A stretch of 64,000 nt of DNA from positions 62,001-126,000 of the IMG/VR virus record IMGVR_UViG_3300006931_000029; one strand, given 5' to 3'. Of this stretch, positions 1 to 64,000 are shown one piece after another (within the stretch, counting starts at the first letter, position 1; every line of letters starts with the position of its first letter). The position numbers and the translations under genes were made by a program. Below the pieces are notes generated by a model. That model saw only the letters and a list, made by a program, of their open reading frames with translations, was not told where the DNA came from and made no database searches.

Positions 1-23
1 TGAAGATTGGTTGGTTGAAAATT

Positions 24-49
24 TGGTGCGAGCTGATTTATCTACTCGC
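24..49 (-). ncRNA. possible 26-nt minihelix RNA ending in ACCA
   Basis: Minus strand reads GCGAG-TAGATAAATCAG-CTCGC-A-CCA: a 5-bp stem plus discriminator and CCA. The A/T-rich context after CCA resembles that of the four larger RNAs upstream. It is short enough to be chance. Confidence 0.3.
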
Positions 50-123
50 GTCGTGTGAAACTGGAAGAACTTAGACTCTTAGGACCAAGATTTGGTCCAG
101 GCTGACAAGGTTAATTTGGAAAT

Positions 124-209
124 TGGTGGCGAAAGAAGGGATCGAACCTCCGACCTGGTCGTCCATTTTTAAGGTGGCCGTCCATGCTCTACCGCTAAGC
201 TATTTCGCC
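124..209 (-). tRNA. atypical 86-nt tRNA with an anticodon stem extended by about 6 bp (apical loop CU-UAA-AA)
   Basis: Acceptor GGCGAAA/TTTCGCC-A-CCA, D arm GCTT-AGCGGTA-GAGC, T arm GGAGG-TTCGATC-CCTTC and a 4-nt variable region are normal. The anticodon arm is 29 nt rather than 17 nt. Confidence 0.75.
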
Positions 210-212
210 GAC

Positions 213-282
213 TTTCAAGAGAACACCGAGGAAACAGGAACAATCCAGATTACTACGGCCAAAACCTGGCGTTCTCTTGAAA
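213..282. repeat. perfect 12-bp inverted repeat closing a stem-loop that fills the spacer between two tRNA-like RNAs
   Basis: TTTCAAGAGAAC at 213-224 and GTTCTCTTGAAA at 271-282 enclose 46 nt. Confidence 0.65.
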
Positions 283-283
283 T

Positions 284-357
284 TGGAGCCGACCGGGGAT
301 TAAGAAACACCCCTCTTCCGTCCCATGGGACGGCGTGCGCGGTTACACTATGACGGC
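284..357 (-). tRNA. degenerate 74-nt tRNA-like RNA; CAT lies inside a self-complementary arm with no 7-nt loop
   Basis: Cloverleaf order and CCA end are kept: GCCGTCA/GGTCGGC (5 of 7 pairs), D stem GTGT/GCAC, anticodon arm CCGTCCCATGGGACGG (a perfect 16-nt palindrome), and T arm GGGG/CCCC with a non-canonical 11-nt loop. Confidence 0.55.
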
Positions 358-363
358 ATAAAG

Positions 364-469
364 TGGTGCCAAGGCCGACATCGCTGCCGGCGGCGAAACC
401 CTGCCCGCTGCATTAGTCGCGTCCGAAGACACGTCGAGAGCAGTGGCGTTTGATTCCACGGGGCTTGGC
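364..469 (-). ncRNA. 106-nt tRNA-like ncRNA with acceptor stem, ACCA end and four internal arms
   Basis: GCCAAG/CTTGGC-A-CCA closes the molecule. Arms: GTGG/CCAC; CGTGTC-TTCG-GACGCG (UUCG loop) inside TGC/GCA; GCGG/CCGC; CGGCA-GCGA-TGTCG (GNRA loop). There is no TTCG-type T loop at the canonical position. It lies 6 nt after the tmRNA 3' end. Confidence 0.6.
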
Positions 470-475
470 ATAAAT

Positions 476-830
476 TGGTGGAGATGGCGGGAGTTGAACC
501 CGCGTGCTAAAAGAGAACCGAATCTGAGTCTACGCGCGTGTCCTATTTTAATGTCCAGGCGGACCTATCTTTGGCTGAGTTTTTGAGTTCCGCCTCAGCC
601 GGCAGCGAAATCAGTAGCGTAGTTTTTACGCAGCACGATCTACCCCGCTCATCTTAATCGTGCCACGCGCAGCCTAATTAGGCCGCGAGACGGAGCTCGT
701 TGGAACGAGCGAACGCCTTGACAATGGTGTTGCCATTTGTGGTTTGCCAAGTCTTGTTATGGAGGTCGACCTAGCAGTCTCCAGCGCGCATCAGGTATCT
801 GTCTCCTAAAGTAGAATCCAGAACATCCCC
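476..830 (-). ncRNA. ssrA: tmRNA (355 nt); probable tag (A)GNTIVKAFARSNELRLAA encoded at 678..734
   Basis: 5' end GGGGATGTTCTGGATTC and 3' end CGCGGGTTCAACTCCCGCCATCTCCACCA give an acceptor stem with a G3-U70 pair. A pk1-like pairing GCTAGGTC/GACTTGGC is present, and the short ORF ends in LAA-stop. Confidence 0.95.
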
Positions 831-883
831 AGTGCTATGTCAAAAGAACTTATCGACGACCGAAGTCACCGACAACGTCGCAG

Positions 884-911
884 AGTTTACTGCTCAATGA
901 GTCAATGTAAA
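884..911 (-). promoter_or_regulatory. sigma70-like promoter for the ncRNA cluster
   Basis: Minus strand TTTACA-N16-TAAACT about 50 nt upstream of the tmRNA 5' end. Confidence 0.6.
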
Positions 912-927
912 CAAAAAAGATGCGTTC

Positions 928-1563
928 TCACGCATTTTGTTCAACTGGCCGAACGCCGTGAATTCCCTGCTTCAGGACATACCAGTAGAGTTTTCCTTCG
1001 AGTCGAATCTGGTTGGCGCGGCTCTTGTCGACGTAAATTTTGTCGCCGATCTTGATTTGGGCGAGCACCGGGTCTTCGCTCGATGGCAGAAGATTTCCGA
1101 TTTGCACGACCTCAAACTCTGGAGGTGGAATGGCCGAATCCGGCAGATAGAGACCGCCGATCATGTCGATCTTGATGTCACGAACGAGCACCCAGTCGCC
1201 GAGCACATGAAAATTTTCAAGCGTGATCTGCGGAGAATCCAGCTTCGCGAATGCGTCTCCTTGATGCATGATCATCACGGGCTGACGACGGTCACCTTCA
1301 CCGACAAAATGGGTCACGCCCATTTCGAACATCTTGTTGCATTGGTAGATGACGATGTCGCCGACCTTGACGGCAATTTCGACCGTGTCTCCGATGGACG
1401 CAACTCGGCCAAGCCGATGGACTTGGTTGGCATTGGAGGGCATCAGGATGATGCCAGTCGCTTCTTCCTGCACAGCGGTGAGAGCGACTCGGTGTTTGAC
1501 TGGACGCACGCAGCTTCTCAGGTCAATCTCTGCGGGTTTGAAAGGGACGACGTTGGAACTCAT
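928..1563 (-). CDS. groES: co-chaperonin with two tandem GroES/Cpn10 domains
   Basis: Two GroES-like repeats: RPVKHRVAL..TGIILMPSNA..GRVASIG..VKVGDIVIY and HVLGDWVLVR..IGGLYLPDSA..EVVQIG..IKIGDKIYV. Confidence 0.8.
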   Translation of the reverse strand: MSSNVVPFKPAEIDLRSCVRPVKHRVALTAVQEEATGIILMPSNANQVHRLGRVASIGDTVEIAVKVGDIVIYQCNKMFEMGVTHFVGEGDRRQPVMIMHQGDAFAKLDSPQITLENFHVLGDWVLVRDIKIDMIGGLYLPDSAIPPPEFEVVQIGNLLPSSEDPVLAQIKIGDKIYVDKSRANQIRLEGKLYWYVLKQGIHGVRPVEQNA

Positions 1564-1589
1564 TCTGAACCTGAGAACGTATTTACTAC

Positions 1590-1916
1590 ATGCCGCACAG
1601 TATCGTCAAGAAACTTCTTGGGGAAGCAAGTCAAGATGCGCGATTCGACGTCAACGCTCGAATCGAAATCTGGGTCACTATTTCGGACCTCGAGTACGAT
1701 CGGCGGATTCAGGCCCTTCAGCAAGACCCGCGTCCAGTGGAGGCTAAAATCGTTGACGCAAAGAAGATTGCCCTGCAGGTCGCTCACGACAAGGTCAATG
1801 AGAAATCTACGGGAGACTTTGACATCACAGCTGACATCAGCATGGAGTCGATGAATGTCAATCGGATCGATTGGGTCGCGCTGGTCAGTCCTCCTCCGCC
1901 TGAGGACGAGGGTTAA
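1590..1916 (+). CDS. hypothetical protein with IVKKLLGE leader (candidate head protein)
   Basis: 108-aa ORF preceded by TATTTAC 3 nt upstream. Its N-terminus matches other small ORFs in the window. Confidence 0.6.
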   Translation: MPHSIVKKLLGEASQDARFDVNARIEIWVTISDLEYDRRIQALQQDPRPVEAKIVDAKKIALQVAHDKVNEKSTGDFDITADISMESMNVNRIDWVALVSPPPPEDEG

Positions 1917-2950
1917 AGTCCGTCTAGCAATCGCTCCAGCGAGTTAATTGAGCTGAACGGCTTTCGCTGTTCGAACGTCTTTACGGCTGCTTTTGCGTCG
2001 TCGTTTGGATCGATACCTTTTGGCAAAGGAGGAGCGACGGTTACCTTGATGATGTTCGTCAGTTTCTTGCAGCTATCCCACGCCGAAGCGATAGCGTCTG
2101 GGTCGAACATCAAACAAAGCTCCTTGATTCCTCGAGCTGTGAGAATTTTGGCTTGTTGTTCCGGGCTAATTTTATGCTTGAAGATGGCGACCGGTACAAC
2201 CTCGTTCGTTCGCAGTTCGTTCTTCAGCGAATAGACGTTGAACATCGATTCGACTACGATTCCGACTTTCGCTTCCGGAGCCCTCAGTCGGTCGATGTCG
2301 TAGACCCAGTAGCGAGAACCTAGTGGGATTTCGTACTTCGTCGGAAACTGCTTCGTCGATGGTTTCTTGCCGGTTTCCGGGTCGGGTTTCGGGTCTCGAT
2401 ACGTCCGTCCTTGGTAGTAAACCACGCGGTCGTATTCCATCACTGGAAAGATGCAAAACGGTTCCCACCTTCCGTCTTCCATCGTGTATCCCGCGCCGGC
2501 ATCTTCGAACGTTTTGAGGTCGAGATTTTTCCGAATTGCCATCTTCTCGATCAGTCTAGCGTATCCGCTTCCTCGGCGTTCGGTTAGCGGTGTGAATCCC
2601 CGCGGAAGTTTGATGTCGTTCGTGACTGCGAGTACGCTTCGCCTAGTTGCGTAGACGGCGTCCAAATCCTTCATCGCGTCGTCAAGCGTGGTCGTATCGT
2701 AGAGAGCGATGTCGCTTAGGTCCGGATCGTGGCCGAGAGTTTTGATCCACGCCAGGAAATCTCCGCCAACGCCACACCGCCAGCAGTTAGTTTTGCCGGT
2801 TTTAAGGTTCACCGACCTGTTGCCGGACTGGTCACCGCATCTGGGTTGCTCGCAGAGCATCACCAGTTCGTCCTGGGACGAACGGGCTTTGACTACTTGA
2901 AACAGTCCCTCGGCGACTGTTTTGAGCTTGCTACCGACTAGTTTTGCCAC
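1913..2950 (-). CDS. DNA primase (Zn finger + TOPRIM; DnaG/gp61-like)
   Basis: N-terminal C..RC....CWRC zinc finger, plus IVVES and LMFDPDA TOPRIM-like motifs. Confidence 0.8.
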   Translation of the reverse strand: MAKLVGSKLKTVAEGLFQVVKARSSQDELVMLCEQPRCGDQSGNRSVNLKTGKTNCWRCGVGGDFLAWIKTLGHDPDLSDIALYDTTTLDDAMKDLDAVYATRRSVLAVTNDIKLPRGFTPLTERRGSGYARLIEKMAIRKNLDLKTFEDAGAGYTMEDGRWEPFCIFPVMEYDRVVYYQGRTYRDPKPDPETGKKPSTKQFPTKYEIPLGSRYWVYDIDRLRAPEAKVGIVVESMFNVYSLKNELRTNEVVPVAIFKHKISPEQQAKILTARGIKELCLMFDPDAIASAWDSCKKLTNIIKVTVAPPLPKGIDPNDDAKAAVKTFEQRKPFSSINSLERLLDGL

Positions 2951-2961
2951 AATGGCAAGAA

Positions 2962-3732
2962 CTATACGTTGGGAACCCCACGGATGAAAGCAGAATCTCT
3001 CATGGCGATGTTTCCACTGATTTCAGGGGTGGGATTGAACGGGAAAATCTCCTCGGGAATAATGACTGCAGAAATCGTTAGGGGCGTCGTGGTGGATTGG
3101 TCAACCCCATTGAACTGAATCGACGAAATCCAGCACTTCTTCATCACAAACGCCATTGAGACTTCCATGCCAGCCGACGCAGAAGCGTTAAGGGCATCCG
3201 CAACGATTCCAGAGGTGTCTTTCGTTGATCCCTGCAAGAAATAGAGCTTGATGTCTTTTTTGAACGTGTCGCCAAGCGGCACAGGAATCTCAGGCAATTG
3301 GACTGACATGTCCTCTGAATTGTACGGTAGCCGGCCGATCCTGCCGAGGATTCTCCAACCGTAGAGAAGCGAGTAAATCTTGGAGCGCTTAAGCTTCGAC
3401 GTCGTCGAAATGTTGTTCGAGTTCGAAAAACCGGTCGTCGCCGAGTCAACCAGAAAATCAATCCGGACTCCGCCAACAGATTCATCAAAACTAGGGTACA
3501 GTCTTGGCGTGTTCAGGGCCTTGACTTCGACCTCTGCAATCCTCGCTTCTGGAAATGTAACTTGCCGCGCAAACTGCACCGTGTCGCCTGGCTGAGGAAG
3601 CTCCAACTGGTTCGAAAATGGCGCGCGGCGGACAGCCGTCAACACGTTCTCCAAGTCAAGAACCCAAAGATCGCCGCGCTGGGCTTCGAACCCGCCGGCG
3701 TTTCCCCAGTTGTTTCGAGACTTGATGACCAT
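2962..3732 (-). CDS. tail tube-like paralog (baseplate tube initiator, gp48/gp54-like)
   Basis: N-terminus NNWGNAGGFEAQRGDLWVLDL parallels NQWGAAGSGLDQQRSDLFYVLL of the tube gene at 7794..8477, and FPEA/CWISSIQF motifs are tube-like. Confidence 0.55.
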   Translation of the reverse strand: MVIKSRNNWGNAGGFEAQRGDLWVLDLENVLTAVRRAPFSNQLELPQPGDTVQFARQVTFPEARIAEVEVKALNTPRLYPSFDESVGGVRIDFLVDSATTGFSNSNNISTTSKLKRSKIYSLLYGWRILGRIGRLPYNSEDMSVQLPEIPVPLGDTFKKDIKLYFLQGSTKDTSGIVADALNASASAGMEVSMAFVMKKCWISSIQFNGVDQSTTTPLTISAVIIPEEIFPFNPTPEISGNIAMRDSAFIRGVPNV

Positions 3733-3735
3733 GAT

Positions 3736-3743
3736 GTATCTAC
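3736..3743. promoter_or_regulatory. bidirectional TANWTAV element between divergent structural genes 15 bp apart
   Basis: TATCTAC lies 4 nt before GTG 3748 (+), and TAGATAC lies 3 nt before the ATG at 3732 (-). Confidence 0.55.
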
Positions 3744-3747
3744 TTTG

Positions 3748-4560
3748 GTGAAATCGTATCTAGGAACTTACGCCGGCATCGTCGAGTCCATCAAGGACCC
3801 GGAAAAACGTGGCCGAGTTAAAGTCAGAGTTCCAACAGTTTATGGACCCGCACAAGGTTCGATCCCGACGACGGACGTTCCATGGGCACTACCTGCTGGA
3901 TTACCTTCCGGCGGCACCAAAAACTCTGGCGGCATTGATTGGATGCCGGAAATTGGCGATCAGGTGTTGGTGCGTTTTCTTGATGGCGAACCAGAGAAAC
4001 CGGTGTGGGAATGGTTCATGCAGAATTCCGAGCAGGCGAAGCAATATCCGTTTCGCAACTACGAAGGAGACACGCCGAATCGCCATGCGCTGCTGACTCG
4101 CTACGGCCAATCGATCGAACTGGCCGAGTCCGGCATCACCGCTGTCACCAGCAAGGGTTACGTTATCCAAATTGTCGATGCTGGTGACGAGATGGACGGC
4201 TCGATTGAAGCTCGAACTGGCAAGGGCTACTTTGTGCAGATGATGGACGCGACTGACCAAATAGCCATCTTCGTGAAGTATGTCAATGCGAACTACGAGG
4301 ATTTGACCTTCATGGGGACAACGTCATTCTTCCAGATGGCTCAAAAATTCGAGATTCTAACACCTCGAACCAACGTCAAATCAGCTCGCATCGACCTTGG
4401 CGATGGGGCAGACGATCCGATCATCCGTAAGTCTGACCTGGAAAACGTTTGCAGTCAAATTGTTGCTTGGGCAAACTCGCACACCCACCCGAAAGTTCCG
4501 CCCACAAACACCCCGCTTAGAACCCGAGTGACGTTCAGCAGGGTGGTCTACGCCGTGTGA
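3748..4560 (+). CDS. baseplate spike / gp5-VgrG OB-fold protein (gpV-like)
   Basis: YAGIVESIKDPEKRGRVKVRVP, WALP, WMPEIGDQVLVRFLDGEPEKPVW and a C-terminal HTH (His-x-His) apex. GTG 3748 is preferred over the track start at 3562. Confidence 0.85.
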   Translation: MKSYLGTYAGIVESIKDPEKRGRVKVRVPTVYGPAQGSIPTTDVPWALPAGLPSGGTKNSGGIDWMPEIGDQVLVRFLDGEPEKPVWEWFMQNSEQAKQYPFRNYEGDTPNRHALLTRYGQSIELAESGITAVTSKGYVIQIVDAGDEMDGSIEARTGKGYFVQMMDATDQIAIFVKYVNANYEDLTFMGTTSFFQMAQKFEILTPRTNVKSARIDLGDGADDPIIRKSDLENVCSQIVAWANSHTHPKVPPTNTPLRTRVTFSRVVYAV

Positions 4561-4573
4561 GATACTTAGGCAG

Positions 4574-5101
4574 ATGAAGCCAAAGGGATATGTCGCACTC
4601 GCCGGAATCAGGGACGCCGAAGGTAAGTCGGTCTCCTTCGAGAAGGCAATCAAATACGGTTGGGTGAAACCCGGTCGTGTCCCTCGTGGTTTCGACCTTG
4701 AACCTGGCACGATGCCGGTCGGTCAAAATCTCTTCCTCGACAACGGTCGACAGCTTCTCGCCTACGTCTGGGGTGGCCGCTCTCCGATGTCCGACTACGC
4801 CTGCCAGAAGTTCGGCGTAGGAACCGGAACAACTCCAGCGGCTGTGATCGATGTAGCCCTCGAATCTCCAGCTCCTTTCTCGGTTGGTGTGACCACCAAG
4901 AACGTGGACGCCATCACCTTCCCAAGTCCGTTCGTCGCAAGAGTTGAGTTTACGATCGGAGCCAGTCAGTGCAACGGTTACCTGCTGACGGAGTTTGGTC
5001 TCTTCAGCGGCAACAATGTCCTTCTCGCCCGCATCGTCAACGCCGGCTTCAACAAGACGTCCGATTGGGCGCCTAGTCTGACGTGGTCGATCCGCTATTG
5101 A
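4574..5101 (+). CDS. baseplate/tail-fibre associated structural protein
   Basis: C-terminal NGYLLTEFGLF..LLARIV..FNKTS..LTWSIRY resembles tail collar/wedge-type proteins. TACTTAG lies 4 nt upstream. Confidence 0.45.
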   Translation: MKPKGYVALAGIRDAEGKSVSFEKAIKYGWVKPGRVPRGFDLEPGTMPVGQNLFLDNGRQLLAYVWGGRSPMSDYACQKFGVGTGTTPAAVIDVALESPAPFSVGVTTKNVDAITFPSPFVARVEFTIGASQCNGYLLTEFGLFSGNNVLLARIVNAGFNKTSDWAPSLTWSIRY

Positions 5102-5117
5102 GCCGTAGTTATCCAAC

Positions 5118-5471
5118 ATGAACATCACGTGCGTTGACACCCAAACGATCGGAGGCAGCTCCGCCCAGGTTTTTGAGATGATTCAGACTGGTGCGGTCAA
5201 AGCCTTGGTGACCCTTGCCAACAACGGCACAAACACCGCGAACTACAAGTTCCAGGAGAAGATTGCCAACACGTGGACGGACATGGCCGCGTTCGGCGAT
5301 CCGTTAAACGACACAATCTCGCCTGCAGAGATTCTCGCCATTTCGGTTGAATCCGCCTATCCTCAGGTGCGCCTGATGGCCAACGCTTCTGGCGGAACTG
5401 AATTTGAATTCGCGGTGCTTCGCTACTTCGTCCGTGGCGACGGTGGCGCGCTTCCGATTCTCTCGCTCTAA
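5118..5471 (+). CDS. hypothetical beta-rich structural protein
   Basis: 117-aa ORF with TAGTTAT upstream and weak likeness to 15068..15514. Confidence 0.5.
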   Translation: MNITCVDTQTIGGSSAQVFEMIQTGAVKALVTLANNGTNTANYKFQEKIANTWTDMAAFGDPLNDTISPAEILAISVESAYPQVRLMANASGGTEFEFAVLRYFVRGDGGALPILSL

Positions 5472-6367
5472 GGGTCCCAGTCGTCGACTGCCCGTCCTGC
5501 TGCTTCTGGGTCGAGCATCGTTATTCCTCTGGAATACTCGTCCAGCACTGGACCTTCATCCAAGTCGGGTTTTGGATTTGGTATGAAATTCGCAGGCTCA
5601 TAGTCTCCTTCCGCTTCCGTGTTCAGAAGCGTGTAGCCGAGCGCTTCGAAAAATTGGTCTTGCTGCGACGGAAACTTCTCGCCTGTTTTCTTGTCGAACT
5701 GCGGGGTAGAGCCAAGCTTCGAAGCGACCAAGTCCATCACTTCCTCCAGAGTAGAGTCGGGAGGAATTGCGTCGAAGATTTTCTTCACGGCAGACGGACC
5801 ACACTTGTTCACGCCGTTGATTCCGTCGCCAGGATCGCCGATGATCGCCAAAGCCACAGCGACTTGAATAGGTTTGTAAACATCCCACCGTTCACAAATC
5901 TCCCTGTCGGTCAGGAGGTGCTTCCGGTTGAGGCAATAATACTCAGACAAGGGACCTTTCAGTTGTTGAAGGTCTTTGTCGCCTGACATGACGACCGCCC
6001 TGATCCCCCGGGACGTTGACTGAGCTACGGCAGTCGCTACCAGGTCATCCGCTTCATAGTCCCCGTGGTGAGCATAGGCGCGGTCTCCAAACGCGTCACG
6101 GACAAACCTGGCAAAGTCCACCAGGTCGTCTTCGTACTCCTGAGGCTTGGGCTTCCTGGGCTTGTTGGTCTTGGGTTTGCCGTCGAAGCAGAAGAGGATT
6201 CGGCTCGGTACGCCGATCTCCGACCGCATTGCGTAAAATAAACTTTTGAACGCGGCAATGAGGTAGCCCCTGTCGACGTACTTCAAGTGGCTTGCTTGAG
6301 CTGCGTAGAAGGATTTTGCAAATAGTCCGTTTGCGTCTACGATAAGGTCCTTGCCATTGTGCTGCAC
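5468..6367 (-). CDS. 5'-3' exonuclease (FEN/T4 RNase H, PIN fold)
   Basis: LIVDANG, FCFDGK, YEADD, SGDKDLQQL and GDPGDGINGV motifs. Confidence 0.9.
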   Translation of the reverse strand: MQHNGKDLIVDANGLFAKSFYAAQASHLKYVDRGYLIAAFKSLFYAMRSEIGVPSRILFCFDGKPKTNKPRKPKPQEYEDDLVDFARFVRDAFGDRAYAHHGDYEADDLVATAVAQSTSRGIRAVVMSGDKDLQQLKGPLSEYYCLNRKHLLTDREICERWDVYKPIQVAVALAIIGDPGDGINGVNKCGPSAVKKIFDAIPPDSTLEEVMDLVASKLGSTPQFDKKTGEKFPSQQDQFFEALGYTLLNTEAEGDYEPANFIPNPKPDLDEGPVLDEYSRGITMLDPEAAGRAVDDWDP

Positions 6368-6380
6368 GGAGTGAAGAACC

Positions 6381-6587
6381 TCACTTACCTTTGAACTTGT
6401 TCAACTCCTCTTTCTCGGCCTTTGCGGCTTCTTCCGCCCATTCTAGTAACCACGTCAGAGCGTAGTCAGGGGTCCTCAATAAGTCAATCGTCATGCCCCG
6501 GTTGCTGGAGGCGAGAATGAATCGCTCTCTCCAGCGAGCCTTTTCGTGGGCGAAGACCCCGTCAACGAAAAAAGTCAGCGTCGAGAT
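6381..6587 (-). CDS. gp51-like hub assembly ORF overlapping the gp26-like gene in the +1 frame, without a nearby ATG
   Basis: The open frame reads ISTLTFFVDGVFAHEKARWRERFILASSNRGMTIDLLRTPDYALTWLLEWAEEAAKAEKEELNKFKGK*. It is not in the ORF track and fills the gap exactly. Confidence 0.55.
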   Translation of the reverse strand: MSTLTFFVDGVFAHEKARWRERFILASSNRGMTIDLLRTPDYALTWLLEWAEEAAKAEKEELNKFKGK

Positions 6588-7314
6588 TTAGGTCGTGAGA
6601 GTACTGATTGCCACACGAGACGCACTTGTGCTTGATCTCGGTTCCGAGATGCGGCGTAAGCTTTTCCATCATCTCCGTGTAGTAGGAGAAATCAGCGGGT
6701 GGCAGAGCGTTGAAGTACGTGATTGCTTCGTCCGGCGTGTCAGGTGACGTCTCGTTGACTGCGACCAGAGCCGAAACTGCCCGAGTCATCTTGCTAGAGA
6801 CTTTGTCAGTTTCAGGGCGTTCCAACACGCCTAGTTCATCTCGAACCAAGAGAGGTCGAAGACGAATCTTGTCTTTGCAAACAGGAAGCGTGATCTCGTC
6901 GTAGCCCACGTAGTTGTCCGGCTTTTCAGAGATTTTCTCGAGGTTGTCAGGAACCACGAGTTTCACCTGTTCGACGTGACCGCATGATGGACATTTGCTG
7001 TCGTAGTTCAGCGATGAATCTCTGGCGAGTGCTCGCGCAACCAGCAGAATCGTGATGACGTCGCCGACGGGCATCGAGTCAACTTTGTCGAGGTTGATTA
7101 GTTTTTTCACCACCTCGAACGAGATGCGATCAACCGGCACAGTGCGGAGAGCTTTGATAACCCACTCGTCGACGCTTTGATCCCACGGATAGACCGTCAC
7201 CTTGCCGCCAGGCAGCTTGTCCGGCATGGAGTAACCATGAGACAGTAAGGTGATTTCCTTCTTGAACTTCTCTCGTGCCGGGGCGAGAGATTGCAGATTG
7301 GATTTGATGGCCAT
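6562..7314 (-). CDS. baseplate hub assembly protein (T4 gp26-like)
   Basis: GDVITILLVARA, CPSCG, KIRLRPLLVRDE, CVSCG and the terminal LDADFF. Start MAIKS (7314) is preferred because GTTCTA lies 6 nt upstream. Confidence 0.7.
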   Translation of the reverse strand: MAIKSNLQSLAPAREKFKKEITLLSHGYSMPDKLPGGKVTVYPWDQSVDEWVIKALRTVPVDRISFEVVKKLINLDKVDSMPVGDVITILLVARALARDSSLNYDSKCPSCGHVEQVKLVVPDNLEKISEKPDNYVGYDEITLPVCKDKIRLRPLLVRDELGVLERPETDKVSSKMTRAVSALVAVNETSPDTPDEAITYFNALPPADFSYYTEMMEKLTPHLGTEIKHKCVSCGNQYSHDLNLDADFFR

Positions 7315-7344
7315 GTCAACTAGAACTACTCGACCAAATAGAAC

Positions 7345-7370
7345 GGCCGTCACCCAGGCAGGTGACGGCC
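7345..7370. promoter_or_regulatory. perfect 10-bp intergenic hairpin GGCCGTCACC/GGTGACGGCC
   Basis: Read directly from sequence. It has no U-tract, and its stem core matches the stem at 42147..42211. Confidence 0.5.
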
Positions 7371-7410
7371 GTCAACTAATGGCTAAATTGCGCCTTGAGG
7401 GCGCAAGACG

Positions 7411-7764
7411 TTACTCCTTTTTGTCGTCCGAATCGTCGTCATCATCGCCTTTGGACTTGTCGTCCTTCTTGGCGGGAGGAGCTTTCTTGTCGTCCTTCTT
7501 GTCGTCCTTCTTGGCGGGAGGAGCTTTCTTGTCGTCTTTCTTTCCGCCATCGACCTTCACGTCGGTGTCGGCCGTAACCGTTTCACCGCCGGACTTCAGC
7601 TTCACGCCGGCCGGCTTGTCCTTGGCGAGTTGCTTGAGCGCCTTCTGGATTTGCTTCGGGTTGCCGGTGATCTGAACGCTGACGGTGGCCTGTTCGCCAC
7701 CTTTCGGTGCGGCAGACTCGGCCTCGCCTTCGAAGATGGAGTCGATGAGTTCGCGTGATTTCAT
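7411..7764 (-). CDS. Lys/Asp-rich low-complexity protein with KKDDKKAPPA repeats
   Basis: 117 aa with a duplicated ~42-nt unit at about 7455-7540 and N-terminal LIDSIFEGE. It lies directly after the tube gene. Confidence 0.6.
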   Translation of the reverse strand: MKSRELIDSIFEGEAESAAPKGGEQATVSVQITGNPKQIQKALKQLAKDKPAGVKLKSGGETVTADTDVKVDGGKKDDKKAPPAKKDDKKDDKKAPPAKKDDKSKGDDDDDSDDKKE

Positions 7765-7793
7765 GGAAAGAAGAGACGAGTAGAAGAGAACGA

Positions 7794-8477
7794 TTAGGCG
7801 ACTGAGCCTGGGTTGCGGAGACCAGCAAGGATGTTGGAGAGACCCATGCTTGGAAGATTGGCGAAGTTGACTGGGTTCAAATCGACAACCTTCTCAGGGT
7901 AATAACGATCGATCTGCAACGACACGGTGAGAGTGACACCTTGGTTGGCCTGGGTCATGTCGGCGTTCGACGGTTTCAGGTTTTTGATCCACACGCCTTC
8001 GAGACGGTAGCGAGCACCGAGCGTCATCACGTTCGTCTCGGTCGTGTCGTCGATGTTGGCCAACTTCTGCATGTTCGGCGTGAGCCAGAAGAAATAGCCG
8101 TTCGACTTGACTGCAGACGAAAGACCCACGCCGCCGTTGGCGGGGTTCGAGATGAGCCAATGCCAGCGCTCGAGAAGTTCTGCGGTGCGACGATTGAACG
8201 CGTAGCGAACCGTCATGTCGACCGTGCCTGAAGCAGTATCGCCACCAATTTGGTGGTTGGTCTGCTGGAGGTACTTGATCGGCATCGACTCACGAGCGCG
8301 ATCAGGGAAAGGAAATTCCTGCACCGCGAACGCGCACTCCTGATCCCACAAGCTCGACCCCTGCGCCTCGCGAAGGAGAGTCGGGAACGAGAGGAGGACG
8401 TAGAACAGGTCAGAGCGCTGCTGGTCGAGACCGGAGCCAGCCGCACCCCACTGGTTTTTGAAGTTGATGAGTCCCAT
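7794..8477 (-). CDS. tail tube protein (gp19-like)
   Basis: Follows the sheath gene; carries FPFPDR..MPIKY, ELLERWH and LEGVWIKNL motifs. Confidence 0.8.
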   Translation of the reverse strand: MGLINFKNQWGAAGSGLDQQRSDLFYVLLSFPTLLREAQGSSLWDQECAFAVQEFPFPDRARESMPIKYLQQTNHQIGGDTASGTVDMTVRYAFNRRTAELLERWHWLISNPANGGVGLSSAVKSNGYFFWLTPNMQKLANIDDTTETNVMTLGARYRLEGVWIKNLKPSNADMTQANQGVTLTVSLQIDRYYPEKVVDLNPVNFANLPSMGLSNILAGLRNPGSVA

Positions 8478-8511
8478 GGTAGTATCAGGTAGATTTTACG
8501 CGGCTCGCCGA

Positions 8512-10599
8512 TTAGGCAGGAAGGTTGCTCGTGCCCACGTTCGAGAGGGTTGCACCCGACTTTTCCACCGTCGCCGTGATGATGAAGACTTCGGCGACGT
8601 CGATCGGGATGATCGCGAGGTCGACGATGACTTGACGAGCGTTGCGGGTGTCCGGGGTGTTGTTGGTGTCATCCAGCTGGATGGCGTAACCTTCAACACC
8701 ACGCTCGGACTTGACTGCCTCCATGAAGTTGGTGTAGTCCAGCTTCAGTTGTTGGAAGAGCACGTCGTCGATCGGGTCGAAGGTGTAGCGGCGAGCGATA
8801 TTCGCGAAGCCCTTGAGGATGTAGTTCACGAGCACCACGTTGTGGATAGCCGTGAGCTTGCTCTCGGTACGTTGCAGCGTGCGATCGCCGTAGATTTCGA
8901 TGGAGTTGCCAAGCAGCAACACCGGATTCACCGAGTTGCCATTGCCATACATGGCATTCTTGACGTCCAAAGAAACGTACTTGTAGCGAACTTTCTGCGC
9001 CTCGGGAATGACGCCGCGGATGTCACCTGCGACAGCCTTCCATGGCTTGTCGAGGTCGAAAGTGCGGGCAGCGCAACGGAGATAACCGAGCGACGGTGGC
9101 ACGTATTTCTGAACGCCAGTGAACGTGTCGCTGATTTGGAACCAGTTCCAGAAGAGACACATCCGGTAGTTGTCGATGCGGCCGTTGGCGGAGTAGAGAC
9201 CCGTGCCATTGTGCCAGTCGATAGCGTCGCGAGCGTTGAGATTGTCAGGGATATTGCCCACGCCAATCGCGTTGACCTTGCCGGCGATGCGGGCAATTTC
9301 CTGGTAGACCGCAATCGAGGTGGAATCCGGAACAGCAATGAAATCAACGTCAACCTCATCCGAGTCGGACCGCTCGAACAGCTTCAAGCCGGTCGGCGTA
9401 TCGTCGTTCGGGTCGATGGTGCCGATGTAGTCCTGGTCGGTCACGTTCTCGCCATTGAATCCGCCAGAGAATTCCGCCAAGTTCGACGGCGTGCCAATCG
9501 TGAGATTCCACGGGTTGTACGTGTTGCCTGGAGGCTCCGATCCGAAGACGTGGAAGATCGAGATGTAGCTCGACTTGCCGTTGATGCGAGTCGTGTAGAA
9601 GTTGTCGCTCGCTGGGTCGTTCGAGAGATTGTCGATGCTTTCCACCAACACCGATCCCTGATAGACCAGGAATTTCTTGGTGTCCGGCGCAGAGCCAGGA
9701 GCAACTTGGAGGGTGATGCCCGTCGACTGGCCTTGGGTGTTGGCCCAAGTTCCCGCTGAGTTTGCGAAAACCTGCATCGCATCGGCAGTGGACTGAGCGG
9801 TGACCTTGTAAACAGTCGCACCCGTGTAGCTATCCTGCAGAGGGAGGGCTTGGTAACCGACGTCCGTCTGGTTGGAGGTGTAGAAGAGGATGTCGCCGTT
9901 GGCGCGAACCTCGGACACCTTGATTTCGCGAGTCGTCGAACGATTCGTCTGGGAAACTTTCAGCGTGTCGCCCACCGAGATGTTGGCGTACGTGCCGCTG
10001 ACATTGATCTTGAAAGCGTTTTTGTCGCCGACAACCGTGCCCAAGCCGGTAACGGCAGAGCCGTAGGTCGGAGCGCTGAGGAACGCTTCGGCTTCATTGG
10101 CCGCGTTGGCAGACTCGGACCGACCAACCGTTGCACCGTTGTAGGTGTCAGCAAGAGCGACAGCTTCGCTGCCGACCGACACGAGGGTAATCGTGGTACC
10201 AGCAATTGAGTCGATCTTGGCATTCGGCGTGGTGATCTTGCTCGGTTGACGAACGCGAAGGTAATCACCGGGCGAGAAGAGACTCGCGTTTGGCGTGATG
10301 AGCGAGTAGGTTCCGGTCGAGCCAGAGGCGTTGTTGGACGCCGTCGTGGCGTATTGCTGACCGACGCGAACCACTCGGCAACCATCGCTCGAGTTGGAAA
10401 TCATCGCAACTGCATCGCCCACGAAGCTGCCTTCTAGGGGCGCACCGAATTTGCGGACGAACTCGAAGATGGATGGGCAATTGGTGACCGTGTCGAACTC
10501 GCCACGTTGGGCAATGCCCACGAGACCAGCGCGGAAACGGCTTGTCGGCGTGGTGACTTGGCTGTTGTCGACGACCCTGGTGATGACTTGAGGAAACAT
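8512..10599 (-). CDS. tail sheath protein (gp18-like)
   Basis: FPQVITRVVDNS, GLVGIAQRG, FVRKFG, YVPPS, WKAVAG..RG, VNPV, IYGDRTLQ and CVII-like C-terminus with IIPIDVAEVFII. Confidence 0.92.
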   Translation of the reverse strand: MFPQVITRVVDNSQVTTPTSRFRAGLVGIAQRGEFDTVTNCPSIFEFVRKFGAPLEGSFVGDAVAMISNSSDGCRVVRVGQQYATTASNNASGSTGTYSLITPNASLFSPGDYLRVRQPSKITTPNAKIDSIAGTTITLVSVGSEAVALADTYNGATVGRSESANAANEAEAFLSAPTYGSAVTGLGTVVGDKNAFKINVSGTYANISVGDTLKVSQTNRSTTREIKVSEVRANGDILFYTSNQTDVGYQALPLQDSYTGATVYKVTAQSTADAMQVFANSAGTWANTQGQSTGITLQVAPGSAPDTKKFLVYQGSVLVESIDNLSNDPASDNFYTTRINGKSSYISIFHVFGSEPPGNTYNPWNLTIGTPSNLAEFSGGFNGENVTDQDYIGTIDPNDDTPTGLKLFERSDSDEVDVDFIAVPDSTSIAVYQEIARIAGKVNAIGVGNIPDNLNARDAIDWHNGTGLYSANGRIDNYRMCLFWNWFQISDTFTGVQKYVPPSLGYLRCAARTFDLDKPWKAVAGDIRGVIPEAQKVRYKYVSLDVKNAMYGNGNSVNPVLLLGNSIEIYGDRTLQRTESKLTAIHNVVLVNYILKGFANIARRYTFDPIDDVLFQQLKLDYTNFMEAVKSERGVEGYAIQLDDTNNTPDTRNARQVIVDLAIIPIDVAEVFIITATVEKSGATLSNVGTSNLPA

Positions 10600-10624
10600 G
10601 TGAGTGGTGGTCTTGCTATTCTAA

Positions 10625-11530
10625 CTATGCGCTAGTCGCAGGAGGAAGCCCCTCGCGCGATTCTATCGCTGGGTTTTGCTGGCCTACCCTGACGTCGTCC
10701 AGTCCAGCATACGTGGCATTGAAGTCAAAATAACGATCTAGTTCGTCCGGTGGGATAGTTGCTTTCTCTTTCGCTAGTCCGATTTCCCACAGGACTGGAC
10801 TAAATACCGTTCGGTAATCCACAGAAAATCCTTCGACGCACAGGTTGAATGATACGCGCATCTCCTGGTTGTTCTCATTGTCACCTTCCTGAGTGATGGA
10901 TTGAATTCCACCTTCGAGGTACATGCGCAAATACTGAGGCCCGTGAGGAAAGGGATACCGAGCAACGATAAACGTTTGTGGTACTCCACCTGAAATCCAG
11001 AGGCGGCGTTGAAGTCGGTTTACAAACACCGACTGGGTCTGTGGAGTCTTGCAGAAATACTCCAGTTGGAACCTGAAGTCCCAGCCAGCCGGCATCTGCA
11101 TGCTCGCAGCAACGCCTAGATCGTTCAGCCTGACGTTGGCCGCTTCTTTGTCGGCCGTCGGGAAATACGCCCGACGGTTTCGGTGGTAACTCGAGCTTTG
11201 GGAGGCTCGATACTGCCAGTCCAGGCGTTTTACCGAAATGAGCGGGTAGAAGACGTTCGATGGCTGGGGATTGTAAACAGGTTGCCCCCTAGCGTCCTTA
11301 ACGTCAAGCAAATACTTGAAGGGGTTGTTTCCTGCCTTGAACAACCGCGCGAACTCCGCGTGAGCATCCCTTGGGGTCGCGAACACGACCGGAGTTGGAT
11401 AACCACCATCCTGGAGCGGGAACGACTTGTAAAGCCAACGTTGAAGCGCCAGCTCGTGAATCCGGACAGAAGTAAACTCGAGTTGGTCTACTTTGTCGTC
11501 CGCGTAATCTTTGGATGCGTCAACGGCCAT
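10625..11530 (-). CDS. tail terminator / sheath stabilizer (gp15-like)
   Basis: PTPVVFATP, YPLISVKRLDW and MPAGWDFRFQL motifs; position upstream of the sheath gene. Confidence 0.65.
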   Translation of the reverse strand: MAVDASKDYADDKVDQLEFTSVRIHELALQRWLYKSFPLQDGGYPTPVVFATPRDAHAEFARLFKAGNNPFKYLLDVKDARGQPVYNPQPSNVFYPLISVKRLDWQYRASQSSSYHRNRRAYFPTADKEAANVRLNDLGVAASMQMPAGWDFRFQLEYFCKTPQTQSVFVNRLQRRLWISGGVPQTFIVARYPFPHGPQYLRMYLEGGIQSITQEGDNENNQEMRVSFNLCVEGFSVDYRTVFSPVLWEIGLAKEKATIPPDELDRYFDFNATYAGLDDVRVGQQNPAIESREGLPPATSA

Positions 11531-11557
11531 CGGCCTAATTACGCACCCAAGTCAGAT

Positions 11558-11812
11558 TTAGACGGCAACGAGGAGGCTGATCTGCAGCGGTACTTCGGAA
11601 CCGTTGTCGAATTCGACGACGGCGTAGCCGTCCTCGCGAATCTTGCGCACGATGCCCTTCTGTCCGTCGAACGGATAGGTAGGGTCTTCGAGCACAGCGA
11701 CAGTTGTTCCGACCTTGATGCCAGCATCGCTGACGAGCTCGTTTACAGCTTCGTCAACGTTGATTTTGCCGGTGCAGAGGCGATCGATGGTTTCTTGAAT
11801 TGTTTTCTTCAC
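11558..11812 (-). CDS. small SH3/KOW-like protein
   Basis: KVGTTVAVL..PFDGQKGIVRKI..GYAVVEF beta-barrel pattern. Confidence 0.55.
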   Translation of the reverse strand: MKKTIQETIDRLCTGKINVDEAVNELVSDAGIKVGTTVAVLEDPTYPFDGQKGIVRKIREDGYAVVEFDNGSEVPLQISLLVAV

Positions 11813-12165
11813 GGCTCGGGATTAAGGTTGGATGTGCTAATTACACGGACAAGTTCAGATTCGATTCGGTCAATGCCATCGAACCACATCGTGCCCCTGG
11901 TCAGGGCGCTTAAAGTCTCGGTGTCGGCAGGTCCGCAAGTCACTTTGAACCGACCTCGGGATTCGTCAAGCTCAAGGTCAATGGTCTTCGCCAACGAAAC
12001 GAGTTTTGGCCTGAACTGCTCGGACCATGAACCCGGCTGTTCCACGGAAACCTTGACCAACCAGCCTTCAAGCCATCGTTGGATTTTTGGACGGTCTTCT
12101 TTTTTGACGGTCAATTCCGCTTGGAACGCCTTCAGACCGCTTTCAAATAGAGACCGGGGGACCAT
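11809..12165 (-). CDS. hypothetical protein
   Basis: 118-aa ORF tiled with overlaps in the structural operon. Confidence 0.5.
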   Translation of the reverse strand: MVPRSLFESGLKAFQAELTVKKEDRPKIQRWLEGWLVKVSVEQPGSWSEQFRPKLVSLAKTIDLELDESRGRFKVTCGPADTETLSALTRGTMWFDGIDRIESELVRVISTSNLNPEP

Positions 12166-12736
12166 CTGGTGGTGACTTGCCGCCTAGTTGGGTATCTTCC
12201 AGACTCGGCAAAGGGAGCTGGGTTTTGATTGGCTGCGGAAACGCAGGCATGCCATCGCCAGAGGCAGGAATCATGCACTTGACCTTAAGGCCAAGCCAGA
12301 TGTTCGTCTGGTGCCAATACGCGTCTCCTGGAATCTCCACGAATGTCAGCATGTACGTGTAGCCGTTCCAGAGAAGGTAGTCTCCGCGAACCGGAAAATA
12401 GTCGAACTCGATCAGCGACCTGTGGGCAATGATGAAGTCGTCCCTGCGCTGCGGGACCATTCCGTACTTCGTCATCGTCCACTCATTCTTGCCGTTAGGG
12501 AACAGGTTGATGGCAGGAATCGAGATTTGGCGAAGAATCGTTTCCTTACCATCAGCGGTCGTGTGCCATAGCGGGTCCAGGTCCTCGATTGCGCGATTGA
12601 CTTCTAAAAACTTGGGCGCAGGTCTTGCAGAATGTTTTGCCGTAGCCTCAGCGTAGATGCGCAACGCGGTCTGAGTATCCTTCTTCTTGAAGACCTCCGG
12701 GTCGTAGGGAAATTCGGGGCGTTCTGAGTAGCGCAT
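12143..12736 (-). CDS. head closure / neck protein (gp14-like)
   Basis: DPLW, TKYGM..DFI, PVRGDYLLWNG..VE..YWHQ..LKVKC pattern. Confidence 0.65.
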   Translation of the reverse strand: MRYSERPEFPYDPEVFKKKDTQTALRIYAEATAKHSARPAPKFLEVNRAIEDLDPLWHTTADGKETILRQISIPAINLFPNGKNEWTMTKYGMVPQRRDDFIIAHRSLIEFDYFPVRGDYLLWNGYTYMLTFVEIPGDAYWHQTNIWLGLKVKCMIPASGDGMPAFPQPIKTQLPLPSLEDTQLGGKSPPDGPPVSI

Positions 12737-12745
12737 CGACTAAGT

Positions 12746-13213
12746 ATGTCTCTTCCTGAATTATGCCACAAATGCCGTCAGCTAAGACCAAAGGACCTAG
12801 GACGTTTCTTCACGGTTCAAGGTCGCTGTCACGACCGGAAATTTGTGTGCAATCGCTGTCTTGCAAAACCAGCGCCGGAACGATGCGGCAACACGTCACC
12901 GTCTCCAATCGAACTTGAAGCACGAAGAGCCTTGTTGGAAACCGGTTGGAAATTTGTCGAAGAATTTGAGCTCAAGACATTCAGATTTGACTTCGCGATT
13001 CGTGCTTTGCGATTGCTAATCGAAATCGACTCAAAGCGGTGGCACAGTCATCCTTCGCGCCGCGCTCGGGATAAGAGGAAAACAGAAGCAGCGAAAGCAG
13101 AAGGGTGGGACGTAACCCGAGTGACGACAAAGAGTGCGGATTCTGTTTCATTTATGGTGAAGCAGGTTGTCATGCAGAGGGAGGCGGAATTAGCAACGAG
13201 TCCGGATTATTGA
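12746..13213 (+). CDS. DUF559/Vsr-like PD-(D/E)xK endonuclease with N-terminal Cys cluster
   Basis: SPIELEARRAL, FRFDFAI, LIEIDSKRWH and RDKRKT..GWDVTRV motifs. Confidence 0.8.
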   Translation: MSLPELCHKCRQLRPKDLGRFFTVQGRCHDRKFVCNRCLAKPAPERCGNTSPSPIELEARRALLETGWKFVEEFELKTFRFDFAIRALRLLIEIDSKRWHSHPSRRARDKRKTEAAKAEGWDVTRVTTKSADSVSFMVKQVVMQREAELATSPDY

Positions 13214-14459
13214 CGCCAACCACCGATCCGCCAGCCATAGACGGGAAGTTGCCAGAAGATTCCGACGTCAGCGACGAACTTGCTGTCTCAGCTTCACCGA
13301 GCTGCTTACCGGTGACATTCGGGCTATCAGACACGAACTCACCACGCGTCAGGATGTAGAACGAAGACACTCTGGCATTGTTCACCTCGTGCCTGACAAA
13401 TCGCACATAGTACAAACCTGACCAAGGATCGCCTTGACCGTTCACGAACTGAGCACGAACAACATCGCCAATACCGACGAACGGATAGTTGTCAATGACG
13501 AATGCAACCTCGTGGAGTTCGTCTTTTACATCGACGAAGTAAGATTGAGATTCGCTGTAAAGCGACGTGAGTTGGTTCTGTCCCACGTGCCGAGTGGAAT
13601 AGACGGTTCCTTCTATTTCAGGAGCGGTGTTGGCGAGGCTCAGCTCGAGGTCAGACCTTGTTTCCCACACCGTGGTTTTTCCGGTAAGAGGATCAAACGC
13701 CACTAGCTTGATTCCAGATGCTCGGGTTCGATCGTTGGAATTCGCCTTGTTGGTCAGTGTGACGTTGGTCAGCGTGTTGGATGGCGCTCCGTAGTCAAAC
13801 GAAAAAATGCCCGTCAACTGGTAGTTGATCGTATGAAAGTGAAGAAATGCTCCTCGCGCGAACATCAAGAACTGCGACGACCCGTCTTTGTTCGACGCTA
13901 ATTGAAGAAGGCGATCAACGGCAAAATCCAAATCCGACTCAAACGACTGAACGAGCGCATAGTCGCCAGTAGTTGGTTCAATCGCGAACTTTTCGAATCC
14001 GTTTTCAAGTCCGATTGAGTTGACGATGTCGTTGATTTTTCCCTTGCGAGACGACACCCGCTCCGTCTTTGCCATCCGATATAGCAAGTCAGAGGTGACG
14101 ATGATGACGTGGTGCCCGTGCGGCATGCTCGGTGTCGGAGACGGCTGCGTCTTAGCAGATACGAGAACCTGAGGTTCCCATTCCGAGAAAAAAGACGACG
14201 CACCATCAGACACGCCGAAGCGCATCCAGAGCTTCGGAGATTTCACCGTGTTGAGCAGCGTGTCAAGCGCGTCAAATTCCGTCCTGGAATAAGCTTGAAC
14301 AACGTGAGTCCACATCTTGGGAGCGTTGACGCCCCACTCACACTTGCCGTTGAGATAGATGGTGCTCGAGCTTAAGAGCAACTGACCAGGATCAGGAGCT
14401 TTCGCCATCTGCATGACGAACTTCCCGGTAAAAGATCGAATCTGGTTGACCTGCGGCAC
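13170..14459 (-). CDS. baseplate hub protein (gp27/GpD-like)
   Basis: VQSFESDLDFAVDRL, FLHFHT and WSGLYYVRFVRHEV patterns typical of late control D-type hubs. Confidence 0.55.
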   Translation of the reverse strand: MPQVNQIRSFTGKFVMQMAKAPDPGQLLLSSSTIYLNGKCEWGVNAPKMWTHVVQAYSRTEFDALDTLLNTVKSPKLWMRFGVSDGASSFFSEWEPQVLVSAKTQPSPTPSMPHGHHVIIVTSDLLYRMAKTERVSSRKGKINDIVNSIGLENGFEKFAIEPTTGDYALVQSFESDLDFAVDRLLQLASNKDGSSQFLMFARGAFLHFHTINYQLTGIFSFDYGAPSNTLTNVTLTNKANSNDRTRASGIKLVAFDPLTGKTTVWETRSDLELSLANTAPEIEGTVYSTRHVGQNQLTSLYSESQSYFVDVKDELHEVAFVIDNYPFVGIGDVVRAQFVNGQGDPWSGLYYVRFVRHEVNNARVSSFYILTRGEFVSDSPNVTGKQLGEAETASSSLTSESSGNFPSMAGGSVVGVNNPDSLLIPPPSA

Positions 14460-14466
14460 ACCCTAT

Positions 14467-14691
14467 TTACTTGGTGCCAGCGATCTTCTTGACTAGTTTG
14501 GAAGCTTGGCGGACTGGGCCGACCACGTCTCTGCTCGGGAAGCCTTTTTTGCGTCCACCGTTGGTTAGCGTGCTAACCATTTGCGAATACAGGTCAAATT
14601 TATTGCTGCCTTTCAGGATGTTGAGCCCCTTCATCCTGGCATATTTCTTGGCGCTTGCCGGTAACGGCAGTTTTCCGATGTCGTCTCTCAT
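14467..14691 (-). CDS. small basic hypothetical protein
   Basis: 74-aa ORF overlapping the upstream gene by ATGA. Confidence 0.45.
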   Translation of the reverse strand: MRDDIGKLPLPASAKKYARMKGLNILKGSNKFDLYSQMVSTLTNGGRKKGFPSRDVVGPVRQASKLVKKIAGTK

Positions 14692-15071
14692 GACGAACGG
14701 TCGCCAGTGATGTCGTTAACCCAGAAACTGCGCTTCGAGTAGAAGGCCTTGAACAAAGACACGAGCGAATTTCTGATCAGCGTCATGTCGTCCTTCTTGT
14801 CGTCCTTCTCGAACGCTTTGAGTTCCTTCTTGACAATCTTTGAAATTTCGTCCTTGTCCGCCTTGGACAGAGATTCGCTAATCGCTTTTTTCTCCGGCGG
14901 AAAGATTTTCGAGAGGGCGATAAGGTCCTCCGGGATGCCGAACTTGTTCAGCTTCCACGTCGAGTAGCGTGGCAAAAAGACACCTTCGACACCGGTAGGA
15001 ATTGATTCTCCGATGTCAATGGTGACGAACGACTCGTCCAGCAACGCTTCGACTAGCTGGGTTGGAATCAC
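14688..15071 (-). CDS. hypothetical protein with LVEALLDE leader
   Basis: 127-aa ORF coupled within the operon. Confidence 0.55.
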   Translation of the reverse strand: MIPTQLVEALLDESFVTIDIGESIPTGVEGVFLPRYSTWKLNKFGIPEDLIALSKIFPPEKKAISESLSKADKDEISKIVKKELKAFEKDDKKDDMTLIRNSLVSLFKAFYSKRSFWVNDITGDRSS

Positions 15072-15514
15072 AGCGACGACCAGCCTGGAACGTTGCTTGC
15101 AACGATTCCCTGCGGATACTGACCGTCGGTCTTCGAGAAACCAAGCTCACCGTACTGAATCTGAGAGATGACAGTCATCTTGACTTTGCCCGTGCCGGTT
15201 GTTCCGGCGAGCTCCAAGTACTGACGCTTCGGATAAACCGTTTGCGTCTTTTGGCCACCAGGGACGAGAGCTTGAGTCGTGCCGAGGTCAGAGAATGGTC
15301 CGTTAGTGTAATCGTCACACTCGCGTAGTTTTGCGCTGACGTTGGACGTGCCTTCATTCACGAGACGAACCTGTGTCGAGACAAGTTGGTCATTGCTGTC
15401 CTGCGGTAGCGTGCCGTTAGCCTTGAGGCGGACAGTCACAAGACCGTTGACAACCGGAGCGTGAACTTCGGTCGTGCGCGTCAGCGGTTGAGGATATTCG
15501 CCGGGCGTGTTCAT
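15068..15514 (-). CDS. hypothetical beta-rich structural protein
   Basis: 148-aa ORF coupled by ATGA overlap. Confidence 0.55.
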   Translation of the reverse strand: MNTPGEYPQPLTRTTEVHAPVVNGLVTVRLKANGTLPQDSNDQLVSTQVRLVNEGTSNVSAKLRECDDYTNGPFSDLGTTQALVPGGQKTQTVYPKRQYLELAGTTGTGKVKMTVISQIQYGELGFSKTDGQYPQGIVASNVPGWSSL

Positions 15515-16572
15515 GCTGCGACCTCCTCGGCAGGAGCGCCATCAGGAGGAGGTAGGTCGAGGTCCGGAGCAGCCGGACCAGCGGCACCACCTTCTTCCGG
15601 GTTCGCCTCGGCGTCCTCTTCTTCAGTAGAGAAGGTACGCAGAAGGTCACGGATTTCGCGAAGGATTTCGAGAGCTTCTGAAGCTTCTTCGTCGACTTCG
15701 ACGTCTTCGACCTCCGCGAGGATTTCTTTGAAGATTGTGCTGTTCACGTTGCTAACTACGCTCTCGACTCTGCCAAAACGCCTGTCCAGGAACGCGGTGC
15801 CAGACCCGCTGCCGGGTTTTGGCAACTTCTTCTCGTCTTCTCGTTTTGGCTGTTCCTTGGAGGGCTTGGTTTTCGAACCGACAGGTGGCGATGGAACGAC
15901 CATCTTGGGCAGCTTCTCAGGAGCAACAGGTGGCTTGTCGGCTACAGGTTTGCCCGTCTTCGGATCGACCTGAGGGACGTTGGACTTTTGGCCCTTGTCG
16001 TCCTTTTTGTCTCCTGGTTTGTTGATGACGACCGGCTTTCCGGTTGATGTCTGTTGGCGCTGAACATTCTGAACGATCCGCTCGATCTTCTTTGAAACGT
16101 CCACTTTCTCGCCCTCGAAGTGCTCGTACTGCCCGTACACGAAATCTCTCAAGGCGAGCACGTGTTTGCACAGGCCAGGACGATTCTTCGGATTCGTGAT
16201 TCTCGGCGCTCGATTCAGCGCCTGGTTCATGCTGTTGGCGCCAACGACAGAAGAGCCTCGCTGCTTATTCGCCCAGGCCCAGCGGTATCGAAAGTCTGGG
16301 CACGTGCAGTCGACCAGACATTCTACTTTTTCCAGCGGTTTCTGTTTACTCGGCTTGAAAAACTTGATGAATCCCTTGTGACGTTTACCAGTTGTCGAAG
16401 GGAAACTCTTGAAATTGAAGATGTAGTACACGGAATCCGTGTAAGCCTCTAAGTCAAGGGGAGGTCCACGGACCGTCTTCGCTCGCATAACTCGCTTCGG
16501 TTCGGATACCGAAACGAGCTGGTCGAATGTGAGTCGCTCGAGGAGGTTTTTTACTTCGCAGAGGCAAGCCAT
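15511..16572 (-). CDS. SWIM-type Zn-finger protein with Pro/Lys-rich linker and acidic tail
   Basis: DCTCPDFRYR...PGLCKH motif. Confidence 0.7.
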   Translation of the reverse strand: MACLCEVKNLLERLTFDQLVSVSEPKRVMRAKTVRGPPLDLEAYTDSVYYIFNFKSFPSTTGKRHKGFIKFFKPSKQKPLEKVECLVDCTCPDFRYRWAWANKQRGSSVVGANSMNQALNRAPRITNPKNRPGLCKHVLALRDFVYGQYEHFEGEKVDVSKKIERIVQNVQRQQTSTGKPVVINKPGDKKDDKGQKSNVPQVDPKTGKPVADKPPVAPEKLPKMVVPSPPVGSKTKPSKEQPKREDEKKLPKPGSGSGTAFLDRRFGRVESVVSNVNSTIFKEILAEVEDVEVDEEASEALEILREIRDLLRTFSTEEEDAEANPEEGGAAGPAAPDLDLPPPDGAPAEEVAA

Positions 16573-17105
16573 TTGAGCTGCGGGACTAGTTCTCCAATAC
16601 CAACAGGGTAGGGTGAAACAGTTCCTGGCGAAGTGATGTGATAGAGTTTGTCCTCGGCTGAATCGAAAGCGTCCTCGGCTGTGCTTCCACCGTCAGCAAG
16701 TTTAGCCTGACCCTTTGACATGACTTGTGTCAACCGGCCGTTCTCTCCAAACAAGACGACCATTCCGGCATCCAACGCCTTTCTGGCTAGCTGGTTGGCT
16801 GGAAGATTTTTGAACTCAGCAGCTTCGGGCATGATCGCCGGCAGGTTTTCTCTGAAAAACTGGCGAAGCATGTCTTGGACGGAAATCGGTCCGTAGACAA
16901 TGATTCCCTCGTCCAGCCCAGGATAGTAGAAAACACCTGTGTCCACGGGAAGGCCTCTTCCAGTCTGCTCTGGATTTACCTTGTTCATCGCGTCGTCGCC
17001 GGCGTCTTCGCCGATCATTTTGCTCACGAACTTCTCGATCCGACGGCGCCGCTGAGCACCAACAGAAGAGATTGCGGCAATGAGCGGTGTGTTATCCTCA
17101 GCCAT
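16551..17105 (-). CDS. hypothetical protein
   Basis: 184 aa with TAGATAG 3 nt upstream; contains FVSKMIGED near the N-terminus. Confidence 0.55.
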   Translation of the reverse strand: MAEDNTPLIAAISSVGAQRRRRIEKFVSKMIGEDAGDDAMNKVNPEQTGRGLPVDTGVFYYPGLDEGIIVYGPISVQDMLRQFFRENLPAIMPEAAEFKNLPANQLARKALDAGMVVLFGENGRLTQVMSKGQAKLADGGSTAEDAFDSAEDKLYHITSPGTVSPYPVGIGELVPQLKWLASAK

Positions 17106-17145
17106 GAGCTATCTATCTTCCTGAGCGAGGCGCGTTCTGCATCGT

Positions 17146-19107
17146 GTGCCTGTCAATCTGAAGAGAATCTACATCCGGAACTTCGAAACAATCAAGGAAG
17201 CCACGGTAGATTTTCCTAGTTCTGGCCTGTGTCTTGTTGTCGGGCAAAACAGGACGAAGTCCAGCGTAGAATCTATCGGGTCTGGAAAGACGGCTCTCGG
17301 TGAAGCGATCAGTCGGACGCTGCTCGGCGTCCGTGGCCGATACAAAGGAGCGAAACTGGGAGCTTATAGTTCCGACCATTGTGGTAACAAAAACACGCTA
17401 ATCGAACTTGACTGCGAAGTAAACGGAAAAGTTCTCAAAATCTGGTCGGCGTATCGGTGCAAAGATTTCTCGTCGACCGGTGAGGCGTTGCGTTTCTCGT
17501 TCGATGGTAATTCGGTGGAAAGAGGGACAATTGACGAAACGCGTGAGGAGCTTAGCAAGCTGATCGGCGCAAAATCCAGCGTCGCCGAGAACACTGTCTT
17601 TGTCGACGGAGCTAGACTAAACTTCAACGATATGTCGGAAACAGAGCTGGTCGATTTATTCCTGTCGTCTCTGTCGCAGACTGATTGGGAAGCAGCCCAG
17701 AACCGCACCAAAGTCACGATTGATGCCACCGAGGATGAGTATCAAAATCTTTCTGGTCAAACTGAGGCGTCAACCAGAATGCTCAAAGACGCCGAGGAAA
17801 CACTGGCGGACCTGGAGAAGTCTCTGCCAGCGATCAACGACCGAATCAAGCTCTTGAAGGAAGAGCAGCAGATGCGAATATCCATCGCTGCGAAAAAGGT
17901 CGAGACGACAAAGCAGAAAATAGAAAAGCTCAAGGCGCAGATGGCCGAAACAAAGGTCGAGATGAAGCGTCTAGAAGCTGAGAAGGCGGCTGAATTTGCC
18001 AAGAACGAATTGGAGATTTCAAGAGCCCGTAGCGGCGTGGCCGAGTTGAGCCGAAGCTTGGATTCTTTGAATCGAGACGTCGGAGCTGCCAAGCGCGCTG
18101 TGCAGACAGCAAAGTCCACACGAAGCAACCTTGACGAGCCTACCAACTGCCCGACATGCGGTAAACCATGGGACAAGAAGCACAGCGTCGCTGCCGTTAC
18201 CAAGGCAAATGCCGACGTCGCCGCCAAAGAAGCTGAACTAACATTTCTGCAGAATGATCTAACGAAGAAGACTGACGAACGAGATCGTCTTGACGAATCG
18301 TTCCGGCAACTTCAAACTAAGCTTCGCAACAACGGCGTCTCGAAGAAAATCTCTGAATTAAGCGAAGCGTACGAAGAAGACGAAAAAGCACTAGAGGACT
18401 TGACTGACGACCTTCAGCCCTTCGAGCGCCAGCTTAACAAGGAAAGCGCTCCCATCGACGAAACTCCGTTAAAGTTTGCCCAAGACAAAATCAAAGATGT
18501 CAAGGCGCGTATCGCTAAGCTGAGCAGAGAAATCGCTGAGCACTCTTCGAAAGCAACCGAACTGTCAACCACGCTCGCAGTTCTCAACTACTGGCATAGG
18601 GCTTTCGGTCCAACAGGATTACCGAACATGATCCTTGGAGACGCGATGGGTTACATCAATCACGTATCGGCTAACGTGTCATCGATCCTCACGGGAGGTT
18701 TGCTGGAAATCAACTATTCGAATACGAAGGTCCTTGCCAACAATGCCGAAAGACCTGAATTGATGATCAACGTGAAAAACGCCACAGGAGCGACGAAGTT
18801 TCTTGGGTCTTCAAAAGGCGAAGCCGGTATTTCGAATCTCATCATCGCAGAGACTCTCAACGAGATCGGACGCGTCTGGCACCGAGTCGGTTACAGATGG
18901 TTGGACGAAGCCGTGAATTCCCAAGACAAGATGATCCGCGGTTCTGTCTACACCTACATGAGAGAGCAGGCGAGACGCCGAAACATTCTCACGTTTGTAG
19001 TCGACCACAACCAGGACGTAGAATCTCACGCCGACCACGTGCTGATCGCTGAGAAATCCAAAGAAGGTTTTACCACGTACCGCTGGGCTAGCTCTACGGC
19101 TATTTGA
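17146..19107 (+). CDS. sbcC: SbcC/Rad50/gp46-like SMC ATPase
   Basis: Walker A G.N...GSGKT, coiled coils around a CPTCG zinc hook, SSKGE signature and WLDE Walker B. Confidence 0.88.
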   Translation: MPVNLKRIYIRNFETIKEATVDFPSSGLCLVVGQNRTKSSVESIGSGKTALGEAISRTLLGVRGRYKGAKLGAYSSDHCGNKNTLIELDCEVNGKVLKIWSAYRCKDFSSTGEALRFSFDGNSVERGTIDETREELSKLIGAKSSVAENTVFVDGARLNFNDMSETELVDLFLSSLSQTDWEAAQNRTKVTIDATEDEYQNLSGQTEASTRMLKDAEETLADLEKSLPAINDRIKLLKEEQQMRISIAAKKVETTKQKIEKLKAQMAETKVEMKRLEAEKAAEFAKNELEISRARSGVAELSRSLDSLNRDVGAAKRAVQTAKSTRSNLDEPTNCPTCGKPWDKKHSVAAVTKANADVAAKEAELTFLQNDLTKKTDERDRLDESFRQLQTKLRNNGVSKKISELSEAYEEDEKALEDLTDDLQPFERQLNKESAPIDETPLKFAQDKIKDVKARIAKLSREIAEHSSKATELSTTLAVLNYWHRAFGPTGLPNMILGDAMGYINHVSANVSSILTGGLLEINYSNTKVLANNAERPELMINVKNATGATKFLGSSKGEAGISNLIIAETLNEIGRVWHRVGYRWLDEAVNSQDKMIRGSVYTYMREQARRRNILTFVVDHNQDVESHADHVLIAEKSKEGFTTYRWASSTAI

Positions 19108-19957
19108 GACCTTTGTAGCCGACGTCCACGCCGGCTTCTGATAAGATGTCGATCGTGTTGTAGAATTGCTGCTTCATGCGGTAGGCGCCCACTTGAGCCG
19201 TCAGCAATTTGTTGTCGCCGTCGAAGTTCAGCGAATTGGTGTAGCTCGGGGCGTGGACGAACGTGAACGAAAATTCTCCCATAGACGGGAGATTTCGGTT
19301 GACGTCAGCTCGACCGGAATTCAGCCAAGGACCCTTTAGCTTAGTCGACACGTTTTTCACGTAACCGATGCAGCAGATTCCCAACGCAGAAGGTCCGCCT
19401 GAACCTACCATCAAGTTTAGCACGCACGCAGGAGGAAAGAAATAGTTCGTGCCGTAAGCATTGTTTTCCACTGCGAACGTTGAACCAAGCTCTTCTTGCG
19501 GTTTGTTCGGCGCCGTACCTTTTGCTTCCTTTGCAGAGTCAGTTGACGATTCGGGAACAGACCCGCTGTCGCGCGTGATCTTTCCGGTTTGTTTTGAGTT
19601 GATGATCGGCAGTTGAAGAGCGTGTAACTTGGCGGCGATCTGCAGAATCGTCTCAGCCCCATTAACAGAGTAGTCGTCGAAGGCGTGAATCTTGAACGTG
19701 AATGGCAATTCCAACGGCGACGTGTGGTCGTACATGTGGAATCCGTCTGGTAGCAATGGGCTCTGCGTGACGCGCCATTCGCTCGTGCGCATCAGGTCTA
19801 TTTCATCTGGAAGGTTCGGAAAGTTGACAACGATCTGGTCGTCTCGTTCCGTGTCCACGGTTCGACCCTGTTCTCCGATCGCAGCCGTCTGTTTCGAGAC
19901 GAGCGTGTAGAGTTGAGCCTTCGGTTGGTTGGGAAGATTGGGAAGAGCGAGGGCCAT
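19100..19957 (-). CDS. baseplate tube-initiator-like protein (CIS-tube family)
   Basis: FPNLPDEI, PLELPFTF, PPACVL, CIGYVKNV..KGPW..NLP pattern; follows the tape measure gene. Confidence 0.55.
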   Translation of the reverse strand: MALALPNLPNQPKAQLYTLVSKQTAAIGEQGRTVDTERDDQIVVNFPNLPDEIDLMRTSEWRVTQSPLLPDGFHMYDHTSPLELPFTFKIHAFDDYSVNGAETILQIAAKLHALQLPIINSKQTGKITRDSGSVPESSTDSAKEAKGTAPNKPQEELGSTFAVENNAYGTNYFFPPACVLNLMVGSGGPSALGICCIGYVKNVSTKLKGPWLNSGRADVNRNLPSMGEFSFTFVHAPSYTNSLNFDGDNKLLTAQVGAYRMKQQFYNTIDILSEAGVDVGYKGLK

Positions 19958-19958
19958 A

Positions 19959-22511
19959 TTACATCATCATCGGCTGAGACAGCGCGTTTGCCATGTCAGT
20001 TAGTTGTGCTCTGCGAGCTTCTTCGTCTCGTTCAGCTTGAGCTTTCTTCTTCGCTGTTTCTGCAGCCTTGTAATTCTTCGAGAACTCATCTAGACGAGTT
20101 GACACCTCTCCGAGAGTCTTGATTTGTTCGTAGATCGCCCTGGAGTTTTCGACGTCTTTTGACTTGTCGATGCCTTGCACCCGCTGGTGAGCACCACTCT
20201 GAACTTCAATCTTTCGATCGAGAGCGGAGACGATGCTCTTGTTCAGTTCGTCTAGTTCCTCCGGGGTCCTTCCTTGAGATTTAACCAGGTTTTCGTACGC
20301 CTTCTGTGTAAGAGCAAGGTTTTTCCCGTTTGCCAACATCTCTCGCGTAAATCCAATGATGGCACTTCTACGTGTTTCGTCTACGCTAATGCCAGCGCCG
20401 ACTGTTTTGCTCTTGTCACTACCGCCGAACAGCGACTTGATCTTTGGCCACAGAAGAGGAAGTACGATCAACGCAAGACTGATGATGATGCCCGGAATTC
20501 CTCCAACCAGGCCGAGCAAGACTCGCAAGAGCGCTCCGCCTACGGTGCGCAACAACGTTCCTCCAAAGAATGTAGCGAGACCGCCAAGCAAGCGAGTGAG
20601 GATGCCCTTGCTAGCCGTAGCAACAAGACCTTCAGAGATGGCCGTAGTAGCAGCAGCTCTGCCGAGAAACTTTTGGGCAACTCCTGTCGCTCCAGCCGTA
20701 GCAACTCCCGTGACAACGTCTTTGAGGACTCCAGCTTTGCCTCCGCGCCCGGCCACTCCAGCGAGGGTGCTTTCAAGCGCAGAGCGTTTCAGCTGGAAAG
20801 ACAATCGAACCAAACTTGCTGTGAACGCGAACAACGCCTTGGTCGTATCCCATAGGCGGGTCACCAGAAAACCCGTTGCTACGATTCCGAACCCTACTTT
20901 CAACCAGCCAGCGATCGGGCCTAACGGACCTTCTGGTCCGAGAAGTTTGAACACGCCCATCAACTTGATCGAGAGCCAATTCAACCCGTTGAGCAACGGC
21001 GTCAGAGCGCTTCCCGCAAGCACGACAATAACTCTGCCGAGACGAGAGAACGTTTCACCTTGAAGAGCTAGCTGCTTGTTGTAGCGTTCTTGAAGATCAG
21101 AATCTTTGGCGAACAGTTCCTGTCGCTTTGCATAAAACTGAGCGAACGATACTCCAGCCGCTTGAGCTTTCTTGAATTCCTCTCCAAGCGCTTGAAGAGT
21201 TTGAGGACTAAGGCCAGTCATGTCGGCGTATGCTTCGAGCATAGGACCGCTCATTCCTTGAACAGACCTGGCGATGTTTTCAATAACTTTTGAAGCTCTG
21301 TCGCCGCTCTTCTGTAAGAAATCAATTCCGCCGGTGCCGAAGGCCAAACCCATGCCGCCGCTCTTCTTGAAACTGGAGAATCTGACCAGCATGTCGGAGA
21401 TTTCTCCTTGAACTCCCATGCTGTCTTTGATCGCTCCTTCGATGCCTGCGAGAGCAATCAAATTCTGCTTGTAGACCTTATCGTCGAACCTTGCATTGTT
21501 TCCAACAGAAAGTTTGCTTGCGACAAGCAGCATTCTCGCGTATCGAGACGCCTCATCCGCGGCGAGACCCGTGGCAGCTGTGATTTTCGAGATTGTGTTA
21601 CCGAGTTCTCGATAGCCAGTGTTTGACGCACGAGCCGTAATCTGGAGTTGGACAGCCTCTTGAACAGAAGCGCCAAGACCCTCGACTAGCATGTTGGCTG
21701 TTTCGAGCGTCTCTCGATACGCAGCCTTCGTCATCATCGCTCCGCTGACCAGTTTCGACGTCTGTGTCGAAGAAGCGACTTGCTGGTCGTAAATTCGTGC
21801 TCCGATTCCAGCCATTTCCCGCTGGATGTCCAGTAGGGTTTTAGCCGACGCGCCGGTAGAAATTTGGGCATCGAGCGACGCTTCCAACAAACTCTGCCGA
21901 TGGGCGAGATTCGTGTTGGTTTGGATGACCGCACGATTTAGCTCGTGGCTGAAAGTGAGAACCTGCGCAAAACCGGTTAGGAACGCTCCAGCTCCGACGG
22001 CTTTCGTGGCCGCGCCGAGTTTACCAATTTCTGTGGCCGCAGGCGCGGCCACATTTTTAAGGAATTGGATTTGGCCGGATAACCTCGCCGTCTCGTGGTC
22101 CATCTCAGCGATTCTCGCCGTCGTTGCGGCGAGTTGTTTCTGGAGAGGAGCCAAAACTTCCGGCCTGTTCGTCTTCGGGTTGCCAGTCGCTTTGTCAATC
22201 TTTGTCTGGATGTTCAACGTCGCATCCATCATCTTCTCGCGACGGGCCATCACGTTGTTTTGCTGAATCAACGCCTTAGTGAGAAGCTGTTGAATTTCAG
22301 CCATCTCTCTCGACTTGTTAGACATTCCGCCAGTCAGTCGAGTGAAACCGAGGCCAACAATTGAGTTCTTTTGAGCCATCGCCCCGTACTGCGCAGCGAT
22401 GGACTTAGTGATGGTGTCGATCCGTGAGGAAGACGACTCAACCTTCAAAGTCCGCTCGGCAAACTGCTGCAGTTTGGTCGCGATGTCGTTGATGTTGGGT
22501 GTGTCTGCCAT
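19959..22511 (-). CDS. tape measure protein
   Basis: About 850 aa, Ala/Gly/Leu-rich and helical with hydrophobic G/L segments. Start MADTP (22511) has TAGTTAC 4 nt upstream; the track start is 22553. Confidence 0.75.
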   Translation of the reverse strand: MADTPNINDIATKLQQFAERTLKVESSSSRIDTITKSIAAQYGAMAQKNSIVGLGFTRLTGGMSNKSREMAEIQQLLTKALIQQNNVMARREKMMDATLNIQTKIDKATGNPKTNRPEVLAPLQKQLAATTARIAEMDHETARLSGQIQFLKNVAAPAATEIGKLGAATKAVGAGAFLTGFAQVLTFSHELNRAVIQTNTNLAHRQSLLEASLDAQISTGASAKTLLDIQREMAGIGARIYDQQVASSTQTSKLVSGAMMTKAAYRETLETANMLVEGLGASVQEAVQLQITARASNTGYRELGNTISKITAATGLAADEASRYARMLLVASKLSVGNNARFDDKVYKQNLIALAGIEGAIKDSMGVQGEISDMLVRFSSFKKSGGMGLAFGTGGIDFLQKSGDRASKVIENIARSVQGMSGPMLEAYADMTGLSPQTLQALGEEFKKAQAAGVSFAQFYAKRQELFAKDSDLQERYNKQLALQGETFSRLGRVIVVLAGSALTPLLNGLNWLSIKLMGVFKLLGPEGPLGPIAGWLKVGFGIVATGFLVTRLWDTTKALFAFTASLVRLSFQLKRSALESTLAGVAGRGGKAGVLKDVVTGVATAGATGVAQKFLGRAAATTAISEGLVATASKGILTRLLGGLATFFGGTLLRTVGGALLRVLLGLVGGIPGIIISLALIVLPLLWPKIKSLFGGSDKSKTVGAGISVDETRRSAIIGFTREMLANGKNLALTQKAYENLVKSQGRTPEELDELNKSIVSALDRKIEVQSGAHQRVQGIDKSKDVENSRAIYEQIKTLGEVSTRLDEFSKNYKAAETAKKKAQAERDEEARRAQLTDMANALSQPMMM

Positions 22512-22563
22512 CTTCGTAACTACCAGCGCCAGACGGCGTCTGGCCAAGGCCAAGAAAAAAGTG

Positions 22564-22591
22564 TTTACATTTCCGTTCTAAGTCTCATGAT
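22564..22591 (+). promoter_or_regulatory. possible sigma70-like promoter for ligase
   Basis: TTTACA-N16-CATGAT. Confidence 0.4.
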
Positions 22592-24590
22592 AGCAACCAA
22601 CATGGATGATCCAGCTATCCTTGCGCGACATGCTGCGCTCACAAAGGAAATTGAGCAAGCCAATTACGAATATCACGCTACCGGTGGGTCCACGTTGACC
22701 GACGACGAGTATGACGCAAAGATGCGGGAGTTGAAGGTAATCGAAGCGTCCCGTCCAGAACTGGCCAAGAGTTCGCCTGCCAAGCGAGTAGGTGTCAAAA
22801 CCGCAGGACCGAAAGTCAAACATCAGAGGAAGATGTTGAGCCTGGACAACGTTTTCACGCCTGATGAGGCAAACGACCATTTCAAGTCCGACGTTGACAA
22901 GGTCTGGGAGCCGAAGATTGATGGACTCTCGTTGAGCCTCGTCTATTCTGCCGGCCGGCTAGTTCGCGCCACAACCCGTGGCGATGGCGTGGAAGGTGAC
23001 GATGTTACGCACAACGCCATGGTCATTCCTTCGATTCCGAAGATGATCAAATTCGGTCCCTCGGACCTCGAGGTTCGTGGAGAGGTTGTCATCTTCAAGG
23101 ACGACTTCCAAGCACTGATTGATTCGATGAAGGCAGAAGGTGATGAACCGTTCGCCAACGCCAGAAACGCAGCGTCTGGTTCGCTGAAGCTCAAAGATTC
23201 TGCCGAAGCCGCAAAACGCAAACTCTCGTTCGTAGCTTATCAGGCATTTGGGTTGGCGGACGATGTTCCCACCCACTTAGCGATGGTCGGTCGTCTTGCC
23301 GCATTCGGATTCAATACCCCCAACCGGTGGTGGACGTTAAACGAACCTTTTCAGACGGTCACCCAGGAGATGGCCGACAAGGCCGACCAAGAGCGGCGAA
23401 CAATGCCGTTTGAAACTGACGGAGTCGTGATCAAGGTTAGCAGTTTGAGGCATCGACAAGAGATGGGAGACGGGACAAAATCTCCTAGATGGGCGGTTGC
23501 GTACAAGTTTGCGCCAGAAGAAGGAATTTCGGTCTTGGAAGCTGTGGAGCTTCCGATCGGTCGGACTGGCGTTATCACGCCAGTTGCCAATCTGCGTCCT
23601 GTCCTTCTGAATGGCGCCATTGTTCGGCGTGCATCTCTCTGCAACTGGGATGAGATTGCGCGCCTGGACATAGCCGTTGGTGACGAGGTTGTGGTCGTAC
23701 GAGCAGCCGAAGTGATCCCAAAGGTTATCCGAGTCCACAAGAAAAACCCGAACCGGAAAGAGATCGTGATGCCGGTGGTTTGCCCGTGCTGCGGAGGAGC
23801 GATCGTCAAGGACGACGAGGTCGTAGCCATTCGGTGCACTAACTTGGACTGCAACGAGCAGGTCTTCCAGCGACTTTCTCATGCCGTGAACAAGACGTCA
23901 CTCGATTGGGATGGCTGCGGAGACGCCCAAATTGCCGACCTCATGGCAACTGGAAAATGCCGCTTTCTATCAGATTTTCTAGCCATTCAGGACGTTGGGT
24001 TCATGGGGGCATCCGCGAAAGTTAAGTTTCTGTCTGAGCGTGAACGGGTCAAGGGAGTGCCGTTGTGGCGCAAACTTCACTCGCTTGGCTTGGAAGGAAT
24101 TGGCAAGACATTCTGCCAGGAATTAGCGTCGAAGTATGGCGACCTGCTCAAGATGCTCGATGATAGAGACGGCGTTGTTACGATCGTCGGACCGAACAGA
24201 GCTGAGAAAATGTTTGCGCAGTTCGACCTATTGGCCGATGAGATTGGTCGACTTGACGACCTCGGATTCAAGTTCGTGGAAATACAGACCGACAAACGCC
24301 AAACAAAAGCGTCTGGCAAACAATTCGTCATCACGGGAACGATGACGACTGGTTCTCGAGACAAGGTCTCGGAACGAATCGAACAAGCTGGAGGAATCGT
24401 GAAATCTGGCGTGTCAGCCAAGACTGACTATCTGGTTGTTGGCGAAAACCCAGGAGCGAACAAGACCGCTGGAGCAAAGAAACACGGCACGAAAATCATC
24501 ACGGAAGACGAACTCTACGTGGTTCTTGAATTAGACCCGAACAATCTCCCCTCCGACCCACTCGCAAACGTCAACATCGACGAACTCTAA
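22587..24590 (+). CDS. ligA: NAD-dependent DNA ligase (alternative start 22602)
   Basis: MLSLDN, EPKIDG, TRGDG, EVRGEV, DGVVIK, PRWAVAYKF, GRTG, CPCC zinc finger and C-terminal BRCT. Confidence 0.97.
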   Translation: MIATNMDDPAILARHAALTKEIEQANYEYHATGGSTLTDDEYDAKMRELKVIEASRPELAKSSPAKRVGVKTAGPKVKHQRKMLSLDNVFTPDEANDHFKSDVDKVWEPKIDGLSLSLVYSAGRLVRATTRGDGVEGDDVTHNAMVIPSIPKMIKFGPSDLEVRGEVVIFKDDFQALIDSMKAEGDEPFANARNAASGSLKLKDSAEAAKRKLSFVAYQAFGLADDVPTHLAMVGRLAAFGFNTPNRWWTLNEPFQTVTQEMADKADQERRTMPFETDGVVIKVSSLRHRQEMGDGTKSPRWAVAYKFAPEEGISVLEAVELPIGRTGVITPVANLRPVLLNGAIVRRASLCNWDEIARLDIAVGDEVVVVRAAEVIPKVIRVHKKNPNRKEIVMPVVCPCCGGAIVKDDEVVAIRCTNLDCNEQVFQRLSHAVNKTSLDWDGCGDAQIADLMATGKCRFLSDFLAIQDVGFMGASAKVKFLSERERVKGVPLWRKLHSLGLEGIGKTFCQELASKYGDLLKMLDDRDGVVTIVGPNRAEKMFAQFDLLADEIGRLDDLGFKFVEIQTDKRQTKASGKQFVITGTMTTGSRDKVSERIEQAGGIVKSGVSAKTDYLVVGENPGANKTAGAKKHGTKIITEDELYVVLELDPNNLPSDPLANVNIDEL

Positions 24591-24802
24591 TGTCAAAACC
24601 TATTTGCCCGAAGAAAGCACTAGCAGAATGGAAAAAGACCGCTATCGGTCAATCGTCGGTCAATTTCGGATCGCTCGACAATGGCGGCCGGTTGCGTGCT
24701 CGTATTCACTTAGCGTTTATGGCGGGCTTCGACGCTGGGGCGAAAGCTGAGCACAAGAGACAGCTTCGGGCAAAGTCCGTCAAACGAAAAACGAAGGTGT
24801 GA
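24590..24802 (+). CDS. small hypothetical protein
   Basis: 70-aa ORF coupled to ligA (TAATG). Confidence 0.5.
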   Translation: MSKPICPKKALAEWKKTAIGQSSVNFGSLDNGGRLRARIHLAFMAGFDAGAKAEHKRQLRAKSVKRKTKV

Positions 24803-24816
24803 TAGTATTTTATGGC

Positions 24817-26019
24817 ATGAGTGCAACTCGTGCCATTCTCATTTCTCTCGCTCTATCGCTAGCCGGATGCTCGACCGTCCGGAATTGGACAAAGAAGCCT
24901 GTCGCGACTCCTCAGCAAGGTACGCCTGTCGGACAGGCTCAGCAGGGTACCGACTCCGCCACCGCTAAAGCGGACGAAACCAACGCGAAGGTTAGCGAGA
25001 AGGTGAAGCAAATCGGTAGTGAAGTTCGGGCTAACGTTCAAAATGCTCGTGAAGAAAACAAGCTGCAACCGGCAGGTCCTCACACCGATTCGGTCGAAGG
25101 TGAACTATCGCTCGCAGACAAGAAGTTAGTTTCCGTCCCAGTCGACCCCGTTGAATTGGCGTTGGGTCAAGCTAGACGCGAAGCAAACTTGGCCGGAAAG
25201 AGCGAGACGTACCAGAAACTCTACGAACAGTCTTCCACGAAGTCAGACACGCTTGTCAAAGACCTTGGAGCTGCTCAACAGGCTAGAGACGAGGCAATTA
25301 AGGAACGAGACGCCGCTAGAGATCGAGAAAAAACCGTGGTCAAACAGTACCAAGAAACGGTCGAACGAAACGCTACGGAGTACAAGAAGCAATGGGACGA
25401 AGAGCAACTTCGTCGAAACAAAATCGAGACCGACTTGAAAGACGGAATAGCGGCTAAGACCCAGCTGTGGTTGACAATGGGATGCTACGGATTGGGCGTC
25501 GGATGTTTCCTCTTCGCGGCGATTCGAGGCTACATGGCGTTTCAGACCGGAGGCCTTGCGTTGATGGGCGTCGTAAAATCTGCAGGTCTAGCCGTCTTCT
25601 GTGGAGCATGTTTCTTTGCCCTCGGCAAGCTCACGTCCCAGTCGTGGTTCTGGTGGGCGTGCGGGTCGGTTCTCGCTCTTTCCATCGTTTCATTCGTCGT
25701 AGTGCTTGTGGTCGACGCTCACAAAACAAAGAAAGAGCTCGTCGCTAAAAAGGAAATTCAAGACTGCACGGACGACGTTATCGCCGGAGTTGAAGATGTC
25801 AGAGCGACTAGCAAGAATCCTCCTGCGTCTGTCGTCAAAGCGATGCAGGACGAGCTAGGTGCCGGAACAACCCCTGAACAGGCAACGGCCGCCATCAAGG
25901 CGACCCTTCGTACCGTGGTTGATCCCACCATGAAAGAGTGGGTCACGGAAACTGATGGTGTCGCAGAATACGTTGACGCGCGTCGACGGGCTCTTGAACT
26001 CGTGTCGACTAAGCCTTAA
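24817..26019 (+). CDS. lipoprotein with long coiled coil and 3-4 transmembrane helices
   Basis: MSATRAILISLALSLAG-C lipobox, about 170 helical charged residues, then hydrophobic segments. Confidence 0.7.
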   Translation: MSATRAILISLALSLAGCSTVRNWTKKPVATPQQGTPVGQAQQGTDSATAKADETNAKVSEKVKQIGSEVRANVQNAREENKLQPAGPHTDSVEGELSLADKKLVSVPVDPVELALGQARREANLAGKSETYQKLYEQSSTKSDTLVKDLGAAQQARDEAIKERDAARDREKTVVKQYQETVERNATEYKKQWDEEQLRRNKIETDLKDGIAAKTQLWLTMGCYGLGVGCFLFAAIRGYMAFQTGGLALMGVVKSAGLAVFCGACFFALGKLTSQSWFWWACGSVLALSIVSFVVVLVVDAHKTKKELVAKKEIQDCTDDVIAGVEDVRATSKNPPASVVKAMQDELGAGTTPEQATAAIKATLRTVVDPTMKEWVTETDGVAEYVDARRRALELVSTKP

Positions 26020-26674
26020 CGGCGTCGAAAAAGTAGAGGTGGAAGAGCCGACTGTTGCGGATGTCTTCTCCGAAGTAACCGGAAGCGGCGTGGATCATCT
26101 TGGCGTCCCAGATGACGAGTCGGTTGTAGACATTGCCGACCGTATCGACCAAATCCCAGGCGGTAGGATCGACAAGCTTGTCGACGTACGTCAACCGTTC
26201 AAGGTCTTGAACCGTGGAATTCGCAGCCCAAGCGTCGGCTTGGGTCGGCGGCTTCCGTAGCTTCGTTTCCTTCGAGCGATAAAACGACGTGCCGCAGTTC
26301 AGCGGAGCGTCTGGCGTGAGGTAAACCACTGCGGCAAACGACTGGTGGTCGGAATGAAAAACAACCTCGGTTCCGCCTTTGCACCATTGAAACACACCGT
26401 TGTACTTGTGGTCCAACCAGTGAGTGATATTGGCACCGAGTAGCTGTTCGAACCGCTCTTTCAGATACGGGAACAGGTACTTCTGAGCCGTGCGTTCACC
26501 GCGAAAATACTTGTTGTCCGGCTCGTACTGCTGAGCTAACGCGAACGCTCGGACTGCGTCCGGGTTCGTGTAGAAATCGTCGACCACCAGGATGTTCGGA
26601 AGCTTCGTCTCGAACTTTGCGACCTGCTCAGGAACCGTTGCGATGCCGAACTGTGTCAAAAAGTCGTCTTGCAT
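26009..26674 (-). CDS. 2OG-Fe(II) oxygenase-like protein (DUF6445-like)
   Basis: VVDDFYTNPD, HSD, AAVVYLTP..GTSFY, NVYNRLVIW..IHAA and SRLFHLYFF motifs. Confidence 0.75.
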   Translation of the reverse strand: MQDDFLTQFGIATVPEQVAKFETKLPNILVVDDFYTNPDAVRAFALAQQYEPDNKYFRGERTAQKYLFPYLKERFEQLLGANITHWLDHKYNGVFQWCKGGTEVVFHSDHQSFAAVVYLTPDAPLNCGTSFYRSKETKLRKPPTQADAWAANSTVQDLERLTYVDKLVDPTAWDLVDTVGNVYNRLVIWDAKMIHAASGYFGEDIRNSRLFHLYFFDAVKA

Positions 26675-26695
26675 GAGTGCAAGAACGCTTCCGAA

Positions 26696-27091
26696 TCACT
26701 TGAAGGTCGCAAACGACAGACTGTTCTTGCCGGACTTTGATTTGAGCTGCGCCAGGCCTTCCTTGGTATGCGGGAAAAGTCCTGAGATTGTCCACCCATC
26801 CCCGATGGGACGGCGCGACTGGTCATGGATGAAATCAATCCGGTCGCCGACCTTGTAACCTTCACCACCGCCTGAAGTGTGGACAACGCGCATCTGACCG
26901 GACTGCATCTCTCCGGGATAGTCAGCCGCCTGTACGAGAATGTTGGTTCCTTCTCCTTCTGGCCATCCGTCCCACAGAACGCCGAAAAGAGCATTAGCGC
27001 CAGTCGCAAGATTAACTTGGCCGATAGGAAGGATTGGAGAGCCACGCTCGTTGCGATAGCCCTCGCCGAGAATCTTGCGAACGATACTCAT
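26696..27091 (-). CDS. hypothetical protein with IVRKILGE leader
   Basis: 131 aa, coupled to the upstream gene. Confidence 0.6.
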   Translation of the reverse strand: MSIVRKILGEGYRNERGSPILPIGQVNLATGANALFGVLWDGWPEGEGTNILVQAADYPGEMQSGQMRVVHTSGGGEGYKVGDRIDFIHDQSRRPIGDGWTISGLFPHTKEGLAQLKSKSGKNSLSFATFK

Positions 27092-27345
27092 GCTGTTCCA
27101 GGAGGTGGAGACAACGGAATTTCGGCTGGCGGATGCCGAATGTCGTTTTCAATGCGTTCAAGCATCGTCGAAAGTTTGTTGGACATCTCGTTGATTTGAC
27201 GCGCTCGAGTTACGTCGAACGGTCCGGTTGGTCCTCCTACGAAGCCACCAAGGCGTTCGACGATCTGCTCTAAACGTCGAACTGCTTCGACGAGCGGATT
27301 TTCCTCGTCTTCTTTGAGACCTTTAAGTTTCTGGACGATGCTCAT
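27088..27345 (-). CDS. hypothetical protein with IVQKLKGLKE leader
   Basis: 85 aa with TATTTAG 6 nt upstream. Confidence 0.55.
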   Translation of the reverse strand: MSIVQKLKGLKEDEENPLVEAVRRLEQIVERLGGFVGGPTGPFDVTRARQINEMSNKLSTMLERIENDIRHPPAEIPLSPPPGTA

Positions 27346-27366
27346 GGATGACTAAATACACAGAGC

Positions 27367-27448
27367 ACCGGCGCGTGGGATTTCCGGGAGTGGCTCGCAA
27401 GCCACCATGTCCAGTTTCAGCTCCAGATTGTGTCACGCACGCGCCGGT
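27367..27448 (-). other. structured intergenic element closed by a perfect 11-bp stem
   Basis: ACCGGCGCGTG/CACGCGCCGGT encloses hairpin GTGGCT/AGCCAC and a further G-U-containing pairing that is better on the minus strand. Confidence 0.5.
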
Positions 27449-27453
27449 ACAAA

Positions 27454-27753
27454 TCAAAGATGAGCTTTCAGAAAACGCGTGAGTTGCGTGTCGACGACAC
27501 TTCGCGTCATGTTCAAGATCGGAGCGACGAACGGCGATTTTCCGTTACGGTAGTCCATTCGGCTGGTTTTATTTGCCTTCGTTAGGCCAGCGCGCTGTAG
27601 CCGGTACGTAACTTGACATGGTGAGAGTCCCGTCTTATCCACGATGAAGGCGGTTGAGAACCCCATCGATGCAAGCAGGACGCACTCGTGGTCGTCCTGG
27701 CGATTGAAAAAGTCGACCGCCCGGGGACGACGTTTGAGCATTGAAGCGACCAT
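27454..27753 (-). CDS. small HTH DNA-binding protein
   Basis: GFSTAFIVDKTGLSPCQVTYRL helix-turn-helix pattern. Confidence 0.6.
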   Translation of the reverse strand: MVASMLKRRPRAVDFFNRQDDHECVLLASMGFSTAFIVDKTGLSPCQVTYRLQRAGLTKANKTSRMDYRNGKSPFVAPILNMTRSVVDTQLTRFLKAHL

Positions 27754-27756
27754 AGA

Positions 27757-28137
27757 TTAAATCCTGGAAACAGCCTTCTTGGCCGGTTTGGCGTAGAGCA
27801 CGTAATTCACGGTGCTGAGCTTAAGACGCATTTCCTTCGCAATCTGCTTAGGAAAAAGCTTGTTCTTTCGGAGCTCGAAAATCTTCGCTTTTATTTCCGG
27901 ATTGAGATTGGTCCGCGTGCGTTTGATTGGAGCCGCAATCGTCAACCGGCTGGTTCTAGCGACTGGAGCTACGCCTGCTGTGACTGTTTTGCCGATGTTC
28001 GATGCAAACAGCAGCGCCAAACCGACGGCTTTGATATTGCAGCCACACCCAGGGCAGAAATTAACTCCTGAGTGGTCTGGTGCGGTCTGGTGGTGGTTGT
28101 GACCGTTCACGCCGTTGGTGGTTCCGTTGTGACTCAT
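27757..28137 (-). CDS. HTH protein with CPGC motif
   Basis: KIFELRKNKLFPKQIAKEMRLKLSTVNYVL pattern. Confidence 0.65.
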   Translation of the reverse strand: MSHNGTTNGVNGHNHHQTAPDHSGVNFCPGCGCNIKAVGLALLFASNIGKTVTAGVAPVARTSRLTIAAPIKRTRTNLNPEIKAKIFELRKNKLFPKQIAKEMRLKLSTVNYVLYAKPAKKAVSRI

Positions 28138-28143
28138 GCCACC

Positions 28144-28172
28144 AGAAGATCACGTCCAGACTAATATGTAAA
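28144..28172 (-). promoter_or_regulatory. possible promoter (TTTACA -35; weak -10) for the HTH pair
   Basis: TGTTTACA-N17-TCTTCT-N6-ATG, within the inverted repeat GTAAACA/TGTTTAC. Confidence 0.35.
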
Positions 28173-28214
28173 CAAAAATTGTTTACTTCTTCAAGCTAAA
28201 CAACTGGCTTAAAC

Positions 28215-28248
28215 AAAAAAAAAAAGGCCGCCCTTTCGGGCGGCCTTT
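28215..28248 (-). terminator. intrinsic terminator after the major capsid gene
   Basis: GGCCGCCC-GAAA-GGGCGGCC followed by 11 T on the minus strand. Confidence 0.9.
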
Positions 28249-28272
28249 GAAATCTGTCTGATGACGTCAGCC

Positions 28273-29742
28273 TTAGCTGTTCGTTGGGCCGAAGTTCGTC
28301 GGTCCGTTGAGCACCTTGCCGCGCACGTACATCTTCGAGTTGACAACCTTCTTGGCGAAGGAAGTCGCGAAGCCACGCTGGTGCAGGAAGTCCGGGAGGA
28401 CGATGTCCGGCGTGGTGTAGAGCTTCTGGTACTCGGCCAGCACGTAGCCGGTGACGAGGAACTGGTCGCCCTTGTGGCCGATCAGGAACTCGTTGTTCGG
28501 GTAGTGCGGGTCAGCGAAGACCTTCTTGCCGGCCAAGTCACCGATGTAGGTGATGCCCTGCATCTGCGTCGAGTTGCCCTTGCGGACGAACTGTGGCAGC
28601 GTCTCGATGACGGTCGCGAGTTGCAGACCGGCGAGAATCCAGTTACCGGCCGCCATGTTGGTGGCGCCGAAGATCAGGTTCGAACCGGTTGAGATCGCGT
28701 CGATGACCGAGAACTTGTGGGTCTGGTAGCTGACGCCGGTTGGCGCTTGAGCATCCCAGGTGACCACGCCAGCGTCCGCACGAGCGCGGAGATCGAAGAT
28801 CACCTGACGGTGCTTCTGGTACTGGAGGGCGTTCGTGAGCGCGTTCAGCAGGATCGGCTCGGCCTTGATGTTGTACATCGCCTGCAAGTTCTGGTCGGCT
28901 TCCTCGGACCAGACCGCCTTGAGCTTCAGCACCTTCGCCGTCACCGGGGTGGACGAGAGTTTCATCTCGTAACCCATGATGTTGGAGTTACCTTCGGAGT
29001 CGAAGGTGTAGGTGGCCGTCAGCGTTTGTCCGTTTTGGTTGGACGCCGTCGTGACCGTGATCGCGCCGGTCTGGTAGTTGATCGTGCCGCCAGTGATGTT
29101 GGTACCAGCAACGATGTTGCCGTTACCGTCATCCGACGTGGACTCTTGACCGGACGTCACCGTCACGGTGCCAGCGCGAACTGGGCTCCAAGCGAGCGTG
29201 CCAGAAACCGTGCCGCTGCCGATGGTGCCGACTGACTCACCTTCAACGAGCTCGTCAGAGTCCATGAAGCGGTCGGAGGCGCCCTGGAGGGAACGCCACA
29301 TCGGGGAACCGGCAGGAACCGCACCCTTGGCGCGGTCGGTCACGATGTCGACATAAACGATCTGCGAGACCGGACCAGCCATCGGCTGGAGGGCGACAAG
29401 CTGATCGATGACGTCGTTCTCGGACATGTTCGCGAGGACCGGGAAAATCCACTTGTCGAACGTTCCCAGGGCTTGCGTGCGGGTCGACTCGGACATCTGA
29501 CCGAACTTCGACCGGCAGTTTTCCAACATAATCGCGGCGTAGGCGCGCTTATGTTCCGGCATGTGTTCCACGAACTCTTTCCAGCCTTTGGCTTTCCAGA
29601 GTTCGGAATAGGACGCGCCTTCGGCGATTCCTGTTGGGGTTGAAGCGAGGTGGTAGCCCCACTCGAGAACTTCGGAAAACCGTGTGAGACTGCCGCCGTT
29701 TGTCGCCAGCATCGGCCTTCCATCTTGGGTTTTGATGACCAT
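28273..29742 (-). CDS. major capsid protein (T4 gp23-like) with a Gly/Thr-rich beta insertion
   Basis: AIMLEN, VALQPMAGPVSQIVY, VTAKVLKLKAVWSEEADQNL and GYVLAEY motifs; strong codon bias; terminator downstream. Confidence 0.9.
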   Translation of the reverse strand: MVIKTQDGRPMLATNGGSLTRFSEVLEWGYHLASTPTGIAEGASYSELWKAKGWKEFVEHMPEHKRAYAAIMLENCRSKFGQMSESTRTQALGTFDKWIFPVLANMSENDVIDQLVALQPMAGPVSQIVYVDIVTDRAKGAVPAGSPMWRSLQGASDRFMDSDELVEGESVGTIGSGTVSGTLAWSPVRAGTVTVTSGQESTSDDGNGNIVAGTNITGGTINYQTGAITVTTASNQNGQTLTATYTFDSEGNSNIMGYEMKLSSTPVTAKVLKLKAVWSEEADQNLQAMYNIKAEPILLNALTNALQYQKHRQVIFDLRARADAGVVTWDAQAPTGVSYQTHKFSVIDAISTGSNLIFGATNMAAGNWILAGLQLATVIETLPQFVRKGNSTQMQGITYIGDLAGKKVFADPHYPNNEFLIGHKGDQFLVTGYVLAEYQKLYTTPDIVLPDFLHQRGFATSFAKKVVNSKMYVRGKVLNGPTNFGPTNS

Positions 29743-29783
29743 GGTAGGAGGTATTTGACTATTTGTGGTGGTTGATGCTCAGC

Positions 29784-31427
29784 TCAGTTGCGGGAAGCAA
29801 CCTGGCCTTGCGACAGGCGACGAGCCATACCCATGCTTTCTTGCACTGAGTGAGTCACGTCGGTCCTGAGAATCTCGACGCCTTCCGACATAGGACGGGC
29901 AGGCATCTTTGGGTCAACGGCAGCAGGCGCCGGTTTCACGTCGTCAGCAGGCTTTTTGGCCTCTTCAACGACGGGTTTCTTCGGCTCATCAGCGGCCGGT
30001 TTCTTCGCCTCGTCAACCACGGCAGCGGATTTGGCGTCAGCGGCGGCCTTGGCGTCAGCGGCAGGCTTTTTGGCCTCGTCGACGACGGGTTTGCCGTCGG
30101 CACCGACTCCGACTGCGGGCTTTTTCGCCTCGATCGACTCGCGAACAGCGAGGACAGCTTTCGGCGTCTTGGCGTCGACGAGAGCTTTCTTTTGGTCTTC
30201 CGTCATCGACGGGAATTCCAATTCGAGGACGCGAGCACCGAGCTCAGCGACATCCGCTTTGTAGCGGTTGGCCATGATGTCGAGAGCTTCCGTGCAGAAG
30301 CCGTACTTCTGCTCGAACACCTTCGAACCATCGCGTTCGCGACGGGCGGTTTCCATCCAGGCGCGACCGCGCTTGGCGACTGCTTCCGCGATTTCGTTGG
30401 ACTTAACCAACTTGCCGCGGCATTCGGAAAGAACCTTGCGGCTTTCCGAGACGACAGACGTCAGCTTCTTCACAACCGTGAGGAGCTTTGTCTGGTTTTC
30501 ACCGAGCTGCTTGACTTCTTTCCTCGGCGCGTCGAACGCTGCGGTCCAGCCTTCCTCGAGAGTCGTGAGTTCCTTGTGCAGCTGGCCAACTTCCCAAGAC
30601 GCGGAGGCGTTCTCGGAGAGATGCTTGGCAGCAGCGTTGTGGAGCTCAGTCATCCGTTGGAGACCTTCCGCAAACGTGCGGGCGTCGATGGTGGCCGTGT
30701 TAACGGCCTTCAAGGAGCTGATGCTTTCCCTGATTTGTTTGATGTCCATGACGACGTAGTTTTTGGTTTCTGCGATTGGCTTGACGCTCGAAGGCGCTGG
30801 GGCCGAAAGTGGGGTGGCTGTGGCAGCAGCGACCGGAGCGGGTTTGCTCTCAACAGTCTTTTCAGCACGCTGTGGTTTCAGCGCAGCCTGAACAAACGAA
30901 GGGGTAGAGACCACGTCCCAACCTTCGCAAACAAAATCCTCTTGGACGTCATCGACGCCATCCGAGGCAGTAACCAAAGAGCCGTAACCACGGCTCGAAA
31001 CTAGTGGGTCGTATCCTGCCTCAATCAGAGAGCTAAGCTTGTGACCCTCAGGCGTGTCGAGAACCTCGATACACCCTTTGACGTAAACGATCGGGCTATT
31101 CTTCTCGTCCTTGCCCTCGACCAACTGGGCATCAACCGTAATGTGACTGATCGGGCTGCGCAGGTCGACCTTACCATCAGCGGGGTGTTCCAGAAGTCCG
31201 AACGACGCCCGACGCGTCATCAATTGCTTGAGGACGGAACCTTCCGAGAGGTTCTTTTCCCAAACTTTCTTGGAATATCGGCGGCGATTGCCATTGATAC
31301 AGTCGCAAACCGACAGAGTTCCTGGAATACGCTTTGAGGTAAGTCCAGTCTCGGGGTTTTTCGACTCCACGATCGCTGCGCGATCAGGTTTGAAGTCGAA
31401 CGTGTCTTCGAGGAGAATGCGCGGCAC
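29784..31427 (-). CDS. prohead protease (gp21-like) fused to a coiled-coil scaffold
   Basis: INGNRRRYS, GLLEHP, ISH, EVLDTPEG, VSSRGYGS and WDVVSTPS motifs, followed by a long helical region and VxEAKKPAAD repeats. Confidence 0.88.
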   Translation of the reverse strand: MPRILLEDTFDFKPDRAAIVESKNPETGLTSKRIPGTLSVCDCINGNRRRYSKKVWEKNLSEGSVLKQLMTRRASFGLLEHPADGKVDLRSPISHITVDAQLVEGKDEKNSPIVYVKGCIEVLDTPEGHKLSSLIEAGYDPLVSSRGYGSLVTASDGVDDVQEDFVCEGWDVVSTPSFVQAALKPQRAEKTVESKPAPVAAATATPLSAPAPSSVKPIAETKNYVVMDIKQIRESISSLKAVNTATIDARTFAEGLQRMTELHNAAAKHLSENASASWEVGQLHKELTTLEEGWTAAFDAPRKEVKQLGENQTKLLTVVKKLTSVVSESRKVLSECRGKLVKSNEIAEAVAKRGRAWMETARRERDGSKVFEQKYGFCTEALDIMANRYKADVAELGARVLELEFPSMTEDQKKALVDAKTPKAVLAVRESIEAKKPAVGVGADGKPVVDEAKKPAADAKAAADAKSAAVVDEAKKPAADEPKKPVVEEAKKPADDVKPAPAAVDPKMPARPMSEGVEILRTDVTHSVQESMGMARRLSQGQVASRN

Positions 31428-31502
31428 CCTCTAAGCATGAAAACATATACTCTCCCACGCTCAGGTCAGACTCTACGCTTCACTGGTTATTGAACGGCAA
31501 AG

Positions 31503-31784
31503 TCAGAGCTCTGGGGTAGTCGCGTGCTGCCGAACCTTAGGTTTGACAGGCTTCGCAATGGTAACATCTGCCGACCCAAAGTTCCACACATGATCTAACA
31601 TCTTCCCTACTTCGTACATATTCGCACCGCGTTCGTCGAACCATTTGTTGGTGTCTTCCGACGTAAGCTCTTCAACTTGACCGTCGTCGAGTGCGAGGAT
31701 GAAATAGTCCGAAAAAGGTTCGCGTGTAATTTTTACGTGAAGAGGAGGAAGAGGCTCCTGAGGAACTGTTGGTTTCTCACTCAT
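31503..31784 (-). CDS. hypothetical protein
   Basis: 93-aa ORF upstream of the protease gene. Confidence 0.55.
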   Translation of the reverse strand: MSEKPTVPQEPLPPLHVKITREPFSDYFILALDDGQVEELTSEDTNKWFDERGANMYEVGKMLDHVWNFGSADVTIAKPVKPKVRQHATTPEL

Positions 31785-32482
31785 TTCCCGAAGTGAAACC
31801 TCTTCAGCAGACTGGACGAACTGTTACTTTGCACGTGCTCAGGCATCGGTTTTCCCTGAGCCATTAGCGCGTCTCCGCTCACGGCACCAAGTGGCGTCGA
31901 GTCCTCCTGGATAACCGATGCGACCAGATTTTTAGCTTGGCTCTCAAGGCTTTGGTTCGAACCTCCAGTTCCAGGGCGGGCAAGCTTGAGCGCGTCGAGC
32001 GCAGAAGCGGGGCCGTTGGTTGAGGCCGGTTGAGAAGCAGCAGGGGCTTCCGGAGCGGGAGAAGAAACGGGCGGTTTTTCACTTTTCGGGAGAGCTGACG
32101 GTGACAGCATCCGATCCCAGTTCGGTGTGCAGTCCGGAGCGACCAGAGCGAGAGACGCAGATAGCAGGTTTGGATTCGTCTCCAAACCTCCCTCTTTCTC
32201 TCCTGAGACACCGGTTAAGCCGGTCTCGGCGGCGCCGATTTCCGTAGGAACTGGCGCTGATCCAGTCGACGCCACTTCTTCTGCGTCGTCTGGAATGATG
32301 CTGTCATCATCGCCTTCTTTGAGCTTCTTCTTGTCCCTGGGGTCTTTGGGACGCAACTGAGGTTTCGGTTTCACGTTGAGTGCAGGACCCGCGCCATCAG
32401 ACGTAGGGACGGCACCGGCACCGGTGAATTCCTGGACTGGCTTCCGGTTCTTTCCCAAAAGACTGCTGGTAAGTGAACTCAT
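31781..32482 (-). CDS. low-complexity Pro/Ser/Ala-rich protein (possible core/scaffold component)
   Basis: Start MSSLTSS (32482) preferred; the protein is largely predicted disordered. Confidence 0.5.
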   Translation of the reverse strand: MSSLTSSLLGKNRKPVQEFTGAGAVPTSDGAGPALNVKPKPQLRPKDPRDKKKLKEGDDDSIIPDDAEEVASTGSAPVPTEIGAAETGLTGVSGEKEGGLETNPNLLSASLALVAPDCTPNWDRMLSPSALPKSEKPPVSSPAPEAPAASQPASTNGPASALDALKLARPGTGGSNQSLESQAKNLVASVIQEDSTPLGAVSGDALMAQGKPMPEHVQSNSSSSLLKRFHFGK

Positions 32483-32495
32483 GTTCTTGTGTCTG

Positions 32496-33524
32496 ATGAA
32501 TAGCGCAATTGGCATCCTAACATATCGTCGATTCGAGTCGTTGAAGCTGTTCCTGAATCAGGTGACAGAATGGTGCAAGGGCGTACCGATTGCCGTGTTT
32601 GAGGATTGCGGCCAGATGGACGAGACTGAAGAATACCTCGTGCGAGGTGCCACGTTTGTCCGTCGAGACTTCACGCTAGAAGCCGATGTCTACACAAAGG
32701 AAATCAACGGTTGCAAGGTCGAAATTTTTCTATCCCACGAGAACGCTGGCGTGACTGGCAATTCAAACAAGGCGATCAAATGGTTCATGGACACGAAGTG
32801 CGACCATCTGTGCCTTTGCAATGACGATCTTGAAGTGAGTGGGCCGTTCCACAGAACGTATGCGGCGGCTCACGAGAAGCTTGGGATTGGTTTGCTGTGC
32901 CACTGCGACTTCGAAGGAGAGGCATACAAGTGGGTGGTTGTGAAAGCGCGTGGAATTCAAGTCAAACTGCTGACGAGAATGACTGGCATCATGATGTCGT
33001 TCACTCGAGCCGTTGTCGACCGGATCGGCTACTACGATGCCTACAACTTCACGTTCGGCCAGGAGCACTGCGACTATACTAACCGGGCGCGACTCACTGG
33101 ATTTATCAATCTGAACGGCGTAGCTCAGCACTGTCTAGACGTCGTGTGTCCGGAACTCAAGCACCAAGAGGTCGAATCCAGCTTGACCGATTCCGAGAAG
33201 TTGAAGTATAACGCGGACGCCGACGTAATGATCCAAGTTGTCGGCTCGCGTCGACCGACATCTGACACGTTCGTGGGGTACAGCACGGGGCGCTGCAGCC
33301 GAGTTGCTGGGGCCAGAGACGGCGTTGGCATTCCGGCTCACCTTCTCACCGGATATTCTCGCGTCAAAGAGAACCGTCTCGATGGTTCAAATCCCATCAT
33401 CTTCAGCGATGTTCCAGAGTCATTCGCCAACGGTATGCGTGAGATCGCAGCCGGAGACACTGTCGACCTCGGCGTCGACGTCGGTCCAACAATGGACCAA
33501 GACAACGTTAAGTTTTCAGGCTAA
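32496..33524 (+). CDS. GT2-family glycosyltransferase
   Basis: IGILTYRR, VFEDC, ENAGVTGNSN, LCNDD and FGQEHCDY motifs. Start 32496 has GTTCTT 7 nt upstream. Confidence 0.8.
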   Translation: MNSAIGILTYRRFESLKLFLNQVTEWCKGVPIAVFEDCGQMDETEEYLVRGATFVRRDFTLEADVYTKEINGCKVEIFLSHENAGVTGNSNKAIKWFMDTKCDHLCLCNDDLEVSGPFHRTYAAAHEKLGIGLLCHCDFEGEAYKWVVVKARGIQVKLLTRMTGIMMSFTRAVVDRIGYYDAYNFTFGQEHCDYTNRARLTGFINLNGVAQHCLDVVCPELKHQEVESSLTDSEKLKYNADADVMIQVVGSRRPTSDTFVGYSTGRCSRVAGARDGVGIPAHLLTGYSRVKENRLDGSNPIIFSDVPESFANGMREIAAGDTVDLGVDVGPTMDQDNVKFSG

Positions 33525-34212
33525 TCGCTTCGACACCGTAAACCACGCAGCTAACGTCTTGCGTGATCGGTTTTCCGAAGATGACCTGCAGCCGTTTATC
33601 AAGAATGAACGACGGCGGAATTTGGTAAGGACGCGCGAAGATATACCACTCCTCGTGCTGAGGAGCTGGATAGTAGAAACTGATCGTTGTACCAGCCGTG
33701 ATGAACTGGCTGTAGGGACGTAGATCGACTGGATTTGGGTTCTCTACTGTAGGGGCTAAGTCAAAGATCGCGATGTCGTCGGCGAAGTTTGGCGTGGTTC
33801 CTTTTATTTCGAACGGCGCAATCTTCAGGTACGATAGCTTGACTTTCTTGAATTTCCCTTCAGGTTCGGCCACGGATCGGCCTAGTTCAAAGCCAAACAG
33901 CGCGTTTGGCTTTGTATCTCTTGGGAGACCGATAGTGATTCGAGCCTGAGCTTCCGGCATAATCACCTGCTTGCCCATCTCTTCCCAGAACATGTCGACT
34001 AGAGAATCTTCCAAAGTCTCTTCGTCAACGTTGTTGATGTCGTAGATCGTACTTTGAGAGACGTCTTTGAACTCGCCGAACAGGCTGCGGAACCGGCGGG
34101 CACGCTCCATGTGCTTGAGAGCTTTCACGCCCTCGTAGCCTTTCGACATTTCGAGCAACTTCAACGTTGCGCGCTCAGCGAAGAGGCTCCGGTCTTTCGG
34201 CAGCGTGGTCAC
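33508..34212 (-). CDS. hypothetical protein
   Basis: 234-aa ORF coupled to the oxygenase gene. Confidence 0.55.
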   Translation of the reverse strand: MTTLPKDRSLFAERATLKLLEMSKGYEGVKALKHMERARRFRSLFGEFKDVSQSTIYDINNVDEETLEDSLVDMFWEEMGKQVIMPEAQARITIGLPRDTKPNALFGFELGRSVAEPEGKFKKVKLSYLKIAPFEIKGTTPNFADDIAIFDLAPTVENPNPVDLRPYSQFITAGTTISFYYPAPQHEEWYIFARPYQIPPSFILDKRLQVIFGKPITQDVSCVVYGVEAISLKT

Positions 34213-34892
34213 TTCGGGCGGTTTTGCCAGGATGCCCAGTGAAACGGAGCTTTCTCGTGTTCAGGCCGGTCCGAGGTGTAGTAGTAGAGAGCGAGGCTAA
34301 GCCGCTGTTCGGCTTTCAACGGAAGCGGATGGCCGTGGAACGCGTTGTCGGTGATCGTGAACACGACCATTCGATTGGCAATCGGAGCGATCTTGTGGAC
34401 GCAGGACGACATGTCACGCTTCCATAGCTCAAGATAGCCGTTCCAACTCTCTTCCCACGTCGGGTTGAGATACAGCAGCACGTTCAGTCGCCGGTGCAAG
34501 TTCAACTTCGGATGAACGTTGAAGTCGGCATGAACTTCGAGATGGCCGCCTCGAAGAGTCTTGTGGATACCGCCGCCGAGAAGAGTCGGGTCGATCAGCA
34601 ATTCCTGAATGCCCGTCAAATCCTCCAGGAACTTGACCATTTCCTTGCTGTAAAAGAAAGACACCGCTTCTAGCGTGTGCGGGGGCATCTGATTCGGATC
34701 GGCTATCCAGCGCTTGTGCATCTGGTGCCCATGGTCGTCACGAAGCCACTTCGCGTCTGGAATCGCCGTGATTTCGGTAGCGATCTTACTAATCGTCTCC
34801 GGCTCAAAGACGCCATCCAACACGATGTTGGGATACGGAGCAGCCGCAAGATACTTTTCCCTTAGTTCAAGTCCTTTGTCGATGTAGTTCAT
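34209..34892 (-). CDS. 2OG-Fe(II) oxygenase (prolyl-hydroxylase-like family)
   Basis: GGGIH, HLEVHADFN, RRLNVLLYLN, GYLELW, FHGHP and RLSLALYYY motifs (HxD...H, RxS). Confidence 0.9.
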   Translation of the reverse strand: MNYIDKGLELREKYLAAAPYPNIVLDGVFEPETISKIATEITAIPDAKWLRDDHGHQMHKRWIADPNQMPPHTLEAVSFFYSKEMVKFLEDLTGIQELLIDPTLLGGGIHKTLRGGHLEVHADFNVHPKLNLHRRLNVLLYLNPTWEESWNGYLELWKRDMSSCVHKIAPIANRMVVFTITDNAFHGHPLPLKAEQRLSLALYYYTSDRPEHEKAPFHWASWQNRPK

Positions 34893-35209
34893 GACGGCGG
34901 CGTCCTCACCCCAATTTGGTAACTCACGGCAAGCTTAGCAGCCGCTTCCGGCATCGTGTTGATTTCAGAGCGCGCCATGATAACGTGGTAGCAGCAACGA
35001 TAAACAAGAATGGCGATCCACACAGCAAGGACTAGCAAGACGCCAAGCATCACCATGACGAGATTCTGCCACGTTGGCGTGCCGAAAGCCCACCAGAAAA
35101 ACGTGGTGATAACCGTGGCGATGATCGAACCAGAGGCGAAGAAGTCAATCGGCCGAATGAAGCCGACTTGAAACAACGCTCTGGTCTGCTCGTCCAAGAG
35201 CGGTTTCAT
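34889..35209 (-). CDS. small membrane protein (2 TM)
   Basis: Two hydrophobic segments; holin-like size but no direct evidence of function. Confidence 0.55.
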   Translation of the reverse strand: MKPLLDEQTRALFQVGFIRPIDFFASGSIIATVITTFFWWAFGTPTWQNLVMVMLGVLLVLAVWIAILVYRCCYHVIMARSEINTMPEAAAKLAVSYQIGVRTPPS

Positions 35210-36696
35210 TCCTTGGTGAATGTCTCGTCGGCGTGCTGGTCGATAACCTTGACAGCTTCCTCGGCCACCATCTCAGGCGGCAAATAGAAGGAGCGCACCT
35301 TGCGAACGAGAATCTTCTTCAGCGCCTCACTCGGCTTGCAGAAACGAAGCTCGAATGGTTCGCCCTCTTTGCCGATATAGAAGACGCATTTCGCCTTGCC
35401 GTCTTTGTGGGAGTAGTAGACGTCGGAACCAAACTTGATTTGTTTGTAGTGGTCCCGAAGGTGGACAAGAAGAGCTTCGTCACGTTCTGTCGGCGTGAAT
35501 GGGCCGGATGAAGGGGCGGCGGGAGCTTTTTGCTGTTGTTCGGGAGTGGGCGGTGTGTCTGACGAGGAGGCTTTTGGCATGACAGGATCGGTTGAGGGTT
35601 GTTGATCTGTGAGAACAGGAGTCCTCACATTCCGAGAACCCAATAGCTTTGGGCTCAGGGTAATCTCGCCTAGGCCGTAGTTCATTGCCTCCGTCTGACA
35701 TGCGGTCTTGAGGCCGCAGGACATGCATGTGCGATGATTCCGCTGGAAAAGGACACCGAAGCAGGACAAGCGATCCCCTTCGATGACCGGCGGCTTGGCA
35801 CCGACAACAGTCAGAAGCTTCTCGACGTCGGTTGACACCTTCTCCAGCTGGTCACGAGAACAAATCGTAAAGAGCCGGGCAACGATGACCTTGTCGGTGG
35901 AGCGTGGAACCTGAACCCCGAAGATGTTTTCAAGCGTGGCGAGCGCCGAGTTGAAGCGCACATCCTCGGGTTTGTTGTTCATGATCTTCTCCATGTATTT
36001 CGTCTTGATTGATTGATGCACGGTAGCGAAGAGTTCCTGGTCGATACCAAGACCCTCTGCCATGTGCTGGTGGCTGAGTTTCACCGAAAGCGGCTCGTTC
36101 TTCTTTCTGCCACGCGTGGTGCCCAAGTACGAGAACATGTATGCTCCCGGGTTTGGGTCTGCGAGCTGAGCTAGGACGAGTAGTTCCAGCGGAGTGAGGA
36201 AGACTTTAAGATCGTCCAACAGCTCCTGATCAAAAGAACAAGACGTGGAATCCTCCTTGCCGGCAATCTGAAGGTGGATGTCTGGATCGTCGAGGCTGAC
36301 ATCCGGTTTGATATTGACGCTGGTCGGATCGTTACGATCTGGAGCCCTGTGGCCAGTCCGCTTGATCGTGAAACGATGACGTTGAACAATGCCACGAACG
36401 TGGTTGTTCATCGACGTCTTTGCGACCTTAAAAAATTCAACTCGATTTCTGGCTCTAGTGAGCCAACCTGCTTTTATTACGTCAACCACTTTCTTCAAGC
36501 ATTCGGCTCGAAGATCGCTGAAGTTGAGAGCGAAACAGCTGTTGTCCGTGTACATCGTAGCCACAGAGACAGCAACTTTCAGGAGGTCTTCCATCATATC
36601 CTCCAAGCGGAGGAGGGGTTGACCGATGGCCATAGCCAATCTTGAAGATTCGACTTCGGCCGTTCTTAGCAATAGCGTAGCATCATTGACGTCCAT
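35206..36696 (-). CDS. sigma70-like factor (region 2 + region 4) with extra Zn-finger and C-terminal domains
   Basis: DLRAECLKKVV..EFFKVAKTSMNNHVRGIVQRHR resembles region 2, and LLDDLKVFLTPLELLVL..SHQHMAEGLGIDQE resembles the region 4 HTH. Start MDVND preferred. Confidence 0.6.
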   Translation of the reverse strand: MDVNDATLLLRTAEVESSRLAMAIGQPLLRLEDMMEDLLKVAVSVATMYTDNSCFALNFSDLRAECLKKVVDVIKAGWLTRARNRVEFFKVAKTSMNNHVRGIVQRHRFTIKRTGHRAPDRNDPTSVNIKPDVSLDDPDIHLQIAGKEDSTSCSFDQELLDDLKVFLTPLELLVLAQLADPNPGAYMFSYLGTTRGRKKNEPLSVKLSHQHMAEGLGIDQELFATVHQSIKTKYMEKIMNNKPEDVRFNSALATLENIFGVQVPRSTDKVIVARLFTICSRDQLEKVSTDVEKLLTVVGAKPPVIEGDRLSCFGVLFQRNHRTCMSCGLKTACQTEAMNYGLGEITLSPKLLGSRNVRTPVLTDQQPSTDPVMPKASSSDTPPTPEQQQKAPAAPSSGPFTPTERDEALLVHLRDHYKQIKFGSDVYYSHKDGKAKCVFYIGKEGEPFELRFCKPSEALKKILVRKVRSFYLPPEMVAEEAVKVIDQHADETFTKE

Positions 36697-36775
36697 GTGT
36701 TCCAGAGGGGGTTGACAGAGTTGACAGAAGCAGGAGACAGAAAAACTAGACAGAGAGGTGCGACCGAAGGAGAAC

Positions 36776-37792
36776 TTACTCGTGCTCTCCGAAGACTTCA
36801 TGCTCTCCTGATCGCCGCGAGTCGACCGTGGTTCGCATTTCGTCCCAAACTTCTTGAGCGCTCTTCGTTGTGCGCCCGCGTCGCTTCGCTACTTGCTCGA
36901 CAGAGGAAGGGTCCTTGTCCGATGCTTCAAGTTCGCGATAAAGGTCGTAGCTGTCACGCAGCTTTGCGAGACTCACTGGCGTTGGGATTTTGATCCGCTG
37001 CCCACCGAGTGTCATCACAATACGCTTGAATTGATCCCACGTGATGATGTCCAGAAGGTCTGGAATGTGGTCGTACGAGTGAGCGTGGCGGACGAGGTCC
37101 TGCTCAGTGAATGGCACGTGGACCATCTCAAGCATTTCGTTGCGCATCGCAAACAACGACCAGTTGTAGAAAAACTTCGATAGATCGATGCTGATCCCGT
37201 AGCTGTACGACGCAGAAAGGATCGCCCTTTTCTTGTCATGGGACTCCATCAAGATTGATTCAAGAAGGAAGCGTATGGCGCCGATTTCTTGTTTTGAACC
37301 CCATCGAACAGTGATGTGGTCCAACTTACCTCGGAACGAAACAGCCGCTTCGTGTTCAAAGGCACTATGATCCTCGACACCGTGATATTTTTCCAACGAT
37401 TCTCCGGTGGAATGAATTCTAGTGCGATAAGTGCTAACCTTAACGACTTCACCTCGGAAAACGTTTTTCGCGCACTTGGAGAACCAAGAGAAAAGCTTGC
37501 CCTTCTCAGGACGCCAAGCGATGAGCCATTTGACGATCTTCTCCTGTGCGGCCAAGACGAGTGTGTCGAGGTCGACCGTTGAGTCAAAGCCTTCGTACTG
37601 AGCAAACCGCTCGAACATCGGCGTCGAGCCTTTGACGATTTCGTCCAGCAGGTCAATAGCTTTCTCGTGCTCACCTGCTTCAGTCAGACGTTTCCATTCG
37701 ATTGCCATCCCCGTGAGTCGAGTCGCATTGAAAATGTGCTCGCCCTCTTTTGCGGGTTCTTCGGCTGGAAGGTCTGTCTTTTTCGCGGACAT
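36776..37792 (-). CDS. sigma region-2 (gp55-like) protein with a C-terminal Mor-like domain
   Basis: DTLVLAAQEKIVKWLIAWRPEKGKLFSWFSKCAKN resembles sigma2, and IVMTLGGQRIKIP..SVEQVAKRRGRTTKSAQEV resembles the Mor/C family. Confidence 0.65.
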   Translation of the reverse strand: MSAKKTDLPAEEPAKEGEHIFNATRLTGMAIEWKRLTEAGEHEKAIDLLDEIVKGSTPMFERFAQYEGFDSTVDLDTLVLAAQEKIVKWLIAWRPEKGKLFSWFSKCAKNVFRGEVVKVSTYRTRIHSTGESLEKYHGVEDHSAFEHEAAVSFRGKLDHITVRWGSKQEIGAIRFLLESILMESHDKKRAILSASYSYGISIDLSKFFYNWSLFAMRNEMLEMVHVPFTEQDLVRHAHSYDHIPDLLDIITWDQFKRIVMTLGGQRIKIPTPVSLAKLRDSYDLYRELEASDKDPSSVEQVAKRRGRTTKSAQEVWDEMRTTVDSRRSGEHEVFGEHE

Positions 37793-37863
37793 TTAGCGTA
37801 GGTTAGATACTTGAGGCAAAGTGGGTTGGGCAGGGAAAAGAATACTCTTCAAGGTTCTCTGGT

Positions 37864-37935
37864 TTACTATCCGGAGACTGGTAGAAATTACTACGGGGGT
37901 GATAGTATTTTTGACTACCCTTCCTCAGTAGTCTT
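37864..37935. repeat. three degenerate dyads at a 24-bp period in the longest intergenic gap
   Basis: ACTA at 37866, 37890 and 37914, each followed 9-12 nt later by TAG(T/A). Confidence 0.45.
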
Positions 37936-37999
37936 TTCTAACCGAAAAGAAACACAAAAAGGCGAACAAGATGTTTGCTCCCTATTTGCTGTGAGGAAT

Positions 38000-38611
38000 T
38001 TATGTCTCGACAGTGACCTTCTGAAGCTTCTTCACGATCGCGTCGAATGCAGGTTGATGCTTGCCAAGCTCAGGATCGATGGCGATCAACTGACCTGCCG
38101 AAAGCATCAGCGTATAAGGAACGACCGGGGTCAACTCCACCGCGCCGTTGAGACCAAGTAAATCCTGAAGTTTGCGAATATCTTTGGAAATCTCCAGTCC
38201 GGAAACTGCCTTGGTGTCCATCTTGGCCGTCAAGTCATGGGCCAACGACAGCATGCCGTGGATGGTTTGCCGGACGACCTTGGCACCAGCTGCAGACGTG
38301 GTAACTGCCTTGGCAGGATTGTTGGTCGTGGCAGGTCCAAGGCCGAGGACTTCTCTCGCGGCCAACAAGATTTCTGACTTGCCGATTTCCAACGCGTCTT
38401 TGCCGTCCTTGTGAAGCTTCACGGCTACGTTGAAAACCTCCACGGGAAAGGTTACCACCTCACCTGAGCGTTTCTTCACGCCTACCGTCTTGGAACCCAG
38501 CTTTTCTTTGATCGCTGGCTCCTTGTCCATGTAATAAAGGACTGCGTTGATTCTGACCGGCGTCGGGACGTCTTTGTCCGTCGCTGGGTCGTAAGTTTTG
38601 GGATCGCTCAT
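38000..38611 (-). CDS. hypothetical (probable early) protein
   Basis: 203 aa downstream of a sigma70-like promoter. Confidence 0.6.
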   Translation of the reverse strand: MSDPKTYDPATDKDVPTPVRINAVLYYMDKEPAIKEKLGSKTVGVKKRSGEVVTFPVEVFNVAVKLHKDGKDALEIGKSEILLAAREVLGLGPATTNNPAKAVTTSAAGAKVVRQTIHGMLSLAHDLTAKMDTKAVSGLEISKDIRKLQDLLGLNGAVELTPVVPYTLMLSAGQLIAIDPELGKHQPAFDAIVKKLQKVTVET

Positions 38612-38622
38612 CGGACGTGGTG

Positions 38623-38651
38623 ATTTTAGGTTACGGATTGGAAATTGTAAA
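38623..38651 (-). promoter_or_regulatory. sigma70-like promoter
   Basis: TTTACA-N17-TAAAAT, 11 nt before the ATG. Confidence 0.65.
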
Positions 38652-38666
38652 CATTAAACGGTTTCG

Positions 38667-40010
38667 TTACTCGTCGTCGAGATCGATGTCGGCATCGTCA
38701 TCTTTCACGTCTTCGTCTCCTACGACGTTGTCGCTGAACATGATTTCTCGGGCCTTCAGCCAAAGCAAGTCGAGATCAGCTTGATGGTCTTTGTAGAAGT
38801 TAACCCATTCTTTCTTCGAAGGAAGTTCAGGATCGTTCGTTGCTTTGCCCCGATCGTCGTCTTCTTCCAAGCTGCGCCCAGCCGATTTCTTAGACGATGC
38901 TGGTTGAAACGTGCTGGTGGTGATGCCGAATTTGGCGAACTGCATCGTGAACCGCTTGGTCGACGGCGAGTATTTGGCGATGCCCAAGAAAATCATTGTC
39001 TCGAGCCGAGAGTAGAGATTGTTGAACCCACCCTCGAACAGGATAACGAGCCGACCCTCGCGAAGCGGCTTGATTTGCCGATTCTTCTGCGTGCGAAAGC
39101 CAATGAGATACCCTTGGGAGAACCTGGCGCCGCTCAGGCGATAGTTCTCGTTGAGCCTGAACATAAACACCCGCAGAGACGAATAGAACCGCAGAGCTTT
39201 GCCACCGAAGGTAGAATAGTCGTCGTTTTGCGGAGTGCTGTAGTGAACCTTCCGCTGGCCGGGAGCCGTCTGCTTGAACGCGTCACGGACCTGGTTAGTG
39301 CAAACCATCAGCACGTTGTGCCGGTTGATTTCACGCTGCATACGACGGAACCCTTCAGACAGCATCTTCGGTTGGCGCTGGAAGTCTTCCTTGTTCCACT
39401 CCTTGGTCATCTCCTGCTTTGAAGACGTGCCGGCGATAGTGTCGACCACCAGAACCACGAAGTACAGAATGGGCTCGCGTTTCTCGTCCTTTGCGGCCTT
39501 GTTTTCCTCCAACTGTTTTTCCTTGATCTTCTCGATGACAATGTCCGACATCTTGAAAATCTGGTCGACGGTATCGCAACGAGCAATGATGCAATCAAGC
39601 GTCACTCCTTCGATGATGATCTTTTCATCTTCGTCTACCGATTGCTCGTTGTCAATGAAGACTGTGGTCACGGCAATCTTGGCCGGATCAATTTTCGTCA
39701 GCGACATCACGCCGCCGACCACTGACCGTCGGTAGATTTCTCCGATTTGTGCCTTGATCAGAGAGCGGATGCAGAGAGCGCTTTTGCCGCACGCCTCAAG
39801 CCCGTAAAGCTCAACGATTCGTCCGAAAGGAAGACCGCCGCACGCCTCATCCATCGGATCAAGCCCAGTTTTGAGGACGTACTCAACCTTGGACAGGATG
39901 TCCTCAGTCGAAAGGGCAACGTCAAACGTACCCTCTTCGTTTGAATCCTTCGGGCGTTGGCGCTTTAGTTGGCGCGCGACGATCTGATTAAGGTTGGGAA
40001 TTTCGCTCAT
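38667..40010 (-). CDS. recA: RecA/UvsX recombinase
   Basis: TGLDPMD..GGLPFGRIVELYGLEACGKS, VVDTIAG, TNQVR and GGKALRFYSSLR motifs. Confidence 0.92.
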   Translation of the reverse strand: MSEIPNLNQIVARQLKRQRPKDSNEEGTFDVALSTEDILSKVEYVLKTGLDPMDEACGGLPFGRIVELYGLEACGKSALCIRSLIKAQIGEIYRRSVVGGVMSLTKIDPAKIAVTTVFIDNEQSVDEDEKIIIEGVTLDCIIARCDTVDQIFKMSDIVIEKIKEKQLEENKAAKDEKREPILYFVVLVVDTIAGTSSKQEMTKEWNKEDFQRQPKMLSEGFRRMQREINRHNVLMVCTNQVRDAFKQTAPGQRKVHYSTPQNDDYSTFGGKALRFYSSLRVFMFRLNENYRLSGARFSQGYLIGFRTQKNRQIKPLREGRLVILFEGGFNNLYSRLETMIFLGIAKYSPSTKRFTMQFAKFGITTSTFQPASSKKSAGRSLEEDDDRGKATNDPELPSKKEWVNFYKDHQADLDLLWLKAREIMFSDNVVGDEDVKDDDADIDLDDE

Positions 40011-41665
40011 TTGGCTGAATCGTGCTTCTTGACCCGGTCACGGATGCTGCTGGTAAGTGAGGATGCGCGAGTTGCTGGCTGATCATTCTTCGGTTGATCC
40101 GAAGCAGGAGCAACTTCGCCGGCGGTCGGTGCAGACGCTGGAGCTTTATCCTTGTCGTCATCCGGCAGATCGTCTTCCTCTTCCTTGTCCTCACGGCCCG
40201 CGGACGGACGTGGCGAACCAGTCACAGCGGCTGGAGGAGGGACAATCTGACGAGAACCAGAGACGTTACGAGACATCGCCGGTGGATCATCGGTGTCTTC
40301 ACGACGACCGCGTGGCTCATCTTCCTCATCAACGTCCCGAGCGCGACCACGTGGTTCTGCTTCTTCGAGATCAGGATGACGATCGGCGTCTGCAGGACGA
40401 GATGTAGCTGAGGAGCGTCTGTCGTCCGAACGGCGATCGTCTCCACCGCCAGTCGAGGTGCCACGGCGGTCGTCAGACCGACCACGGTCTTCATCTCGAG
40501 GAGCTGAGCGGCGGTCATCTGAGCGGGGTTCAGAACGACGCTCGTCGCGTACGTCACTCTTTGGAGAGTCAGAACGGGCTCGGTCGTCTGAACGACGATC
40601 ATCCGAGCGTCGGTCGTCTGAACGGCTGTCACCACGGTCGTCTCTGGATGAAGAGGATGAACGGCGATCGTCTCCATCATCGCGTGAGCGCGAACTTCCA
40701 CGATCGTCCGAGCGGCTGTCACCGCGGTCGTCTCGACCTCGGCTGCTGCTTTCTTCAGCGCGACCACCGCGATCATCGTCTCGTGACCGAGAAGACGAAC
40801 GATCGTCTCCATCATCGCGTGAACGTGAACTTCCGCCACCTCGGCGGTCATCCGAACGGCTGTCACCACGGTCGTCTCGGGAGCCACCGCCACCTCGGCG
40901 ATCGTCGTCCCGTCCGCCAGAAGGCCGACGGTCGAAACACAGGTCTTCGATCTTCAGGAGAATGTCGTCCAAGTCATCTCCTTCGACTGGGGCGTCCGCC
41001 TTCCAGGTAATGGACTTCAATACTTCTGCCAGGAATTCGTCCGGGTTGGCGCTCTTCGGTGCCAATGGGAGCGGGTCTTCGCGATCAAACCGAAGTCCAC
41101 GACGGCTCTTGCTCATCATCAAATCGCAACCCTTGATGGGGTCGACGATGCTGAGCTTTGACTCTGTGCGGCGAAGAAACGTCTTGAAGATCGTCATCAC
41201 GTCTTGAAACGCTTCCTTGTACAGCCAAAGCTCTTTGGCTTTCTTCAACTCGTTGCCGCGGTACTTCGTGACCTGACCGCTAGCCGACTGATATTCAATC
41301 GGCACGGCCATAACCAAATACTGCGGAACCGCAGTCATGCGGTACGCGGCAGACGACACCGCCTTGTTCCGGTCTCGATTCAGCTTGTCGATCGTATCGC
41401 ACATGGCACACTTGCCATCAGGATCGCCGCCGTGGGCAACGTCTGTGTCGCGCGTGCAAAGGTAAGGGCGTTGACCAACCCAGTGACGAGCAACGCGAGC
41501 AAACCACTTGCCGCGATCATCGAAGATGTAGGGGACGATGCGAAGCAACATCGACTCGCCGGGCTCTTTGAGAGCGATGCGATCGTTGCCACGACGGCCT
41601 TTTTGGTTGAGAAATTCCGTCTCTTTTTCGAGCTCGGCCAAGTAATCGGGATCAGTGTGCGACAT
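40007..41665 (-). CDS. gp32-like single-stranded DNA-binding protein with a long Arg/Asp/Ser-rich disordered tail
   Basis: LLRIVPY, RHWVG..YLC..CAMCD core; position between UvsY-like and RecA genes; repeated RDDRGDSRSDDRR. Confidence 0.75.
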   Translation of the reverse strand: MSHTDPDYLAELEKETEFLNQKGRRGNDRIALKEPGESMLLRIVPYIFDDRGKWFARVARHWVGQRPYLCTRDTDVAHGGDPDGKCAMCDTIDKLNRDRNKAVSSAAYRMTAVPQYLVMAVPIEYQSASGQVTKYRGNELKKAKELWLYKEAFQDVMTIFKTFLRRTESKLSIVDPIKGCDLMMSKSRRGLRFDREDPLPLAPKSANPDEFLAEVLKSITWKADAPVEGDDLDDILLKIEDLCFDRRPSGGRDDDRRGGGGSRDDRGDSRSDDRRGGGSSRSRDDGDDRSSSRSRDDDRGGRAEESSSRGRDDRGDSRSDDRGSSRSRDDGDDRRSSSSSRDDRGDSRSDDRRSDDRRSDDRARSDSPKSDVRDERRSEPRSDDRRSAPRDEDRGRSDDRRGTSTGGGDDRRSDDRRSSATSRPADADRHPDLEEAEPRGRARDVDEEDEPRGRREDTDDPPAMSRNVSGSRQIVPPPAAVTGSPRPSAGREDKEEEDDLPDDDKDKAPASAPTAGEVAPASDQPKNDQPATRASSLTSSIRDRVKKHDSAK

Positions 41666-41676
41666 GGTGAAATGGG

Positions 41677-42132
41677 TTAATCTGGAGTGATTGCGGGTTC
41701 GTCAGTGTAAACTTTTCTCCGTGTGGATTCAGTAGAACGGACTAGATCAAGTTTGCTTTGAAGCGAGATTTGCAGATTGATCAGCCTGCCACACCATCCT
41801 GAAAGCACGGCAAAACGACGGTGCGCTTTCTTCACGTCTTCTTGCAGAACGATCTGGCGGGAGAGATTCGTGTCAGTCTTTTTTCCGGTAAAATCTGGAT
41901 CGCCTTCTAGTCGATTGAACGCTTCAGCTTCGACCTCTTTGATTTCTTGCTTCGCGACCAGTTTTTTCTCGGTGTAAATTTGAACGAGCATGTTAACCCA
42001 CTCAATGAGTGCTGGCAACTCCTCGCTTGCGACAGAGATGTCGTTGTAGTCCTTCTTCAAGTAAAGGTCTACGTTGAGTTCGTAGCCTTGAAGCTTGATC
42101 GGTTCGAGTGTTGGTAGCTCGTCGTTTGGCAC
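41677..42132 (-). CDS. UvsY-like recombination mediator
   Basis: Helical 151-aa protein with UvsY-like pattern, adjacent to the SSB and helicase genes. Confidence 0.6.
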   Translation of the reverse strand: MPNDELPTLEPIKLQGYELNVDLYLKKDYNDISVASEELPALIEWVNMLVQIYTEKKLVAKQEIKEVEAEAFNRLEGDPDFTGKKTDTNLSRQIVLQEDVKKAHRRFAVLSGWCGRLINLQISLQSKLDLVRSTESTRRKVYTDEPAITPD

Positions 42133-42146
42133 GGTGAAGATAGAGA

Positions 42147-42211
42147 AGCCGTCACGCCATAAGGGTTCTGTCGGCCCCTCCTCTGGAACTGCAAGCGGCG
42201 GCGTGACGGCT
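42147..42211. promoter_or_regulatory. intergenic stem-loop with a perfect 12-bp stem
   Basis: AGCCGTCACGCC at 42147-42158 and GGCGTGACGGCT at 42200-42211 enclose 41 nt. Confidence 0.55.
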
Positions 42212-42233
42212 CTCGATGGAGAACGTTATTTGA

Positions 42234-43643
42234 TCAAGGCTCGTCGCGTGACAGCTTTTCGAAGTCCGCGTCGCTGATACCTCTGCCTTTCTTGCGTGGC
42301 TTCTCCTTGGAATCACTCTTACCGCCGTCCTCTGGTTCGTACGGGATTTCTTCCCCTAAGTCGACAGTCATAGTTTCAGGATCGACCTTGCCTCTGAAGT
42401 GCTGAAACGCGGCGCCATGACGATTGACAAACACAAAGGTTCTGAAGATGTTTTCAGCATATTCGTCGTCAGTCATACAAAGACCAATAGCGACGTCGAC
42501 GATACCACCTTTCGCGAACGCTCCTTGAAACGCCTTCATGTTCGGCACGCGGTCGTTCGTCGCCTCTTTTGTCATACGGTCCGGCATGATGACGGGCACT
42601 CTGAATTCTGCTCCCAAGGCTCTGGCTTCAGTGTAGACACCAGCCTGGCGGAGATACTCTTTTTCGTAGTTGCCGGACGGCAAGACGGTGTCCGCGTAAT
42701 CGATGATGATCGCTCGCAGTTTCTTGAGACCGAACTGTTGAATAGCCAGTCTGGCGTGGTTGCGAATCGTGGTGATTGTAGCAGTTCCGGCAGGATACCC
42801 CTTGATGACTAAGTTTCCAGCCACCGACGTGACAACAGCCGTTTTGGTTAGCTCCTTGAACTTCTCTGGATTTTCGTAAAGGTAACTCATCCCTTTCTGG
42901 GTGATGTTCGTCATTCCACGAGCAAACGCCAGCTCTTGCGTGATTTCGCACGGGTAGTAGAGCACGTCGCCGCCCTGCATAGGGCTAATGATGTTCAGCG
43001 CGAGATTCATGCACACGGCCGTTTTGTAGCGCTTCGGAGGAGCCACGAGTGTCACCAGCCATCCAGGACCCCATCCTCGCTTCCAAATGCGATCCCACTG
43101 CGGGTAGCCTGTGAGAGTGCCGTAGTCGGCTTTCGTGATCTTGTCGATGACATGGGCGTAGTCCATGTGGAATACGAGTCCGAGGTCGTCTAGATTTTGG
43201 CCGACTTGAAGCGCGTCTTGAAACAACTTTACGAACCCGTCCTCTGGAGATTTCTTCTCTTTGATCAACTCAACGCACTTTTTGATCGCGTTGATCGTTG
43301 CGCGTTCTCTCGCAAAAGTTATGACTCTTGAGACAACAAACTCAGCATCCGACGTGTCGTGCTCCCTCAACTGGGTGATGTATTTGATGACTTCAGCGTC
43401 ATCAGCCAGCGACAACTTCTTGTTTTGGTCTAGGGCGAGTTGCTTCAGCGTCGCCCACGACGGAGGCTTGCCGTACTTTCTGACGTAGTCTAACAGCGCA
43501 TAAGCGATAACGGTAGCCTGTGCACCTTGAAAATAGCTAGGCTGCAGAATTTCGCCGTACGCCAGAAACTTATCTGGATGGGCGATGAAGTGAGATATGA
43601 TCGAATCTTGAAATTCGTCATCTAACGCAAAGTGATCGGGCAT
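42234..43643 (-). CDS. dnaB: replicative DnaB/gp41-like helicase
   Basis: VAPPKRYKT (variant Walker A), YYPCE, IKGYP, IIIDYAD and VDVAIGL motifs. Confidence 0.85.
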   Translation of the reverse strand: MPDHFALDDEFQDSIISHFIAHPDKFLAYGEILQPSYFQGAQATVIAYALLDYVRKYGKPPSWATLKQLALDQNKKLSLADDAEVIKYITQLREHDTSDAEFVVSRVITFARERATINAIKKCVELIKEKKSPEDGFVKLFQDALQVGQNLDDLGLVFHMDYAHVIDKITKADYGTLTGYPQWDRIWKRGWGPGWLVTLVAPPKRYKTAVCMNLALNIISPMQGGDVLYYPCEITQELAFARGMTNITQKGMSYLYENPEKFKELTKTAVVTSVAGNLVIKGYPAGTATITTIRNHARLAIQQFGLKKLRAIIIDYADTVLPSGNYEKEYLRQAGVYTEARALGAEFRVPVIMPDRMTKEATNDRVPNMKAFQGAFAKGGIVDVAIGLCMTDDEYAENIFRTFVFVNRHGAAFQHFRGKVDPETMTVDLGEEIPYEPEDGGKSDSKEKPRKKGRGISDADFEKLSRDEP

Positions 43644-43649
43644 GCGTCT

Positions 43650-44621
43650 TCAAAGAACGCCAGCCGCGTGCAGACAGCTCACGTGCTGAACAGCCAACCC
43701 TATTCTGCTCCAAAAACGTACGGCATCGGTCACAATCTCAGGCGCTTCAAAATCATCTGGCCTGAAACCGTGTCTGTCCAGCACCTCGGTCAACGCCTGG
43801 TGAAACATCTTCGACCTTAGTTCGAAGTACGCCGTAGCAACGTCTTTGCGCTTGCGCAACCATCCGTTTGTCCGGTGAATTTCAGCTCGGTGTTTTATGA
43901 TGGCAGGCGATATTGGAGGATGCGAATCGTGCCACTCGTAGTAGGATGGTTCGAGACACAACCACGTAGAGTCAAGCTTGAGTTCATTTTCGGCGTAGAA
44001 TTTTTCAGTGGGCGACCCACTAAATCTCAGCTTGTGACCGACTATCCACATTCCGGCAAGGACTTCGCTGTTCAAAATTCTAGCTTTGGCTCTTGTCACT
44101 TCGTCTCCACCAGTCAGGGTAGCAAGACTCTCGCTGTCGAAGGTGCCGTATTTGTCTCGAGCAAGGCTTCTGAAATCGTTTACAAGCGTCGCAGCGCCTT
44201 TCGCGAAAAGATAACTGGCGTAGAACCTAGTTCCTGGCGCTAGCTGCTTTCTGGCCAGCATCACGCACATCATGAAAAGCTTGATCGAACAACGAGCCTG
44301 TTCTGCTGCTAAGATCAACTTGTGTTCCGCATCCTGAAATCTACGCAAAGAATCTGGTTGTTCATCTCCAAAGACCAGACGATAACACAGCTTGTAAAGC
44401 GAATCGACGTCATCGGACTCGTGGACAGAAAACTTCGACAGGTCTGCCGGAACAAAGTCGAACTCGATCTTGCTCAGTCGGACCTTTCCTCTCCTCACGA
44501 CGGAGACTCCTCTGCATTCTTTCGAGTGCGGACATTTTTGGCAAACTTGGTCAGCGCTGTCGTATTCTACCCCGTAACACTTGAGCGGGACATCGACCGC
44601 GATTCGAGAAACATTCGGCAT
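43650..44621 (-). CDS. hypothetical protein with an N-terminal 4-Cys Zn motif
   Basis: CYGVEY-x6-C-x2-C-x5-C. Start MPNVS preferred; it overlaps the polymerase ATG at CATG. Confidence 0.6.
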   Translation of the reverse strand: MPNVSRIAVDVPLKCYGVEYDSADQVCQKCPHSKECRGVSVVRRGKVRLSKIEFDFVPADLSKFSVHESDDVDSLYKLCYRLVFGDEQPDSLRRFQDAEHKLILAAEQARCSIKLFMMCVMLARKQLAPGTRFYASYLFAKGAATLVNDFRSLARDKYGTFDSESLATLTGGDEVTRAKARILNSEVLAGMWIVGHKLRFSGSPTEKFYAENELKLDSTWLCLEPSYYEWHDSHPPISPAIIKHRAEIHRTNGWLRKRKDVATAYFELRSKMFHQALTEVLDRHGFRPDDFEAPEIVTDAVRFWSRIGLAVQHVSCLHAAGVL

Positions 44622-47600
44622 GGCTATTAAGAAACTCAAAGAGAAGAAAAAGACGGTTCCTAAATTTGAACGTGACCTGGCAGAACAGACTGCCAACCAC
44701 GGGTTCAAACCCGGGCCTAATCATCCGCTGTGCTTGAAGTGTGGACTGCACCACAACGGTGCGAGAAATCCGTACCTACCGCCCTCTGGAGAAACTAAGC
44801 GGCCGCTCATCACAGTAATCGTGGATAGCGTTTCGCGTGGTGAAGACGAAGCCAACTATTTTGGTGCAACCGGAACCACCGGCCTGATGAAGAAGCTCAT
44901 CAGAGACATGGCACCGGACTTGAAGCTCGACATCGAACGAATTAGGTTTGTGCCATTGACCAGATGTTCAGCTAGAGAAGGCAAGGTCAATTTCAAAACC
45001 AAAGGTAACTGGTGCCGCTGGTTTACAGTCGACGACCTACGCAATAATCCGCCAGAGATGGTGATGGCAATTGGGACTACGGCTCTCGGAGCGCTGTGTC
45101 ATAAGTCTAGCGCGCAAGATTGGTCTGGTCGTCTGCTAACATGGAGGGGTTGGCCAGACGACTGGCTGATGAATCCGAAATATCTCGACGGCCACCACCA
45201 CTTTGGAGCTAGGCCAAAGACCGACGAACGCATCCCGCTGTTTGCCCTTCAAGCGCCGAAGCTGATTTACGGCACGCAGAATCCTCGAGTCATCAAGAAA
45301 TGGCGAGACCAAGTTCGTGCCGGATTAGAGATGGCGGTCAGAGGAGTGAAACCGCTCATCTACGATCGGCCATGGTGGAAACTTTCCACGAATCCAGACG
45401 AGATTGAGCAAATACTCAATTCCATCAGAGACGGCACGTTCGTCCAGTACGACACGGAAACGACAGGTCTCGAGCCATTCCGCAACGGGTCAAAGATCGT
45501 TTTCCACATGTTCCGGTGGATCGACGAAAATGGAAATCCACAATCGATTGGTTTTCCGTGGGACTATCCAGAGAGCCCACTGCTGCCGTTCATTAAGCGG
45601 CTAACGCCAGTCGTCCTCCGCACTCTGGCGCGCATCAAGATCGAGGGGCATAACATCACCTTCGACATTCTTTTCAACGTAGGGACAATGGAAGGAGCTG
45701 ACCTGAATGTCCTCTCGAGAGCAATGCACGGCGACACGCTGCACATGCTTTACACCATCCGGCAAGATACCGGATCAAGAGGATTGGACATAGTCGCGTA
45801 TGATTGGGCTCCGACTCTTGCCGGCTACGAAGAAGAGATGGTTCTTCTCATCGGTCAGTACCCCGAGCTTCTTGATCCGGGAGCAGGAGCAGGCGGTCAC
45901 TACGCTCGGTGTCCAACCGACAAATGGGATTCGCACCTGAAGCCGTACGTCATGGGCGACGTTGAAGTGGTTGCTGAGGCTGCTCCTTCCATGCGGAAGC
46001 GGTTGGAGACGGCGAGAATATACCAGATTCCTCTGGCGCACCCGACCATCAGCGGCAAATTCAGGTGGTACGAAACACCGAAACGTGACTGGGTGTACGA
46101 CAAGATCATGCTGCCAGCACAGCGCACGCTGACTGCGATGATGGCTAGAGGCATGCATGTCGACGTGGCAGAGGTTGCCATGCAGGAAGATTTGATGCCG
46201 AAGGCCATCTCGGCAGCGAAAAACAAGTTACGAGCATCGCATCCGAAGATTGTGGCATGGGCAGAGCAGATGGAATCAACCGATCCTGAGTGGAAGTTCG
46301 ACCTCGAGTCAAAAGATCAGCTCAAGAAAGTGCTCTACGATTTGATGGGTTTGCCGATCAAGCGGCTAACTAAAGCAGGGCGCCAGCAACTAGGCGATCT
46401 AGACGAGCGAGAAATGAAAGCTCTAGATCGCCCCACGCTGATGCAGTTTGCATCCGCAGACAAGTTTACGCTCAGCTCGTTGTCTGCGGCACACCCTGAA
46501 GTTCGTCCACTGGTCGATTACCGCAAACAACACAAGGCTTACACGACCTATGTCAGGTCCATGCGAAACCACTTTGACGCTCTTGTTGACAAAAAGAAGC
46601 GAGAAAAGCCTCCCTATTTGATGGACGACATGTGCGTCCACGCCCAGTTCAACCAAACCGGCACGCGCTCTGGACGCCTTAGTTCCAGCAATCCAAACCT
46701 TCAGCAGCTTCCTCGTGAATCTCTGGTGAAGCGGATGTACGACTCTCGATTCGGAGCGGACGGCGTCATCTACCAAGGCGACTTGTCTCAGATTGAATTG
46801 CGACTTATCGCCTGCGCCTGCGGCGACCCAACGATGGTTAAGGCGTACTGGGACAAGGTCGACCTTCACTCGCTCACTGCCAGCAAGATTTACAGGACCG
46901 AGTACGAGAAGTTCGAGAAGACCTACATGTCGTGGTTGCAGAAAAACGGCAAGGAAAAAGAGGCCAAGGACCTCGACAGTAAGCGTAAAGTTGCCAAGAC
47001 TGTTAACTTCCTCACCGGCTACGGCGGCGGTCCACTAGGTCTTCAAACTTCACTTGCTCAAAACGGAGTCTACGTTTCTCTTGAGGAGTGCGAGGACATC
47101 ATCGAGAATTTTTTCAACGTTTATCCGTCGCTCAGGCGTCACATCGGTCTCTACAAGGATTTCATCCTCAAGCACGGCGTAGCAGTGTCAATCTTTGGAC
47201 GAGTTCGAATCTTCGAGGAAGTTTTCTCTGACGACAACGAGTCGAAGTCAAAAGCTCTTCGGTCTGGTTACAACCATTTGATTCAATCGACCGCCTCTGA
47301 CATGATGCTCGTGTGCATCACGGTCATCGAACATTTGATGCGAGACATGAACCTGGAATCCATGCTTGTTTCCACCGTGCACGATTCGATGGTTATCGAC
47401 GCAAAACGAAACGAACTTCAGCAGGTTCACGAGATTTGCGATCAAGTCATCAACAACATTCCTGAGATTCTTTCGCTCTTCTTTGGCGAACCCTATGACA
47501 GGTCGTGGATCATCACACCGATCGAAGGCGATTTCGAAGTCGGCAAGAATTACCTCGATCAGAAGAAGGTCGTCGCAAACAAAGACGGTAGCGTTGATTG

Positions 47601-47640
47601 GGACTCTCTTTTGACCGATAAGGTCGAAGAGAAGAAATAA
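44620..47640 (+). CDS. polA: family A DNA polymerase with N-terminal UDG-like domain and 3'-5' exonuclease
   Basis: CLKCGL..IRFVPLTRC..MVMAIGTTA (UDG family 4-like), YDTETTG, GHNITFD, TRSGRLSSSNPNLQQLP, DLSQIELR, AKTVNF..YG, QSTASD and VHDS motifs. Confidence 0.93.
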   Translation: MAIKKLKEKKKTVPKFERDLAEQTANHGFKPGPNHPLCLKCGLHHNGARNPYLPPSGETKRPLITVIVDSVSRGEDEANYFGATGTTGLMKKLIRDMAPDLKLDIERIRFVPLTRCSAREGKVNFKTKGNWCRWFTVDDLRNNPPEMVMAIGTTALGALCHKSSAQDWSGRLLTWRGWPDDWLMNPKYLDGHHHFGARPKTDERIPLFALQAPKLIYGTQNPRVIKKWRDQVRAGLEMAVRGVKPLIYDRPWWKLSTNPDEIEQILNSIRDGTFVQYDTETTGLEPFRNGSKIVFHMFRWIDENGNPQSIGFPWDYPESPLLPFIKRLTPVVLRTLARIKIEGHNITFDILFNVGTMEGADLNVLSRAMHGDTLHMLYTIRQDTGSRGLDIVAYDWAPTLAGYEEEMVLLIGQYPELLDPGAGAGGHYARCPTDKWDSHLKPYVMGDVEVVAEAAPSMRKRLETARIYQIPLAHPTISGKFRWYETPKRDWVYDKIMLPAQRTLTAMMARGMHVDVAEVAMQEDLMPKAISAAKNKLRASHPKIVAWAEQMESTDPEWKFDLESKDQLKKVLYDLMGLPIKRLTKAGRQQLGDLDEREMKALDRPTLMQFASADKFTLSSLSAAHPEVRPLVDYRKQHKAYTTYVRSMRNHFDALVDKKKREKPPYLMDDMCVHAQFNQTGTRSGRLSSSNPNLQQLPRESLVKRMYDSRFGADGVIYQGDLSQIELRLIACACGDPTMVKAYWDKVDLHSLTASKIYRTEYEKFEKTYMSWLQKNGKEKEAKDLDSKRKVAKTVNFLTGYGGGPLGLQTSLAQNGVYVSLEECEDIIENFFNVYPSLRRHIGLYKDFILKHGVAVSIFGRVRIFEEVFSDDNESKSKALRSGYNHLIQSTASDMMLVCITVIEHLMRDMNLESMLVSTVHDSMVIDAKRNELQQVHEICDQVINNIPEILSLFFGEPYDRSWIITPIEGDFEVGKNYLDQKKVVANKDGSVDWDSLLTDKVEEKK

Positions 47641-47647
47641 ATTTTTG

Positions 47648-47675
47648 TTTACATTGCCGTTCCAACGTGTATGGT
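47648..47675 (+). promoter_or_regulatory. sigma70-like promoter
   Basis: TTTACA-N16-TATGGT, 7 nt before ATG 47683. Confidence 0.65.
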
Positions 47676-47682
47676 GGTGTGA

Positions 47683-48426
47683 ATGTTAGACCAGCCATTG
47701 CAAATTAGGGCGGTCGTAAAAGGCCAGAATCGCTACTGCGGACCGGCCGCTGTTTCGATCATAGCCGGTATTGATACGACGCGAGCGGCTCGGCTCCTCA
47801 GGCAGGTAAGTGGAAAGAGAATGATTTGCGGTGTTCACAATCATCACGTGATCGCAGCCCTGAAGAGGCTAGGTTACGAACTCCGCCCTACGCGTTTCCA
47901 CGGTGGAATAACGTTTGCGAATTGGTTCAGTGGCATCGACCATGACCCTTCCAGGTTGTATCTCATCTGTGCAGGCCACCATTACTCAGTCGTTCAAGGC
48001 GATCAGTATTGCTGTTCCCAAACTGTGAAGATCGTCGCGGTCTCTGAGGCTCCTCATCGCAGAGCTAGAATGCAGAATCTTTGGACTGTCCACAGGGTCG
48101 CAGAGATCGACTCTGAAACAGTGGTACAGTCGCCTCCAAAAGACAACTCGTGGTTGAAACGAATCACCGTGTCTCGCAGGGCAAAACAGTTTGGCGTTGA
48201 GATCGACGACCAGTCTCGACAAGGAGGTGTCATCTGGGTTTATCCTCCCGTCGGGTTATTCGACGACAATGGCAACGATCCTCAAGACCCATACAACGAC
48301 GAGCACTTCCACGATTCGTGGGAAGAAGCAGAGAAAGCCGTTGAAGCCTATATCGCTCTGAAGATTCGGCCAGCAGTCGTTCTTCCCGAAGCAGCATGCC
48401 CGAACTCGCAGAATCCTTCATCCTGA
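47683..48426 (+). CDS. probable early protein with a papain/C39-like peptidase motif
   Basis: YCGPAAVS...GHHYSVVQGD Cys/His pattern. Confidence 0.5.
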   Translation: MLDQPLQIRAVVKGQNRYCGPAAVSIIAGIDTTRAARLLRQVSGKRMICGVHNHHVIAALKRLGYELRPTRFHGGITFANWFSGIDHDPSRLYLICAGHHYSVVQGDQYCCSQTVKIVAVSEAPHRRARMQNLWTVHRVAEIDSETVVQSPPKDNSWLKRITVSRRAKQFGVEIDDQSRQGGVIWVYPPVGLFDDNGNDPQDPYNDEHFHDSWEEAEKAVEAYIALKIRPAVVLPEAACPNSQNPSS

Positions 48427-49268
48427 CGTCTCAGTTGGCCCAACTATTTGGGGTTCCGTTTGTCACAGACAGCCAACTGAAACTTCCGCGCAGGTTGGAA
48501 TTGCAGCAACACGGTTCAGGACCGTACAAGCTGGTGATTCACGACTTCGTTTCCATCTGCGGCGACCAGTCAATCGAAGAGGAACTGGCAGAAGCAATGC
48601 CGACGCGTGTTCAACACCAAGGGAAGAAAGGCTGGATTCTGTGGAAGACGAAGAACGGCGTAGTCGAAACAGAAATACGATACGGGATGACCGGCAGTTT
48701 TGCTCTCGAAAAGACTCAGCACACACGGTTGGAGTTTAAGAACGCAACAGGGTCGATCTACTTCAACGACATCAGGAAGTTCGGCGGAATTGTGACGAAC
48801 GGGCATCCTGTCGCTGCGTCGGCGACATCAAATCTTAACGTCGAACAGGTCTACTACAGCCTGGTGGAATATCGAGATTCCACGATAAAAGAGCTGTTGA
48901 CTGAACAAACGTTCCTACTCAGCGGAGTCGGAAACTACCTGGCGAACGAAGTTTGTTTTGCCACAAAAATCCATCCTGATTCTAGCGCCGGTCTTGTCAC
49001 GTTTCCAGAGTTTGAAAAAATACTGGTTGAATTGAAGGCGCTCGTAACCGAGAGCGTCGAGTTAGGAGGCTGTACTCTCAGGGACTTCAAGGATGTGATG
49101 GGTCGACCCGGGCAGTTTCAAACGCGTCTCAGAATCTATGGCAAGAAAACGTGCCCAGTTTGCAGCGGTCCTGTCTCCGTCGTCCGTCGGCCCAATGCGA
49201 CGACTAGCTGGGTTTGTCCAACGTGCCAAGACCTCAGGCGCTACCATCCACTGCTAAGTCCGAGTTGA
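48396..49268 (+). CDS. mutM: Fpg/Nei DNA glycosylase
   Basis: N-terminal MPEL, YGMTG, FNDIRKFG, H2TH GVGNYLANE and a CPVC..CPTCQ zinc finger. Confidence 0.9.
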   Translation: MPELAESFILTSQLAQLFGVPFVTDSQLKLPRRLELQQHGSGPYKLVIHDFVSICGDQSIEEELAEAMPTRVQHQGKKGWILWKTKNGVVETEIRYGMTGSFALEKTQHTRLEFKNATGSIYFNDIRKFGGIVTNGHPVAASATSNLNVEQVYYSLVEYRDSTIKELLTEQTFLLSGVGNYLANEVCFATKIHPDSSAGLVTFPEFEKILVELKALVTESVELGGCTLRDFKDVMGRPGQFQTRLRIYGKKTCPVCSGPVSVVRRPNATTSWVCPTCQDLRRYHPLLSPS

Positions 49269-49881
49269 ATATCTCAACGATCAAGTTGGAGAATTCTGCT
49301 CTGACATCTGAGTGTGTCACGCAAGCGAGATTGTTGCAGACTAAATCGGTCAAAGCTAGCGGAAAACTGGTTGCAATCAGCTGCGGGGCATAAGCGCCCA
49401 AGAGTGGCAGAAGACTGAACATCTTTTTGCCGAAGACTAAGTCGGAAGTCGATCCCCACTTCTCGAAATCAACTGTCTTGGCGTTGGCGAAGCTCATTCC
49501 GCCGGAAATCAGGGCGTTGAACAGATGGACAGCAATCAACCGCGTCACCGGCATGTCCATCTTGTCCAGGGCGTCCGTGAACGAAGAGGAGCTTGATAGA
49601 CTCTGCTGTACCGCTTTGATGCGCGTCAGAGAGGCAGGAACAAGTGCCAGACACCACCTGTTGGTCGTCTCTTCAGTGAACCGTTCGGCCTGGGCAAACC
49701 CGATTGCACGAGTGATGTGGACGAGCATCTCCTCCTTGGGAAACGTCTTGTCCGCCAGGATCAATTCGCCATCAGCTACGCGAGCGATGTCCGGCGTATT
49801 GCCAGACCGGACAACCTTCAGGTCGTTTAAGTCCGGCTTGAGGCCGATGGCGTTGAAGCGACTTTCGACGACATCAAGCAT
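49234..49881 (-). CDS. hypothetical protein
   Basis: 215-aa ORF coupled to the upstream gene. Confidence 0.55.
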   Translation of the reverse strand: MLDVVESRFNAIGLKPDLNDLKVVRSGNTPDIARVADGELILADKTFPKEEMLVHITRAIGFAQAERFTEETTNRWCLALVPASLTRIKAVQQSLSSSSSFTDALDKMDMPVTRLIAVHLFNALISGGMSFANAKTVDFEKWGSTSDLVFGKKMFSLLPLLGAYAPQLIATSFPLALTDLVCNNLACVTHSDVRAEFSNLIVEIFNSDLAVDGSA

Positions 49882-50444
49882 CAGGAGGCAGGAACGACGG
49901 CGGGGACAGCTGCGGCAGGCGCACCTGGGGTCGCCGGCTTCGGGCCAGCGTTGAGACGCTTGAGCTCTTCGGCCTTGTAGGAACGCTCAACCTTCGGACG
50001 AGAATTGTCAGCGAAGGAAAGTTCAAAGGTACCATCCGGTTTGCGGGACTTGACGACGGCGCGGATCGGTTGGCCGTTTTCAGCAACGGCGACTTCGTCA
50101 CCGATTTCAACCACACCACCAGCCGTAGGAGCTCCGAACGCCTCAACGACCTGACAGGCCGCGGTGTGGCTCGTGAACCGGCGATAGATGTTGTTGACTG
50201 GCGCCTGCTCAGGCTTCGGCGAATCCTTGTATCCGGCAGCGAGACGGCGAAGCTCTTCGAGAATTTCGTGCGACTCCGTGACCGAGAGTTCGCCTGAGTC
50301 GTAGTTCGGTTCGACCCAGCGACGTTCCATGGCAAGCTCATACCCGGCTTGGCCTAGGGTCTCCTGCAGCTCACCAAACATGATGATCGGCGACACGCTG
50401 TTTCGGCGATTCAAGACCTTGAAAGCGACTTCGGATTCGTTCAT
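49881..50444 (-). CDS. hypothetical protein with a C-terminal SH3-like segment
   Basis: VEIGDEVAV..AVVKSRKPDGTFELSF pattern, with TAATTAA 4 nt upstream. Confidence 0.6.
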   Translation of the reverse strand: MNESEVAFKVLNRRNSVSPIIMFGELQETLGQAGYELAMERRWVEPNYDSGELSVTESHEILEELRRLAAGYKDSPKPEQAPVNNIYRRFTSHTAACQVVEAFGAPTAGGVVEIGDEVAVAENGQPIRAVVKSRKPDGTFELSFADNSRPKVERSYKAEELKRLNAGPKPATPGAPAAAVPAVVPAS

Positions 50445-50470
50445 GTTCTTAATTACACAACCTTTTCCAC

Positions 50471-51019
50471 ATGCCTATCGTATTCGAAAAAGCTCCTCAG
50501 GACGTCCGGGAACTCCTTCAACTTGTCATCCAAGAACATCACCGGGACCTGGCGGACGCTAACGTCAATGTCGGAGTCTTGATGCAAACCAAGTTCGACA
50601 ACGATGATAACGAGATTCCTTCTTTGAAGTGTCACGGGGCCATGGCGAACGCCGTCATCAAGGTTGTTTCTCGGAAAGATCGCACTCACCGCAACGAAGA
50701 CTCCGAGATCGTGGTTGACGCCGTTATCTGGAAGACGTTGTCGGAGAAATGTAAACGAGCGCTGCTTGACCACGAGCTGACCCACCTCGTCGTGAAACGG
50801 GATCGCAAGACGCAGAAGTTTGCGTTGGACGATCTTAACCGTCCGCGCCTCGCTATGATCCCTGACGACTTCACGTTGACGGGATTCCTCGACGTCGTTC
50901 GCCGCAACGGTGACGCGGCTCTGGAGTACCAGTCGGTTTCCCGCGTTCACTTCGCAGTCATGGAAGCAGCAACGCAGGCCGGCAAGAAGGTTGCAGAAGA
51001 GATGGCCGCAGCGTCCTGA
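50471..51019 (+). CDS. putative phage metallopeptidase (HExxH)
   Basis: IWKTLSEKCKRALLDHELTHL motif. Confidence 0.75.
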   Translation: MPIVFEKAPQDVRELLQLVIQEHHRDLADANVNVGVLMQTKFDNDDNEIPSLKCHGAMANAVIKVVSRKDRTHRNEDSEIVVDAVIWKTLSEKCKRALLDHELTHLVVKRDRKTQKFALDDLNRPRLAMIPDDFTLTGFLDVVRRNGDAALEYQSVSRVHFAVMEAATQAGKKVAEEMAAAS

Positions 51020-51300
51020 TGACTGAAGTCGTCCATTGTCGACGCGAACTTTTCGACGTCTTCATTGGTCGCCCGTCGAAGTGGGGTAATCCGTACGTCG
51101 TGGGCCGTGACGGTTCACGAACCCAAGTCATTCAAAAATATCGAGCCTGGGTTGTGAACCAACCGCAACTGATGGCTGCGTTACCCGAACTGCGTGACAA
51201 GATTCTCGGCTGTTACTGCAGGCCATTGGCCTGCCACGGCGACGTGTTGGTTGATCTTATCGCCACCGAGGTGGTGAATCAGGACAAGACTCAGTCGTAA
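51019..51300 (+). CDS. DUF4326-family protein
   Basis: DVFIGRPSKWGNPY..LGCYCRPLACHGDVL motif. Confidence 0.88.
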   Translation: MTEVVHCRRELFDVFIGRPSKWGNPYVVGRDGSRTQVIQKYRAWVVNQPQLMAALPELRDKILGCYCRPLACHGDVLVDLIATEVVNQDKTQS

Positions 51301-51751
51301 GCTTCGTCTTCAGGTACGCGATGCACATGCACTTCTGGCACAGGAAGCCATGATAGAAGGGGCATCCACGACATTTTGCGTATCGCTCTTCGTGTTGGGT
51401 TGAAGACACTGTTTGAAACCCACTTCGTCTCCACTCAACCATGGATGACGCAAAGCGCCTCATCACTTCGCCACCAGATAGGTTCGCCTGCTGAGTGGCG
51501 GCGAGAGCAATCATCGGCGATGGCAAAACCTGTTTGCCGCAGCAGTCGGAGTTCGCAACCCCAGTTTTCAGCTCGATGTCAGGAGCGTAACCGGCGTTTC
51601 CAACCGGTGGAAACCGCTTCTCGGGGCACCCCATGAAGCTGTTCAGATTGAAATTCTTCAGGCACCTTCCATTCCACCGAGGACAACCGAGGCAGATTTT
51701 CTGGCGTCCTGGAACGTCAGGTTGCGTTCGGTTGTTGCAGCAGCTTGGCAC
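51257..51751 (-). CDS. Cys-rich protein (DUF6171-like C-terminus)
   Basis: RYAKCRGCP..CQKCMC..KTK..SCP..RW pattern. Confidence 0.55.
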   Translation of the reverse strand: MPSCCNNRTQPDVPGRQKICLGCPRWNGRCLKNFNLNSFMGCPEKRFPPVGNAGYAPDIELKTGVANSDCCGKQVLPSPMIALAATQQANLSGGEVMRRFASSMVEWRRSGFQTVSSTQHEERYAKCRGCPFYHGFLCQKCMCIAYLKTKLTTESCPDSPPRWR

Positions 51752-52091
51752 GACGAGGTTTCTTTTCTTTTTCTGGTGCGTTCAGTTTTCTGATGTCGTC
51801 GTCAGTGAGAAAGTCGTCTTGGTCGAAATCACTCCACTTGAGTCCCATCGCCGCCAGATTGTCCATCTCATCGATTACAGAATCGAGCTTGTCCTCTCTG
51901 ACTCTGGCGTTCAACCAAACCTGGAGCTTCTCTAGGTAGAAGGCCCGGTGTTTTTGCCAACTGTCAGCAAAGTAAAAGTGCCCGATTTCATTCTCGATAA
52001 AATCGTAGGCAAGGTCATGTGCCTCAATGTCGTATCGCGGATGATCGTCAAAGGCAAATTCAACTAAGCTCTTGGCTCTCGAGTGTGGCAT
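51717..52091 (-). CDS. hypothetical protein
   Basis: 124-aa acidic ORF in the operon. Confidence 0.5.
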   Translation of the reverse strand: MPHSRAKSLVEFAFDDHPRYDIEAHDLAYDFIENEIGHFYFADSWQKHRAFYLEKLQVWLNARVREDKLDSVIDEMDNLAAMGLKWSDFDQDDFLTDDDIRKLNAPEKEKKPRRAKLLQQPNAT

Positions 52092-52611
52092 CTCCCTTTA
52101 CGTACGTTCGAATGCTGCCGAGACAGAAAGTACTCTTGTTCGCCTCCAGCAGAATCCGAAGGTCCTGCCTGGTTATCGTCCCTCTATCAACCAAGGTGTC
52201 GATTGCATCCTTGTCTAATCCTGAAGATACACACGAAAATTCGGCGCTGTGACCGCAGCTAAATAGCCAAAGAGCAACGGCGTGACGAGAACGGTTGATG
52301 CCGCCGGAACAGTGGACAAACGTCGGAAGTCTTGCTCCAAAACAATAGTCAAGGGCTCGCTTGATTCCAAACAACGACGTGGTCGGCCACTTGGCGTATT
52401 CGTCAATTGGAAACCACAGCGCTTTGATCCACGGCGAAGCGTCAAACGTGAAGTACGGGCTGTCGGTGACATTGATGACGGCACGAAAATTCTCCAGCAA
52501 CCATGCTCGTTGCTGGTGGATTTCTAGATTTTCAACTGAACCAATCGTGATACCGAAATCCGGAACCACGACCTTCACCCACGTCGGTTTACTGGAGGTC
52601 GTTAACGCCAT
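52060..52611 (-). CDS. dual-specificity/tyrosine phosphatase-like protein
   Basis: FVHCSGGINRS (HCx5R) motif. Confidence 0.8.
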   Translation of the reverse strand: MALTTSSKPTWVKVVVPDFGITIGSVENLEIHQQRAWLLENFRAVINVTDSPYFTFDASPWIKALWFPIDEYAKWPTTSLFGIKRALDYCFGARLPTFVHCSGGINRSRHAVALWLFSCGHSAEFSCVSSGLDKDAIDTLVDRGTITRQDLRILLEANKSTFCLGSIRTYVKGDATLESQELS

Positions 52612-52999
52612 CTAAACGTCTTCCCGTGTTAGGTTCGATTTGGACAGCTCGGTCGTCCCACAATTCCGTCATCGCAAAATCCTTTTGACACGTGATCGGA
52701 AGGACAACGCCAAAGTGCTTCTCACACCATTTTCTAATGTGAATCGCTGCCTGCATCGCGTCGCTCTCTCGGTCGTTGGCGCCAACGAACTGCTCAACCC
52801 GATCTTCAGGGTGAATCATGTTTAGCGGCCAGACACGAGCTGTGAAGATTCGAACTTTCTTCCCTTGGACGAGCCAACGTCGAAGACGCAGAGCCATCGC
52901 TGGCACTGGTTCTCCGATGTGTTCAGCGTTTTTCCACCCCTGGTAATCGGCCAAAGTTCCGTCGAGGTCAACCCCGATCCATCCGCCAATGTGAGCCAT
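52589..52999 (-). CDS. HAD-superfamily phosphatase-like protein
   Basis: IGVDLDGTLA, IFTAR and ELWDDRA motifs. Confidence 0.8.
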   Translation of the reverse strand: MAHIGGWIGVDLDGTLADYQGWKNAEHIGEPVPAMALRLRRWLVQGKKVRIFTARVWPLNMIHPEDRVEQFVGANDRESDAMQAAIHIRKWCEKHFGVVLPITCQKDFAMTELWDDRAVQIEPNTGRRLDGVNDLQ

Positions 53000-54300
53000 T
53001 AGATTTCGTAGAGTCCGTGCAGTCGTGGACCATCCTTGATGGCTGCAAGATGCGCCTTCGTGTAGAGGATATTGTGGTCCTTGTGGAACTGCGACGGAAA
53101 GTAATTCTCAAGGTGCACAATCTGGAAACGGCACGTCGAGCCGAGATGTTTGATGTAGTGCTGCATGTGTTTCTTCGTGTAGTACCAGAAGCTGTTTGAG
53201 TTCCAGAACGACACGTGGCTCGGGTCTTGGTACGCTCCACGCCCATCAGTTGACGGCACTTCGATCAAGAACAAACCTCCGTGGTGCAGAACTCGGTACG
53301 CCTCATTCATAAACTGCACCACCTTGTTAGGATGAATGTGTTCAATCAAATCCTGAGCGCGTAGTGCTCCGACGCTGTTGTCTGGAAATGGCCACGTCTC
53401 TTCGAGATTGGCGATCACGGGCGCGTCGTGAACGTCGACTCCTTCCCAGCCAGGAGGAGGGTTGATTCCGCCGCCGAGATCGAGACAGCGAAGACCTTGC
53501 CGTTTCCAAAAAAAGACAGCAAAATCTTGGATGAACCTGGCGTGGACTTGCCACGTCAGCTGTTCGATCAATTTCTGGTGCTTCAACCACGTGTTGTCGC
53601 CGTGGATCAGATATTTGTAGAGCACCTTCTCGATGTGGTAAAAATTGCCCATGCTCATCTGATAGAGCTTGCACATCAGCTCAAGATCATCGCAAACCAG
53701 CATGTTTTCGTTGTGCCCTCCGACAGCGTTGTAAGCGTCCATTCTCCACGCTCGAACATGGTCAGGAGCATACCAGATTCTCGTGACGTTTTGAGGAATT
53801 GCCAGCGGGTGAACAGCCACTCGGTGAGTTTCCACTGTGGCACCATGAAATTCGCGCTCAGTGTATTCCCAGCCATAAGCCGGACCATAAATTTCAGGTT
53901 TGCCGTCGGCGTGAATTCGCACAGCGTCAGAGAAAACAAAGACGGCGTTAGTCTTCAGGAACGCGGCCAAAACTTCTTCCAGACAATCTACTGATAGCTC
54001 GTCATCGTGGTCGAACTCGACGGCGAAGGGACTCATGGCGTGTTGACACGCCTTCTTTTTCAAAGCGCCGACGTTGATCGAACCATCTTCGTTTTTCTTA
54101 CCCTCAAACGGGAAAAATTTGACGCGCTGATCGTTCTCGACTATTGCGTAGCATTCTTTAGACGAGTTCTTTTGCAGGATTTTGCCGTTGAGCACCACGA
54201 TCCATTCCCAGTCAGTAAGCGTCTGGCGCTTCAAACTTTGGTAGGCTTGCTCAAGCCACTTAATCGAGTTGGTTGGTGTGATAACTGAAATCTGAGCCAT
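52999..54300 (-). CDS. GT2 glycosyltransferase fused to a class I SAM methyltransferase
   Basis: ISVITPT, WIVVLN, EFDHDD and CDDLELM (GT2), followed by LDLGGG, WPFPDNSV and AYRVLHHGG..IEVP (MTase). Confidence 0.88.
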   Translation of the reverse strand: MAQISVITPTNSIKWLEQAYQSLKRQTLTDWEWIVVLNGKILQKNSSKECYAIVENDQRVKFFPFEGKKNEDGSINVGALKKKACQHAMSPFAVEFDHDDELSVDCLEEVLAAFLKTNAVFVFSDAVRIHADGKPEIYGPAYGWEYTEREFHGATVETHRVAVHPLAIPQNVTRIWYAPDHVRAWRMDAYNAVGGHNENMLVCDDLELMCKLYQMSMGNFYHIEKVLYKYLIHGDNTWLKHQKLIEQLTWQVHARFIQDFAVFFWKRQGLRCLDLGGGINPPPGWEGVDVHDAPVIANLEETWPFPDNSVGALRAQDLIEHIHPNKVVQFMNEAYRVLHHGGLFLIEVPSTDGRGAYQDPSHVSFWNSNSFWYYTKKHMQHYIKHLGSTCRFQIVHLENYFPSQFHKDHNILYTKAHLAAIKDGPRLHGLYEI

Positions 54301-54334
54301 GTTGCGTTAGTAGAACGCCCTTAGCTCATCGGAA

Positions 54335-56197
54335 TCACATCGGAATCACGGTCACCCTCATGTCCATCGATCCAGGAGTTAAATCGCCGGCAAGCCAATT
54401 CTGAAGGTTCACACCAACAGTTCCAGATGACACAACGTTTGCGGTCACGACGGCGCCAGTAGGCCAAGCGAAGCCGTCGATCCGGTTGACCATCGCTGCG
54501 TCGTTAATGTCTACACCGCCAAGCGGAACGTTCAGATCGGACGCCAGGCCGGAACCAACGGTTCCAAAATCGTGAGACACGGTTGCTGTGAGTAGCGAGA
54601 TTGAGCCTTGAAATCCTTGAGGACCTTGAAATCCCTGCGAACCTGTGCTTCCTTGAGCGCCGGTATCTCCTTGCGCTCCAGTGCCGCCGGCTGCACCTTG
54701 AAAACCTTGAAAGCCTTGTGTACCCGTTGAGCCTTGAAATCCCTGCGCGCCAGTATCTCCCTGCGCGCCCTGGAAACCTGCTCCTTGAAAACCTTGCGTT
54801 CCAGTCGTCCCTTGAAATCCTTGGCGGCCCTGAAAACCCTGAGCGCCCGTCACACCTTGCGATCCTTGCGCACCAGTAACGCCAGACGGCCCGGCAGGAA
54901 CGAAGTCAACGACGATGTCTTCAAGGTCGCCGAAAGTTCCTTCAGTCAAGAACGGAGACACCGTGAACTTCCTGTAGCCTGTTGCCGTCACGAACAGCGT
55001 GACGTTGAAAAATCCAAAGACGCTAGGATCAACTGGCGAGTAGAAGTGGAAAATACCCTTCAGAGTGCCTGATCCGACAGAGTTAATAGCACCAAGCCAT
55101 GCAGAGACGTCGACGTTGTTGTCGTTAGTCGTGCTGAAATACATTTCCGTCACGGAATCAGGATCGGCGTTGTTGAACGCAATCAAGCCGAGACCAGGGT
55201 CTTGGTCCACGGTGGACGTCGAAAAAGCGTACGGTTGGAAGTTTCCACCGAGATTGCCTTGCGGTCCTTGAAACCCTTGAGCGCCAAGTCCGCCTTGATT
55301 TCCAAGCGGGCCCGGAATTCCTTGTGGACCCGACGAACCCTGCGGACCGGCGATGACGCTGGGAGCGCCTTGCGGTCCTTGAAACCCTTGGAAACCCTGA
55401 AGTCCCTGGCTGCCGACGTTTCCTCTAGCTCCTTGAAACCCTTGCGTTCCCTCAGAGCCTTGAATGCCTTGATTTCCCTGTGATCCGCGCAAAAGAACTT
55501 GAGCCGACAGTTCGCTAGGAGTTTCCGTAGACGTCGTGTCTGCGCCTAGAGTTCCTTCAATGTTCTGCTGCGTAGCAACGTCCAACATTCCGATGATGTC
55601 TTGGCGGACCTGTGCAAGATTATCGACAGCGGCCTGCTGTTCAGCAGTCAAGACTTTCGCATTTTCGCCACCGAGACCAATCCCATTTCGATAATTCTCC
55701 TGTGTCCGTTGAATAACCGGTTGCGTGTACACGCCGACCTGATTCGTGGCGCCGCAAATTGCTCTGGCGCAGTTGACTGCTTGAATGCCAGGGCCAATTC
55801 TCTTTTCAAACTCCTTTGCCGCATCGCTGATCATGCCGTCAACTCGCGCCTGTAGTTGACCCAATTTTGCGAACGGATGCGTGTCGAGATTTCGCAGCAG
55901 CTTCAGGTAGGCTTCGTTTACGGCGTTCTGAAGATCGATCAACGCCTTGCCGTTGAACGGCGGCAAGAGTCCAGGACACAAAGCTTGAAGCTGATTGTAT
56001 TTGTCGATGTCAACCAGCACGATTGCGGTTAACTTAGACGGATCGACCAGAGGAATGTCTAGGCCTGCGTTGAAAAGCAAGTCGGCGACTCGACGCAGTG
56101 CTGCGAAGCGACCAATCAACTTGTTAAGCTGGTCAGTCGCGCCGACCGCGATCGCGTCCAGCATGGCGCAGAGTTCTTGTGGCGTGGACTGAGGCAT
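54335..56197 (-). CDS. collagen-like fibre protein (two Gly-X-Gln/Thr tracts)
   Basis: GXY runs at about 55244-55486 and 54604-54892. Start MPQST (56197) has TAATTAG 4 nt upstream. Confidence 0.8.
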   Translation of the reverse strand: MPQSTPQELCAMLDAIAVGATDQLNKLIGRFAALRRVADLLFNAGLDIPLVDPSKLTAIVLVDIDKYNQLQALCPGLLPPFNGKALIDLQNAVNEAYLKLLRNLDTHPFAKLGQLQARVDGMISDAAKEFEKRIGPGIQAVNCARAICGATNQVGVYTQPVIQRTQENYRNGIGLGGENAKVLTAEQQAAVDNLAQVRQDIIGMLDVATQQNIEGTLGADTTSTETPSELSAQVLLRGSQGNQGIQGSEGTQGFQGARGNVGSQGLQGFQGFQGPQGAPSVIAGPQGSSGPQGIPGPLGNQGGLGAQGFQGPQGNLGGNFQPYAFSTSTVDQDPGLGLIAFNNADPDSVTEMYFSTTNDNNVDVSAWLGAINSVGSGTLKGIFHFYSPVDPSVFGFFNVTLFVTATGYRKFTVSPFLTEGTFGDLEDIVVDFVPAGPSGVTGAQGSQGVTGAQGFQGRQGFQGTTGTQGFQGAGFQGAQGDTGAQGFQGSTGTQGFQGFQGAAGGTGAQGDTGAQGSTGSQGFQGPQGFQGSISLLTATVSHDFGTVGSGLASDLNVPLGGVDINDAAMVNRIDGFAWPTGAVVTANVVSSGTVGVNLQNWLAGDLTPGSMDMRVTVIPM

Positions 56198-56259
56198 TTT
56201 TCTAATTACAACGTTACTTAGGTCTAAGACCTCCACCCAAACCCATTCTTCAAAAGGTA

Positions 56260-56574
56260 ATGAATCACGTCACCAGAGACCAATTAGCAGACACCTTGGC
56301 CTCCAAGCAAGGGCTCACAACGATCGAAGCGCGCAAGACCGTCGACGTTTTTATCGAAGCGCTGGCCGAAGCGCTGGCCGGTGGAAAGGACGTTGAGCTA
56401 CGAGGACTTGGTTCCTTCACGGTGAAACGCACGCGCCCACGCCCTGGTCGCAATCCGATGAAGCCTGAACAGCAAGTCATCATACCTTCGAGACTCGTTG
56501 TCAAGTTCCGACCGGGCAAGATCATCAAAGGCGGTCTTACTAAGCTGAACGAGGCCGCCGCTCCTGTGACATAA
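56260..56574 (+). CDS. hup: HU/IHF histone-like DNA-binding protein
   Basis: VELRGLGSF..RPGRNP..IPSRLVVKFRPG motif. Confidence 0.92.
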   Translation: MNHVTRDQLADTLASKQGLTTIEARKTVDVFIEALAEALAGGKDVELRGLGSFTVKRTRPRPGRNPMKPEQQVIIPSRLVVKFRPGKIIKGGLTKLNEAAAPVT

Positions 56575-56602
56575 CTTCCTGTTTGGAAGTTCGGAATGGG
56601 GA

Positions 56603-57040
56603 GTGGACTTTTTCGTAATCATACCGGAGAAAAGGAATACCGGGTACTGTTGCGTCAAGTTCTGTCGTCACAAAACTCGAAAGAAGTATCACGACGGAAA
56701 CTTTTGCCGTCGCTGCCGAGATAGGCGATACGCGATCAAAAACCCAGTGTCCTACGCCTGGGACAAGTTGCGTTACAGCGCACGGCGCCGCAAGATTCCA
56801 TTTGAATTGACAATGGACCAGTTTCGTGTTTTCTGCATTGAAACAGGTTACATCGAGCAGAAGGGTAAGTCCAGCACATGTCTGACGATCGATCGAGTCG
56901 ACGCATCAAAAGGCTATGCCATCAGCAACATCCAGACGCTGACACAAACAGAAAATGGCCGCAAATCTTACGTCGACAGAAAGTTGGCCGAGTACAAGGC
57001 TCCTGAGATTGAACCGTACGACGAAGAGAATCCGTTTTAA
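56603..57040 (+). CDS. HNH-like endonuclease
   Basis: CRRC, RRRKIPFELT and TIDRVDASKGY..NIQ..EN motifs. Confidence 0.7.
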   Translation: MDFFVIIPEKRNTGYCCVKFCRHKTRKKYHDGNFCRRCRDRRYAIKNPVSYAWDKLRYSARRRKIPFELTMDQFRVFCIETGYIEQKGKSSTCLTIDRVDASKGYAISNIQTLTQTENGRKSYVDRKLAEYKAPEIEPYDEENPF

Positions 57041-59229
57041 GTGTCGGCTTGAGCCGTGAAGTCGGCTGTGAGGAAGTCGCAATCGTTCACCGCCCCGGCG
57101 AGCGACGTGGTTGGGTCGAAGTCGTCGATCCAGAATTCCTCGTGAAACACATAAATGCCGGCCGAGATCATCCACGGCTGGAACGTTTGCTTCGTTGGGA
57201 AAGAATCGGTCGGGTCGACTTGCCTAATTTCTCGATTGGCAATGTCATAGTAAATGCCGTTTGGCGTTAGGGCAGGTTGTCCAATGTCACCCGGGCGCCC
57301 AACTCGAAAAGCGTCTTTCAACCTGGATTCAACCACGAGAATGTAGTTCATCCACGACTCGGTAGATTCCTGTGTCCAAACAGTGGAGTTGGCGAATACC
57401 GGCTGAGTCTCTGCACTGAGCGTATACGCCCGACGGATCGACTCCAAAGCTTTCTGCATGTAGGTTCGCTTCCACAACCGATAGCCGGAAATCTGGGATG
57501 TCTCGCGTTGAGAACCGAATCGACGGATGTCGATCGTTCTCAGGTATAGGCCGCCGATGTTGACGTCATCCAGGAAGAGATTGACAGTCCCTGGATTCGC
57601 GTTGAAGAAGTCAAAGAAGAGCGTGTCAGGACGACCCGATTGACTGGAGAAGATTGCCGTAGACGCGACCGCTCCCATCGTGGCCGTCATTTTGCAACTG
57701 AGATTGCCTTCGCGAACGTTCACAAACTCAACCACGCCTACAGTCAACTTACCAGAGCCGCTATCGGTTCTTTCGATCGTGAATGAACCAACGTCGCCGT
57801 CAGCAGCCAAGACGTAGGAGTTCGAGTAGATGAACGTGCCAGCATCTTGACCATAAAGGATGAAGCCTTCGAAGAGAACCGTACCGTTCCAGATGACGCG
57901 TACTAGGAAATTGTCCGTGTCTGCCGAGTTATCAGCGAACCGGAACCGAACGGTGTAACGGCCTTCGATTAGTTTGATTTGCCAGTTGAGGAAACTCGGT
58001 CCGTTAAGCGTGGCGGTTTCAGAGCCGTCTGCTGGGATGCCATTGAGGTTCAAGCTACCGAATACTCGCGCAATGCGACTAGGTTCAAAATAGATCGCCA
58101 AACGATAGTGAGCAGTTGATGGGTCGGTAATTTGAGGAGTGAAAGAAACTCCAGAGCCAGGCGCGGGAAGATAAACTCCATCCGGCTGGTAGACTGCGCC
58201 AGATGCAAGGCTCACGTCTGCAACCGGATTCGGCTGGTAGTAAATGGGGACGGCGCGGTACGTGTTGATCTTCAGCCTATTCGACTTCTGCCGCCAAAAC
58301 TGGGCGTCTTCGTAGCTAGGACGAGCTCCTCGCACGGCGAGCGTGGTGGATGGATACGTCAACGCCAGCGACCCTCCGAATGGAGTTGAACCACTGCCAT
58401 CAAATGTTTCTCCGAACCATGTCACGGTCCGCAGGAACCGGTCGTAGACGATTCGATTACGATCAACCAAACCAGGTGAGGCGACAAACGTACGATAGCG
58501 TTCACCATCGTCTTTGAGGGTGTAAATCTCTGATTCGCGTGGGCCGTCGATGTCGGTCACTTGGACGTACAGTCGAGTTGCCCGGCTGTAGAGATCGTTG
58601 AGCTCGTACGCAACGTTGGCAATTGCCGTGGCAACCTTGTTATCGCGATCGGCGAGCAGTTGATCCGGTTCCTTGAACATCGGGACTGAAAGCGGAAGTG
58701 AACCGCTAACGGCCGAACGGCGCGTGCTTCCTTCTGCTAACGACCAAACGTCGGTTGGCGTGACGCCAGAAACGATCGATGCAATAGGCGAAACCTCGAA
58801 AACGCTGGCAACCTTAACGAGTGACTCGTACAGAAGCACGTCTCGAGCATAAAGCTGTCGGTCTGTAGTGATCGCTGCGATTGGGCGCGACGACGGTCTA
58901 ACGTGAGTCACAGCGCCTGGAAAAGCCGGCGTCGCCATGTCAGCCGTCGATGCTTGAAGATCGCCCGTTGGGACGCCCTGCACAGCTGGTCTCGTGGTGT
59001 CCAATCCGAAGACTTCAGCCGCTTCAACAGACACCTCAGAAAGCAACGCCATGAGTATGACGTCTCGGTAGGCAAGTTCGAAATCCCGCGCAGCGTATGC
59101 CGTGGCGTCGATCCCTACGTTTGCGTTGACAACGGTCAGTGCGCTACCTGGTACCCGAGATTGACCCCACGCCAGCGTGGTTGGAAGCGGGATGATTCGA
59201 ACAGACTGAAGAGGAGTCGCGAGGGCCAT
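57037..59229 (-). CDS. large structural protein with beta-sandwich segments
   Basis: 730 aa; GRYTVRFRFA..VRVIWNG is carbohydrate-binding-module-like; TACTTAA upstream. Confidence 0.5.
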   Translation of the reverse strand: MALATPLQSVRIIPLPTTLAWGQSRVPGSALTVVNANVGIDATAYAARDFELAYRDVILMALLSEVSVEAAEVFGLDTTRPAVQGVPTGDLQASTADMATPAFPGAVTHVRPSSRPIAAITTDRQLYARDVLLYESLVKVASVFEVSPIASIVSGVTPTDVWSLAEGSTRRSAVSGSLPLSVPMFKEPDQLLADRDNKVATAIANVAYELNDLYSRATRLYVQVTDIDGPRESEIYTLKDDGERYRTFVASPGLVDRNRIVYDRFLRTVTWFGETFDGSGSTPFGGSLALTYPSTTLAVRGARPSYEDAQFWRQKSNRLKINTYRAVPIYYQPNPVADVSLASGAVYQPDGVYLPAPGSGVSFTPQITDPSTAHYRLAIYFEPSRIARVFGSLNLNGIPADGSETATLNGPSFLNWQIKLIEGRYTVRFRFADNSADTDNFLVRVIWNGTVLFEGFILYGQDAGTFIYSNSYVLAADGDVGSFTIERTDSGSGKLTVGVVEFVNVREGNLSCKMTATMGAVASTAIFSSQSGRPDTLFFDFFNANPGTVNLFLDDVNIGGLYLRTIDIRRFGSQRETSQISGYRLWKRTYMQKALESIRRAYTLSAETQPVFANSTVWTQESTESWMNYILVVESRLKDAFRVGRPGDIGQPALTPNGIYYDIANREIRQVDPTDSFPTKQTFQPWMISAGIYVFHEEFWIDDFDPTTSLAGAVNDCDFLTADFTAQADT

Positions 59230-59277
59230 CGGTTTCGCTTAAGTATCCGTGTTGTTAGGACTGAAACATTCCATCCT

Positions 59278-59421
59278 ATGCTCGCATTCCTCGTAGGTCT
59301 CACCATCGGTGCCGTTGTCGGTGTAATCGCAACAATTCTCGTGTTCCGCAAGAACAAGGGAGTTCAGGCTCAGGCCGAATTGGCCGTTGATGCCGTCAAA
59401 CAGAAGATCGACAAGCACTAA
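59278..59421 (+). CDS. 47-aa single-pass membrane protein
   Basis: MLAFLVGLTIGAVVGVIATILVF followed by RKNK; this is the C-terminal part of track ORF 58903..59421. Confidence 0.6.
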   Translation: MLAFLVGLTIGAVVGVIATILVFRKNKGVQAQAELAVDAVKQKIDKH

Positions 59422-59771
59422 GTCTCGTCGTAGACGGGCATTCCGTTCGTCAGCCTCAGTTGGCGGTATTCCGAGCCAACATCGGCGGTCTGGTACTTCA
59501 CGGTCCAGTTGAAGCCGTTGTGGAAATCCGTCCGCCAAACGTCGCGCGCATCCTCAGGGTGGTGATGCCGAATGTGAAGACTTGGCTGCATGTGAAGCAA
59601 GTTGCCGTCGATCCGATATTCCCACGAGACGTTTGAAATCTTCGGCGTTCCGTTCTGGTGGACGTCAATGACACAAACACTCGGCTCTTTCCCTTCAGCC
59701 TTGTAGAGCAGATAGAGGCGTTGAGGAGTCGTCTGAGTCTGAAGAATGGCTGTGCCGACGACTTCGTCCAT
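59418..59771 (-). CDS. hypothetical protein
   Basis: 117 aa with TACGTAA 3 nt upstream. Confidence 0.55.
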   Translation of the reverse strand: MDEVVGTAILQTQTTPQRLYLLYKAEGKEPSVCVIDVHQNGTPKISNVSWEYRIDGNLLHMQPSLHIRHHHPEDARDVWRTDFHNGFNWTVKYQTADVGSEYRQLRLTNGMPVYDET

Positions 59772-59781
59772 GGTTTACGTA

Positions 59782-60228
59782 TCAGAGCTTCGTGACTCGG
59801 AAGTTTCCTGAAACGGAGACGCGCAACTGGGTTTCTTTCGTATTGTTCACTGCGAGAACCGCGTAGGTGTCAGGCGCTTCGAAGTCCCGCCAATAGTAAG
59901 GGTCCATTTGGTTGTAGGTCGGAACGTCACAAGGAACATAGACGAGAGGTTGTCCAGAGTGGAGGTTCAACTGTTCGAACTCCCCGGAGTAAAGACCGGC
60001 AAACGTGATCGCCATGTTCGTCGTCAACTTCTCGGCAACCTCGTTCTGAGTCACCACGTCGATGTAGTGGACGCTCAGCCACCGAAGACTCAACCGATAG
60101 TTCGGCGGAAGTTTCACTGAGCTGACCAGCACCGACGACATCGGATAAATGATTGACTGGGACATGCAAAACGGAATGTCCAGCCACCGACCGAGAGTGC
60201 CGGTTGGAATGTAAGTTGATGGAAGCAC
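59782..60228 (-). CDS. hypothetical beta-rich structural protein
   Basis: 148 aa with TATTTAA 4 nt upstream of GTG. Confidence 0.55.
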   Translation of the reverse strand: MLPSTYIPTGTLGRWLDIPFCMSQSIIYPMSSVLVSSVKLPPNYRLSLRWLSVHYIDVVTQNEVAEKLTTNMAITFAGLYSGEFEQLNLHSGQPLVYVPCDVPTYNQMDPYYWRDFEAPDTYAVLAVNNTKETQLRVSVSGNFRVTKL

Positions 60229-60255
60229 GGGCTTAAATAAGCCTAAATTTTATTG

Positions 60256-60283
60256 TTTACAAAATCCAGCAGAAGCGTATGGT
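60256..60283 (+). promoter_or_regulatory. sigma70-like promoter
   Basis: TTTACA-N16-TATGGT, 7 nt before ATG 60291; identical geometry to 47648. Confidence 0.65.
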
Positions 60284-60290
60284 GGTTGTC

Positions 60291-60689
60291 ATGGACGAGC
60301 GAGCGCTCACAAACAACCTACTGGGTCGTGGCCACTCCGACTCAACCCCAGTTGCCTTTAGACCCTGGGACACCCTTCACGCACGCGTCACTCAAGGAAT
60401 CGTGGCAGGTGCCGTCGGTGACCTATTGATTCTCAATGCAGTCAATGGCTTGACCGACCAACAAGCCGACATGTTTGCAGCCGCAGAGAAGCGCAGAGAA
60501 CTCGAGGAGTACGAAGAAGGTAAGCGAATCCTCGCCAGAAACCAAGAGCGAGCCCACGGCAAGTGGTTAGCCACCCAGAGGCAACTTAAAGCTCCGCCTC
60601 CATTGGAACGTCAACCTGGGGAAAGCGATGCCGTTTTCGCGCTGAAACAGCTAGCGCGTCACGAATTTCTAAGCAAGTTCAGTAGGTAA
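60291..60689 (+). CDS. hypothetical (probable early) protein
   Basis: The ATG at 60291 fits the promoter geometry. Confidence 0.55.
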   Translation: MDERALTNNLLGRGHSDSTPVAFRPWDTLHARVTQGIVAGAVGDLLILNAVNGLTDQQADMFAAAEKRRELEEYEEGKRILARNQERAHGKWLATQRQLKAPPPLERQPGESDAVFALKQLARHEFLSKFSR

Positions 60690-60692
60690 GAC

Positions 60693-61010
60693 GTGGACCC
60701 GAAAGACCTAGTCGAGCGCATGCTGGAGGACGATGACCGTGACCGGTACGATGACGAACCGAGAGACGGCTCTCTCGTCTATGCCACGATCTATCCAATC
60801 GGCGAAGAAGACGTTGACCTGGTGATTCGTTACCACGCGTCGAAAGCCCACCCTGACGATTCAGGCTACCGCCCAGGAGCTTACCACGTTGAAATCGAGG
60901 AGATTGTTCGAGACGACACAAAGGAAGACATCACGCGCAAGCTGACGCAGGATCAGTTCTACGAGCTGCAAGAAAAAGTCTCAGAACACTTCCACCACTA
61001 CGTCCGATGA
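60693..61010 (+). CDS. acidic hypothetical protein with LVERMLED leader
   Basis: 105 aa with TAGGTAA 3 nt upstream. Confidence 0.55.
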   Translation: MDPKDLVERMLEDDDRDRYDDEPRDGSLVYATIYPIGEEDVDLVIRYHASKAHPDDSGYRPGAYHVEIEEIVRDDTKEDITRKLTQDQFYELQEKVSEHFHHYVR

Positions 61011-61171
61011 GCGATAAATCTAAAACCTACGTCGTCACCAAGAACGGCGTCAAAGTCTCCAGCCCTCTTCCACTCGACGAGGCAAATGCGCAGGCAGACC
61101 AACTTCGGTCTCTGACCGAGAGCAAGGGTGAAACTGCAATCATCTCTGTTGTTCCCACGCTGATGGGATAA
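61007..61171 (+). CDS. 54-aa hypothetical protein (not in track)
   Basis: ATGA-coupled ORF MSDKSKTYVVTKNG...PTLMG* fills the gap. Confidence 0.5.
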   Translation: MSDKSKTYVVTKNGVKVSSPLPLDEANAQADQLRSLTESKGETAIISVVPTLMG

Positions 61172-61177
61172 TTAGTC

Positions 61178-61528
61178 ATGGACGACAAGAAGCCGGACGA
61201 ACTGGTCGAGAAGCTGCTTAACGAAGACCCGGGTGACGAGAAGCTCGATCCGGTTTACGTTCAGCGCAGAGATGACGTTCGTCGTCAAGCTGCTGAGCCG
61301 TCCAGAAAGCCGAATCCACGCGAAATGGAAATCGAGCAGGGTGACGACGATGTCGATCCGGAGGAGCAATTTGAGTTGGACCTTCGCGAAGCGATTGAAG
61401 GAACAATCGAAGGTGCAAGAGCCAGAACTTATGCCGAAAATGGCGTGCTGACCCGCAACAAGGGTTTGGTGGTGGATACGTCCTATGGGACGTTCCAAGT
61501 CACGATCGTTCTGAAGAATCGCGCTTAG
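61178..61528 (+). CDS. acidic hypothetical protein with LVEKLLNE leader
   Basis: 116 aa with TAATTAG 2 nt upstream. Confidence 0.6.
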   Translation: MDDKKPDELVEKLLNEDPGDEKLDPVYVQRRDDVRRQAAEPSRKPNPREMEIEQGDDDVDPEEQFELDLREAIEGTIEGARARTYAENGVLTRNKGLVVDTSYGTFQVTIVLKNRA

Positions 61529-61767
61529 TAGCGGATGTGGTGGGCTTCGAGAGACCTGAGCCTAGCTTCAACGTTGGCGTCATAAAGCAACGCTTCAATT
61601 CGGGCTAGCCGTTCTTCGACGGTCATTCCTTTCAGGCCCGAAAGAAATACGCGCTTAGCGAGACTCGCTTTCGCCGTCCGACACGAGGCACAAACTCGAG
61701 AGCCATCTACGACTTCGTGTTTGTCTTGGTCACATTCGATGCAGTGAAAATCAGCGACTAGAGCCAT
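61525..61767 (-). CDS. small CxxC protein
   Basis: CIEC..CASC followed by a leucine-zipper-like helix. Confidence 0.55.
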   Translation of the reverse strand: MALVADFHCIECDQDKHEVVDGSRVCASCRTAKASLAKRVFLSGLKGMTVEERLARIEALLYDANVEARLRSLEAHHIRY

Positions 61768-62129
61768 TAGGACGCCTGTTGTTCGGCGTCTCCAAGAACG
61801 GCAGTGGCCATCTTCTGAAGTTCGACCCAGCAGGTTGGGTCGAGGTTGATCGGTTTGATTTCGTACTTCGGAAACATGTCGGCTAGTTGCCGCGGAGTGA
61901 TGTCCTCGTTGATAGGAGCCAGAATTAGCATGACCGTGCGGAGCAATTCGTCTTGGAAGTCAAGGTCGGCTCCTGCGCAGTAGTCCAAGTCAACACAGCC
62001 GCATCCTACGAGTCCCATGCGGACACGGACACCAAACATCATCCGCGTGAACCCGATTTCCCAGCGACCACCGAGAGACACCCAGCGGTGGAAGAAATTT
62101 TCGTTGGGTTGTGCCGGTTTGAAAACCAT
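61767..62129 (-). CDS. hypothetical (probable early) protein
   Basis: 120 aa directly downstream of a sigma70-like promoter. Confidence 0.55.
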   Translation of the reverse strand: MVFKPAQPNENFFHRWVSLGGRWEIGFTRMMFGVRVRMGLVGCGCVDLDYCAGADLDFQDELLRTVMLILAPINEDITPRQLADMFPKYEIKPINLDPTCWVELQKMATAVLGDAEQQAS

Positions 62130-62135
62130 GACTCT

Positions 62136-62163
62136 ATCTTAAGAACGTATCAAAATGTGTAAA
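62136..62163 (-). promoter_or_regulatory. sigma70-like promoter overlapping the terminator U-tract
   Basis: TTTACA-N16-TAAGAT, 6 nt before the ATG. Confidence 0.65.
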
Positions 62164-62164
62164 C

Positions 62165-62195
62165 AAAAAAAAAGAGGGCAGCTTTCGCCGCCCTC
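62165..62195 (-). terminator. intrinsic terminator after the flotillin gene
   Basis: GAGGGCGGC-GAAA-GCTGCCCTC followed by 9 T on the minus strand. Confidence 0.85.
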
Positions 62196-62223
62196 CTTTT
62201 CGGGGGTTTGGTGTAGTCCGGCT

Positions 62224-63978
62224 TTAGGTCTTCTTTGCCGCGGGCACTGCAGGCGAAGGTGTCGTTTCAACGTCCGTCACCATTCCCGCCATCTGAGCGA
62301 GTTTGGACGGGTCCATCTTCAGAAGCTTCAGCAACGGCGTAACGTCAACGCCAGCCGCTTTTGCTTTGAGGAAGAATTCAGTAACCATGCCAGGGATTGC
62401 GCCAGCGAAACTGGCGACGCCGCCGCCTTTGCCGTCACCGGTGCCCATGTCAACGATGGAAACATTCTTGATCGCACCCAGCGACGTGCCGAGAGGACCG
62501 AACATTGCCGCCAACATTTTAGCGCCGGCATCGCCGCCCTTGTCGAAGAGCACAGGAAGACGATCGAGTACCATGATGAATTTGCCTTCTTCAGATAGTT
62601 GCTTCAACGCCTCGGCCAATTTCTCGGTACCTTCAGCTTCGGCGAGAAGAGCAGCGCGTTTACCGTTGGCAACAGCGAGCAATCCTTTCTCAGAACCATC
62701 GGCTTCGGCAAGAAGAGCAGCACGCCGACCGTCAGCAGCTGCGAGTTGGTTTGCACGAACACCTTCTGCGATGGCGAGTTGGGTTGCCTTATTGCCATCG
62801 GCCTCGGCTGTCAACTTGACGCGTGTCGCTTCACCTTCAGCCGCAGCGATCGTGCGAGTCTTGGACGCGATACCTTCACCTTCCTTGACAGCAGCGTTTG
62901 CTTTACCGGTTGCCGTGATTTCCAGTTGACGCGCCGTGCGTTCAGACACGGATTGCTGGTTATCGGCCTCAATGAGGGCAGCTTTGGCTTTCGCCTCAGC
63001 TTCGACGATGATTGTCGCCTGCAGTCTCTTTTGGTTGAGACTAGCCTGCTTTTCCTGCACGGCAATACCAGCGTCAGCGGCTGCGGCGTCTCTGGCCGCT
63101 TCTTTCACCCGGAGATTTTGCTCTTGGGCTGTTTTAGCAATGGCGTTGGCCATATCGGCCTCAGCTTTTTTGCCTTCAGTTTGAACCTTAAACTCGGCAA
63201 TCTGAATGTCGCGTTTCTTTTCGGCGTCAGCGACCATAGCGGCGTTCTGCGCCTTTACCTCGGCCGACTCGCGTTCAGCGTTAGACGTCTTGATGGCGGT
63301 TTCCTTCTTTGCTTCTGCCGTGGCGATTTCAGCATCACGGATGATGGCGGCGGTTTCTTTACGGCCGAGAGCCTTGATGTAGCCTTCCGCGTCTTGAACG
63401 TCTTGCACGACCAGCGTGATGATCTGAATCCCGAGACGGCGGAACTCGTCAGACGACTCTTCAAGAACCTGCTTGTTGAACTCAGAGCGATCCCGAAGAA
63501 TCTGCTCGACGCTCAACTTAGCAATGATGCTACGAACGTGACCGCGAAGGATTTCGCTAATCGTGCTCTTGATTTCTTCGGCGTCTTTGCCGAGGAATGC
63601 TTGCACCGCATTCGATTGTTCGTCGGGATTCGGCGAAACACGGCATGTGGCAACGGCAGTGATGTTAACCGGGACGTTCTTGGCCGTCGGCACCTGTTGC
63701 TCCTTAATTTCCACCTGGAAGGCAGCTGTGCTCATGACCTCGAACCGCTCCACGATCGGCATCAAAATCTTACCACCACCGGTGATGATTTTGAATCCGC
63801 GGATACCGGTCTTCTGAACGGACTCCTCGGTGTAGTTGTACTTGTACTTCCGGCCGTAGAAGACGCCGATGCCGTTCGGCGGAACCGTTTTGTAGCGCGA
63901 TGCGGCAATGAAGCCAACGATCGCGACGCAGATAACGACGGCGATGATTACACCTGGAACGAAAAAGCCACCAAGCAA
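62224..63978 (-). CDS. flotillin-like SPFH/band-7 protein (start may lie beyond the window edge)
   Basis: N-terminal TM, SPFH core (LRGHVRSII..LSVEQI..DR..F), AEA-rich coiled coil and C-terminal flotillin pattern. The frame stays open to 64000. Confidence 0.9.
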   Translation of the reverse strand: MLGGFFVPGVIIAVVICVAIVGFIAASRYKTVPPNGIGVFYGRKYKYNYTEESVQKTGIRGFKIITGGGKILMPIVERFEVMSTAAFQVEIKEQQVPTAKNVPVNITAVATCRVSPNPDEQSNAVQAFLGKDAEEIKSTISEILRGHVRSIIAKLSVEQILRDRSEFNKQVLEESSDEFRRLGIQIITLVVQDVQDAEGYIKALGRKETAAIIRDAEIATAEAKKETAIKTSNAERESAEVKAQNAAMVADAEKKRDIQIAEFKVQTEGKKAEADMANAIAKTAQEQNLRVKEAARDAAAADAGIAVQEKQASLNQKRLQATIIVEAEAKAKAALIEADNQQSVSERTARQLEITATGKANAAVKEGEGIASKTRTIAAAEGEATRVKLTAEADGNKATQLAIAEGVRANQLAAADGRRAALLAEADGSEKGLLAVANGKRAALLAEAEGTEKLAEALKQLSEEGKFIMVLDRLPVLFDKGGDAGAKMLAAMFGPLGTSLGAIKNVSIVDMGTGDGKGGGVASFAGAIPGMVTEFFLKAKAAGVDVTPLLKLLKMDPSKLAQMAGMVTDVETTPSPAVPAAKKT

Positions 63979-64000
63979 ACCGGGGCTTGCTTGAGCGAGG

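What the first reader, a model, noticed from the sequence alone, without database searches (positions are those of the whole stretch)
1573..54316. Second motif, GTTCTN, 6 nt upstream of replication and enzyme genes: candidate middle promoter
Seen: GTTCTT/A/G lies exactly 6 nt before the starts of primase (2957-2962), the 5'-3' exonuclease (6374-6379), the gp26-like gene (7321-7326), SbcC (17134-17139) and the DUF6445 oxygenase (26681-26686). The gap is 7 nt for GT2 (32483-32488), 9 nt for GroES (1573-1578) and helicase (43653-43658), and 10 nt for GT2-MTase (54311-54316). This gene set barely overlaps the TANWTAV set. A -12..-7 position is where a -10 element would sit for a leaderless transcript. 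It is not a Shine-Dalgarno sequence. A translational signal is the alternative.
Basis: partly seen in the sequence, partly recalled or inferred. Interest (0 to 1): 0.7.

Follow-up and report, generated by a model that had tools for sequence, protein, structure and literature searches.

The report
Conserved GTTCT signal before phage genes
In an uncultured 225-kb soil phage and its distant relatives, the word GTTCT sits 12-13 bases before the start codons of about a tenth of the genes, mostly DNA-metabolism and enzyme genes. It lies exactly where these phages' ordinary early promoters keep their -10 box, so it is most likely a new promoter element for messages that begin at the start codon.

Summary
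All nine sites are at the stated coordinates. Over the whole 224,954-bp genome, GTTCT is the most enriched of all 1,024 five-letter words 11-18 nt before gene starts: 26 genes against 2.5 expected. The same holds in two relatives whose helicases are only 45-48% identical, G001 (28 against 1.8) and G002 at 68% GC (22 against 1.4), with the peak at -12/-13. None of the three genomes uses Shine-Dalgarno sequences.

Their sigma-70-like early promoters (TGTTTACA, 16-18 nt, hexamer, about 6 nt, ATG) place the -10 hexamer at -12..-7, which implies leaderless mRNAs. GTTCTW occupies the same slot.

GTTCT genes encode replication proteins and enzymes. A second motif, TAnTTAG, marks structural genes, and no ortholog pair was scored with GTTCT in one genome and that motif in the other. 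GTTCT also precedes a tmRNA gene, abuts a terminator, lies in 13-27-nt divergent spacers, and is not enriched at translationally coupled junctions.

I favour a -10-like promoter element of a distinct, probably middle, class (confidence 0.55). No transcript-start data exist, no reading factor was found, and the word carries little information. The helicase site is probably incidental. The main rival is an RNA-level translational signal (0.25).

The parts
2957..2962 (-).
   Evidence: GTTCT is kept before the orthologs at 86%, 47%, 45%, 42% and 40% protein identity, 7-10 nt from the start. Variants are ATTCT and GCTCT in two orthologs, and in one (L071) the word lies about 37 nt upstream. In L067 and L068 it fills a 13-nt divergent spacer.
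6374..6379 (-). GTTCTT, 6 nt before the GTG start (6367) of the 5'-3' exonuclease gene
   Evidence: The upstream gene's TGA stop lies just before the motif. The G001 ortholog lacks the motif.
7321..7326 (-). GTTCTA, 6 nt before the ATG (7314) of the gp26-like baseplate gene
   Evidence: This ATG is the second candidate start of the ORF; the longest start is GTG at 7353. A second GTTCT lies at 7340-7344.
17134..17139 (+). GTTCTG, 6 nt before the GTG start (17146) of the SbcC-like ATPase gene
   Evidence: It lies in a 40-nt divergent spacer. The opposite gene (start 17105) has a TAGATAG word before its ATG.
26681..26686 (-). GTTCTT, 6 nt before the ATG (26674) of the DUF6445 gene
32483..32488 (+).
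   Evidence: The motif is kept before the orthologs in L058, L059 and G001. In L059 the upstream in-frame ATG is followed by a stop, which fixes the downstream start.
1573..1578 (-). GTTCTC, 9 nt before the ATG (1563) of the Cpn10/GroES-domain gene
   Evidence: It lies in a 26-nt divergent spacer that also holds TATTTAC for the opposite gene. The G001 ortholog has GTTCT beginning 14 nt before its start codon.
43653..43658 (-). GTTCTT, 9 nt before the helicase ATG (43643); probably incidental
   Evidence: It lies in the last codons (GTT CTT TGA) of an upstream co-directional ORF. It is kept only in the 89%-identical relative. Relatives at 70% identity or less have a stop 5-6 nt before the start, or overlapping stop and start.
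54311..54316 (-). GTTCTA, 10 nt before the ATG (54300) of the GT2-methyltransferase gene
22575..22580 (+).
   Evidence: The -35 box TGTTTACA is at 22562-22569. The G001 ligase ortholog also has GTTCT at -12/-13.
48379..48384 (+).
   Evidence: It is kept in the closest relative L058 and lost in L059. The Pfam names are those of the L058 and L059 orthologs.
845..849 (-). GTTCT, 14 nt before the mature 5' end (830) of a phage tmRNA gene
   Evidence: ARAGORN places the tmRNA at window 476-830. The word is kept at the same distance in L062 and in the 86% relative L063.
47646..47685 (+). Example of an early promoter with leaderless geometry: TGTTTACA, 16 nt, TATGGT, 7 nt, ATG (47683)
   Evidence: Across 80 such promoters in the family, the hexamer begins at -12 (33 promoters), -13 (15) or -14 (12) from the start codon.
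11534..11541 (-). Example of the second motif: TAATTAGG, 3 nt before the ATG (11530) of a 301-aa gene with no family match, in the tail gene block
   Evidence: Genes with this motif that could be named include a head-tail adaptor and tail fibres; a 2,130-aa protein with no family match also carries it.

Best explanation
GTTCTW (G at -12 or -13 from the start codon) is the -10-like core of a phage-specific promoter class with no -35 box. The host RNA polymerase, redirected by an unidentified factor conserved in this phage family, would open DNA there. It would start transcription at or within a few bases of the A or G of the start codon, giving leaderless or near-leaderless mRNAs. The class drives replication, repair and other enzyme genes and a tmRNA. 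It is distinct from the sigma-70-like early class (TGTTTACA, 16-18 nt, TAnnnT) and from the TAnTTAG class of structural genes, so it is probably the middle class.

Shown: the positional enrichment, the conservation, the shared geometry with early promoters, the absence of Shine-Dalgarno use, and the functional partition. Inferred: that it acts on DNA as a promoter, that the transcripts are leaderless, and the timing.
For: 1. **Enrichment.** G000 has 26 genes against 2.5 expected, and GTTCT is the top five-letter word. G001 has 28 against 1.8, with 16 at -12 and 7 at -13. G002, at 68% GC, has 22 against 1.4. GTTCT is also a top word in many 20-kb loci of relatives at 47-68% GC.
2. **Same slot as a true -10 box.** In 80 sigma-70-like early promoters of the family, the hexamer begins at -12 (33), -13 (15) or -14 (12) from the start codon. 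The distance from the -35 box to the start peaks at 28-30 nt. In G001 the form is TGTTTACA, 16 nt, TATAGT, 6 nt, ATG. This is the geometry reported for leaderless genes in Deinococcus, with the -10 motif 6-7 bp before the ORF (PMC12340547).
3. **No Shine-Dalgarno use**.
4. **Base before the start codon.** It is a pyrimidine in 81% of GTTCT genes, 80% of early genes and 80% of TAnTTAG genes, against 58% of coupled genes. Fisher p is 0.009 for GTTCT genes against coupled genes, and 6e-5 for the three classes pooled. This fits the pyrimidine(-1)/purine(+1) start-site preference, which I cite from my own knowledge.
5. **Functional partition.** TAnTTAG genes include an adaptor and tail fibres. Among 69 ortholog pairs, none was scored GTTCT in one genome and TAnTTAG in the other.
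6. **Contexts that call for a promoter.** GTTCT lies 14 nt before a tmRNA, and this is conserved. In G001 a terminator's T-run abuts GTTCT at -12. It sits in 13-27-nt divergent spacers with one motif per direction. It is found before 26% and 19% of genes at divergent junctions, against 2% and 1% at random positions.
7. **Coupled junctions.** GTTCT is not enriched there: 1 in 95.
8. **Inside early promoters.** It occurs 10 times against 1.8 expected between the -35 box and the start codon, a stretch that would not be transcribed.
9. **Variable distance.** In the metallopeptidase orthologs it is at -26 in G000 and L058 and at -15 in L059.
10. **Footprint.** The word is kept before the 'primase' orthologs down to 40% protein identity.
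Against: - There are no transcript 5' ends. Public RNA runs give only sparse contigs on the capsid and protease genes.
- The word carries about 10-11 bits. Only position +5 adds information (A or T in 44 of 55 sites), and there is no upstream element.
- The genome holds 479 copies, 212 of them in sense inside genes, with no avoidance. Specificity must come from something I did not see.
- No reading factor was found. The sigma-70-family gene of G000 is absent from six relatives. There is no gp55 homolog.
- GTTCTW lacks the A at -11 that sigma-70-family -10 recognition normally needs (own knowledge).
- Spacing in G000 spreads over 6-12 nt, much like a ribosome-binding site.
- The companion TAnTTAG motif sits 2 nt too close to the start codon for the same geometry.
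- The motif is often not kept at orthologous genes (helicase, exonuclease, SbcC).
- My gene calls are crude.
Confidence: 0.55

Rival explanations
1. GTTCT acts in the mRNA. Either it is a non-Shine-Dalgarno ribosome-recruiting element, or it is the operator of a phage translational regulator that controls a set of replication and enzyme genes, as T4 RegA does.
For: - It sits where a ribosome-binding site would, 6-12 nt before the start codon, in 10-30-nt spacers just after the upstream stop codon.
- It is short and low in information, like a ribosome-binding site.
- The genomes have no Shine-Dalgarno signal, so internal genes need some other way to start.
- The gene set resembles the RegA regulon in function (the RegA regulon is from my own knowledge).
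- At the helicase the word is embedded in the end of the upstream ORF, as Shine-Dalgarno sequences often are.
Against: - It is not complementary to the conserved 16S rRNA 3' tail (own knowledge).
- It is not enriched at overlapping or coupled junctions, where embedded ribosome-binding sites are usual.
- It precedes a tmRNA gene, which is not translated from an upstream start.
- It follows a terminator directly and fills 13-nt divergent spacers, which would force promoters inside the neighbouring coding region.
- It is enriched in the presumably untranscribed part of early promoters.
- The -12/-13 peak in G001 and G002 is tighter than typical ribosome-binding-site spacing.
- It is kept at -26 in some orthologs.
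- No RegA homolog was found.
Confidence: 0.25
2. GTTCT marks an RNA-processing site. A phage or host endoribonuclease would cut polycistronic transcripts there and release mRNAs with very short leaders.
For: - It lies in intergenic positions just upstream of start codons in tightly packed same-strand arrays.
- A short RNA word is typical of sequence-specific endoribonucleases (own knowledge).
- A position before a tmRNA precursor would also fit processing.
Against: - It occurs at divergent junctions and directly after a terminator, where no upstream transcript is expected.
- There are 212 sense copies inside coding regions with no avoidance.
- No candidate nuclease was identified.
- It shares its exact slot with -10 hexamers.
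Confidence: 0.07
3. There is no function. The enrichment would be a by-product of intergenic composition, stop-codon context or wrong start calls.
For: - GTTCT is not over-represented overall.
- Some sites are doubtful: the helicase site, sites inside early promoters, and sites at alternative starts.
Against: - GTTCT is the top of all 1,024 words at this position in three genomes of different GC content, with p from 6e-18 to 1e-23.
- A test that uses no gene calls agrees.
- The signal is strand-specific.
- The word is kept before the 'primase' orthologs down to 40% identity while its flanks diverge.
Confidence: 0.01

Closest known systems
Leaderless genes with a -10 box next to the ORF, as in Deinococcus-Thermus and Actinobacteria (TANNNT 6-7 bp before the ORF; PMC12340547, PMC3160421)
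   Same: A six-base element lies 6-7 nt before the start codon with no Shine-Dalgarno sequence. The early promoters of this phage family have exactly this layout, and GTTCTW takes the same slot.
   Different: The word is GTTCTW, not TANNNT. It lacks the invariant A at the second position. It marks a functional subset of phage genes rather than about a third of all genes without pathway bias. No transcript evidence exists here.
Phage T4 late promoters (TATAAATA at -10, read by gp55 with gp33 and the gp45 clamp; own knowledge)
   Same: A phage-specific promoter class defined by a single -10-region word without a -35 box, scattered in front of many genes of a T4-like genome.
   Different: The sequence is unrelated. 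T4 late transcripts have leaders and Shine-Dalgarno sites. The gene class here is replication and enzymes, not structural. No gp55 homolog was detected. The family's TAnTTAG motif is the more likely analogue of the T4 late box.
Middle and late promoters of Thermus phages P23-45 and phiYS40 (-10-type promoters without -35, many leaderless transcripts; own knowledge, papers not held in the library)
   Same: Phage temporal classes that rely on a -10-region element only and give leaderless mRNAs in a host that translates them.
   Different: Those elements are TA-rich variants of the host -10 box, read by host sigma-A polymerase modified by small phage proteins. GTTCTW is not TA-like, and nothing is known of the host here.
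T4 middle promoters (MotA box at -30 plus a sigma-70 -10 box, with AsiA; PMC7403470)
   Same: They serve a similar functional class, replication and nucleotide-metabolism genes, expressed after the early class.
   Different: The T4 signal replaces the -35 box and keeps a normal -10 box. Here the -10 slot itself is replaced, and no conserved word lies near -30.
Shine-Dalgarno and other ribosome-binding motifs
   Same: The position (6-12 nt before the start), the shortness, and the location in short spacers.
   Different: There is no complementarity to the anti-Shine-Dalgarno sequence. It is absent from coupled junctions. It is present before a tmRNA and inside early-promoter spacers.

Membership tests
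Shine-Dalgarno ribosome-binding site | Purine-rich word complementary to the 3' end of 16S rRNA (GGAGG core) | tested here: not met
   GTTCT has no GGAG, GAGG or AGGA core. Such cores occur before 8.4% of genes against 8.8% of random positions in G000, and none is among the enriched words.
Shine-Dalgarno ribosome-binding site | Located about 5-10 nt upstream of the start codon | tested here: met
   GTTCT ends 6-12 nt before the start, with the mode at 7 nt.
Sigma-70-type promoter (-35/-10) | A -10 hexamer of the form TAnnnT (A at -11, T at -7) | tested here: not met
   The consensus is GTTCTW. The second position is invariably T, and the last position is A or T in 44 of 55 sites.
Sigma-70-type promoter (-35/-10) | A -35 element 16-18 nt upstream of the -10 hexamer | tested here: not met
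   No conserved column lies from -35 to -1 relative to GTTCT in 46, 37 or 55 aligned sites. The family's early promoters do have TGTTTACA.
Leaderless architecture with the -10 box next to the ORF (Deinococcus-Thermus / Actinobacteria type) | Promoter -10 element 6-7 bp upstream of the start codon | tested here: met
   GTTCTN is followed by 6-7 nt and then ATG/GTG at the modal sites. This is the same slot as the hexamer of 80 early promoters. The reference geometry is in PMC12340547.
Leaderless architecture with the -10 box next to the ORF (Deinococcus-Thermus / Actinobacteria type) | Transcript 5' end coincides with the start codon | not testable with these tools
   Only sparse metatranscriptome contigs on the capsid and protease genes exist; no 5' ends are available.
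T4-type late promoter system (gp55) | The word TATAAATA at -10 | tested here: not met
   The motif is GTTCTW. TA-rich words of the TAnTTAG type form a separate class on structural genes.
T4-type late promoter system (gp55) | Phage-encoded gp55-family sigma factor | tested here: not met
   The gp55 families phrog_234 and phrog_12791 (assigned from T4 gp55 itself) give no match at E <= 10 in G000 or G001. A very divergent homolog cannot be excluded.
ECF sigma promoter | A GGAAC-type -35 box paired with a short CGT/GTC-type -10 box | tested here: not met
   C precedes GTTCT in 17 of the 26 G000 sites by word count (CGTTC 17, GTTCT 26), which resembles a CGT-type -10 box. However, no -35 word is conserved. 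The one sigma-70-family gene is absent from six relatives, and the three of them tested by motif position keep the motif.
T4 RegA-type translational operator | Phage-encoded RegA-family repressor | tested here: not met
   PF01818 gives no match at E <= 10 in G000, G001 or G002.

The most novel reading that the evidence does not exclude
A large family of uncultured soil jumbo phages would express its whole genome without Shine-Dalgarno sequences. It would use three classes of minimal promoters placed directly against the start codons. One class uses a -10 element, GTTCTW, that is unlike any sigma-70-family -10 box. That element would be read by a conserved factor that is not recognisably a sigma factor, which would be a new way of redirecting a bacterial RNA polymerase.
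Probability: 0.3. Interest if true: 0.75.

Novelty: new variant of a known kind. Interest (0 to 1): 0.6.

Why it matters
If GTTCTW is a promoter element, it defines a new promoter specificity and implies an unknown polymerase-redirecting factor. The word has no A at -11 and no -35 partner. The phage clade that carries it is abundant in soil and rhizosphere metagenomes and has no cultured member: the best isolate match to its helicase is about 27% identical.

It would also show a jumbo phage running almost entirely on leaderless mRNAs.

In practice, the three motifs give start-codon and temporal-class annotation for hundreds of related metagenomic contigs. They also supply a compact set of candidate orthogonal promoters to test.

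If the signal instead acts on RNA, it would be a conserved ribosome-recruiting or regulatory signal that is not a Shine-Dalgarno sequence, which is of similar interest.

Tried and rejected
- **DNA search against isolates.** A blastn search of 8 kb of the window against 50,697 phage records found nothing. A protein search found only distant SPO1-like and cyanophage helicases.
- **RNA evidence.** Two run searches and two read layings gave short metatranscriptome contigs on the capsid and protease genes only. None lay on GTTCT genes in true RNA runs, and no molecule ends were reported. This neither supports nor refutes the promoter reading.
- **A longer motif.** I looked for a -35 box or extended motif around GTTCT in three site sets. 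Nothing appeared beyond A or T at the sixth position and a weak G-C just before the start codon.
- **A reading factor.**
  - The sigma-70 region 2/4 gene of G000 has no counterpart in G001-G006.
  - gp55 and RegA were not found.
  - Twenty conserved small proteins scanned against PHROGs gave two HU-like DNA-binding proteins, NUDIX, SbcD and others, but no sigma-like hit.
  - One conserved early protein proved to be a ligase or capping-type nucleotidyltransferase.
  - Pfam found no T7-like or multisubunit RNA polymerase domain in the ten largest unannotated proteins.
- **Terminators as a systematic test.** Intrinsic terminators are too rare in these genomes, so only anecdotal cases emerged.
- **The helicase site.** Footprinting showed it is not conserved, so I do not count it as a functional site.
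- **Host inference.** The NAD-ligase's nearest cellular homologs are only 36-37% identical, and the few that carry a name are Flavobacteriia or Elusimicrobiota. This is uninformative.
- **Literature.** No paper in the held library pairs GTTCT with a sigma factor or a start-site consensus.
- **The chained-word idea.** The enriched words GTTCT, TTCTA, TCTAA, CTAAC and TAACC chain to GTTCTAACC, which suggested one long signal pairing with an RNA. I dropped it: most sites carry only GTTCTW, and the TAAC part is explained by stop codons and by the reverse complement of the TAGTTAG motif.

Full report
**Setting.** The window is bases 62,001-126,000 of a single 224,954-bp virus record with direct terminal repeats, rated complete. 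The record was assembled from a rhizosphere metagenome and recurs in soil and rhizosphere runs.
- It encodes T4-like virion and replication proteins: a portal, a gp26-like hub, sheath, tube, major head protein, prohead protease, UvsX, a DnaB-type helicase, a DNA polymerase, SbcC and SbcD homologs (the SbcD homolog lies outside the window), and an NAD-dependent ligase.
- It has no close cultured relative. A DNA search finds nothing, and the best isolate helicase is about 27% identical.
- The helicase has hundreds of metagenomic relatives, many on 200-250-kb contigs.
- I obtained two relatives in full: G001 (222,710 bp, helicase 48% identical) and G002 (172,009 bp, 67.7% GC, helicase 45%). I also obtained about 25 loci of around 20 kb from others.

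- GTTCT is not frequent overall: 143 copies in the window against 170 expected. Its position is what stands out.
- I called genes with a simple codon-bias method that takes the longest ORF start and knows nothing of the motif. In the 25 nt before starts, GTTCT is the most enriched five-letter word: 34 genes against 6.9 expected. In the slot -18..-11 it is the top of all 1,024 words: 26 against 2.5, while the reverse complement occurs 6 times. The G lies mostly at -12 to -15.
- A test that needs no gene calls agrees. ATG or GTG is enriched 7 and 8 nt after GTTCT, at 28 and 23 against about 13 elsewhere, while a control word is flat.
- Shine-Dalgarno cores are no commoner before genes than at random places, and none appears among the enriched words.

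**Conservation.**
- G001 gives 28 genes against 1.8 expected, with 16 at -12 and 7 at -13. G002 gives 22 against 1.4, with 8 at -12 and 6 at -13.
- In the shorter loci, which range from 47 to 68% GC, GTTCT is again among the top words in about half. In L035 it precedes 7 of 23 genes.
Variants ATTCT and GCTCT occur in two cases, and in one ortholog (L071) the word lies about 37 nt upstream.
- It is not kept everywhere. The helicase site survives only in the 89% relative and lies in the last codons of an upstream ORF. More distant relatives have a stop 5-6 nt before the helicase start, or an overlap. I regard that site as incidental. The exonuclease and SbcC orthologs of G001 also lack the word.

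**What surrounds it.**
- Aligning 46, 37 and 55 sites on the word shows no -35-like or other upstream element. The only added information is A or T at the sixth position (44 of 55 sites, G nearly excluded) and a weak G-C just before the start codon.
- The genome has 479 copies on both strands, 212 in sense inside genes. The word alone cannot define function.

**The key context: early promoters are leaderless in layout.**
- These genomes carry many copies of a clear sigma-70-like promoter. In G000 it is TTTTTGTTTACA followed after 16-18 nt by a TAnnnT-type hexamer. In G001 it is TGTTTACA, 16 nt, TATAGT.
- The distance from the -35 box to the first long-ORF start codon peaks sharply at 28-30 nt.
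- In 80 such promoters the hexamer begins at -12 (33), -13 (15) or -14 (12) from the start codon. That leaves 6-7 nt, the usual distance from a -10 box to the first transcribed base. These early genes must therefore be transcribed from the start codon itself.
- This is the layout described for leaderless genes of Deinococcus, where the -10 motif lies 6-7 bp before the ORF (PMC12340547).
- GTTCTW occupies exactly the same slot.

**Three classes.**
It lies 2-3 nt before the start codon.
- Genes with that motif that could be named include a head-tail adaptor and tail fibres; a 2,130-aa protein with no family match also carries it.
The UvsW-like helicase carries an early promoter in G000 and GTTCT only in G001.
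- Among 69 reciprocal-best ortholog pairs of G000 and G001, none was scored GTTCT in one genome and TAnTTAG in the other. Pairs keep their class, lose the motif, or (once) exchange GTTCT for an early promoter.
- A signal that sorts genes by function and is conserved as a class behaves like a temporal promoter class.

**Contexts that discriminate promoter from ribosome-binding site.**
- GTTCT is not enriched where genes overlap or abut: 1 in 95 junctions with gaps of -8 to +10. Embedded ribosome-binding sites are normally common at such junctions.
- It is the commonest motif before genes at divergent junctions, which must have their own promoters: 26% and 19% against 2% and 1% at random positions.
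- Several divergent start codons are only 13-40 nt apart with one motif for each direction. In two 'primase' orthologs the 13-nt spacer reads GTTCTAACTACGC on one strand and carries TAGTTAG on the other.
- In G001 one GTTCT at -12 directly abuts the T-run of a strong terminator hairpin.
- In the window, GTTCT at 845-849 lies 14 nt before the mature 5' end of a tmRNA gene, and this is kept in an 86% relative. A translational signal has no role there, whereas a promoter giving a short precursor leader fits.
- GTTCT occurs 10 times against 1.8 expected between the -35 box and the start codon of early promoters, a stretch that the layout implies is not transcribed. Three of those cases are near-duplicate promoters, so this point is weak.
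- The base before the start codon is a pyrimidine in about 80% of early, GTTCT and TAnTTAG genes, against 58% of coupled genes (Fisher p). This is expected if transcription starts at the purine of the start codon.

**What argues against.**
- There is no direct evidence. The only RNA runs that hold the phage give a handful of 150-280-nt contigs on the capsid and protease genes.
- The word is very short, is not avoided inside genes, and lacks the A at -11 that sigma-70-type -10 recognition uses.
- No reader was found:
  - The single sigma-70-family gene (genome 199834-200742, outside the window) is absent from six relatives. The three of those I tested by position keep the motif: G001, G002, and the 21-kb locus L035 of G003.
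  - gp55 and RegA profiles find nothing.
  - Scans of conserved small proteins gave no sigma-like hit.
  - No T7-like or multisubunit polymerase domain was found in the ten largest unannotated proteins, so the host enzyme is presumably used.
- In G000 the spacing is broader than in G001 and G002.
- The TAnTTAG motif lies 2 nt closer to the start codon than a -10 box should, so the 'three promoter classes' picture is not fully coherent.

**Verdict.**
- The most likely reading is a -10-like promoter element of a distinct, probably middle, class that gives leaderless or short-leader transcripts (confidence 0.55).
- An RNA-level translational or regulatory signal is the main rival (0.25). A processing site (0.07) and chance (0.01) follow.
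- Relative to known systems, it works like T4 late promoters or the middle and late promoters of Thermus phages, which have only a -10 element, combined with the leaderless layout of Deinococcus and Actinobacteria. It fails the sequence-defined membership tests of all of them.
- I rate it a new variant of a known kind, of moderate to high interest, resting on a single missing experiment: mapping of primary 5' ends.

Noticed in passing
window 476-830 (-): A phage-encoded tmRNA with tag peptide GNTIVKAFARSNELRLAA. It is preceded by GTTCT (845-849) and, further upstream, by a TGTTTACA box (about 906-913). An array of 35 tRNA genes lies just before the window, at genome 54.3-61.5 kb on the minus strand.
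   Followed up: partly
genome 132581-132656 (+), outside the window; G001 206066-206140 (+): A tRNA with anticodon CUA (amber-suppressor type; ARAGORN labels it 'Pyl') is present in both G000 and G001. TAG still ends 38 and 84 of the called genes respectively, so any recoding would be partial or stage-specific.
   Followed up: partly
window-wide, e.g. 11534-11541 (-), 4563-4570 (+), 14462-14469 (-): The second motif is TA[ATC]TTAGG here and gTAGTTAG in relatives. It lies only 2-3 nt before the start codons of structural genes, which is 2 nt too close for a normal -10 box. The tail sheath and capsid genes instead have similar words further upstream, followed by 10-20-nt leaders rich in C and A.
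   Followed up: partly
window about 29743-29755 (-): The major head protein start is preceded by ACCTCCTACC. This resembles the anti-Shine-Dalgarno sequence itself rather than its complement.
   Followed up: no
genome 199834-200742 (-), outside the window: A 302-aa sigma-70-family protein (regions 2 and 4) is encoded in the early region of G000 only. It is absent from six related genomes.
   Followed up: yes
genome 27593-28177 (-), outside the window: A conserved early 194-aa protein has the nucleotidyltransferase fold of ATP-dependent ligases and mRNA-capping enzymes.
   Followed up: partly
L067 and L068, upstream of the 'primase' orthologs; window 1564-1589 and 17106-17145: Divergent gene pairs are separated by only 13-40 nt. 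GTTCT faces one gene and a TAnTTAG-type word faces the other, and the two can overlap as reverse complements (GTTCTAAC and GTTAGAAC).
   Followed up: partly
relatives of the helicase (P0008, P0012, P0039 and others): Several helicase homologs are about 800 aa long and carry Hint and homing-endonuclease domains, which indicates inteins. The window's helicase has none.
   Followed up: no
window 56260-56574 (+) and genome 44551-44883 (-): Two paralogous small proteins (104 and 110 aa) match the PHROG family 'DNA binding protein' (phrog_379) and are probably HU-like.
   Followed up: no

What the first reader, a model, noticed from the sequence alone, without database searches (positions are those of the whole stretch)
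1580..61175. TANWTAV motif 2-6 nt upstream of virion gene start codons: candidate late promoter giving leaderless mRNA
Seen on the coding strand (gap to start codon in brackets): TATTTAC 1580 (3), TAGATAC 3736 (3), TATCTAC 3737 (4), TACTTAG 4563 (4), TAGTTAT 5106 (5), TAATTAG 11535 (4), TACTTAG 12740 (3), TAAATAG 14463 (3), TAGATAG 17109 (3), TAGTTAC 22516 (4), TATTTAG 27352 (6), TGCTTAG 31431 (3), TAATTAA 50449 (4), TAATTAG 56202 (4), TACGTAA 59775 (3), TATTTAA 60233 (4), TAGGTAA 60683 (3), TAATTAG 61169 (2). Longer gaps occur at 10621, 37803 and 59239. These genes are mostly structural or candidate structural, the genome is GC-rich, and most instances are not upstream stop codons. The near-palindrome serves both strands at 3736-3743. 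Established: T4 late promoters are -10-only (TATAAATA) and read by gp55. Inference: this is the equivalent element, with the TSS at or near the start codon.
Basis: partly seen in the sequence, partly recalled or inferred. Interest (0 to 1): 0.75.

Follow-up and report, generated by a model that had tools for sequence, protein, structure and literature searches.

The report
Start-codon-adjacent late promoter motif
A short DNA motif (TAnnTA, usually followed by G) sits three to six bases before the start codons of virion genes in this uncultured 225-kb soil phage and its relatives. It is most likely a promoter that makes messenger RNAs with almost no leader, a strategy so far mapped mainly in Thermus phages.

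Summary
All 18 listed sites exist as stated. Across the whole genome, TAnnTA lies 3-7 nt before 38 of 294 long-ORF starts (about 0.8 expected from genome frequency; 2.5 in dinucleotide shuffles). It ranks first of all 256 XYnnZW patterns, and does so again in three diverged relatives of 223-238 kb.

The motif stays in front of orthologous genes while its N positions and the spacer change. Elsewhere in the genomes it is depleted. It has no -35 partner. The genes behind it are mostly tail, baseplate and connector genes.

The phage has no Shine-Dalgarno sequences at all. It carries two further start-adjacent motif classes:
- An early sigma70-like class, TTTACA-N17-TAnnnT-N6/7-ATG, whose geometry puts the transcription start on the start codon.
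- A GTTCT-N7/8 class in front of replication genes.

Best reading: a late-class, -10-only promoter giving leaderless or near-leaderless mRNA. The sheath gene uses the same motif with a 6-27 nt leader.

The T4 gp55 analogy fails as membership. No gp55, gp45 or phage RNA polymerase was found, and the one FliA-like sigma is missing from relatives that have the motif.

No transcription start data could be obtained. The closest known case is the leaderless late promoters of Thermus phages. The host is probably a Shine-Dalgarno-poor Verrucomicrobiota lineage.

The parts
1580..1586 (+). L motif TATTTAC, gap 3 to ATG 1590 (108 aa, function unknown)
3736..3742 (-). L motif TAGATAC, gap 3 to ATG 3732 (256 aa, weak tail-tube hit). 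Overlaps the next site on the other strand.
   Evidence: Same divergent pair with motifs in L002.
3737..3743 (+). L motif TATCTAC, gap 4 to GTG 3748 (270 aa, baseplate hub/gp5-like)
   Evidence: L002 orthologue has TATCTAC-aac-ATG.
4563..4569 (+). L motif TACTTAG, gap 4 to ATG 4574 (175 aa)
5106..5112 (+). L motif TAGTTAT, gap 5 to ATG 5118 (117 aa)
   Evidence: Orthologues in L001 and L002 keep the motif.
10621..10627 (-). L motif TAGTTAG, 21 nt before the tail sheath ATG 10599. Leadered use, with a G-poor, CA-rich leader.
   Evidence: The motif is kept 6-27 nt before the sheath start in 9 relatives.
11535..11541 (-). L motif TAATTAG, gap 4 to ATG 11530 (301 aa)
12740..12746 (-). L motif TACTTAG, gap 3 to ATG 12736 (197 aa)
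14463..14469 (-). L motif TAAATAG, gap 3 to GTG 14459 (429 aa)
17109..17115 (-). L motif TAGATAG, gap 3 to ATG 17105 (184 aa). Divergent from the SbcC-like gene, which has GTTCT-N7-GTG.
22516..22522 (-). L motif TAGTTAC, gap 4 to ATG 22511 (850 aa, function unknown)
27352..27358 (-). L motif TATTTAG, gap 6 to ATG 27345 (85 aa)
31431..31437 (-). TGCTTAG before GTG 31427 (prohead protease/scaffold). Lacks the TA..TA core, so membership is doubtful. Relatives have true motifs 1-35 nt upstream of this gene.
37803..37809 (-). L motif TATCTAA, 10 nt before ATG 37792 (338 aa)
50449..50455 (-). L motif TAATTAA, gap 4 to ATG 50444 (187 aa)
52098..52104 (-). L motif TACGTAA, gap 6 to ATG 52091 (124 aa).
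56202..56208 (-). L motif TAATTAG, gap 4 to ATG 56197 (620 aa tail fibre)
59239..59245 (-). L motif TACTTAA, 9 nt before ATG 59229 (730 aa, function unknown)
59775..59781 (-). L motif TACGTAA, gap 3 to ATG 59771 (117 aa)
60233..60239 (-). L motif TATTTAA, gap 4 to GTG 60228 (148 aa)
60683..60689 (+). L motif TAGGTAA, gap 3 to GTG 60693 (105 aa)
61169..61175 (+). L motif TAATTAG, gap 2 to ATG 61178 (116 aa)

Best explanation
The motif, R-TA-N-T-TA-G (family consensus GTAGTTAG), is the core and probably the only specific element of a late-class promoter. The host's multisubunit RNA polymerase uses it after being redirected by a phage factor that is still unidentified.

The motif has no -35 partner. 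It lies so close to the start codon (mode TAnnTA-G-NNN-ATG) that transcription must begin at the A or G of the start codon or within about four bases upstream. The resulting mRNAs are leaderless or nearly so.

These mRNAs would be translated without Shine-Dalgarno pairing. The whole phage lacks Shine-Dalgarno sequences, and so does its probable Verrucomicrobiota host lineage. A minority of late genes (sheath, baseplate wedge, protease operon) use the same motif 6-35 nt upstream and carry short, G-poor leaders.

Shown: the motif, its positional coupling to start codons, its conservation, its depletion elsewhere, and its association with virion genes. Inferred: that it acts on DNA as a promoter, that it is 'late', where transcription starts, and which protein reads it.
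For: 1. Sharp positional enrichment. TAnnTA is the top of 256 patterns in G000 and in three relatives with 39-51% sheath identity (38/0.8, 35/0.6, 40/0.7, 31/1.0 observed/expected). Shuffles give at most 10. The gap-3 peak also appears in 63 loci around the capsid gene of relatives.

2. Conservation in front of orthologues. Nine of 11 motif-bearing genes keep the motif in the nearest relatives, while genes without it stay without it. With genomes at about 40% amino-acid identity, class agreement gives p = 1e-4 and 2e-4, and p = 0.1 for G001. The TA..TA core is kept while positions 3, 4 and 7 and the spacer change.

3. The sheath gene keeps the motif in 10 genomes at 6-27 nt from its ATG. Motifs 7-30 nt upstream of starts are 4.6-6.6 times enriched. 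A signal that tolerates variable distance to the start codon fits a promoter, not a ribosome-binding element.

4. TA-N2-TA away from starts is only 40-55% as frequent as other TA-Nk-TA spacings in all four genomes. That is the pattern expected from selection against stray sites.

5. No conserved position lies upstream of the motif.

6. The genome has no Shine-Dalgarno signal. Its roughly 35 sigma70-like early promoters (TTGTTTACA, 16-17 nt spacer, TAnnnT-like hexamer) sit with the -35 end 29 nt before the start codon. By standard sigma70 geometry that puts +1 on the start codon. A third motif, GTTCT-N7/8-RTG, precedes primase, exonuclease, SbcC, DnaB and thymidylate kinase.

7. Motif class tracks gene function. 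By my own tally of the PHROG hits, the split virion/non-virion is 10/3 for L genes against 1/8 for GTTCT genes (Fisher p = 0.008). A later Pfam hit makes the GTTCT split 2/8.

8. Start codons after the motif are ATG or GTG in 38 of 38 cases in G000. The -1 base is a pyrimidine in 71-90% of cases. This is the Y(-1)R(+1) pattern that RNA polymerase prefers at start sites.

9. The motif serves divergent gene pairs whose start codons are only 15-21 bp apart. It also follows strong terminator hairpins within 5-12 nt.

10. Precedent: in Thermus phages phiYS40 and Lalka27a, class-specific -10 elements lie 6 nt before start codons and most transcripts are leaderless. In Deinococcus, -10 elements adjacent to ORFs do the same.
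Against: - No transcription start site data exist.
- The commonest spacing leaves only 4 nt between TAnnTA and the A of ATG. That is 1-3 nt shorter than the 6-7 nt seen at this phage's own sigma70-like promoters and shorter than the usual sigma70 discriminator (established knowledge).
- No sigma factor, gp55-like protein or phage RNA polymerase common to the family was found.
- The sampled Opitutaceae genome shows no start-adjacent -10-like motif, so leaderless expression is not obviously a habit of the host.
- About 30% of sites double as the stop codon of the upstream gene.
- Gene starts come from my own ORF rule, not from curated annotation.
- 'Late' timing is inferred from gene function only.
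Confidence: 0.62

Rival explanations
1. The motif acts in RNA. UAnnUAG-NNN-AUG would be a translation-initiation context, or a recognition site for a phage or host endoribonuclease that trims polycistronic late transcripts just before start codons. It would replace the missing Shine-Dalgarno signal for a subset of genes.
For: The dominant spacing is very rigid: gap 3 in 33 of 40 sites in G002. The phage and the putative host lineage lack Shine-Dalgarno sequences, so other start-selection cues must exist. The -1 C or pyrimidine is shared with genes that lack the motif. The 4-nt distance is awkward for a -10 element.
Against: The same motif is conserved 6-27 nt before the sheath start and is enriched at 7-30 nt generally. 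It occurs in 15-21 bp divergent intergenic regions where no other promoter space exists. Three distinct motifs with the same geometry track three functional gene classes, and one of them is an unmistakable -35/-10 promoter. Most genes inside operons lack the motif and rely on stop-start proximity instead.
Confidence: 0.15
2. The motif is the binding site of a late-gene DNA-binding regulator, either an activator or a repressor/operator (for example the conserved HU-like protein). It would overlap weak, unrecognised promoters rather than being the -10 element itself.
For: The four fixed bases TA..TA read the same on both strands. One site serves two divergent genes. No sigma factor could be assigned. 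An HU-like protein is a core gene of the family.
Against: The family consensus GTAGTTAG is asymmetric. The information content, about 9-10 bits over 7-8 bp, is typical of a -10 element and low for an operator. The tight register with the start codon has no explanation if the real promoter lies elsewhere.
Confidence: 0.1
3. It is a genuine T4-type late promoter: a variant of TATAAATA read by a gp55-like sigma with gp33 and a sliding clamp.
For: It is -10-only. The phage has T4-type capsid, sheath and baseplate-hub genes and UvsX- and UvsY-like genes.
Against: The gp55 profiles phrog_234 and phrog_12791 and the gp45 profile phrog_223 give no hit even at E <= 10. The consensus is TAGTTA(G), not TATAAATA. 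The replication genes are PolA and DnaB. T4 late mRNAs carry Shine-Dalgarno leaders (established knowledge), unlike here.
Confidence: 0.06
4. It is an artefact: stop codons of upstream genes (TAA/TAG), TA-rich intergenic DNA and the 'first start after a stop' ORF rule together create an apparent motif.
For: About 30% of sites contain the upstream stop codon. With gap 3, the TAG is in frame with the start.
Against: 21% of divergent starts carry the motif. Other stop-containing patterns reach only about 4-fold enrichment against about 48-fold for TAnnTA. Shuffles give at most 10 against 31-40 observed. Versions ending in C or T occur. The motif is conserved across orthologues.
Confidence: 0.02

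Closest known systems
Middle/late promoters of Thermus phages phiYS40, P23-45 and Lalka27a
   Same: A class-specific -10-like element without a functional -35, placed just before the start codon. Most transcripts begin with the A or G of the initiator codon. The early class looks like host sigmaA promoters. Host RNA polymerase is presumed to be re-targeted by phage factors.
   Different: The motif is TAnnTA(G)/GTAGTTAG rather than TANNNT/TAGGGT. The spacing to the start is 4-5 nt after the hexamer instead of about 6. The phage is a 225-kb T4-capsid-type myovirus from soil with a probable Verrucomicrobiota host. There is a complete absence of Shine-Dalgarno sites. No start sites have been mapped here.
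'-10 region adjacent to ORFs' in Deinococcus-Thermus and leaderless genes of Actinobacteria
   Same: A -10 element a few bp upstream of ORFs is sufficient as a promoter and gives leaderless mRNA (PMC12340547). This phage's early class matches that geometry (TAnnnT, 6-7 nt, start codon).
   Different: Those are host sigmaA promoters with TANNNT, and they coexist with GGAG ribosome-binding sites. Here the late element has another sequence and spacing. The sampled putative host lineage shows no such start-adjacent motif.
T4 late promoter TATAAATA with gp55/gp33/gp45
   Same: A -10-only late promoter in a phage with T4-type virion genes. The 3' six bases of the T4 element (TAAATA) fit TAnnTA.
   Different: No gp55 or gp45 homologue was found. 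The consensus differs. T4 late mRNAs have leaders with Shine-Dalgarno sites (established knowledge).
Bacteroidota sigmaA -7 element TAnnTTTG
   Same: It shares TAnnT and belongs to Shine-Dalgarno-poor organisms (from memory; Shine-Dalgarno scarcity in PMC10783764). One relative's capsid contig was binned with a Flavobacteriales MAG.
   Different: Positions 6-8 differ (A-G versus T-T-G). There is no -33 TTTG partner. The early promoters here are TTTACA-N17-TAnnnT, not the Bacteroidota type.

Membership tests
T4-type late transcription (gp55/gp33/gp45) | Promoter consensus TATAAATA centred near -10 | tested here: not met
   The consensus is R-TA-N-T-TA-G in G000 and GTAGTTAG in G002 and G003. 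TAAATA is a rare variant.
T4-type late transcription (gp55/gp33/gp45) | Phage-encoded gp55-family sigma | tested here: not met
   phrog_234 and phrog_12791 give no match in the complete genome at E <= 10. HMM sensitivity limits this test.
T4-type late transcription (gp55/gp33/gp45) | gp45 sliding clamp as mobile enhancer | tested here: not met
   phrog_223 gives no match at E <= 10. gp33 was not tested.
T4-type late transcription (gp55/gp33/gp45) | No -35 element | tested here: met
   No position from -45 to -2 relative to the motif exceeds 0.11 bit.
Leaderless late promoters of the Thermus-phage type | Class-specific -10-like element directly upstream of start codons of one temporal or functional class | tested here: met
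   Virion genes are behind L sites and replication genes behind GTTCT sites.
Leaderless late promoters of the Thermus-phage type | Primary 5' ends coincide with the A or G of the start codon | not testable with these tools
   Only sparse metatranscriptome contigs were available. The geometry is compatible but 1-2 nt tighter than in Thermus phages.
Leaderless late promoters of the Thermus-phage type | Read by host sigmaA holoenzyme modified by phage proteins | not testable with these tools
   No phage RNA polymerase was found. The only sigma is not family-wide. The factor is unidentified.
Standard sigma70 -10 element (TATAAT/TAnnnT, +1 about 7 nt downstream) | T at hexamer position 6 and a 5-8 nt discriminator | tested here: not met
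   Position 6 is an invariant A. The modal distance from the hexamer to the start codon is 4 nt. The phage's early class does meet this feature.
Sigma28 (FliA/WhiG) promoters | TAAA-N15-GCCGATAA, read by a FliA-family sigma | tested here: not met
   No TAAA partner and no GCCGA prefix are present. The FliA-like sigma exists in G000 only and is absent from G001-G005, of which G001-G003 (the ones analysed) carry the motif.

The most novel reading that the evidence does not exclude
A widespread, uncultured clade of 200-240 kb soil and freshwater myoviruses, probably infecting Verrucomicrobiota, expresses essentially its whole proteome without Shine-Dalgarno sites. It would use three temporal classes of start-codon-abutting promoters. 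Its late class (GTAGTTAG-N3-ATG) would be read by a new kind of specificity factor, neither sigma70-like nor gp55-like. That factor would place +1 only 5 nt after the element, a promoter geometry not described for bacterial RNA polymerase.
Probability: 0.3. Interest if true: 0.75.

Novelty: new variant of a known kind. Interest (0 to 1): 0.55.

Why it matters
If the motif is a leaderless late promoter, this phage clade extends the strategy beyond Thermus phages. It would now cover large T4-capsid-type phages of a Shine-Dalgarno-poor, poorly studied host phylum.

It gives a simple rule for finding gene starts and temporal classes in these metagenomic genomes: RTG 3-6 nt after TAnnTA, 7-8 nt after GTTCT, or 29 nt after TTTACA.

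It also points to an unidentified factor that re-targets RNA polymerase to a 7-bp element with unusually tight spacing.

Finally, it shows that standard gene callers, which rely on ribosome-binding-site models, will mis-place starts in such genomes.

Tried and rejected
- RNA evidence. Two run searches were made. Only two metatranscriptomes hold any of the capsid region. Laying them gave six short contigs inside genes and no 5'-end information. No RNA run was listed for the tail region.
- Annotated relatives. A megablast search of the phage collection found nothing. The nearest named phages share about 31% capsid identity.
- Phage RNA polymerase or extra sigma. PF00940 and PF00562 were negative, although the PF00940 control rang nowhere. 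PHROG and Pfam scans of 20 large proteins and 20 core unknown proteins found none. Three Atlas look-ups gave only a UvsY-like protein and a DUF7307 lead.
- FliA-like sigma as the reader of the motif. Rejected, because it is missing from five relatives.
- Sigma28-type or Bacteroidota-type promoter. Rejected on sequence.
- Terminator-then-motif as a statistical test. Only 3.8% against 2.4%, so it is illustrative, not significant.
- Conservation of the GTTCT class across deeply diverged genomes. Not significant under strict definitions, although it is visible before SbcC orthologues.
- The metagenome scan with the sheath alignment returned only the contig itself and a near copy.
- The original phiYS40 and P23-45 papers are not held in the library.


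Full report
WHAT THE WINDOW IS. The window is bases 62,001-126,000 of a single 224,954-bp contig. The contig has 53.5% GC, direct terminal repeats and a completeness estimate of 100%. It was assembled from a rhizosphere metagenome. It encodes a T4-type major capsid protein, a prohead protease, a tail sheath, a baseplate hub and wedge, tail fibres and a portal. It also encodes a PolA-type DNA polymerase, DnaB, primase, an NAD-dependent ligase, an SbcC-like protein and UvsX- and UvsY-like proteins. No close named relative exists: the best capsid identity in the phage collection is about 31%. IMG/VR does hold at least 60 contigs with 64-82% capsid identity, some of them 200-238 kb long. This is therefore one member of a widespread uncultured clade of large myoviruses.

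THE OBSERVATION. The three 'longer gap' sites are also real. I had no gene caller, so I built one: a codon-usage score with greedy non-overlapping choice, taking as start the first ATG, GTG or TTG after the upstream stop. That rule does not use the motif.
- TAnnTAn occurs only 252 times on both strands. Thirty-nine occurrences lie 2-6 nt before a called start, 22 of them at a gap of exactly 3. Ten permuted control patterns of the same composition give 1-12, apart from one that overlaps the motif.
- In an unbiased scan of all 256 XYnnZW patterns 3-7 nt before starts, TAnnTA ranks first, with 38 observed against 0.8 expected.
- Three hundred dinucleotide-preserving shuffles of the same upstream regions give a mean of 2.5 and a maximum of 8.
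The data give R-TA-N-(T>G)-TA-(G>A), then often g-c-c, then the start codon.
- TGCTTAG at 31431 lacks the core and is doubtful. One site, at 52098-52104, was missed.
- About 30% of sites contain the stop codon of the upstream gene. However, 21% of divergently transcribed starts also carry the motif, so stop codons do not explain it.

REPLICATION IN RELATIVES. I fetched three whole relatives: G001 (230 kb), G002 (223 kb) and G003 (238 kb). Their sheath identity to the window is 39-51%.
- In each, TAnnTA is again the top pattern of 256 (35/0.6, 40/0.7 and 31/1.0 observed/expected), with the same peak at gap 3.
- In G002 the motif is sharper, gGTAGTTAgggc-ATG, with gap 3 in 33 of 40 cases. This shows that the ancestral element is asymmetric. 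G000 uses a version relaxed at position 3.
- The 63 capsid-centred loci show the same gap-3 peak, while controls are flat.
- At the level of orthologues, 9 of 11 motif-bearing window genes keep a motif in the nearest relatives (mainly L002, with 69% sheath identity). Genes without the motif stay without it.
- With genomes at about 40% amino-acid identity, class agreement is still significant for G002 and G003 (p = 1e-4 and 2e-4) but not for G001 (p = 0.1).
- Between orthologues the four core bases persist, while positions 3, 4 and 7 and the spacer change.
- Away from gene starts, TA-N2-TA is only 40-55% as frequent as TA-Nk-TA with other spacings, in all four genomes. Between 33% and 49% of all TAnnTA sites lie in the roughly 3.5% of the genome just upstream of starts.

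CONTEXT THAT DECIDES THE READING.
1. The phage has no Shine-Dalgarno signal. G is depleted at -12 to -6, no GGAG-type word is enriched, and the only upstream features are C at -1 (47%) and A at +4.
2. Genes inside operons mostly overlap the upstream gene or follow its stop codon within a few bases.
3. The major capsid gene has no motif. In about 45 relatives it carries a conserved G-free, CA-rich leader after the upstream gene.
4. There is a clear sigma70-type promoter class: a T-run, TTGTTTACA, a 16-17 nt spacer, a TAnnnT-like hexamer (TAGGAT, TTGAAT, TATGGT), then 6-7 nt, then ATG or GTG. There are about 35 sites, mostly before small genes in the 160-220 kb region. The distance from the -35 hexamer to the first ORF-opening start peaks at 29 nt in both G000 and G001. 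By standard sigma70 geometry that puts +1 on the first base of the start codon.
5. A third motif, GTTCT, peaks 7-8 nt before starts in G000, G001 and G002. It precedes primase, an exonuclease, SbcC, DnaB, thymidylate kinase and probably the ligase.
6. The TAnnTA genes with a recognisable function are sheath, tube-like, baseplate hub and wedge, head-tail adaptor, three fibre proteins and an Ig/Hoc-like protein. A few exceptions are an RNA-ligase-like and a methyltransferase-like protein. In my tally the function split between the two classes is significant (p = 0.008). A later Pfam hit to a T4 baseplate family for one GTTCT gene weakens it slightly.

So three different short motifs share the same register to the start codon and track three functional classes, and one of them is an unmistakable -35/-10 promoter. 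This is the main argument that the finding is a promoter class and that its mRNAs are leaderless.

FURTHER POINTS FOR A DNA-LEVEL PROMOTER.
- The sheath gene keeps a motif (TAGTTAG, TAGTTAA, TAGATAG, TAGATAA, TAGTTAC or TAGATAC) in ten genomes, at distances of 6 to 27 nt from its ATG.
- Motifs at 7-30 nt from starts are 4.6-6.6 times enriched in all four genomes. A translation signal would not tolerate that range.
- The motif is the only conserved element in 15-21 bp intergenic regions between divergent genes. At window 3733-3747 one near-palindromic site serves both strands, and this arrangement is conserved in L002.
- In several genomes it follows a strong terminator hairpin within 5-12 nt (these are examples, not a significant enrichment).
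- Start codons after the motif are ATG or GTG in 38 of 38 cases in G000, against about 10% TTG among all calls. The -1 base is a pyrimidine in 71-90% of cases. That matches the known preference of RNA polymerase for pyrimidine at -1 and purine at +1, although the same bias is seen at other genes.

WHAT DOES NOT FIT, OR IS UNKNOWN.
- The modal geometry leaves four bases between TAnnTA and the A of ATG. This is 1-3 nt tighter than at the phage's own sigma70-like promoters and than the usual discriminator length. The motif also has A, not T, at hexamer position 6. It is therefore not a standard sigma70 -10 element.
- I found no family-wide reader. There is no T7-like or multisubunit polymerase gene. 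There is no gp55 or gp45. Nothing sigma-like appears among 20 core unknown proteins.
- G000 has one FliA/WhiG-family sigma (TIGR02479, 212 bits). It is missing from G001-G005, of which G001-G003 carry the motif. Its closest relatives (55-58% identity) are chromosomal FliA genes in flagellar clusters of Opitutaceae. It looks like a recently acquired host gene, not the late factor.
- No transcription start data could be obtained.

HOST HINT. The Opitutaceae loci, and a 260-kb sample of one Opitutaceae MAG, show no Shine-Dalgarno peak and have C at -1 in 61% of long ORFs, the same start context as the phage. Some Verrucomicrobia are listed as 'SD-scarce' in PMC10783764. That sample shows no start-adjacent TAnnnT or TAnnTA, so the abutting-promoter architecture appears to be the phage's own. 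One relative's capsid contig was binned with a Flavobacteriales MAG, a conflicting and weak hint.

COMPARISON WITH WHAT IS KNOWN. The closest described systems are the Thermus phages. phiYS40 makes most of its middle and late mRNAs without leaders (PMC3594737). Lalka27a has late promoters with a distinct TAGGGT -10 element, starts 6 bp downstream, and transcripts that begin with the A or G of the start codon (bioRxiv 10.64898/2026.04.20.719267). P23-45 middle and late promoters are of the extended -10 class (PMC7403470). In Deinococcus a -10 element adjacent to ORFs suffices as a promoter for leaderless genes (PMC12340547). The present case works like these, but it differs in motif, spacing, phage type, likely host phylum and the total absence of Shine-Dalgarno sites. 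The T4 analogy holds only in the sense of '-10-only late promoter'; the tested defining features of membership are not met.

VERDICT. It is a new variant of a known kind, robust across a whole uncultured clade, and directly testable by 5'-end mapping.

Noticed in passing
window 476-830 (-) and 127-209 (-): The phage encodes a full-length tmRNA (Rfam RF00023, 95 bits; ARAGORN tag peptide GNTIVKAFARSNELRLAA) and a tRNA. A TTTTTTGTTTACA early-type promoter lies about 80 nt upstream, at 907-912 (-).
   Followed up: partly
window GTTTAC at 912(-), 22563(+), 28173(-), 38652(-), 47647(+), 60255(+), 62164(-); about 35 sites genome-wide: Early-type sigma70-like promoters: T-run, TTGTTTACA, 16-17 nt spacer, TAnnnT-like hexamer, 6-7 nt, then ATG or GTG. 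The geometry predicts leaderless early mRNAs. The same peak at 29 nt is seen in relative G001.
   Followed up: partly
window GTTCT before starts at 1563(-), 2950(-), 6367(-), 17146(+), 26674(-), 43643(-), 54300(-): A third start-adjacent motif, GTTCT-N7..12-RTG (peak at 7-8), often preceded by GACTA. It precedes primase, exonuclease, SbcC, DnaB and thymidylate kinase, and is a candidate middle promoter class. The peak is also present in G001 and G002.
   Followed up: partly
window 29743-29800 (-), upstream of the major capsid gene: The capsid gene has no motif. In about 45 relatives it carries a conserved G-free leader rich in CAA/ACA repeats after the upstream gene's stop codon. It looks like an unstructured, Shine-Dalgarno-independent translation leader for the most abundant protein.
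   Followed up: partly
whole genome; G006 loci L150-L164: There is no Shine-Dalgarno signal anywhere in the phage, and C at -1 in 47% of starts. An Opitutaceae MAG shows the same pattern (no Shine-Dalgarno peak, C at -1 in 61%). Relatives G002 and G003 prefer T at -1.
   Followed up: partly
G000 199,834-200,742 (-), outside the window (L085:1030-1938): A FliA/WhiG-family sigma factor with an N-terminal extension of about 70 aa. Its nearest homologues are chromosomal FliA genes of Opitutaceae (55-58% identity). It is absent from five related phage genomes. It is probably a host-derived auxiliary gene and a host clue.
   Followed up: yes
window 928-1563 (-); 38667-40010 (-); 41677-42132 (-); G000 44,551-44,883 (-): A GroES/Cpn10-domain protein (like T4 gp31), a UvsX-like recombinase, a UvsY-like protein and an HU-like DNA-binding protein that is a core gene of the family. 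The replication genes are PolA and DnaB, not T4-like.
   Followed up: no
G000 51,150-51,200 (+); G001 about 60,660-60,715; G003 about 212,830-212,885: Strong terminator hairpins with T-runs are followed within 5-12 nt by the motif and a start codon. This leaves no room for any other promoter element.
   Followed up: partly
window 28554-30784: Short contigs identical to the capsid and protease genes occur in two soil/rhizosphere metatranscriptome runs (X20, X23). The phage may therefore be transcribed in situ, but DNA carry-over is not excluded.
   Followed up: no
L098 (CALACF010000165.1): A 3.8-kb contig with a 71%-identical capsid gene is binned in an 'uncultured Flavobacteriales' MAG. This conflicts with the Verrucomicrobiota host hint and may be a binning artefact.
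   Followed up: no

Follow-up and report, generated by a model that had tools for sequence, protein, structure and literature searches.

A shared N-terminal leader on unrelated small proteins of an uncultivated soil jumbo phage as a candidate capsid-targeting and cleavage signal

In a 64,000-nucleotide stretch (the window) of the 224,954-bp genome of an uncultivated soil jumbo phage (G000), a series of otherwise unrelated small proteins begins with a similar hydrophobic peptide closed by a glutamate, and the question raised is what this leader does. In T4, short N-terminal targeting peptides are removed by gp21 after L/I-x-E (PMC9026906). A sequence-only reading of the window, which listed ten peptides, had taken this as its premise and proposed a set of packaged, cleaved and possibly ejected head proteins, likely including host-takeover effectors; the premise holds (PMC9026906; T4 sequences in NC_000866). 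The phage is distant kin of T4: the match of its major capsid protein (MCP) to T4 gp23 is marginal (E about 1e-4), the closest cultured MCPs are only ~30% identical, Megablast against cultured phages gave zero matches, and a search of sequencing runs matched the contig only in soil and rhizosphere metagenomes. Related soil phages, with MCPs ~70% identical to that of G000, each have a similar count of leader genes, and their leader proteins are mostly without homolog from genome to genome.

The leader and the proteins that carry it

All ten peptides were found where they had been reported. Seven are on solid members (1590, 7764, 15071, 27091, 27345, 60693 and 61178, named by gene start), the protease carries a short form, and 17105 is a weak candidate. 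The remaining one (16572) was wrongly included, as VKNLLE is lost in the orthologs of this conserved 353-aa protein (15511..16572, minus strand; PHROG 18980). The total of about ten was also too low, since the motif scan of the whole proteome that had been proposed confirmed the enrichment and disclosed about ten further leader genes beyond the window, with about 17 in the whole genome (Table 1). We also discarded the large terminase (genome 129937-132006), whose copy in a relative matched the regular expression; it is a Walker-A protein with an N-terminal helix that is merely motif-like.

The consensus reads Phi-Phi-x-x-Phi-Phi-(x)-Glu, where Phi stands for any hydrophobic residue, and forms an amphipathic stretch 2-10 residues after the start Met. 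In solid members, all of them compact ORFs, the leader falls within the first 8-16 residues and is closed by L/I/M/F-(x)-E within 10-16 residues, the exception being the gene at genome 174318+, where it ends in Asp. Position P3 is Leu, Ile, Met or Phe throughout.

Table 1. Leader genes and head genes discussed in the text. Coordinates are window positions unless marked genome (position in the whole 224,954-bp record; start only).
Coordinates	Strand	Product	Leader and remainder	Gene start
1590..1916	+	leader protein, 108 aa	MPHSIVKKLLGE, 18.9 bits; then acidic ORFan part, pI 4.5	near-variant of upstream element, TATTTAC, 4 nt before ATG
7411..7764	-	leader protein, 117 aa	MKSRELIDSIFE(GE), then Lys/Asp/Pro-rich low-complexity tail	
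14688..15071	-	leader protein, 127 aa	PTQLVEALLDE within leader, 15.1 bits	GTG, overlapping upstream stop
16551..17105	-	weak candidate, 184 aa	FVSKMIGE at residues 26-33, off the extreme N-terminus	TAGATAG directly before ATG
26696..27091	-	leader protein, 131 aa	MSIVRKILGE	
27088..27345	-	leader protein, 85 aa	MSIVQKLKGLKE	TATTTAG 7 nt before ATG
28273..29742	-	MCP, gp23-like, 489 aa	Pfam Gp23 matches the ortholog	
29784..31427	-	prohead protease, Peptidase_S77 (residues about 1-200)	PF03420 and PHROG 207 matches	
60693..61010	+	leader protein, 105 aa	DPKDLVERMLE in leader, 18.9 bits; remainder very acidic	GTG; TAGGTAAG before start
61178..61528	+	leader protein, 116 aa	MDDKKPDELVEKLLNE, 16.6 bits; remainder acidic	TAATTAGTC abutting ATG
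genome 48026	-	leader gene beyond window		
genome 48358	-	leader gene beyond window		
genome 51199	+	leader gene beyond window		
genome 132667	+	leader gene beyond window		
genome 145146	+	leader gene beyond window		
genome 146420	+	leader gene beyond window		
genome 147089	-	leader gene beyond window		
genome 147373	-	leader gene beyond window		
genome 174318	+	leader gene beyond window		
genome 183011	-	leader gene beyond window		

Short hydrophobic-x-Glu patterns are common, and the simpler Phi-Phi-x-E is without N-terminal enrichment (ratio 1.17), as might be expected if the leader reflected chance, sequence composition or a signal in the nucleotides (for example, a translation-start element) and not a peptide motif. 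In the first 16 residues of the G000 proteins, however, the full regular expression matched at 6.5 to 9 times the density of the remaining sequence (Fisher p = 3e-5 to 4e-6), and the same expression, fixed beforehand, gave an 8-fold N-terminal enrichment in the relative G001 (p = 5e-5). The N-terminal motif was replicated in G001, G003 and G005 and is present in four relatives. With a PSSM trained on relatives only and a threshold of 8 bits or more, 9 G000 N-termini matched, against a mean of 0.92 and a maximum of 4 for shuffled N-termini (300 shuffles) and 0/313 for internal control windows. Since the Leu, Ile and Val codons vary freely at the conserved positions, the leader is conserved at the protein level, which argues against these explanations, as does the variable distance between motif and start codon. 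We give them very little credence. As a calibration, a comparable pattern was applied to 61% of T4 and recovered IPII, IPIII, gp24 and Alt, along with ligase, Srh, gp2, gp61.1 and others. Because it also hits N-termini of proteins without known packaging (DNA ligase, Srh and others), any single match is weak evidence, and the case rests on the enrichment, with no one protein decisive.

Beyond the Glu the sequences are unrelated, as the sequence-only reading had noted and all-against-all BLASTP agrees, with the exception of a weak similarity between 60693 and 61178 (E = 0.009). This similarity, and the frequent occurrence of leader genes in tandem pairs or arrays (27345/27091, 60693/61178, genome 147373/147089, three genes in L045 and four in L067), would fit a relic of common descent, in which diverged duplicates of one ancestral small gene retain the slowest-decaying N-terminus with no shared leader function. 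Duplication would nevertheless account for the origin of the leader and not for its maintenance. Leader proteins range from 65 to 1190 aa with unrelated sequences, and in one relative a leader protein of 450 aa includes a phage lysozyme domain, as is typical of enzymes carried by virions; the leader is also present on the protease, no paralog of these proteins, and is kept across genomes whose cargo has no detectable homolog. Most G000 leader proteins, and likewise the weak candidate 17105, have no homolog in four relatives; homologs, where found, keep the leader, as do those of 27091 at 59-93% identity. In L138, the syntenic ortholog of 27345 has an identical leader and an identical upstream element, and cargo shared with G000 is found behind a longer N-terminal module bearing the leader. 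Common descent by itself thus appears quite unlikely.

PHROGs gave no family for eight leader proteins, among them the 1590 protein, and the ESM Atlas returned no usable family for two cargo proteins. In the AlphaFold2 model of the 27091 protein, residues 1-20 have pLDDT < 40, the folded beta-rich part begins near residue 22 and the fold spans residues 24-130, with the leader outside the predicted fold; Foldseek with this model against the PDB found no match with E < 0.3.

Protease, capsid protein and gene context

The protease gene is immediately upstream of the MCP gene on the same strand, and the same order is found in L138. That the protease is gp21-like, as had been proposed, was borne out: the PF03420 match covers residues 33-187 (59.7 bits against a curated cut-off of 27), the protein belongs to PHROG 207, head maturation protease (E = 1.5e-31), and His81, Ser144 and Asp171, which we take to be the catalytic residues, are invariant in an alignment of 27 clade sequences plus T4 gp21. 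The S77 domain is fused to an Ala/Lys/Pro-rich, scaffold-like C-terminal part. The N-terminus, M-P-R-I-L-L-E/D (slash, predicted cut), is a short form of the leader; (L/I)-L-x-E is N-terminal in nearly every clade protease examined, with Asp in one subgroup, and aligns with the T4 gp21 N-terminus (QLLIE). In the MCP, I-M-L-E/N is conserved at about residues 72-76 (M-L-E/N invariant), close to where the T4 gp23 maturation site falls in the alignment. A complex predicted for protease residues 1-205 (27-row alignment) and the 40 N-terminal residues encoded at 61178 scored 0.00, a value that speaks neither for nor against an interaction.

Two conserved leader genes are directly upstream of the portal gene, 27345 leads two overlapping genes located downstream of the MCP gene, and 7764 adjoins the tail sheath gene (8512-10599). 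The element TAnnTA[GA] (TANWTAV in the sequence-only reading, by which most leader genes carry or follow it) is indeed associated with them but precedes only about half: it was found within 22 nt of the start in 8/17 leader genes versus 25/300 other ORFs (odds ratio 9.8, p = 7e-5), and several of the leader genes without it are second genes of overlapping pairs. As the element also occurs before sheath, head-tail adaptor, baseplate wedge and tail fibre genes, it suggests that the leader genes are co-expressed with virion genes and may be regarded as a putative late-type element.

The shared helix could also have nothing to do with the capsid and serve in docking or regulation: it would bind one partner, from host or phage, common to all its bearers, or would tag them for stability or degradation, and the bearers would be ORFan effectors that stay in the cytoplasm and never enter the head. 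In its small size, acidity and fast evolution the cargo resembles many phage proteins that interact with the host; many leader genes are far from the head genes, dispersed among non-structural genes; and the T4 pattern is not specific to packaged proteins. Moreover, the motif recurs at the C-terminal end of one protein (genome 132667+) and internally in two ORFs (148169-, 150515-). Such copies are outside the predictions of a simple N-terminal propeptide model and would be expected of a portable linear motif. However, save for the Asp endings mentioned above, the motif always closes with Glu and a hydrophobic P3, which is the S77 cleavage rule and needless for a pure docking helix. The protease itself bears the motif across the clade, and both the link to an element preceding structural genes and the two leader genes beside the portal gene speak for the virion. 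We consider a docking module rather unlikely.

A possible role and its parallels in known phages

We believe that the most plausible explanation, to which we assign a probability of roughly 0.6, is that the leader is a propeptide of the T4 kind, which directs proteins to the capsid and is then cleaved off, and that its bearers form a variable and mostly acidic group inside the head. The support is circumstantial and consists of the residue register, the leader on the protease, the non-homologous cargo across the clade, the upstream element and the genes adjacent to the portal gene. To this extent the earlier interpretation stands as the best-supported one, whereas nothing speaks for ejection or for host-takeover effectors, as searches by family and by fold left every cargo protein without a match. 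For a phage known from metagenomes, packaging, cleavage, core binding, ejection and host function are predicted properties. The leader would bind the prohead core, which in this phage is probably formed by the C-terminal, scaffold-like half of the fused protease, the tagged protein would be enclosed as the gp23-like shell assembles, and the S77 protease would then cut after Glu (hydrophobic P3, Glu P1), releasing the mature protein into the head interior. Tagged proteins would fall into two groups: two conserved small ones with genes beside the portal gene, which recall T4 gp67 and gp68, and about 15 dispersed, fast-evolving and mostly acidic ORFans, in a logic comparable to that of the variable T-even internal proteins.

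In T4 leaders, residues 4 and 7 serve targeting and residues 8 and 10 processing (PMC9026906). As read in NC_000866, these leaders are MELITELFDE (Alt), MAKINELLRE (gp24), MKTYQEFIAE (IPII/III), MLKEQLIAE (gp22) and MNEPQLLIE (gp21); T4 gp67 is another protein with an N-terminal propeptide removed by gp21. The clade consensus shares the register of Alt, gp24 and IPII/III: Alt is exactly Phi-Phi-x-x-Phi-Phi-x-E, gp24 is nearly so, and the internal proteins have an N-terminal peptide of ~10 aa ending in Phi-x-Glu with the register Phi-x-x-Phi-Phi-x-E. As in T4, the leader is conserved on mature parts that are unrelated and variable between related phages, and the gene for a gp21-type S77 protease adjoins that for the MCP. 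In contrast to T4, with three internal proteins and a few head proteins, there are about 17 tagged genes; they are scattered, many with their own TAnnTA[GA] abutting the start codon, and the consensus has two hydrophobic pairs, often after M-K-P or M-S. Small basic DNA-associated cargo, typical of T4 IPI-III although not strictly defining, was not found, the predicted mature parts being mostly acidic (pI < 5.8 in 12/16). Also unlike T4, no vertex paralog of the gp24 kind turned up when one was sought, and the protease is fused to the scaffold-like domain, whereas T4 has a separate gp22 gene after the protease gene.

If the leader acts as in T4, sequence alone would mark capsid-travelling proteins that may enter the host with the DNA, which would supply about 17 candidates for anti-defence or takeover functions in each genome and hundreds in the clade as a whole. 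Among the T4 proteins packaged in this way are the Alt ADP-ribosyltransferase and the anti-restriction protein IPI*, and the T4 targeting principle is in use as a protein-delivery tool. The leader would be a second, distant example of that principle, with S77 protease, L/I-x-E rule and targeting register kept together across a very deep divergence (the match between the MCP and gp23 is only marginal). More tentatively, and with some doubt, it might be the "packaging code" of a large clade of soil and rhizosphere jumbo phages, portable at N-terminal, internal and C-terminal positions, by which 10-20 different, fast-turnover, mostly acidic ORFans per genome would be packed in the head and delivered with the DNA. 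Were this true, each repertoire would exceed that of T4 several-fold, and the injected anti-defence and takeover proteome of unculturable phages could be listed from sequence.

Head and ejection proteins with propeptides are also known in phiKZ, 201phi2-1 and SPN3US (PMC9026906, PMC5694885, PMC10052503). The likeness is that of a jumbo phage with many head-internal proteins cut after Glu (here by prediction) by a diverged gp21-like protease, and propeptides of the phiKZ type are thought to direct incorporation. In those phages, however, the cleavage motif is a small residue-x-Glu, with Ser, Ala or Gly as P3, and the propeptides are long and dissimilar; the leader described here is a short common motif, with Ser, Ala or Gly at P3 in none of its copies, and both MCP and protease are T4-like and not phiKZ-like. 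By analogy only, encapsulin cargo-loading peptides and the Dar system of phage P1 also bring diverse cargo into an HK97-fold shell by means of a short terminal peptide or an adaptor, with no sequence relationship to the leader. Loading of P1 head proteins uses the adaptors DarA and Hdf and no common leader, and no protease takes the encapsulin peptides off; the motif copies found at C-terminal and internal sites in this phage would fit a portable loading peptide.

Leader genes and their consensus

The window covers bases 62001-126000 of a single virus record of 224,954 bp, which has direct terminal repeats and 53% GC. Near-identical DNA came only from rhizosphere and soil metagenomes, and we therefore regard the phage as uncultivated. 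A sequence-only reading had listed ten proteins with a shared N-terminal leader ending in Glu, taken as a candidate capsid-targeting and cleavage signal. All ten peptides are present at their positions, and seven of them are solid members, compact ORFs whose first 8-16 residues contain the motif (window starts 1590+, 7764-, 15071-, 27091-, 27345-, 60693+ and 61178+); the protease carries a short form. The list did not stand in full: 17105- is a weak member, with the motif at residues 26-33 only, and 16572- was rejected, because the motif of this conserved protein of 353 aa is not retained by its orthologs in four relatives. This last protein has a Cys/His cluster that to our eye resembles a SWIM zinc finger, as well as a long tail that is acidic and rich in Lys and Pro; its gene shares an operon with 17105 and 15071.

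Reading the N-termini of all genome ORFs extended the set with genes at genome starts 51199+, 132667+, 147089-, 147373-, 174318+ and 183011-, and start correction added 145146+, 146420+, 48358- and 48026-, so that there are about 17 leader genes altogether. Many lie far from the head genes, and six leader-type genes make the region at 145-150.5 kb of the genome a hotspot. The consensus is Phi-Phi-x-x-Phi-Phi-(x)-E (Phi, hydrophobic), that is, two hydrophobic pairs with the spacing of an amphipathic helix and then Glu. M-K-P or M-S often stands in front of it, and the next residue after it is small or acidic. Further copies of the motif lie at the very C-terminal end of the 132667+ protein (PEALVDRLLDS) and internally in the ORFs 148169- and 150515- (PSGVVEQLLSED and PSDVVETLLSED), where GTG encodes the first Val of each internal motif. 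Such copies could reflect genes that start at GTG, long propeptides or a portable docking peptide. Several leader proteins have Pro-rich C-termini (SPPPPEDEG, LSPPPGTA, SPVSPPDSSPPSS and LPPPDGAP; window 1590-1916, 27088-27345 and 15511-16572, and genome 146769-147089), which, judging from the sequences, may be a second shared feature.

Coordinates of head and tail genes and of other features named in the text
Feature	Coordinates	Strand	Basis or remark
Major capsid protein (MCP), gp23-type	window 28273-29742	-	about 30% identity to MCPs of Bacillus phages SP-15 and HSE3 and Listeria phage LIS04
Protease, 547 aa	window 29784-31427	-	Peptidase_S77 (residues 33-187) and PHROG 207, head maturation protease
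Portal	genome 45610-47448		Pfam Portal_T4, E = 1.3e-23
Large terminase	genome 129937-132006		
Tail sheath	window 8512-10599		
353-aa protein (16572-)	window 15511-16572	-	PHROG 18980
132667+, C-terminal motif	genome 132667-132924	+	outside window
148169-, internal motif	genome 147651-148169	-	outside window
150515-, internal motif	genome 149820-150515	-	outside window
Small MCP-like protein	genome 154071-154508	+	
tmRNA	window 476-830	-	ARAGORN
Block of 27 tRNA genes	genome 54365-59927		L131 (database locus) 14365-19927

Enrichment and modularity of the leader, and its cargo

In the genome under study, the match density of two regular expressions over residues 1-16 was 6.5- and 9-fold that of the remaining protein sequence (p = 3e-5 and 4e-6). 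Because both had been derived from examples in this same genome after the data were seen, we ran them unchanged on four related whole genomes (G001, G002, G003 and G005). In G001 they gave 8 N-terminal matches (odds ratio 8, p = 5e-5), and start-aware scans disclosed at least 7 leaders in G003, at least 9 in G005 and a few in G002, a more distant relative. Moreover, a position matrix trained only on the leaders of the relatives picked nine N-termini of the genome under study that reached 8 bits, where 300 shuffles averaged 0.92 and never exceeded 4, and five that reached 12 bits, where the shuffles averaged 0.15; with the same matrix, 0 of 313 internal windows and 1 of 313 C-terminal windows scored. 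At the conserved Leu, Ile and Val positions codon choice is free (CTA, CTC, CTG, CTT, TTG, ATC and others), so that selection acts on the peptide and not on DNA or RNA. Since T4 proteins not known as packaged (for example, DNA ligase and Srh) carry a comparable pattern, single leader assignments are uncertain, and the case rests on enrichment rather than on individual genes.

As had been proposed, the parts that follow the Glu are unrelated: all-against-all BLASTP gave no significant similarity beyond the leader, barring the tandem pair 60693/61178, which showed weak similarity past it. Most leader proteins had no homologs (E < 1e-4) in the four relatives, even though MCP identity to these is 65-73%. 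For the 27091 protein, the databases contained four homologs with 59-93% identity, three of them with an equivalent leader that ends in G-E and directly precedes the conserved part. In the fourth, at the syntenic site after protease and MCP on contig L138, the conserved part sits behind a longer N-terminal module that itself starts with a leader of the 27345 type. An AlphaFold2 model of this family placed residues 1-20 (pLDDT 29-38) outside a beta-rich domain formed by residues 24-130 (mean pLDDT 65, pTM 0.65). The position of the leader outside the predicted fold and its retention where homologs exist thus indicate an appended, modular element. Two small families, encoded just ahead of the portal gene, show conservation across the clade and leader-like N-termini.

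The predicted mature cargo is mostly acidic (pI < 5.8 in 12 of 16), and none of these proteins matched a known family or fold. In one relative, a leader protein of 450 aa ends in a phage lysozyme domain (PF00959), a typical virion-borne activity. A role of the cargo as host-takeover effectors is speculation.

The prohead protease and the comparison with T4

That a gp21-like protease is encoded here was borne out by the Pfam match of the protease to the T4 gp21 family (59.7 bits, cut-off 27). When 27 proteases of the clade were aligned to T4 gp21, His81, Ser144 and Asp171, which we take to be the catalytic residues, were invariant. The protease begins with M-P-R-I-L-L-E, and the (L/I)-L-x-E of the clade N-termini aligns with Q-L-L-I-E of gp21, with Asp in place of Glu in one subgroup. 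Its C-terminal 300 residues or so are Ala/Lys/Pro-rich and coiled-coil-like, and their composition suggests a fused scaffold. All relatives have this fusion, at 502-666 aa, and it probably stands in for a separate gp22-type scaffold gene. The MCP matched solved T4 gp23 structures weakly and, around residues 72-76, bears an invariant I-M-L-E|N near the maturation cut position predicted by alignment to them. At least 59 IMG/VR loci have MCP segments 60-82% identical to this MCP. A search for a gp24-like vertex paralog of full length found none. Short proteins (122-217 aa), encoded by the ORF in the table and by small ORFs in G001, G002 and G005, are significantly similar to part of the MCP (phmmer E = 1e-6 to 3e-12).

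In T4, short targeting peptides are removed by gp21 after a hydrophobic residue, any residue and Glu (L/I-x-E), as the earlier reading had said; the first 10 residues of IPIII are enough for encapsidation, residues 4 and 7 serving in targeting and 8 and 10 in processing, and the N-terminus of gp21 itself fits the cleavage logo (PMC9026906). T-even internal proteins are highly diverse, with the conserved capsid targeting sequence as their only common feature (PMC3012670). The T4 record gives the N-termini MKTYQEFIAE (IPII and IPIII), MELITELFDE (Alt), MAKINELLRE (gp24), MLKEQLIAE (gp22), MNEPQLLIE (gp21) and MEGLIE (gp67). These share the register of the leaders described here, and Alt shows exactly Phi-Phi-x-x-Phi-Phi-x-E. 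In contrast, T4 has roughly 8 tagged genes against about 17 here and its internal proteins are basic, whereas the phage under study has mostly acidic cargo, a protease-scaffold fusion, a late-type element abutting start codons and possible motif copies away from the N-terminus. Propeptides of the phiKZ type have a small residue at P3, a rule that the leaders fail. The hypothetical T4 protein gp61.1 (NC_000866, 18966-19130 (-), 54 aa) starts with MKTFKEFIKE, closely like the targeting sequences of IPI (MKTFKEF...) and IPII/III.

We believe that the leader most likely represents the T4-type principle of capsid targeting and propeptide in a deeply diverged uncultivated clade of soil phages of roughly 200-240 kb, a conclusion drawn from sequence comparison that a specialist would find plausible rather than surprising. 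The acidic cargo, the distance of many leader genes from the head genes and the motif copies at C-terminal and internal sites count against this reading. The S77 protease of the genome has its catalytic residues intact, and a family of peptides at protein N-termini fits the T4 rule for targeting and cleavage. On this basis, the amphipathic leader would bind the core of the prohead, which is probably formed by the scaffold-like half of the protease fusion, and the shell would enclose the tagged proteins; the protease would then cut after Glu, freeing mature proteins that would remain in the head, although some may exit with the DNA. The leader would make the packaged proteome of phages that resist cultivation accessible from sequence alone.

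Upstream elements

A TANWTAV-type motif had been attributed to most leader genes. As TAnnTA[GA] it is enriched 0-8 nt before the start codon, being present in 8 of 17 leader genes against 25 of 300 other ORFs. Its common form is GTAnTTAGnC (for example, window 27346-27360, 61166-61177 and 60681-60692), its spacing to the ATG varies from 0 to 5 nt, and no Shine-Dalgarno sequence was visible. The element stands equally close to the starts of adaptor (head-tail) and tail fibre genes, and farther from those of the baseplate wedge (about 12 nt) and sheath (about 20 nt). It may serve as a late promoter from which mRNAs start with little or no leader, or else as a signal for translation. Replication-type genes have a T-rich stretch followed by TTTGTTTACA about 35-45 nt before the start, sometimes as divergent pairs (for example, upstream of window 22587 (ligase), 47683 and 38611), probably an early or middle promoter. 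This distribution suggests that leader genes are expressed together with virion genes, the timing being inferred.

The phage also encodes a predicted tmRNA with the tag peptide GNTIVKAFARSNELRLAA, and its gene directly follows the block of tRNA genes.
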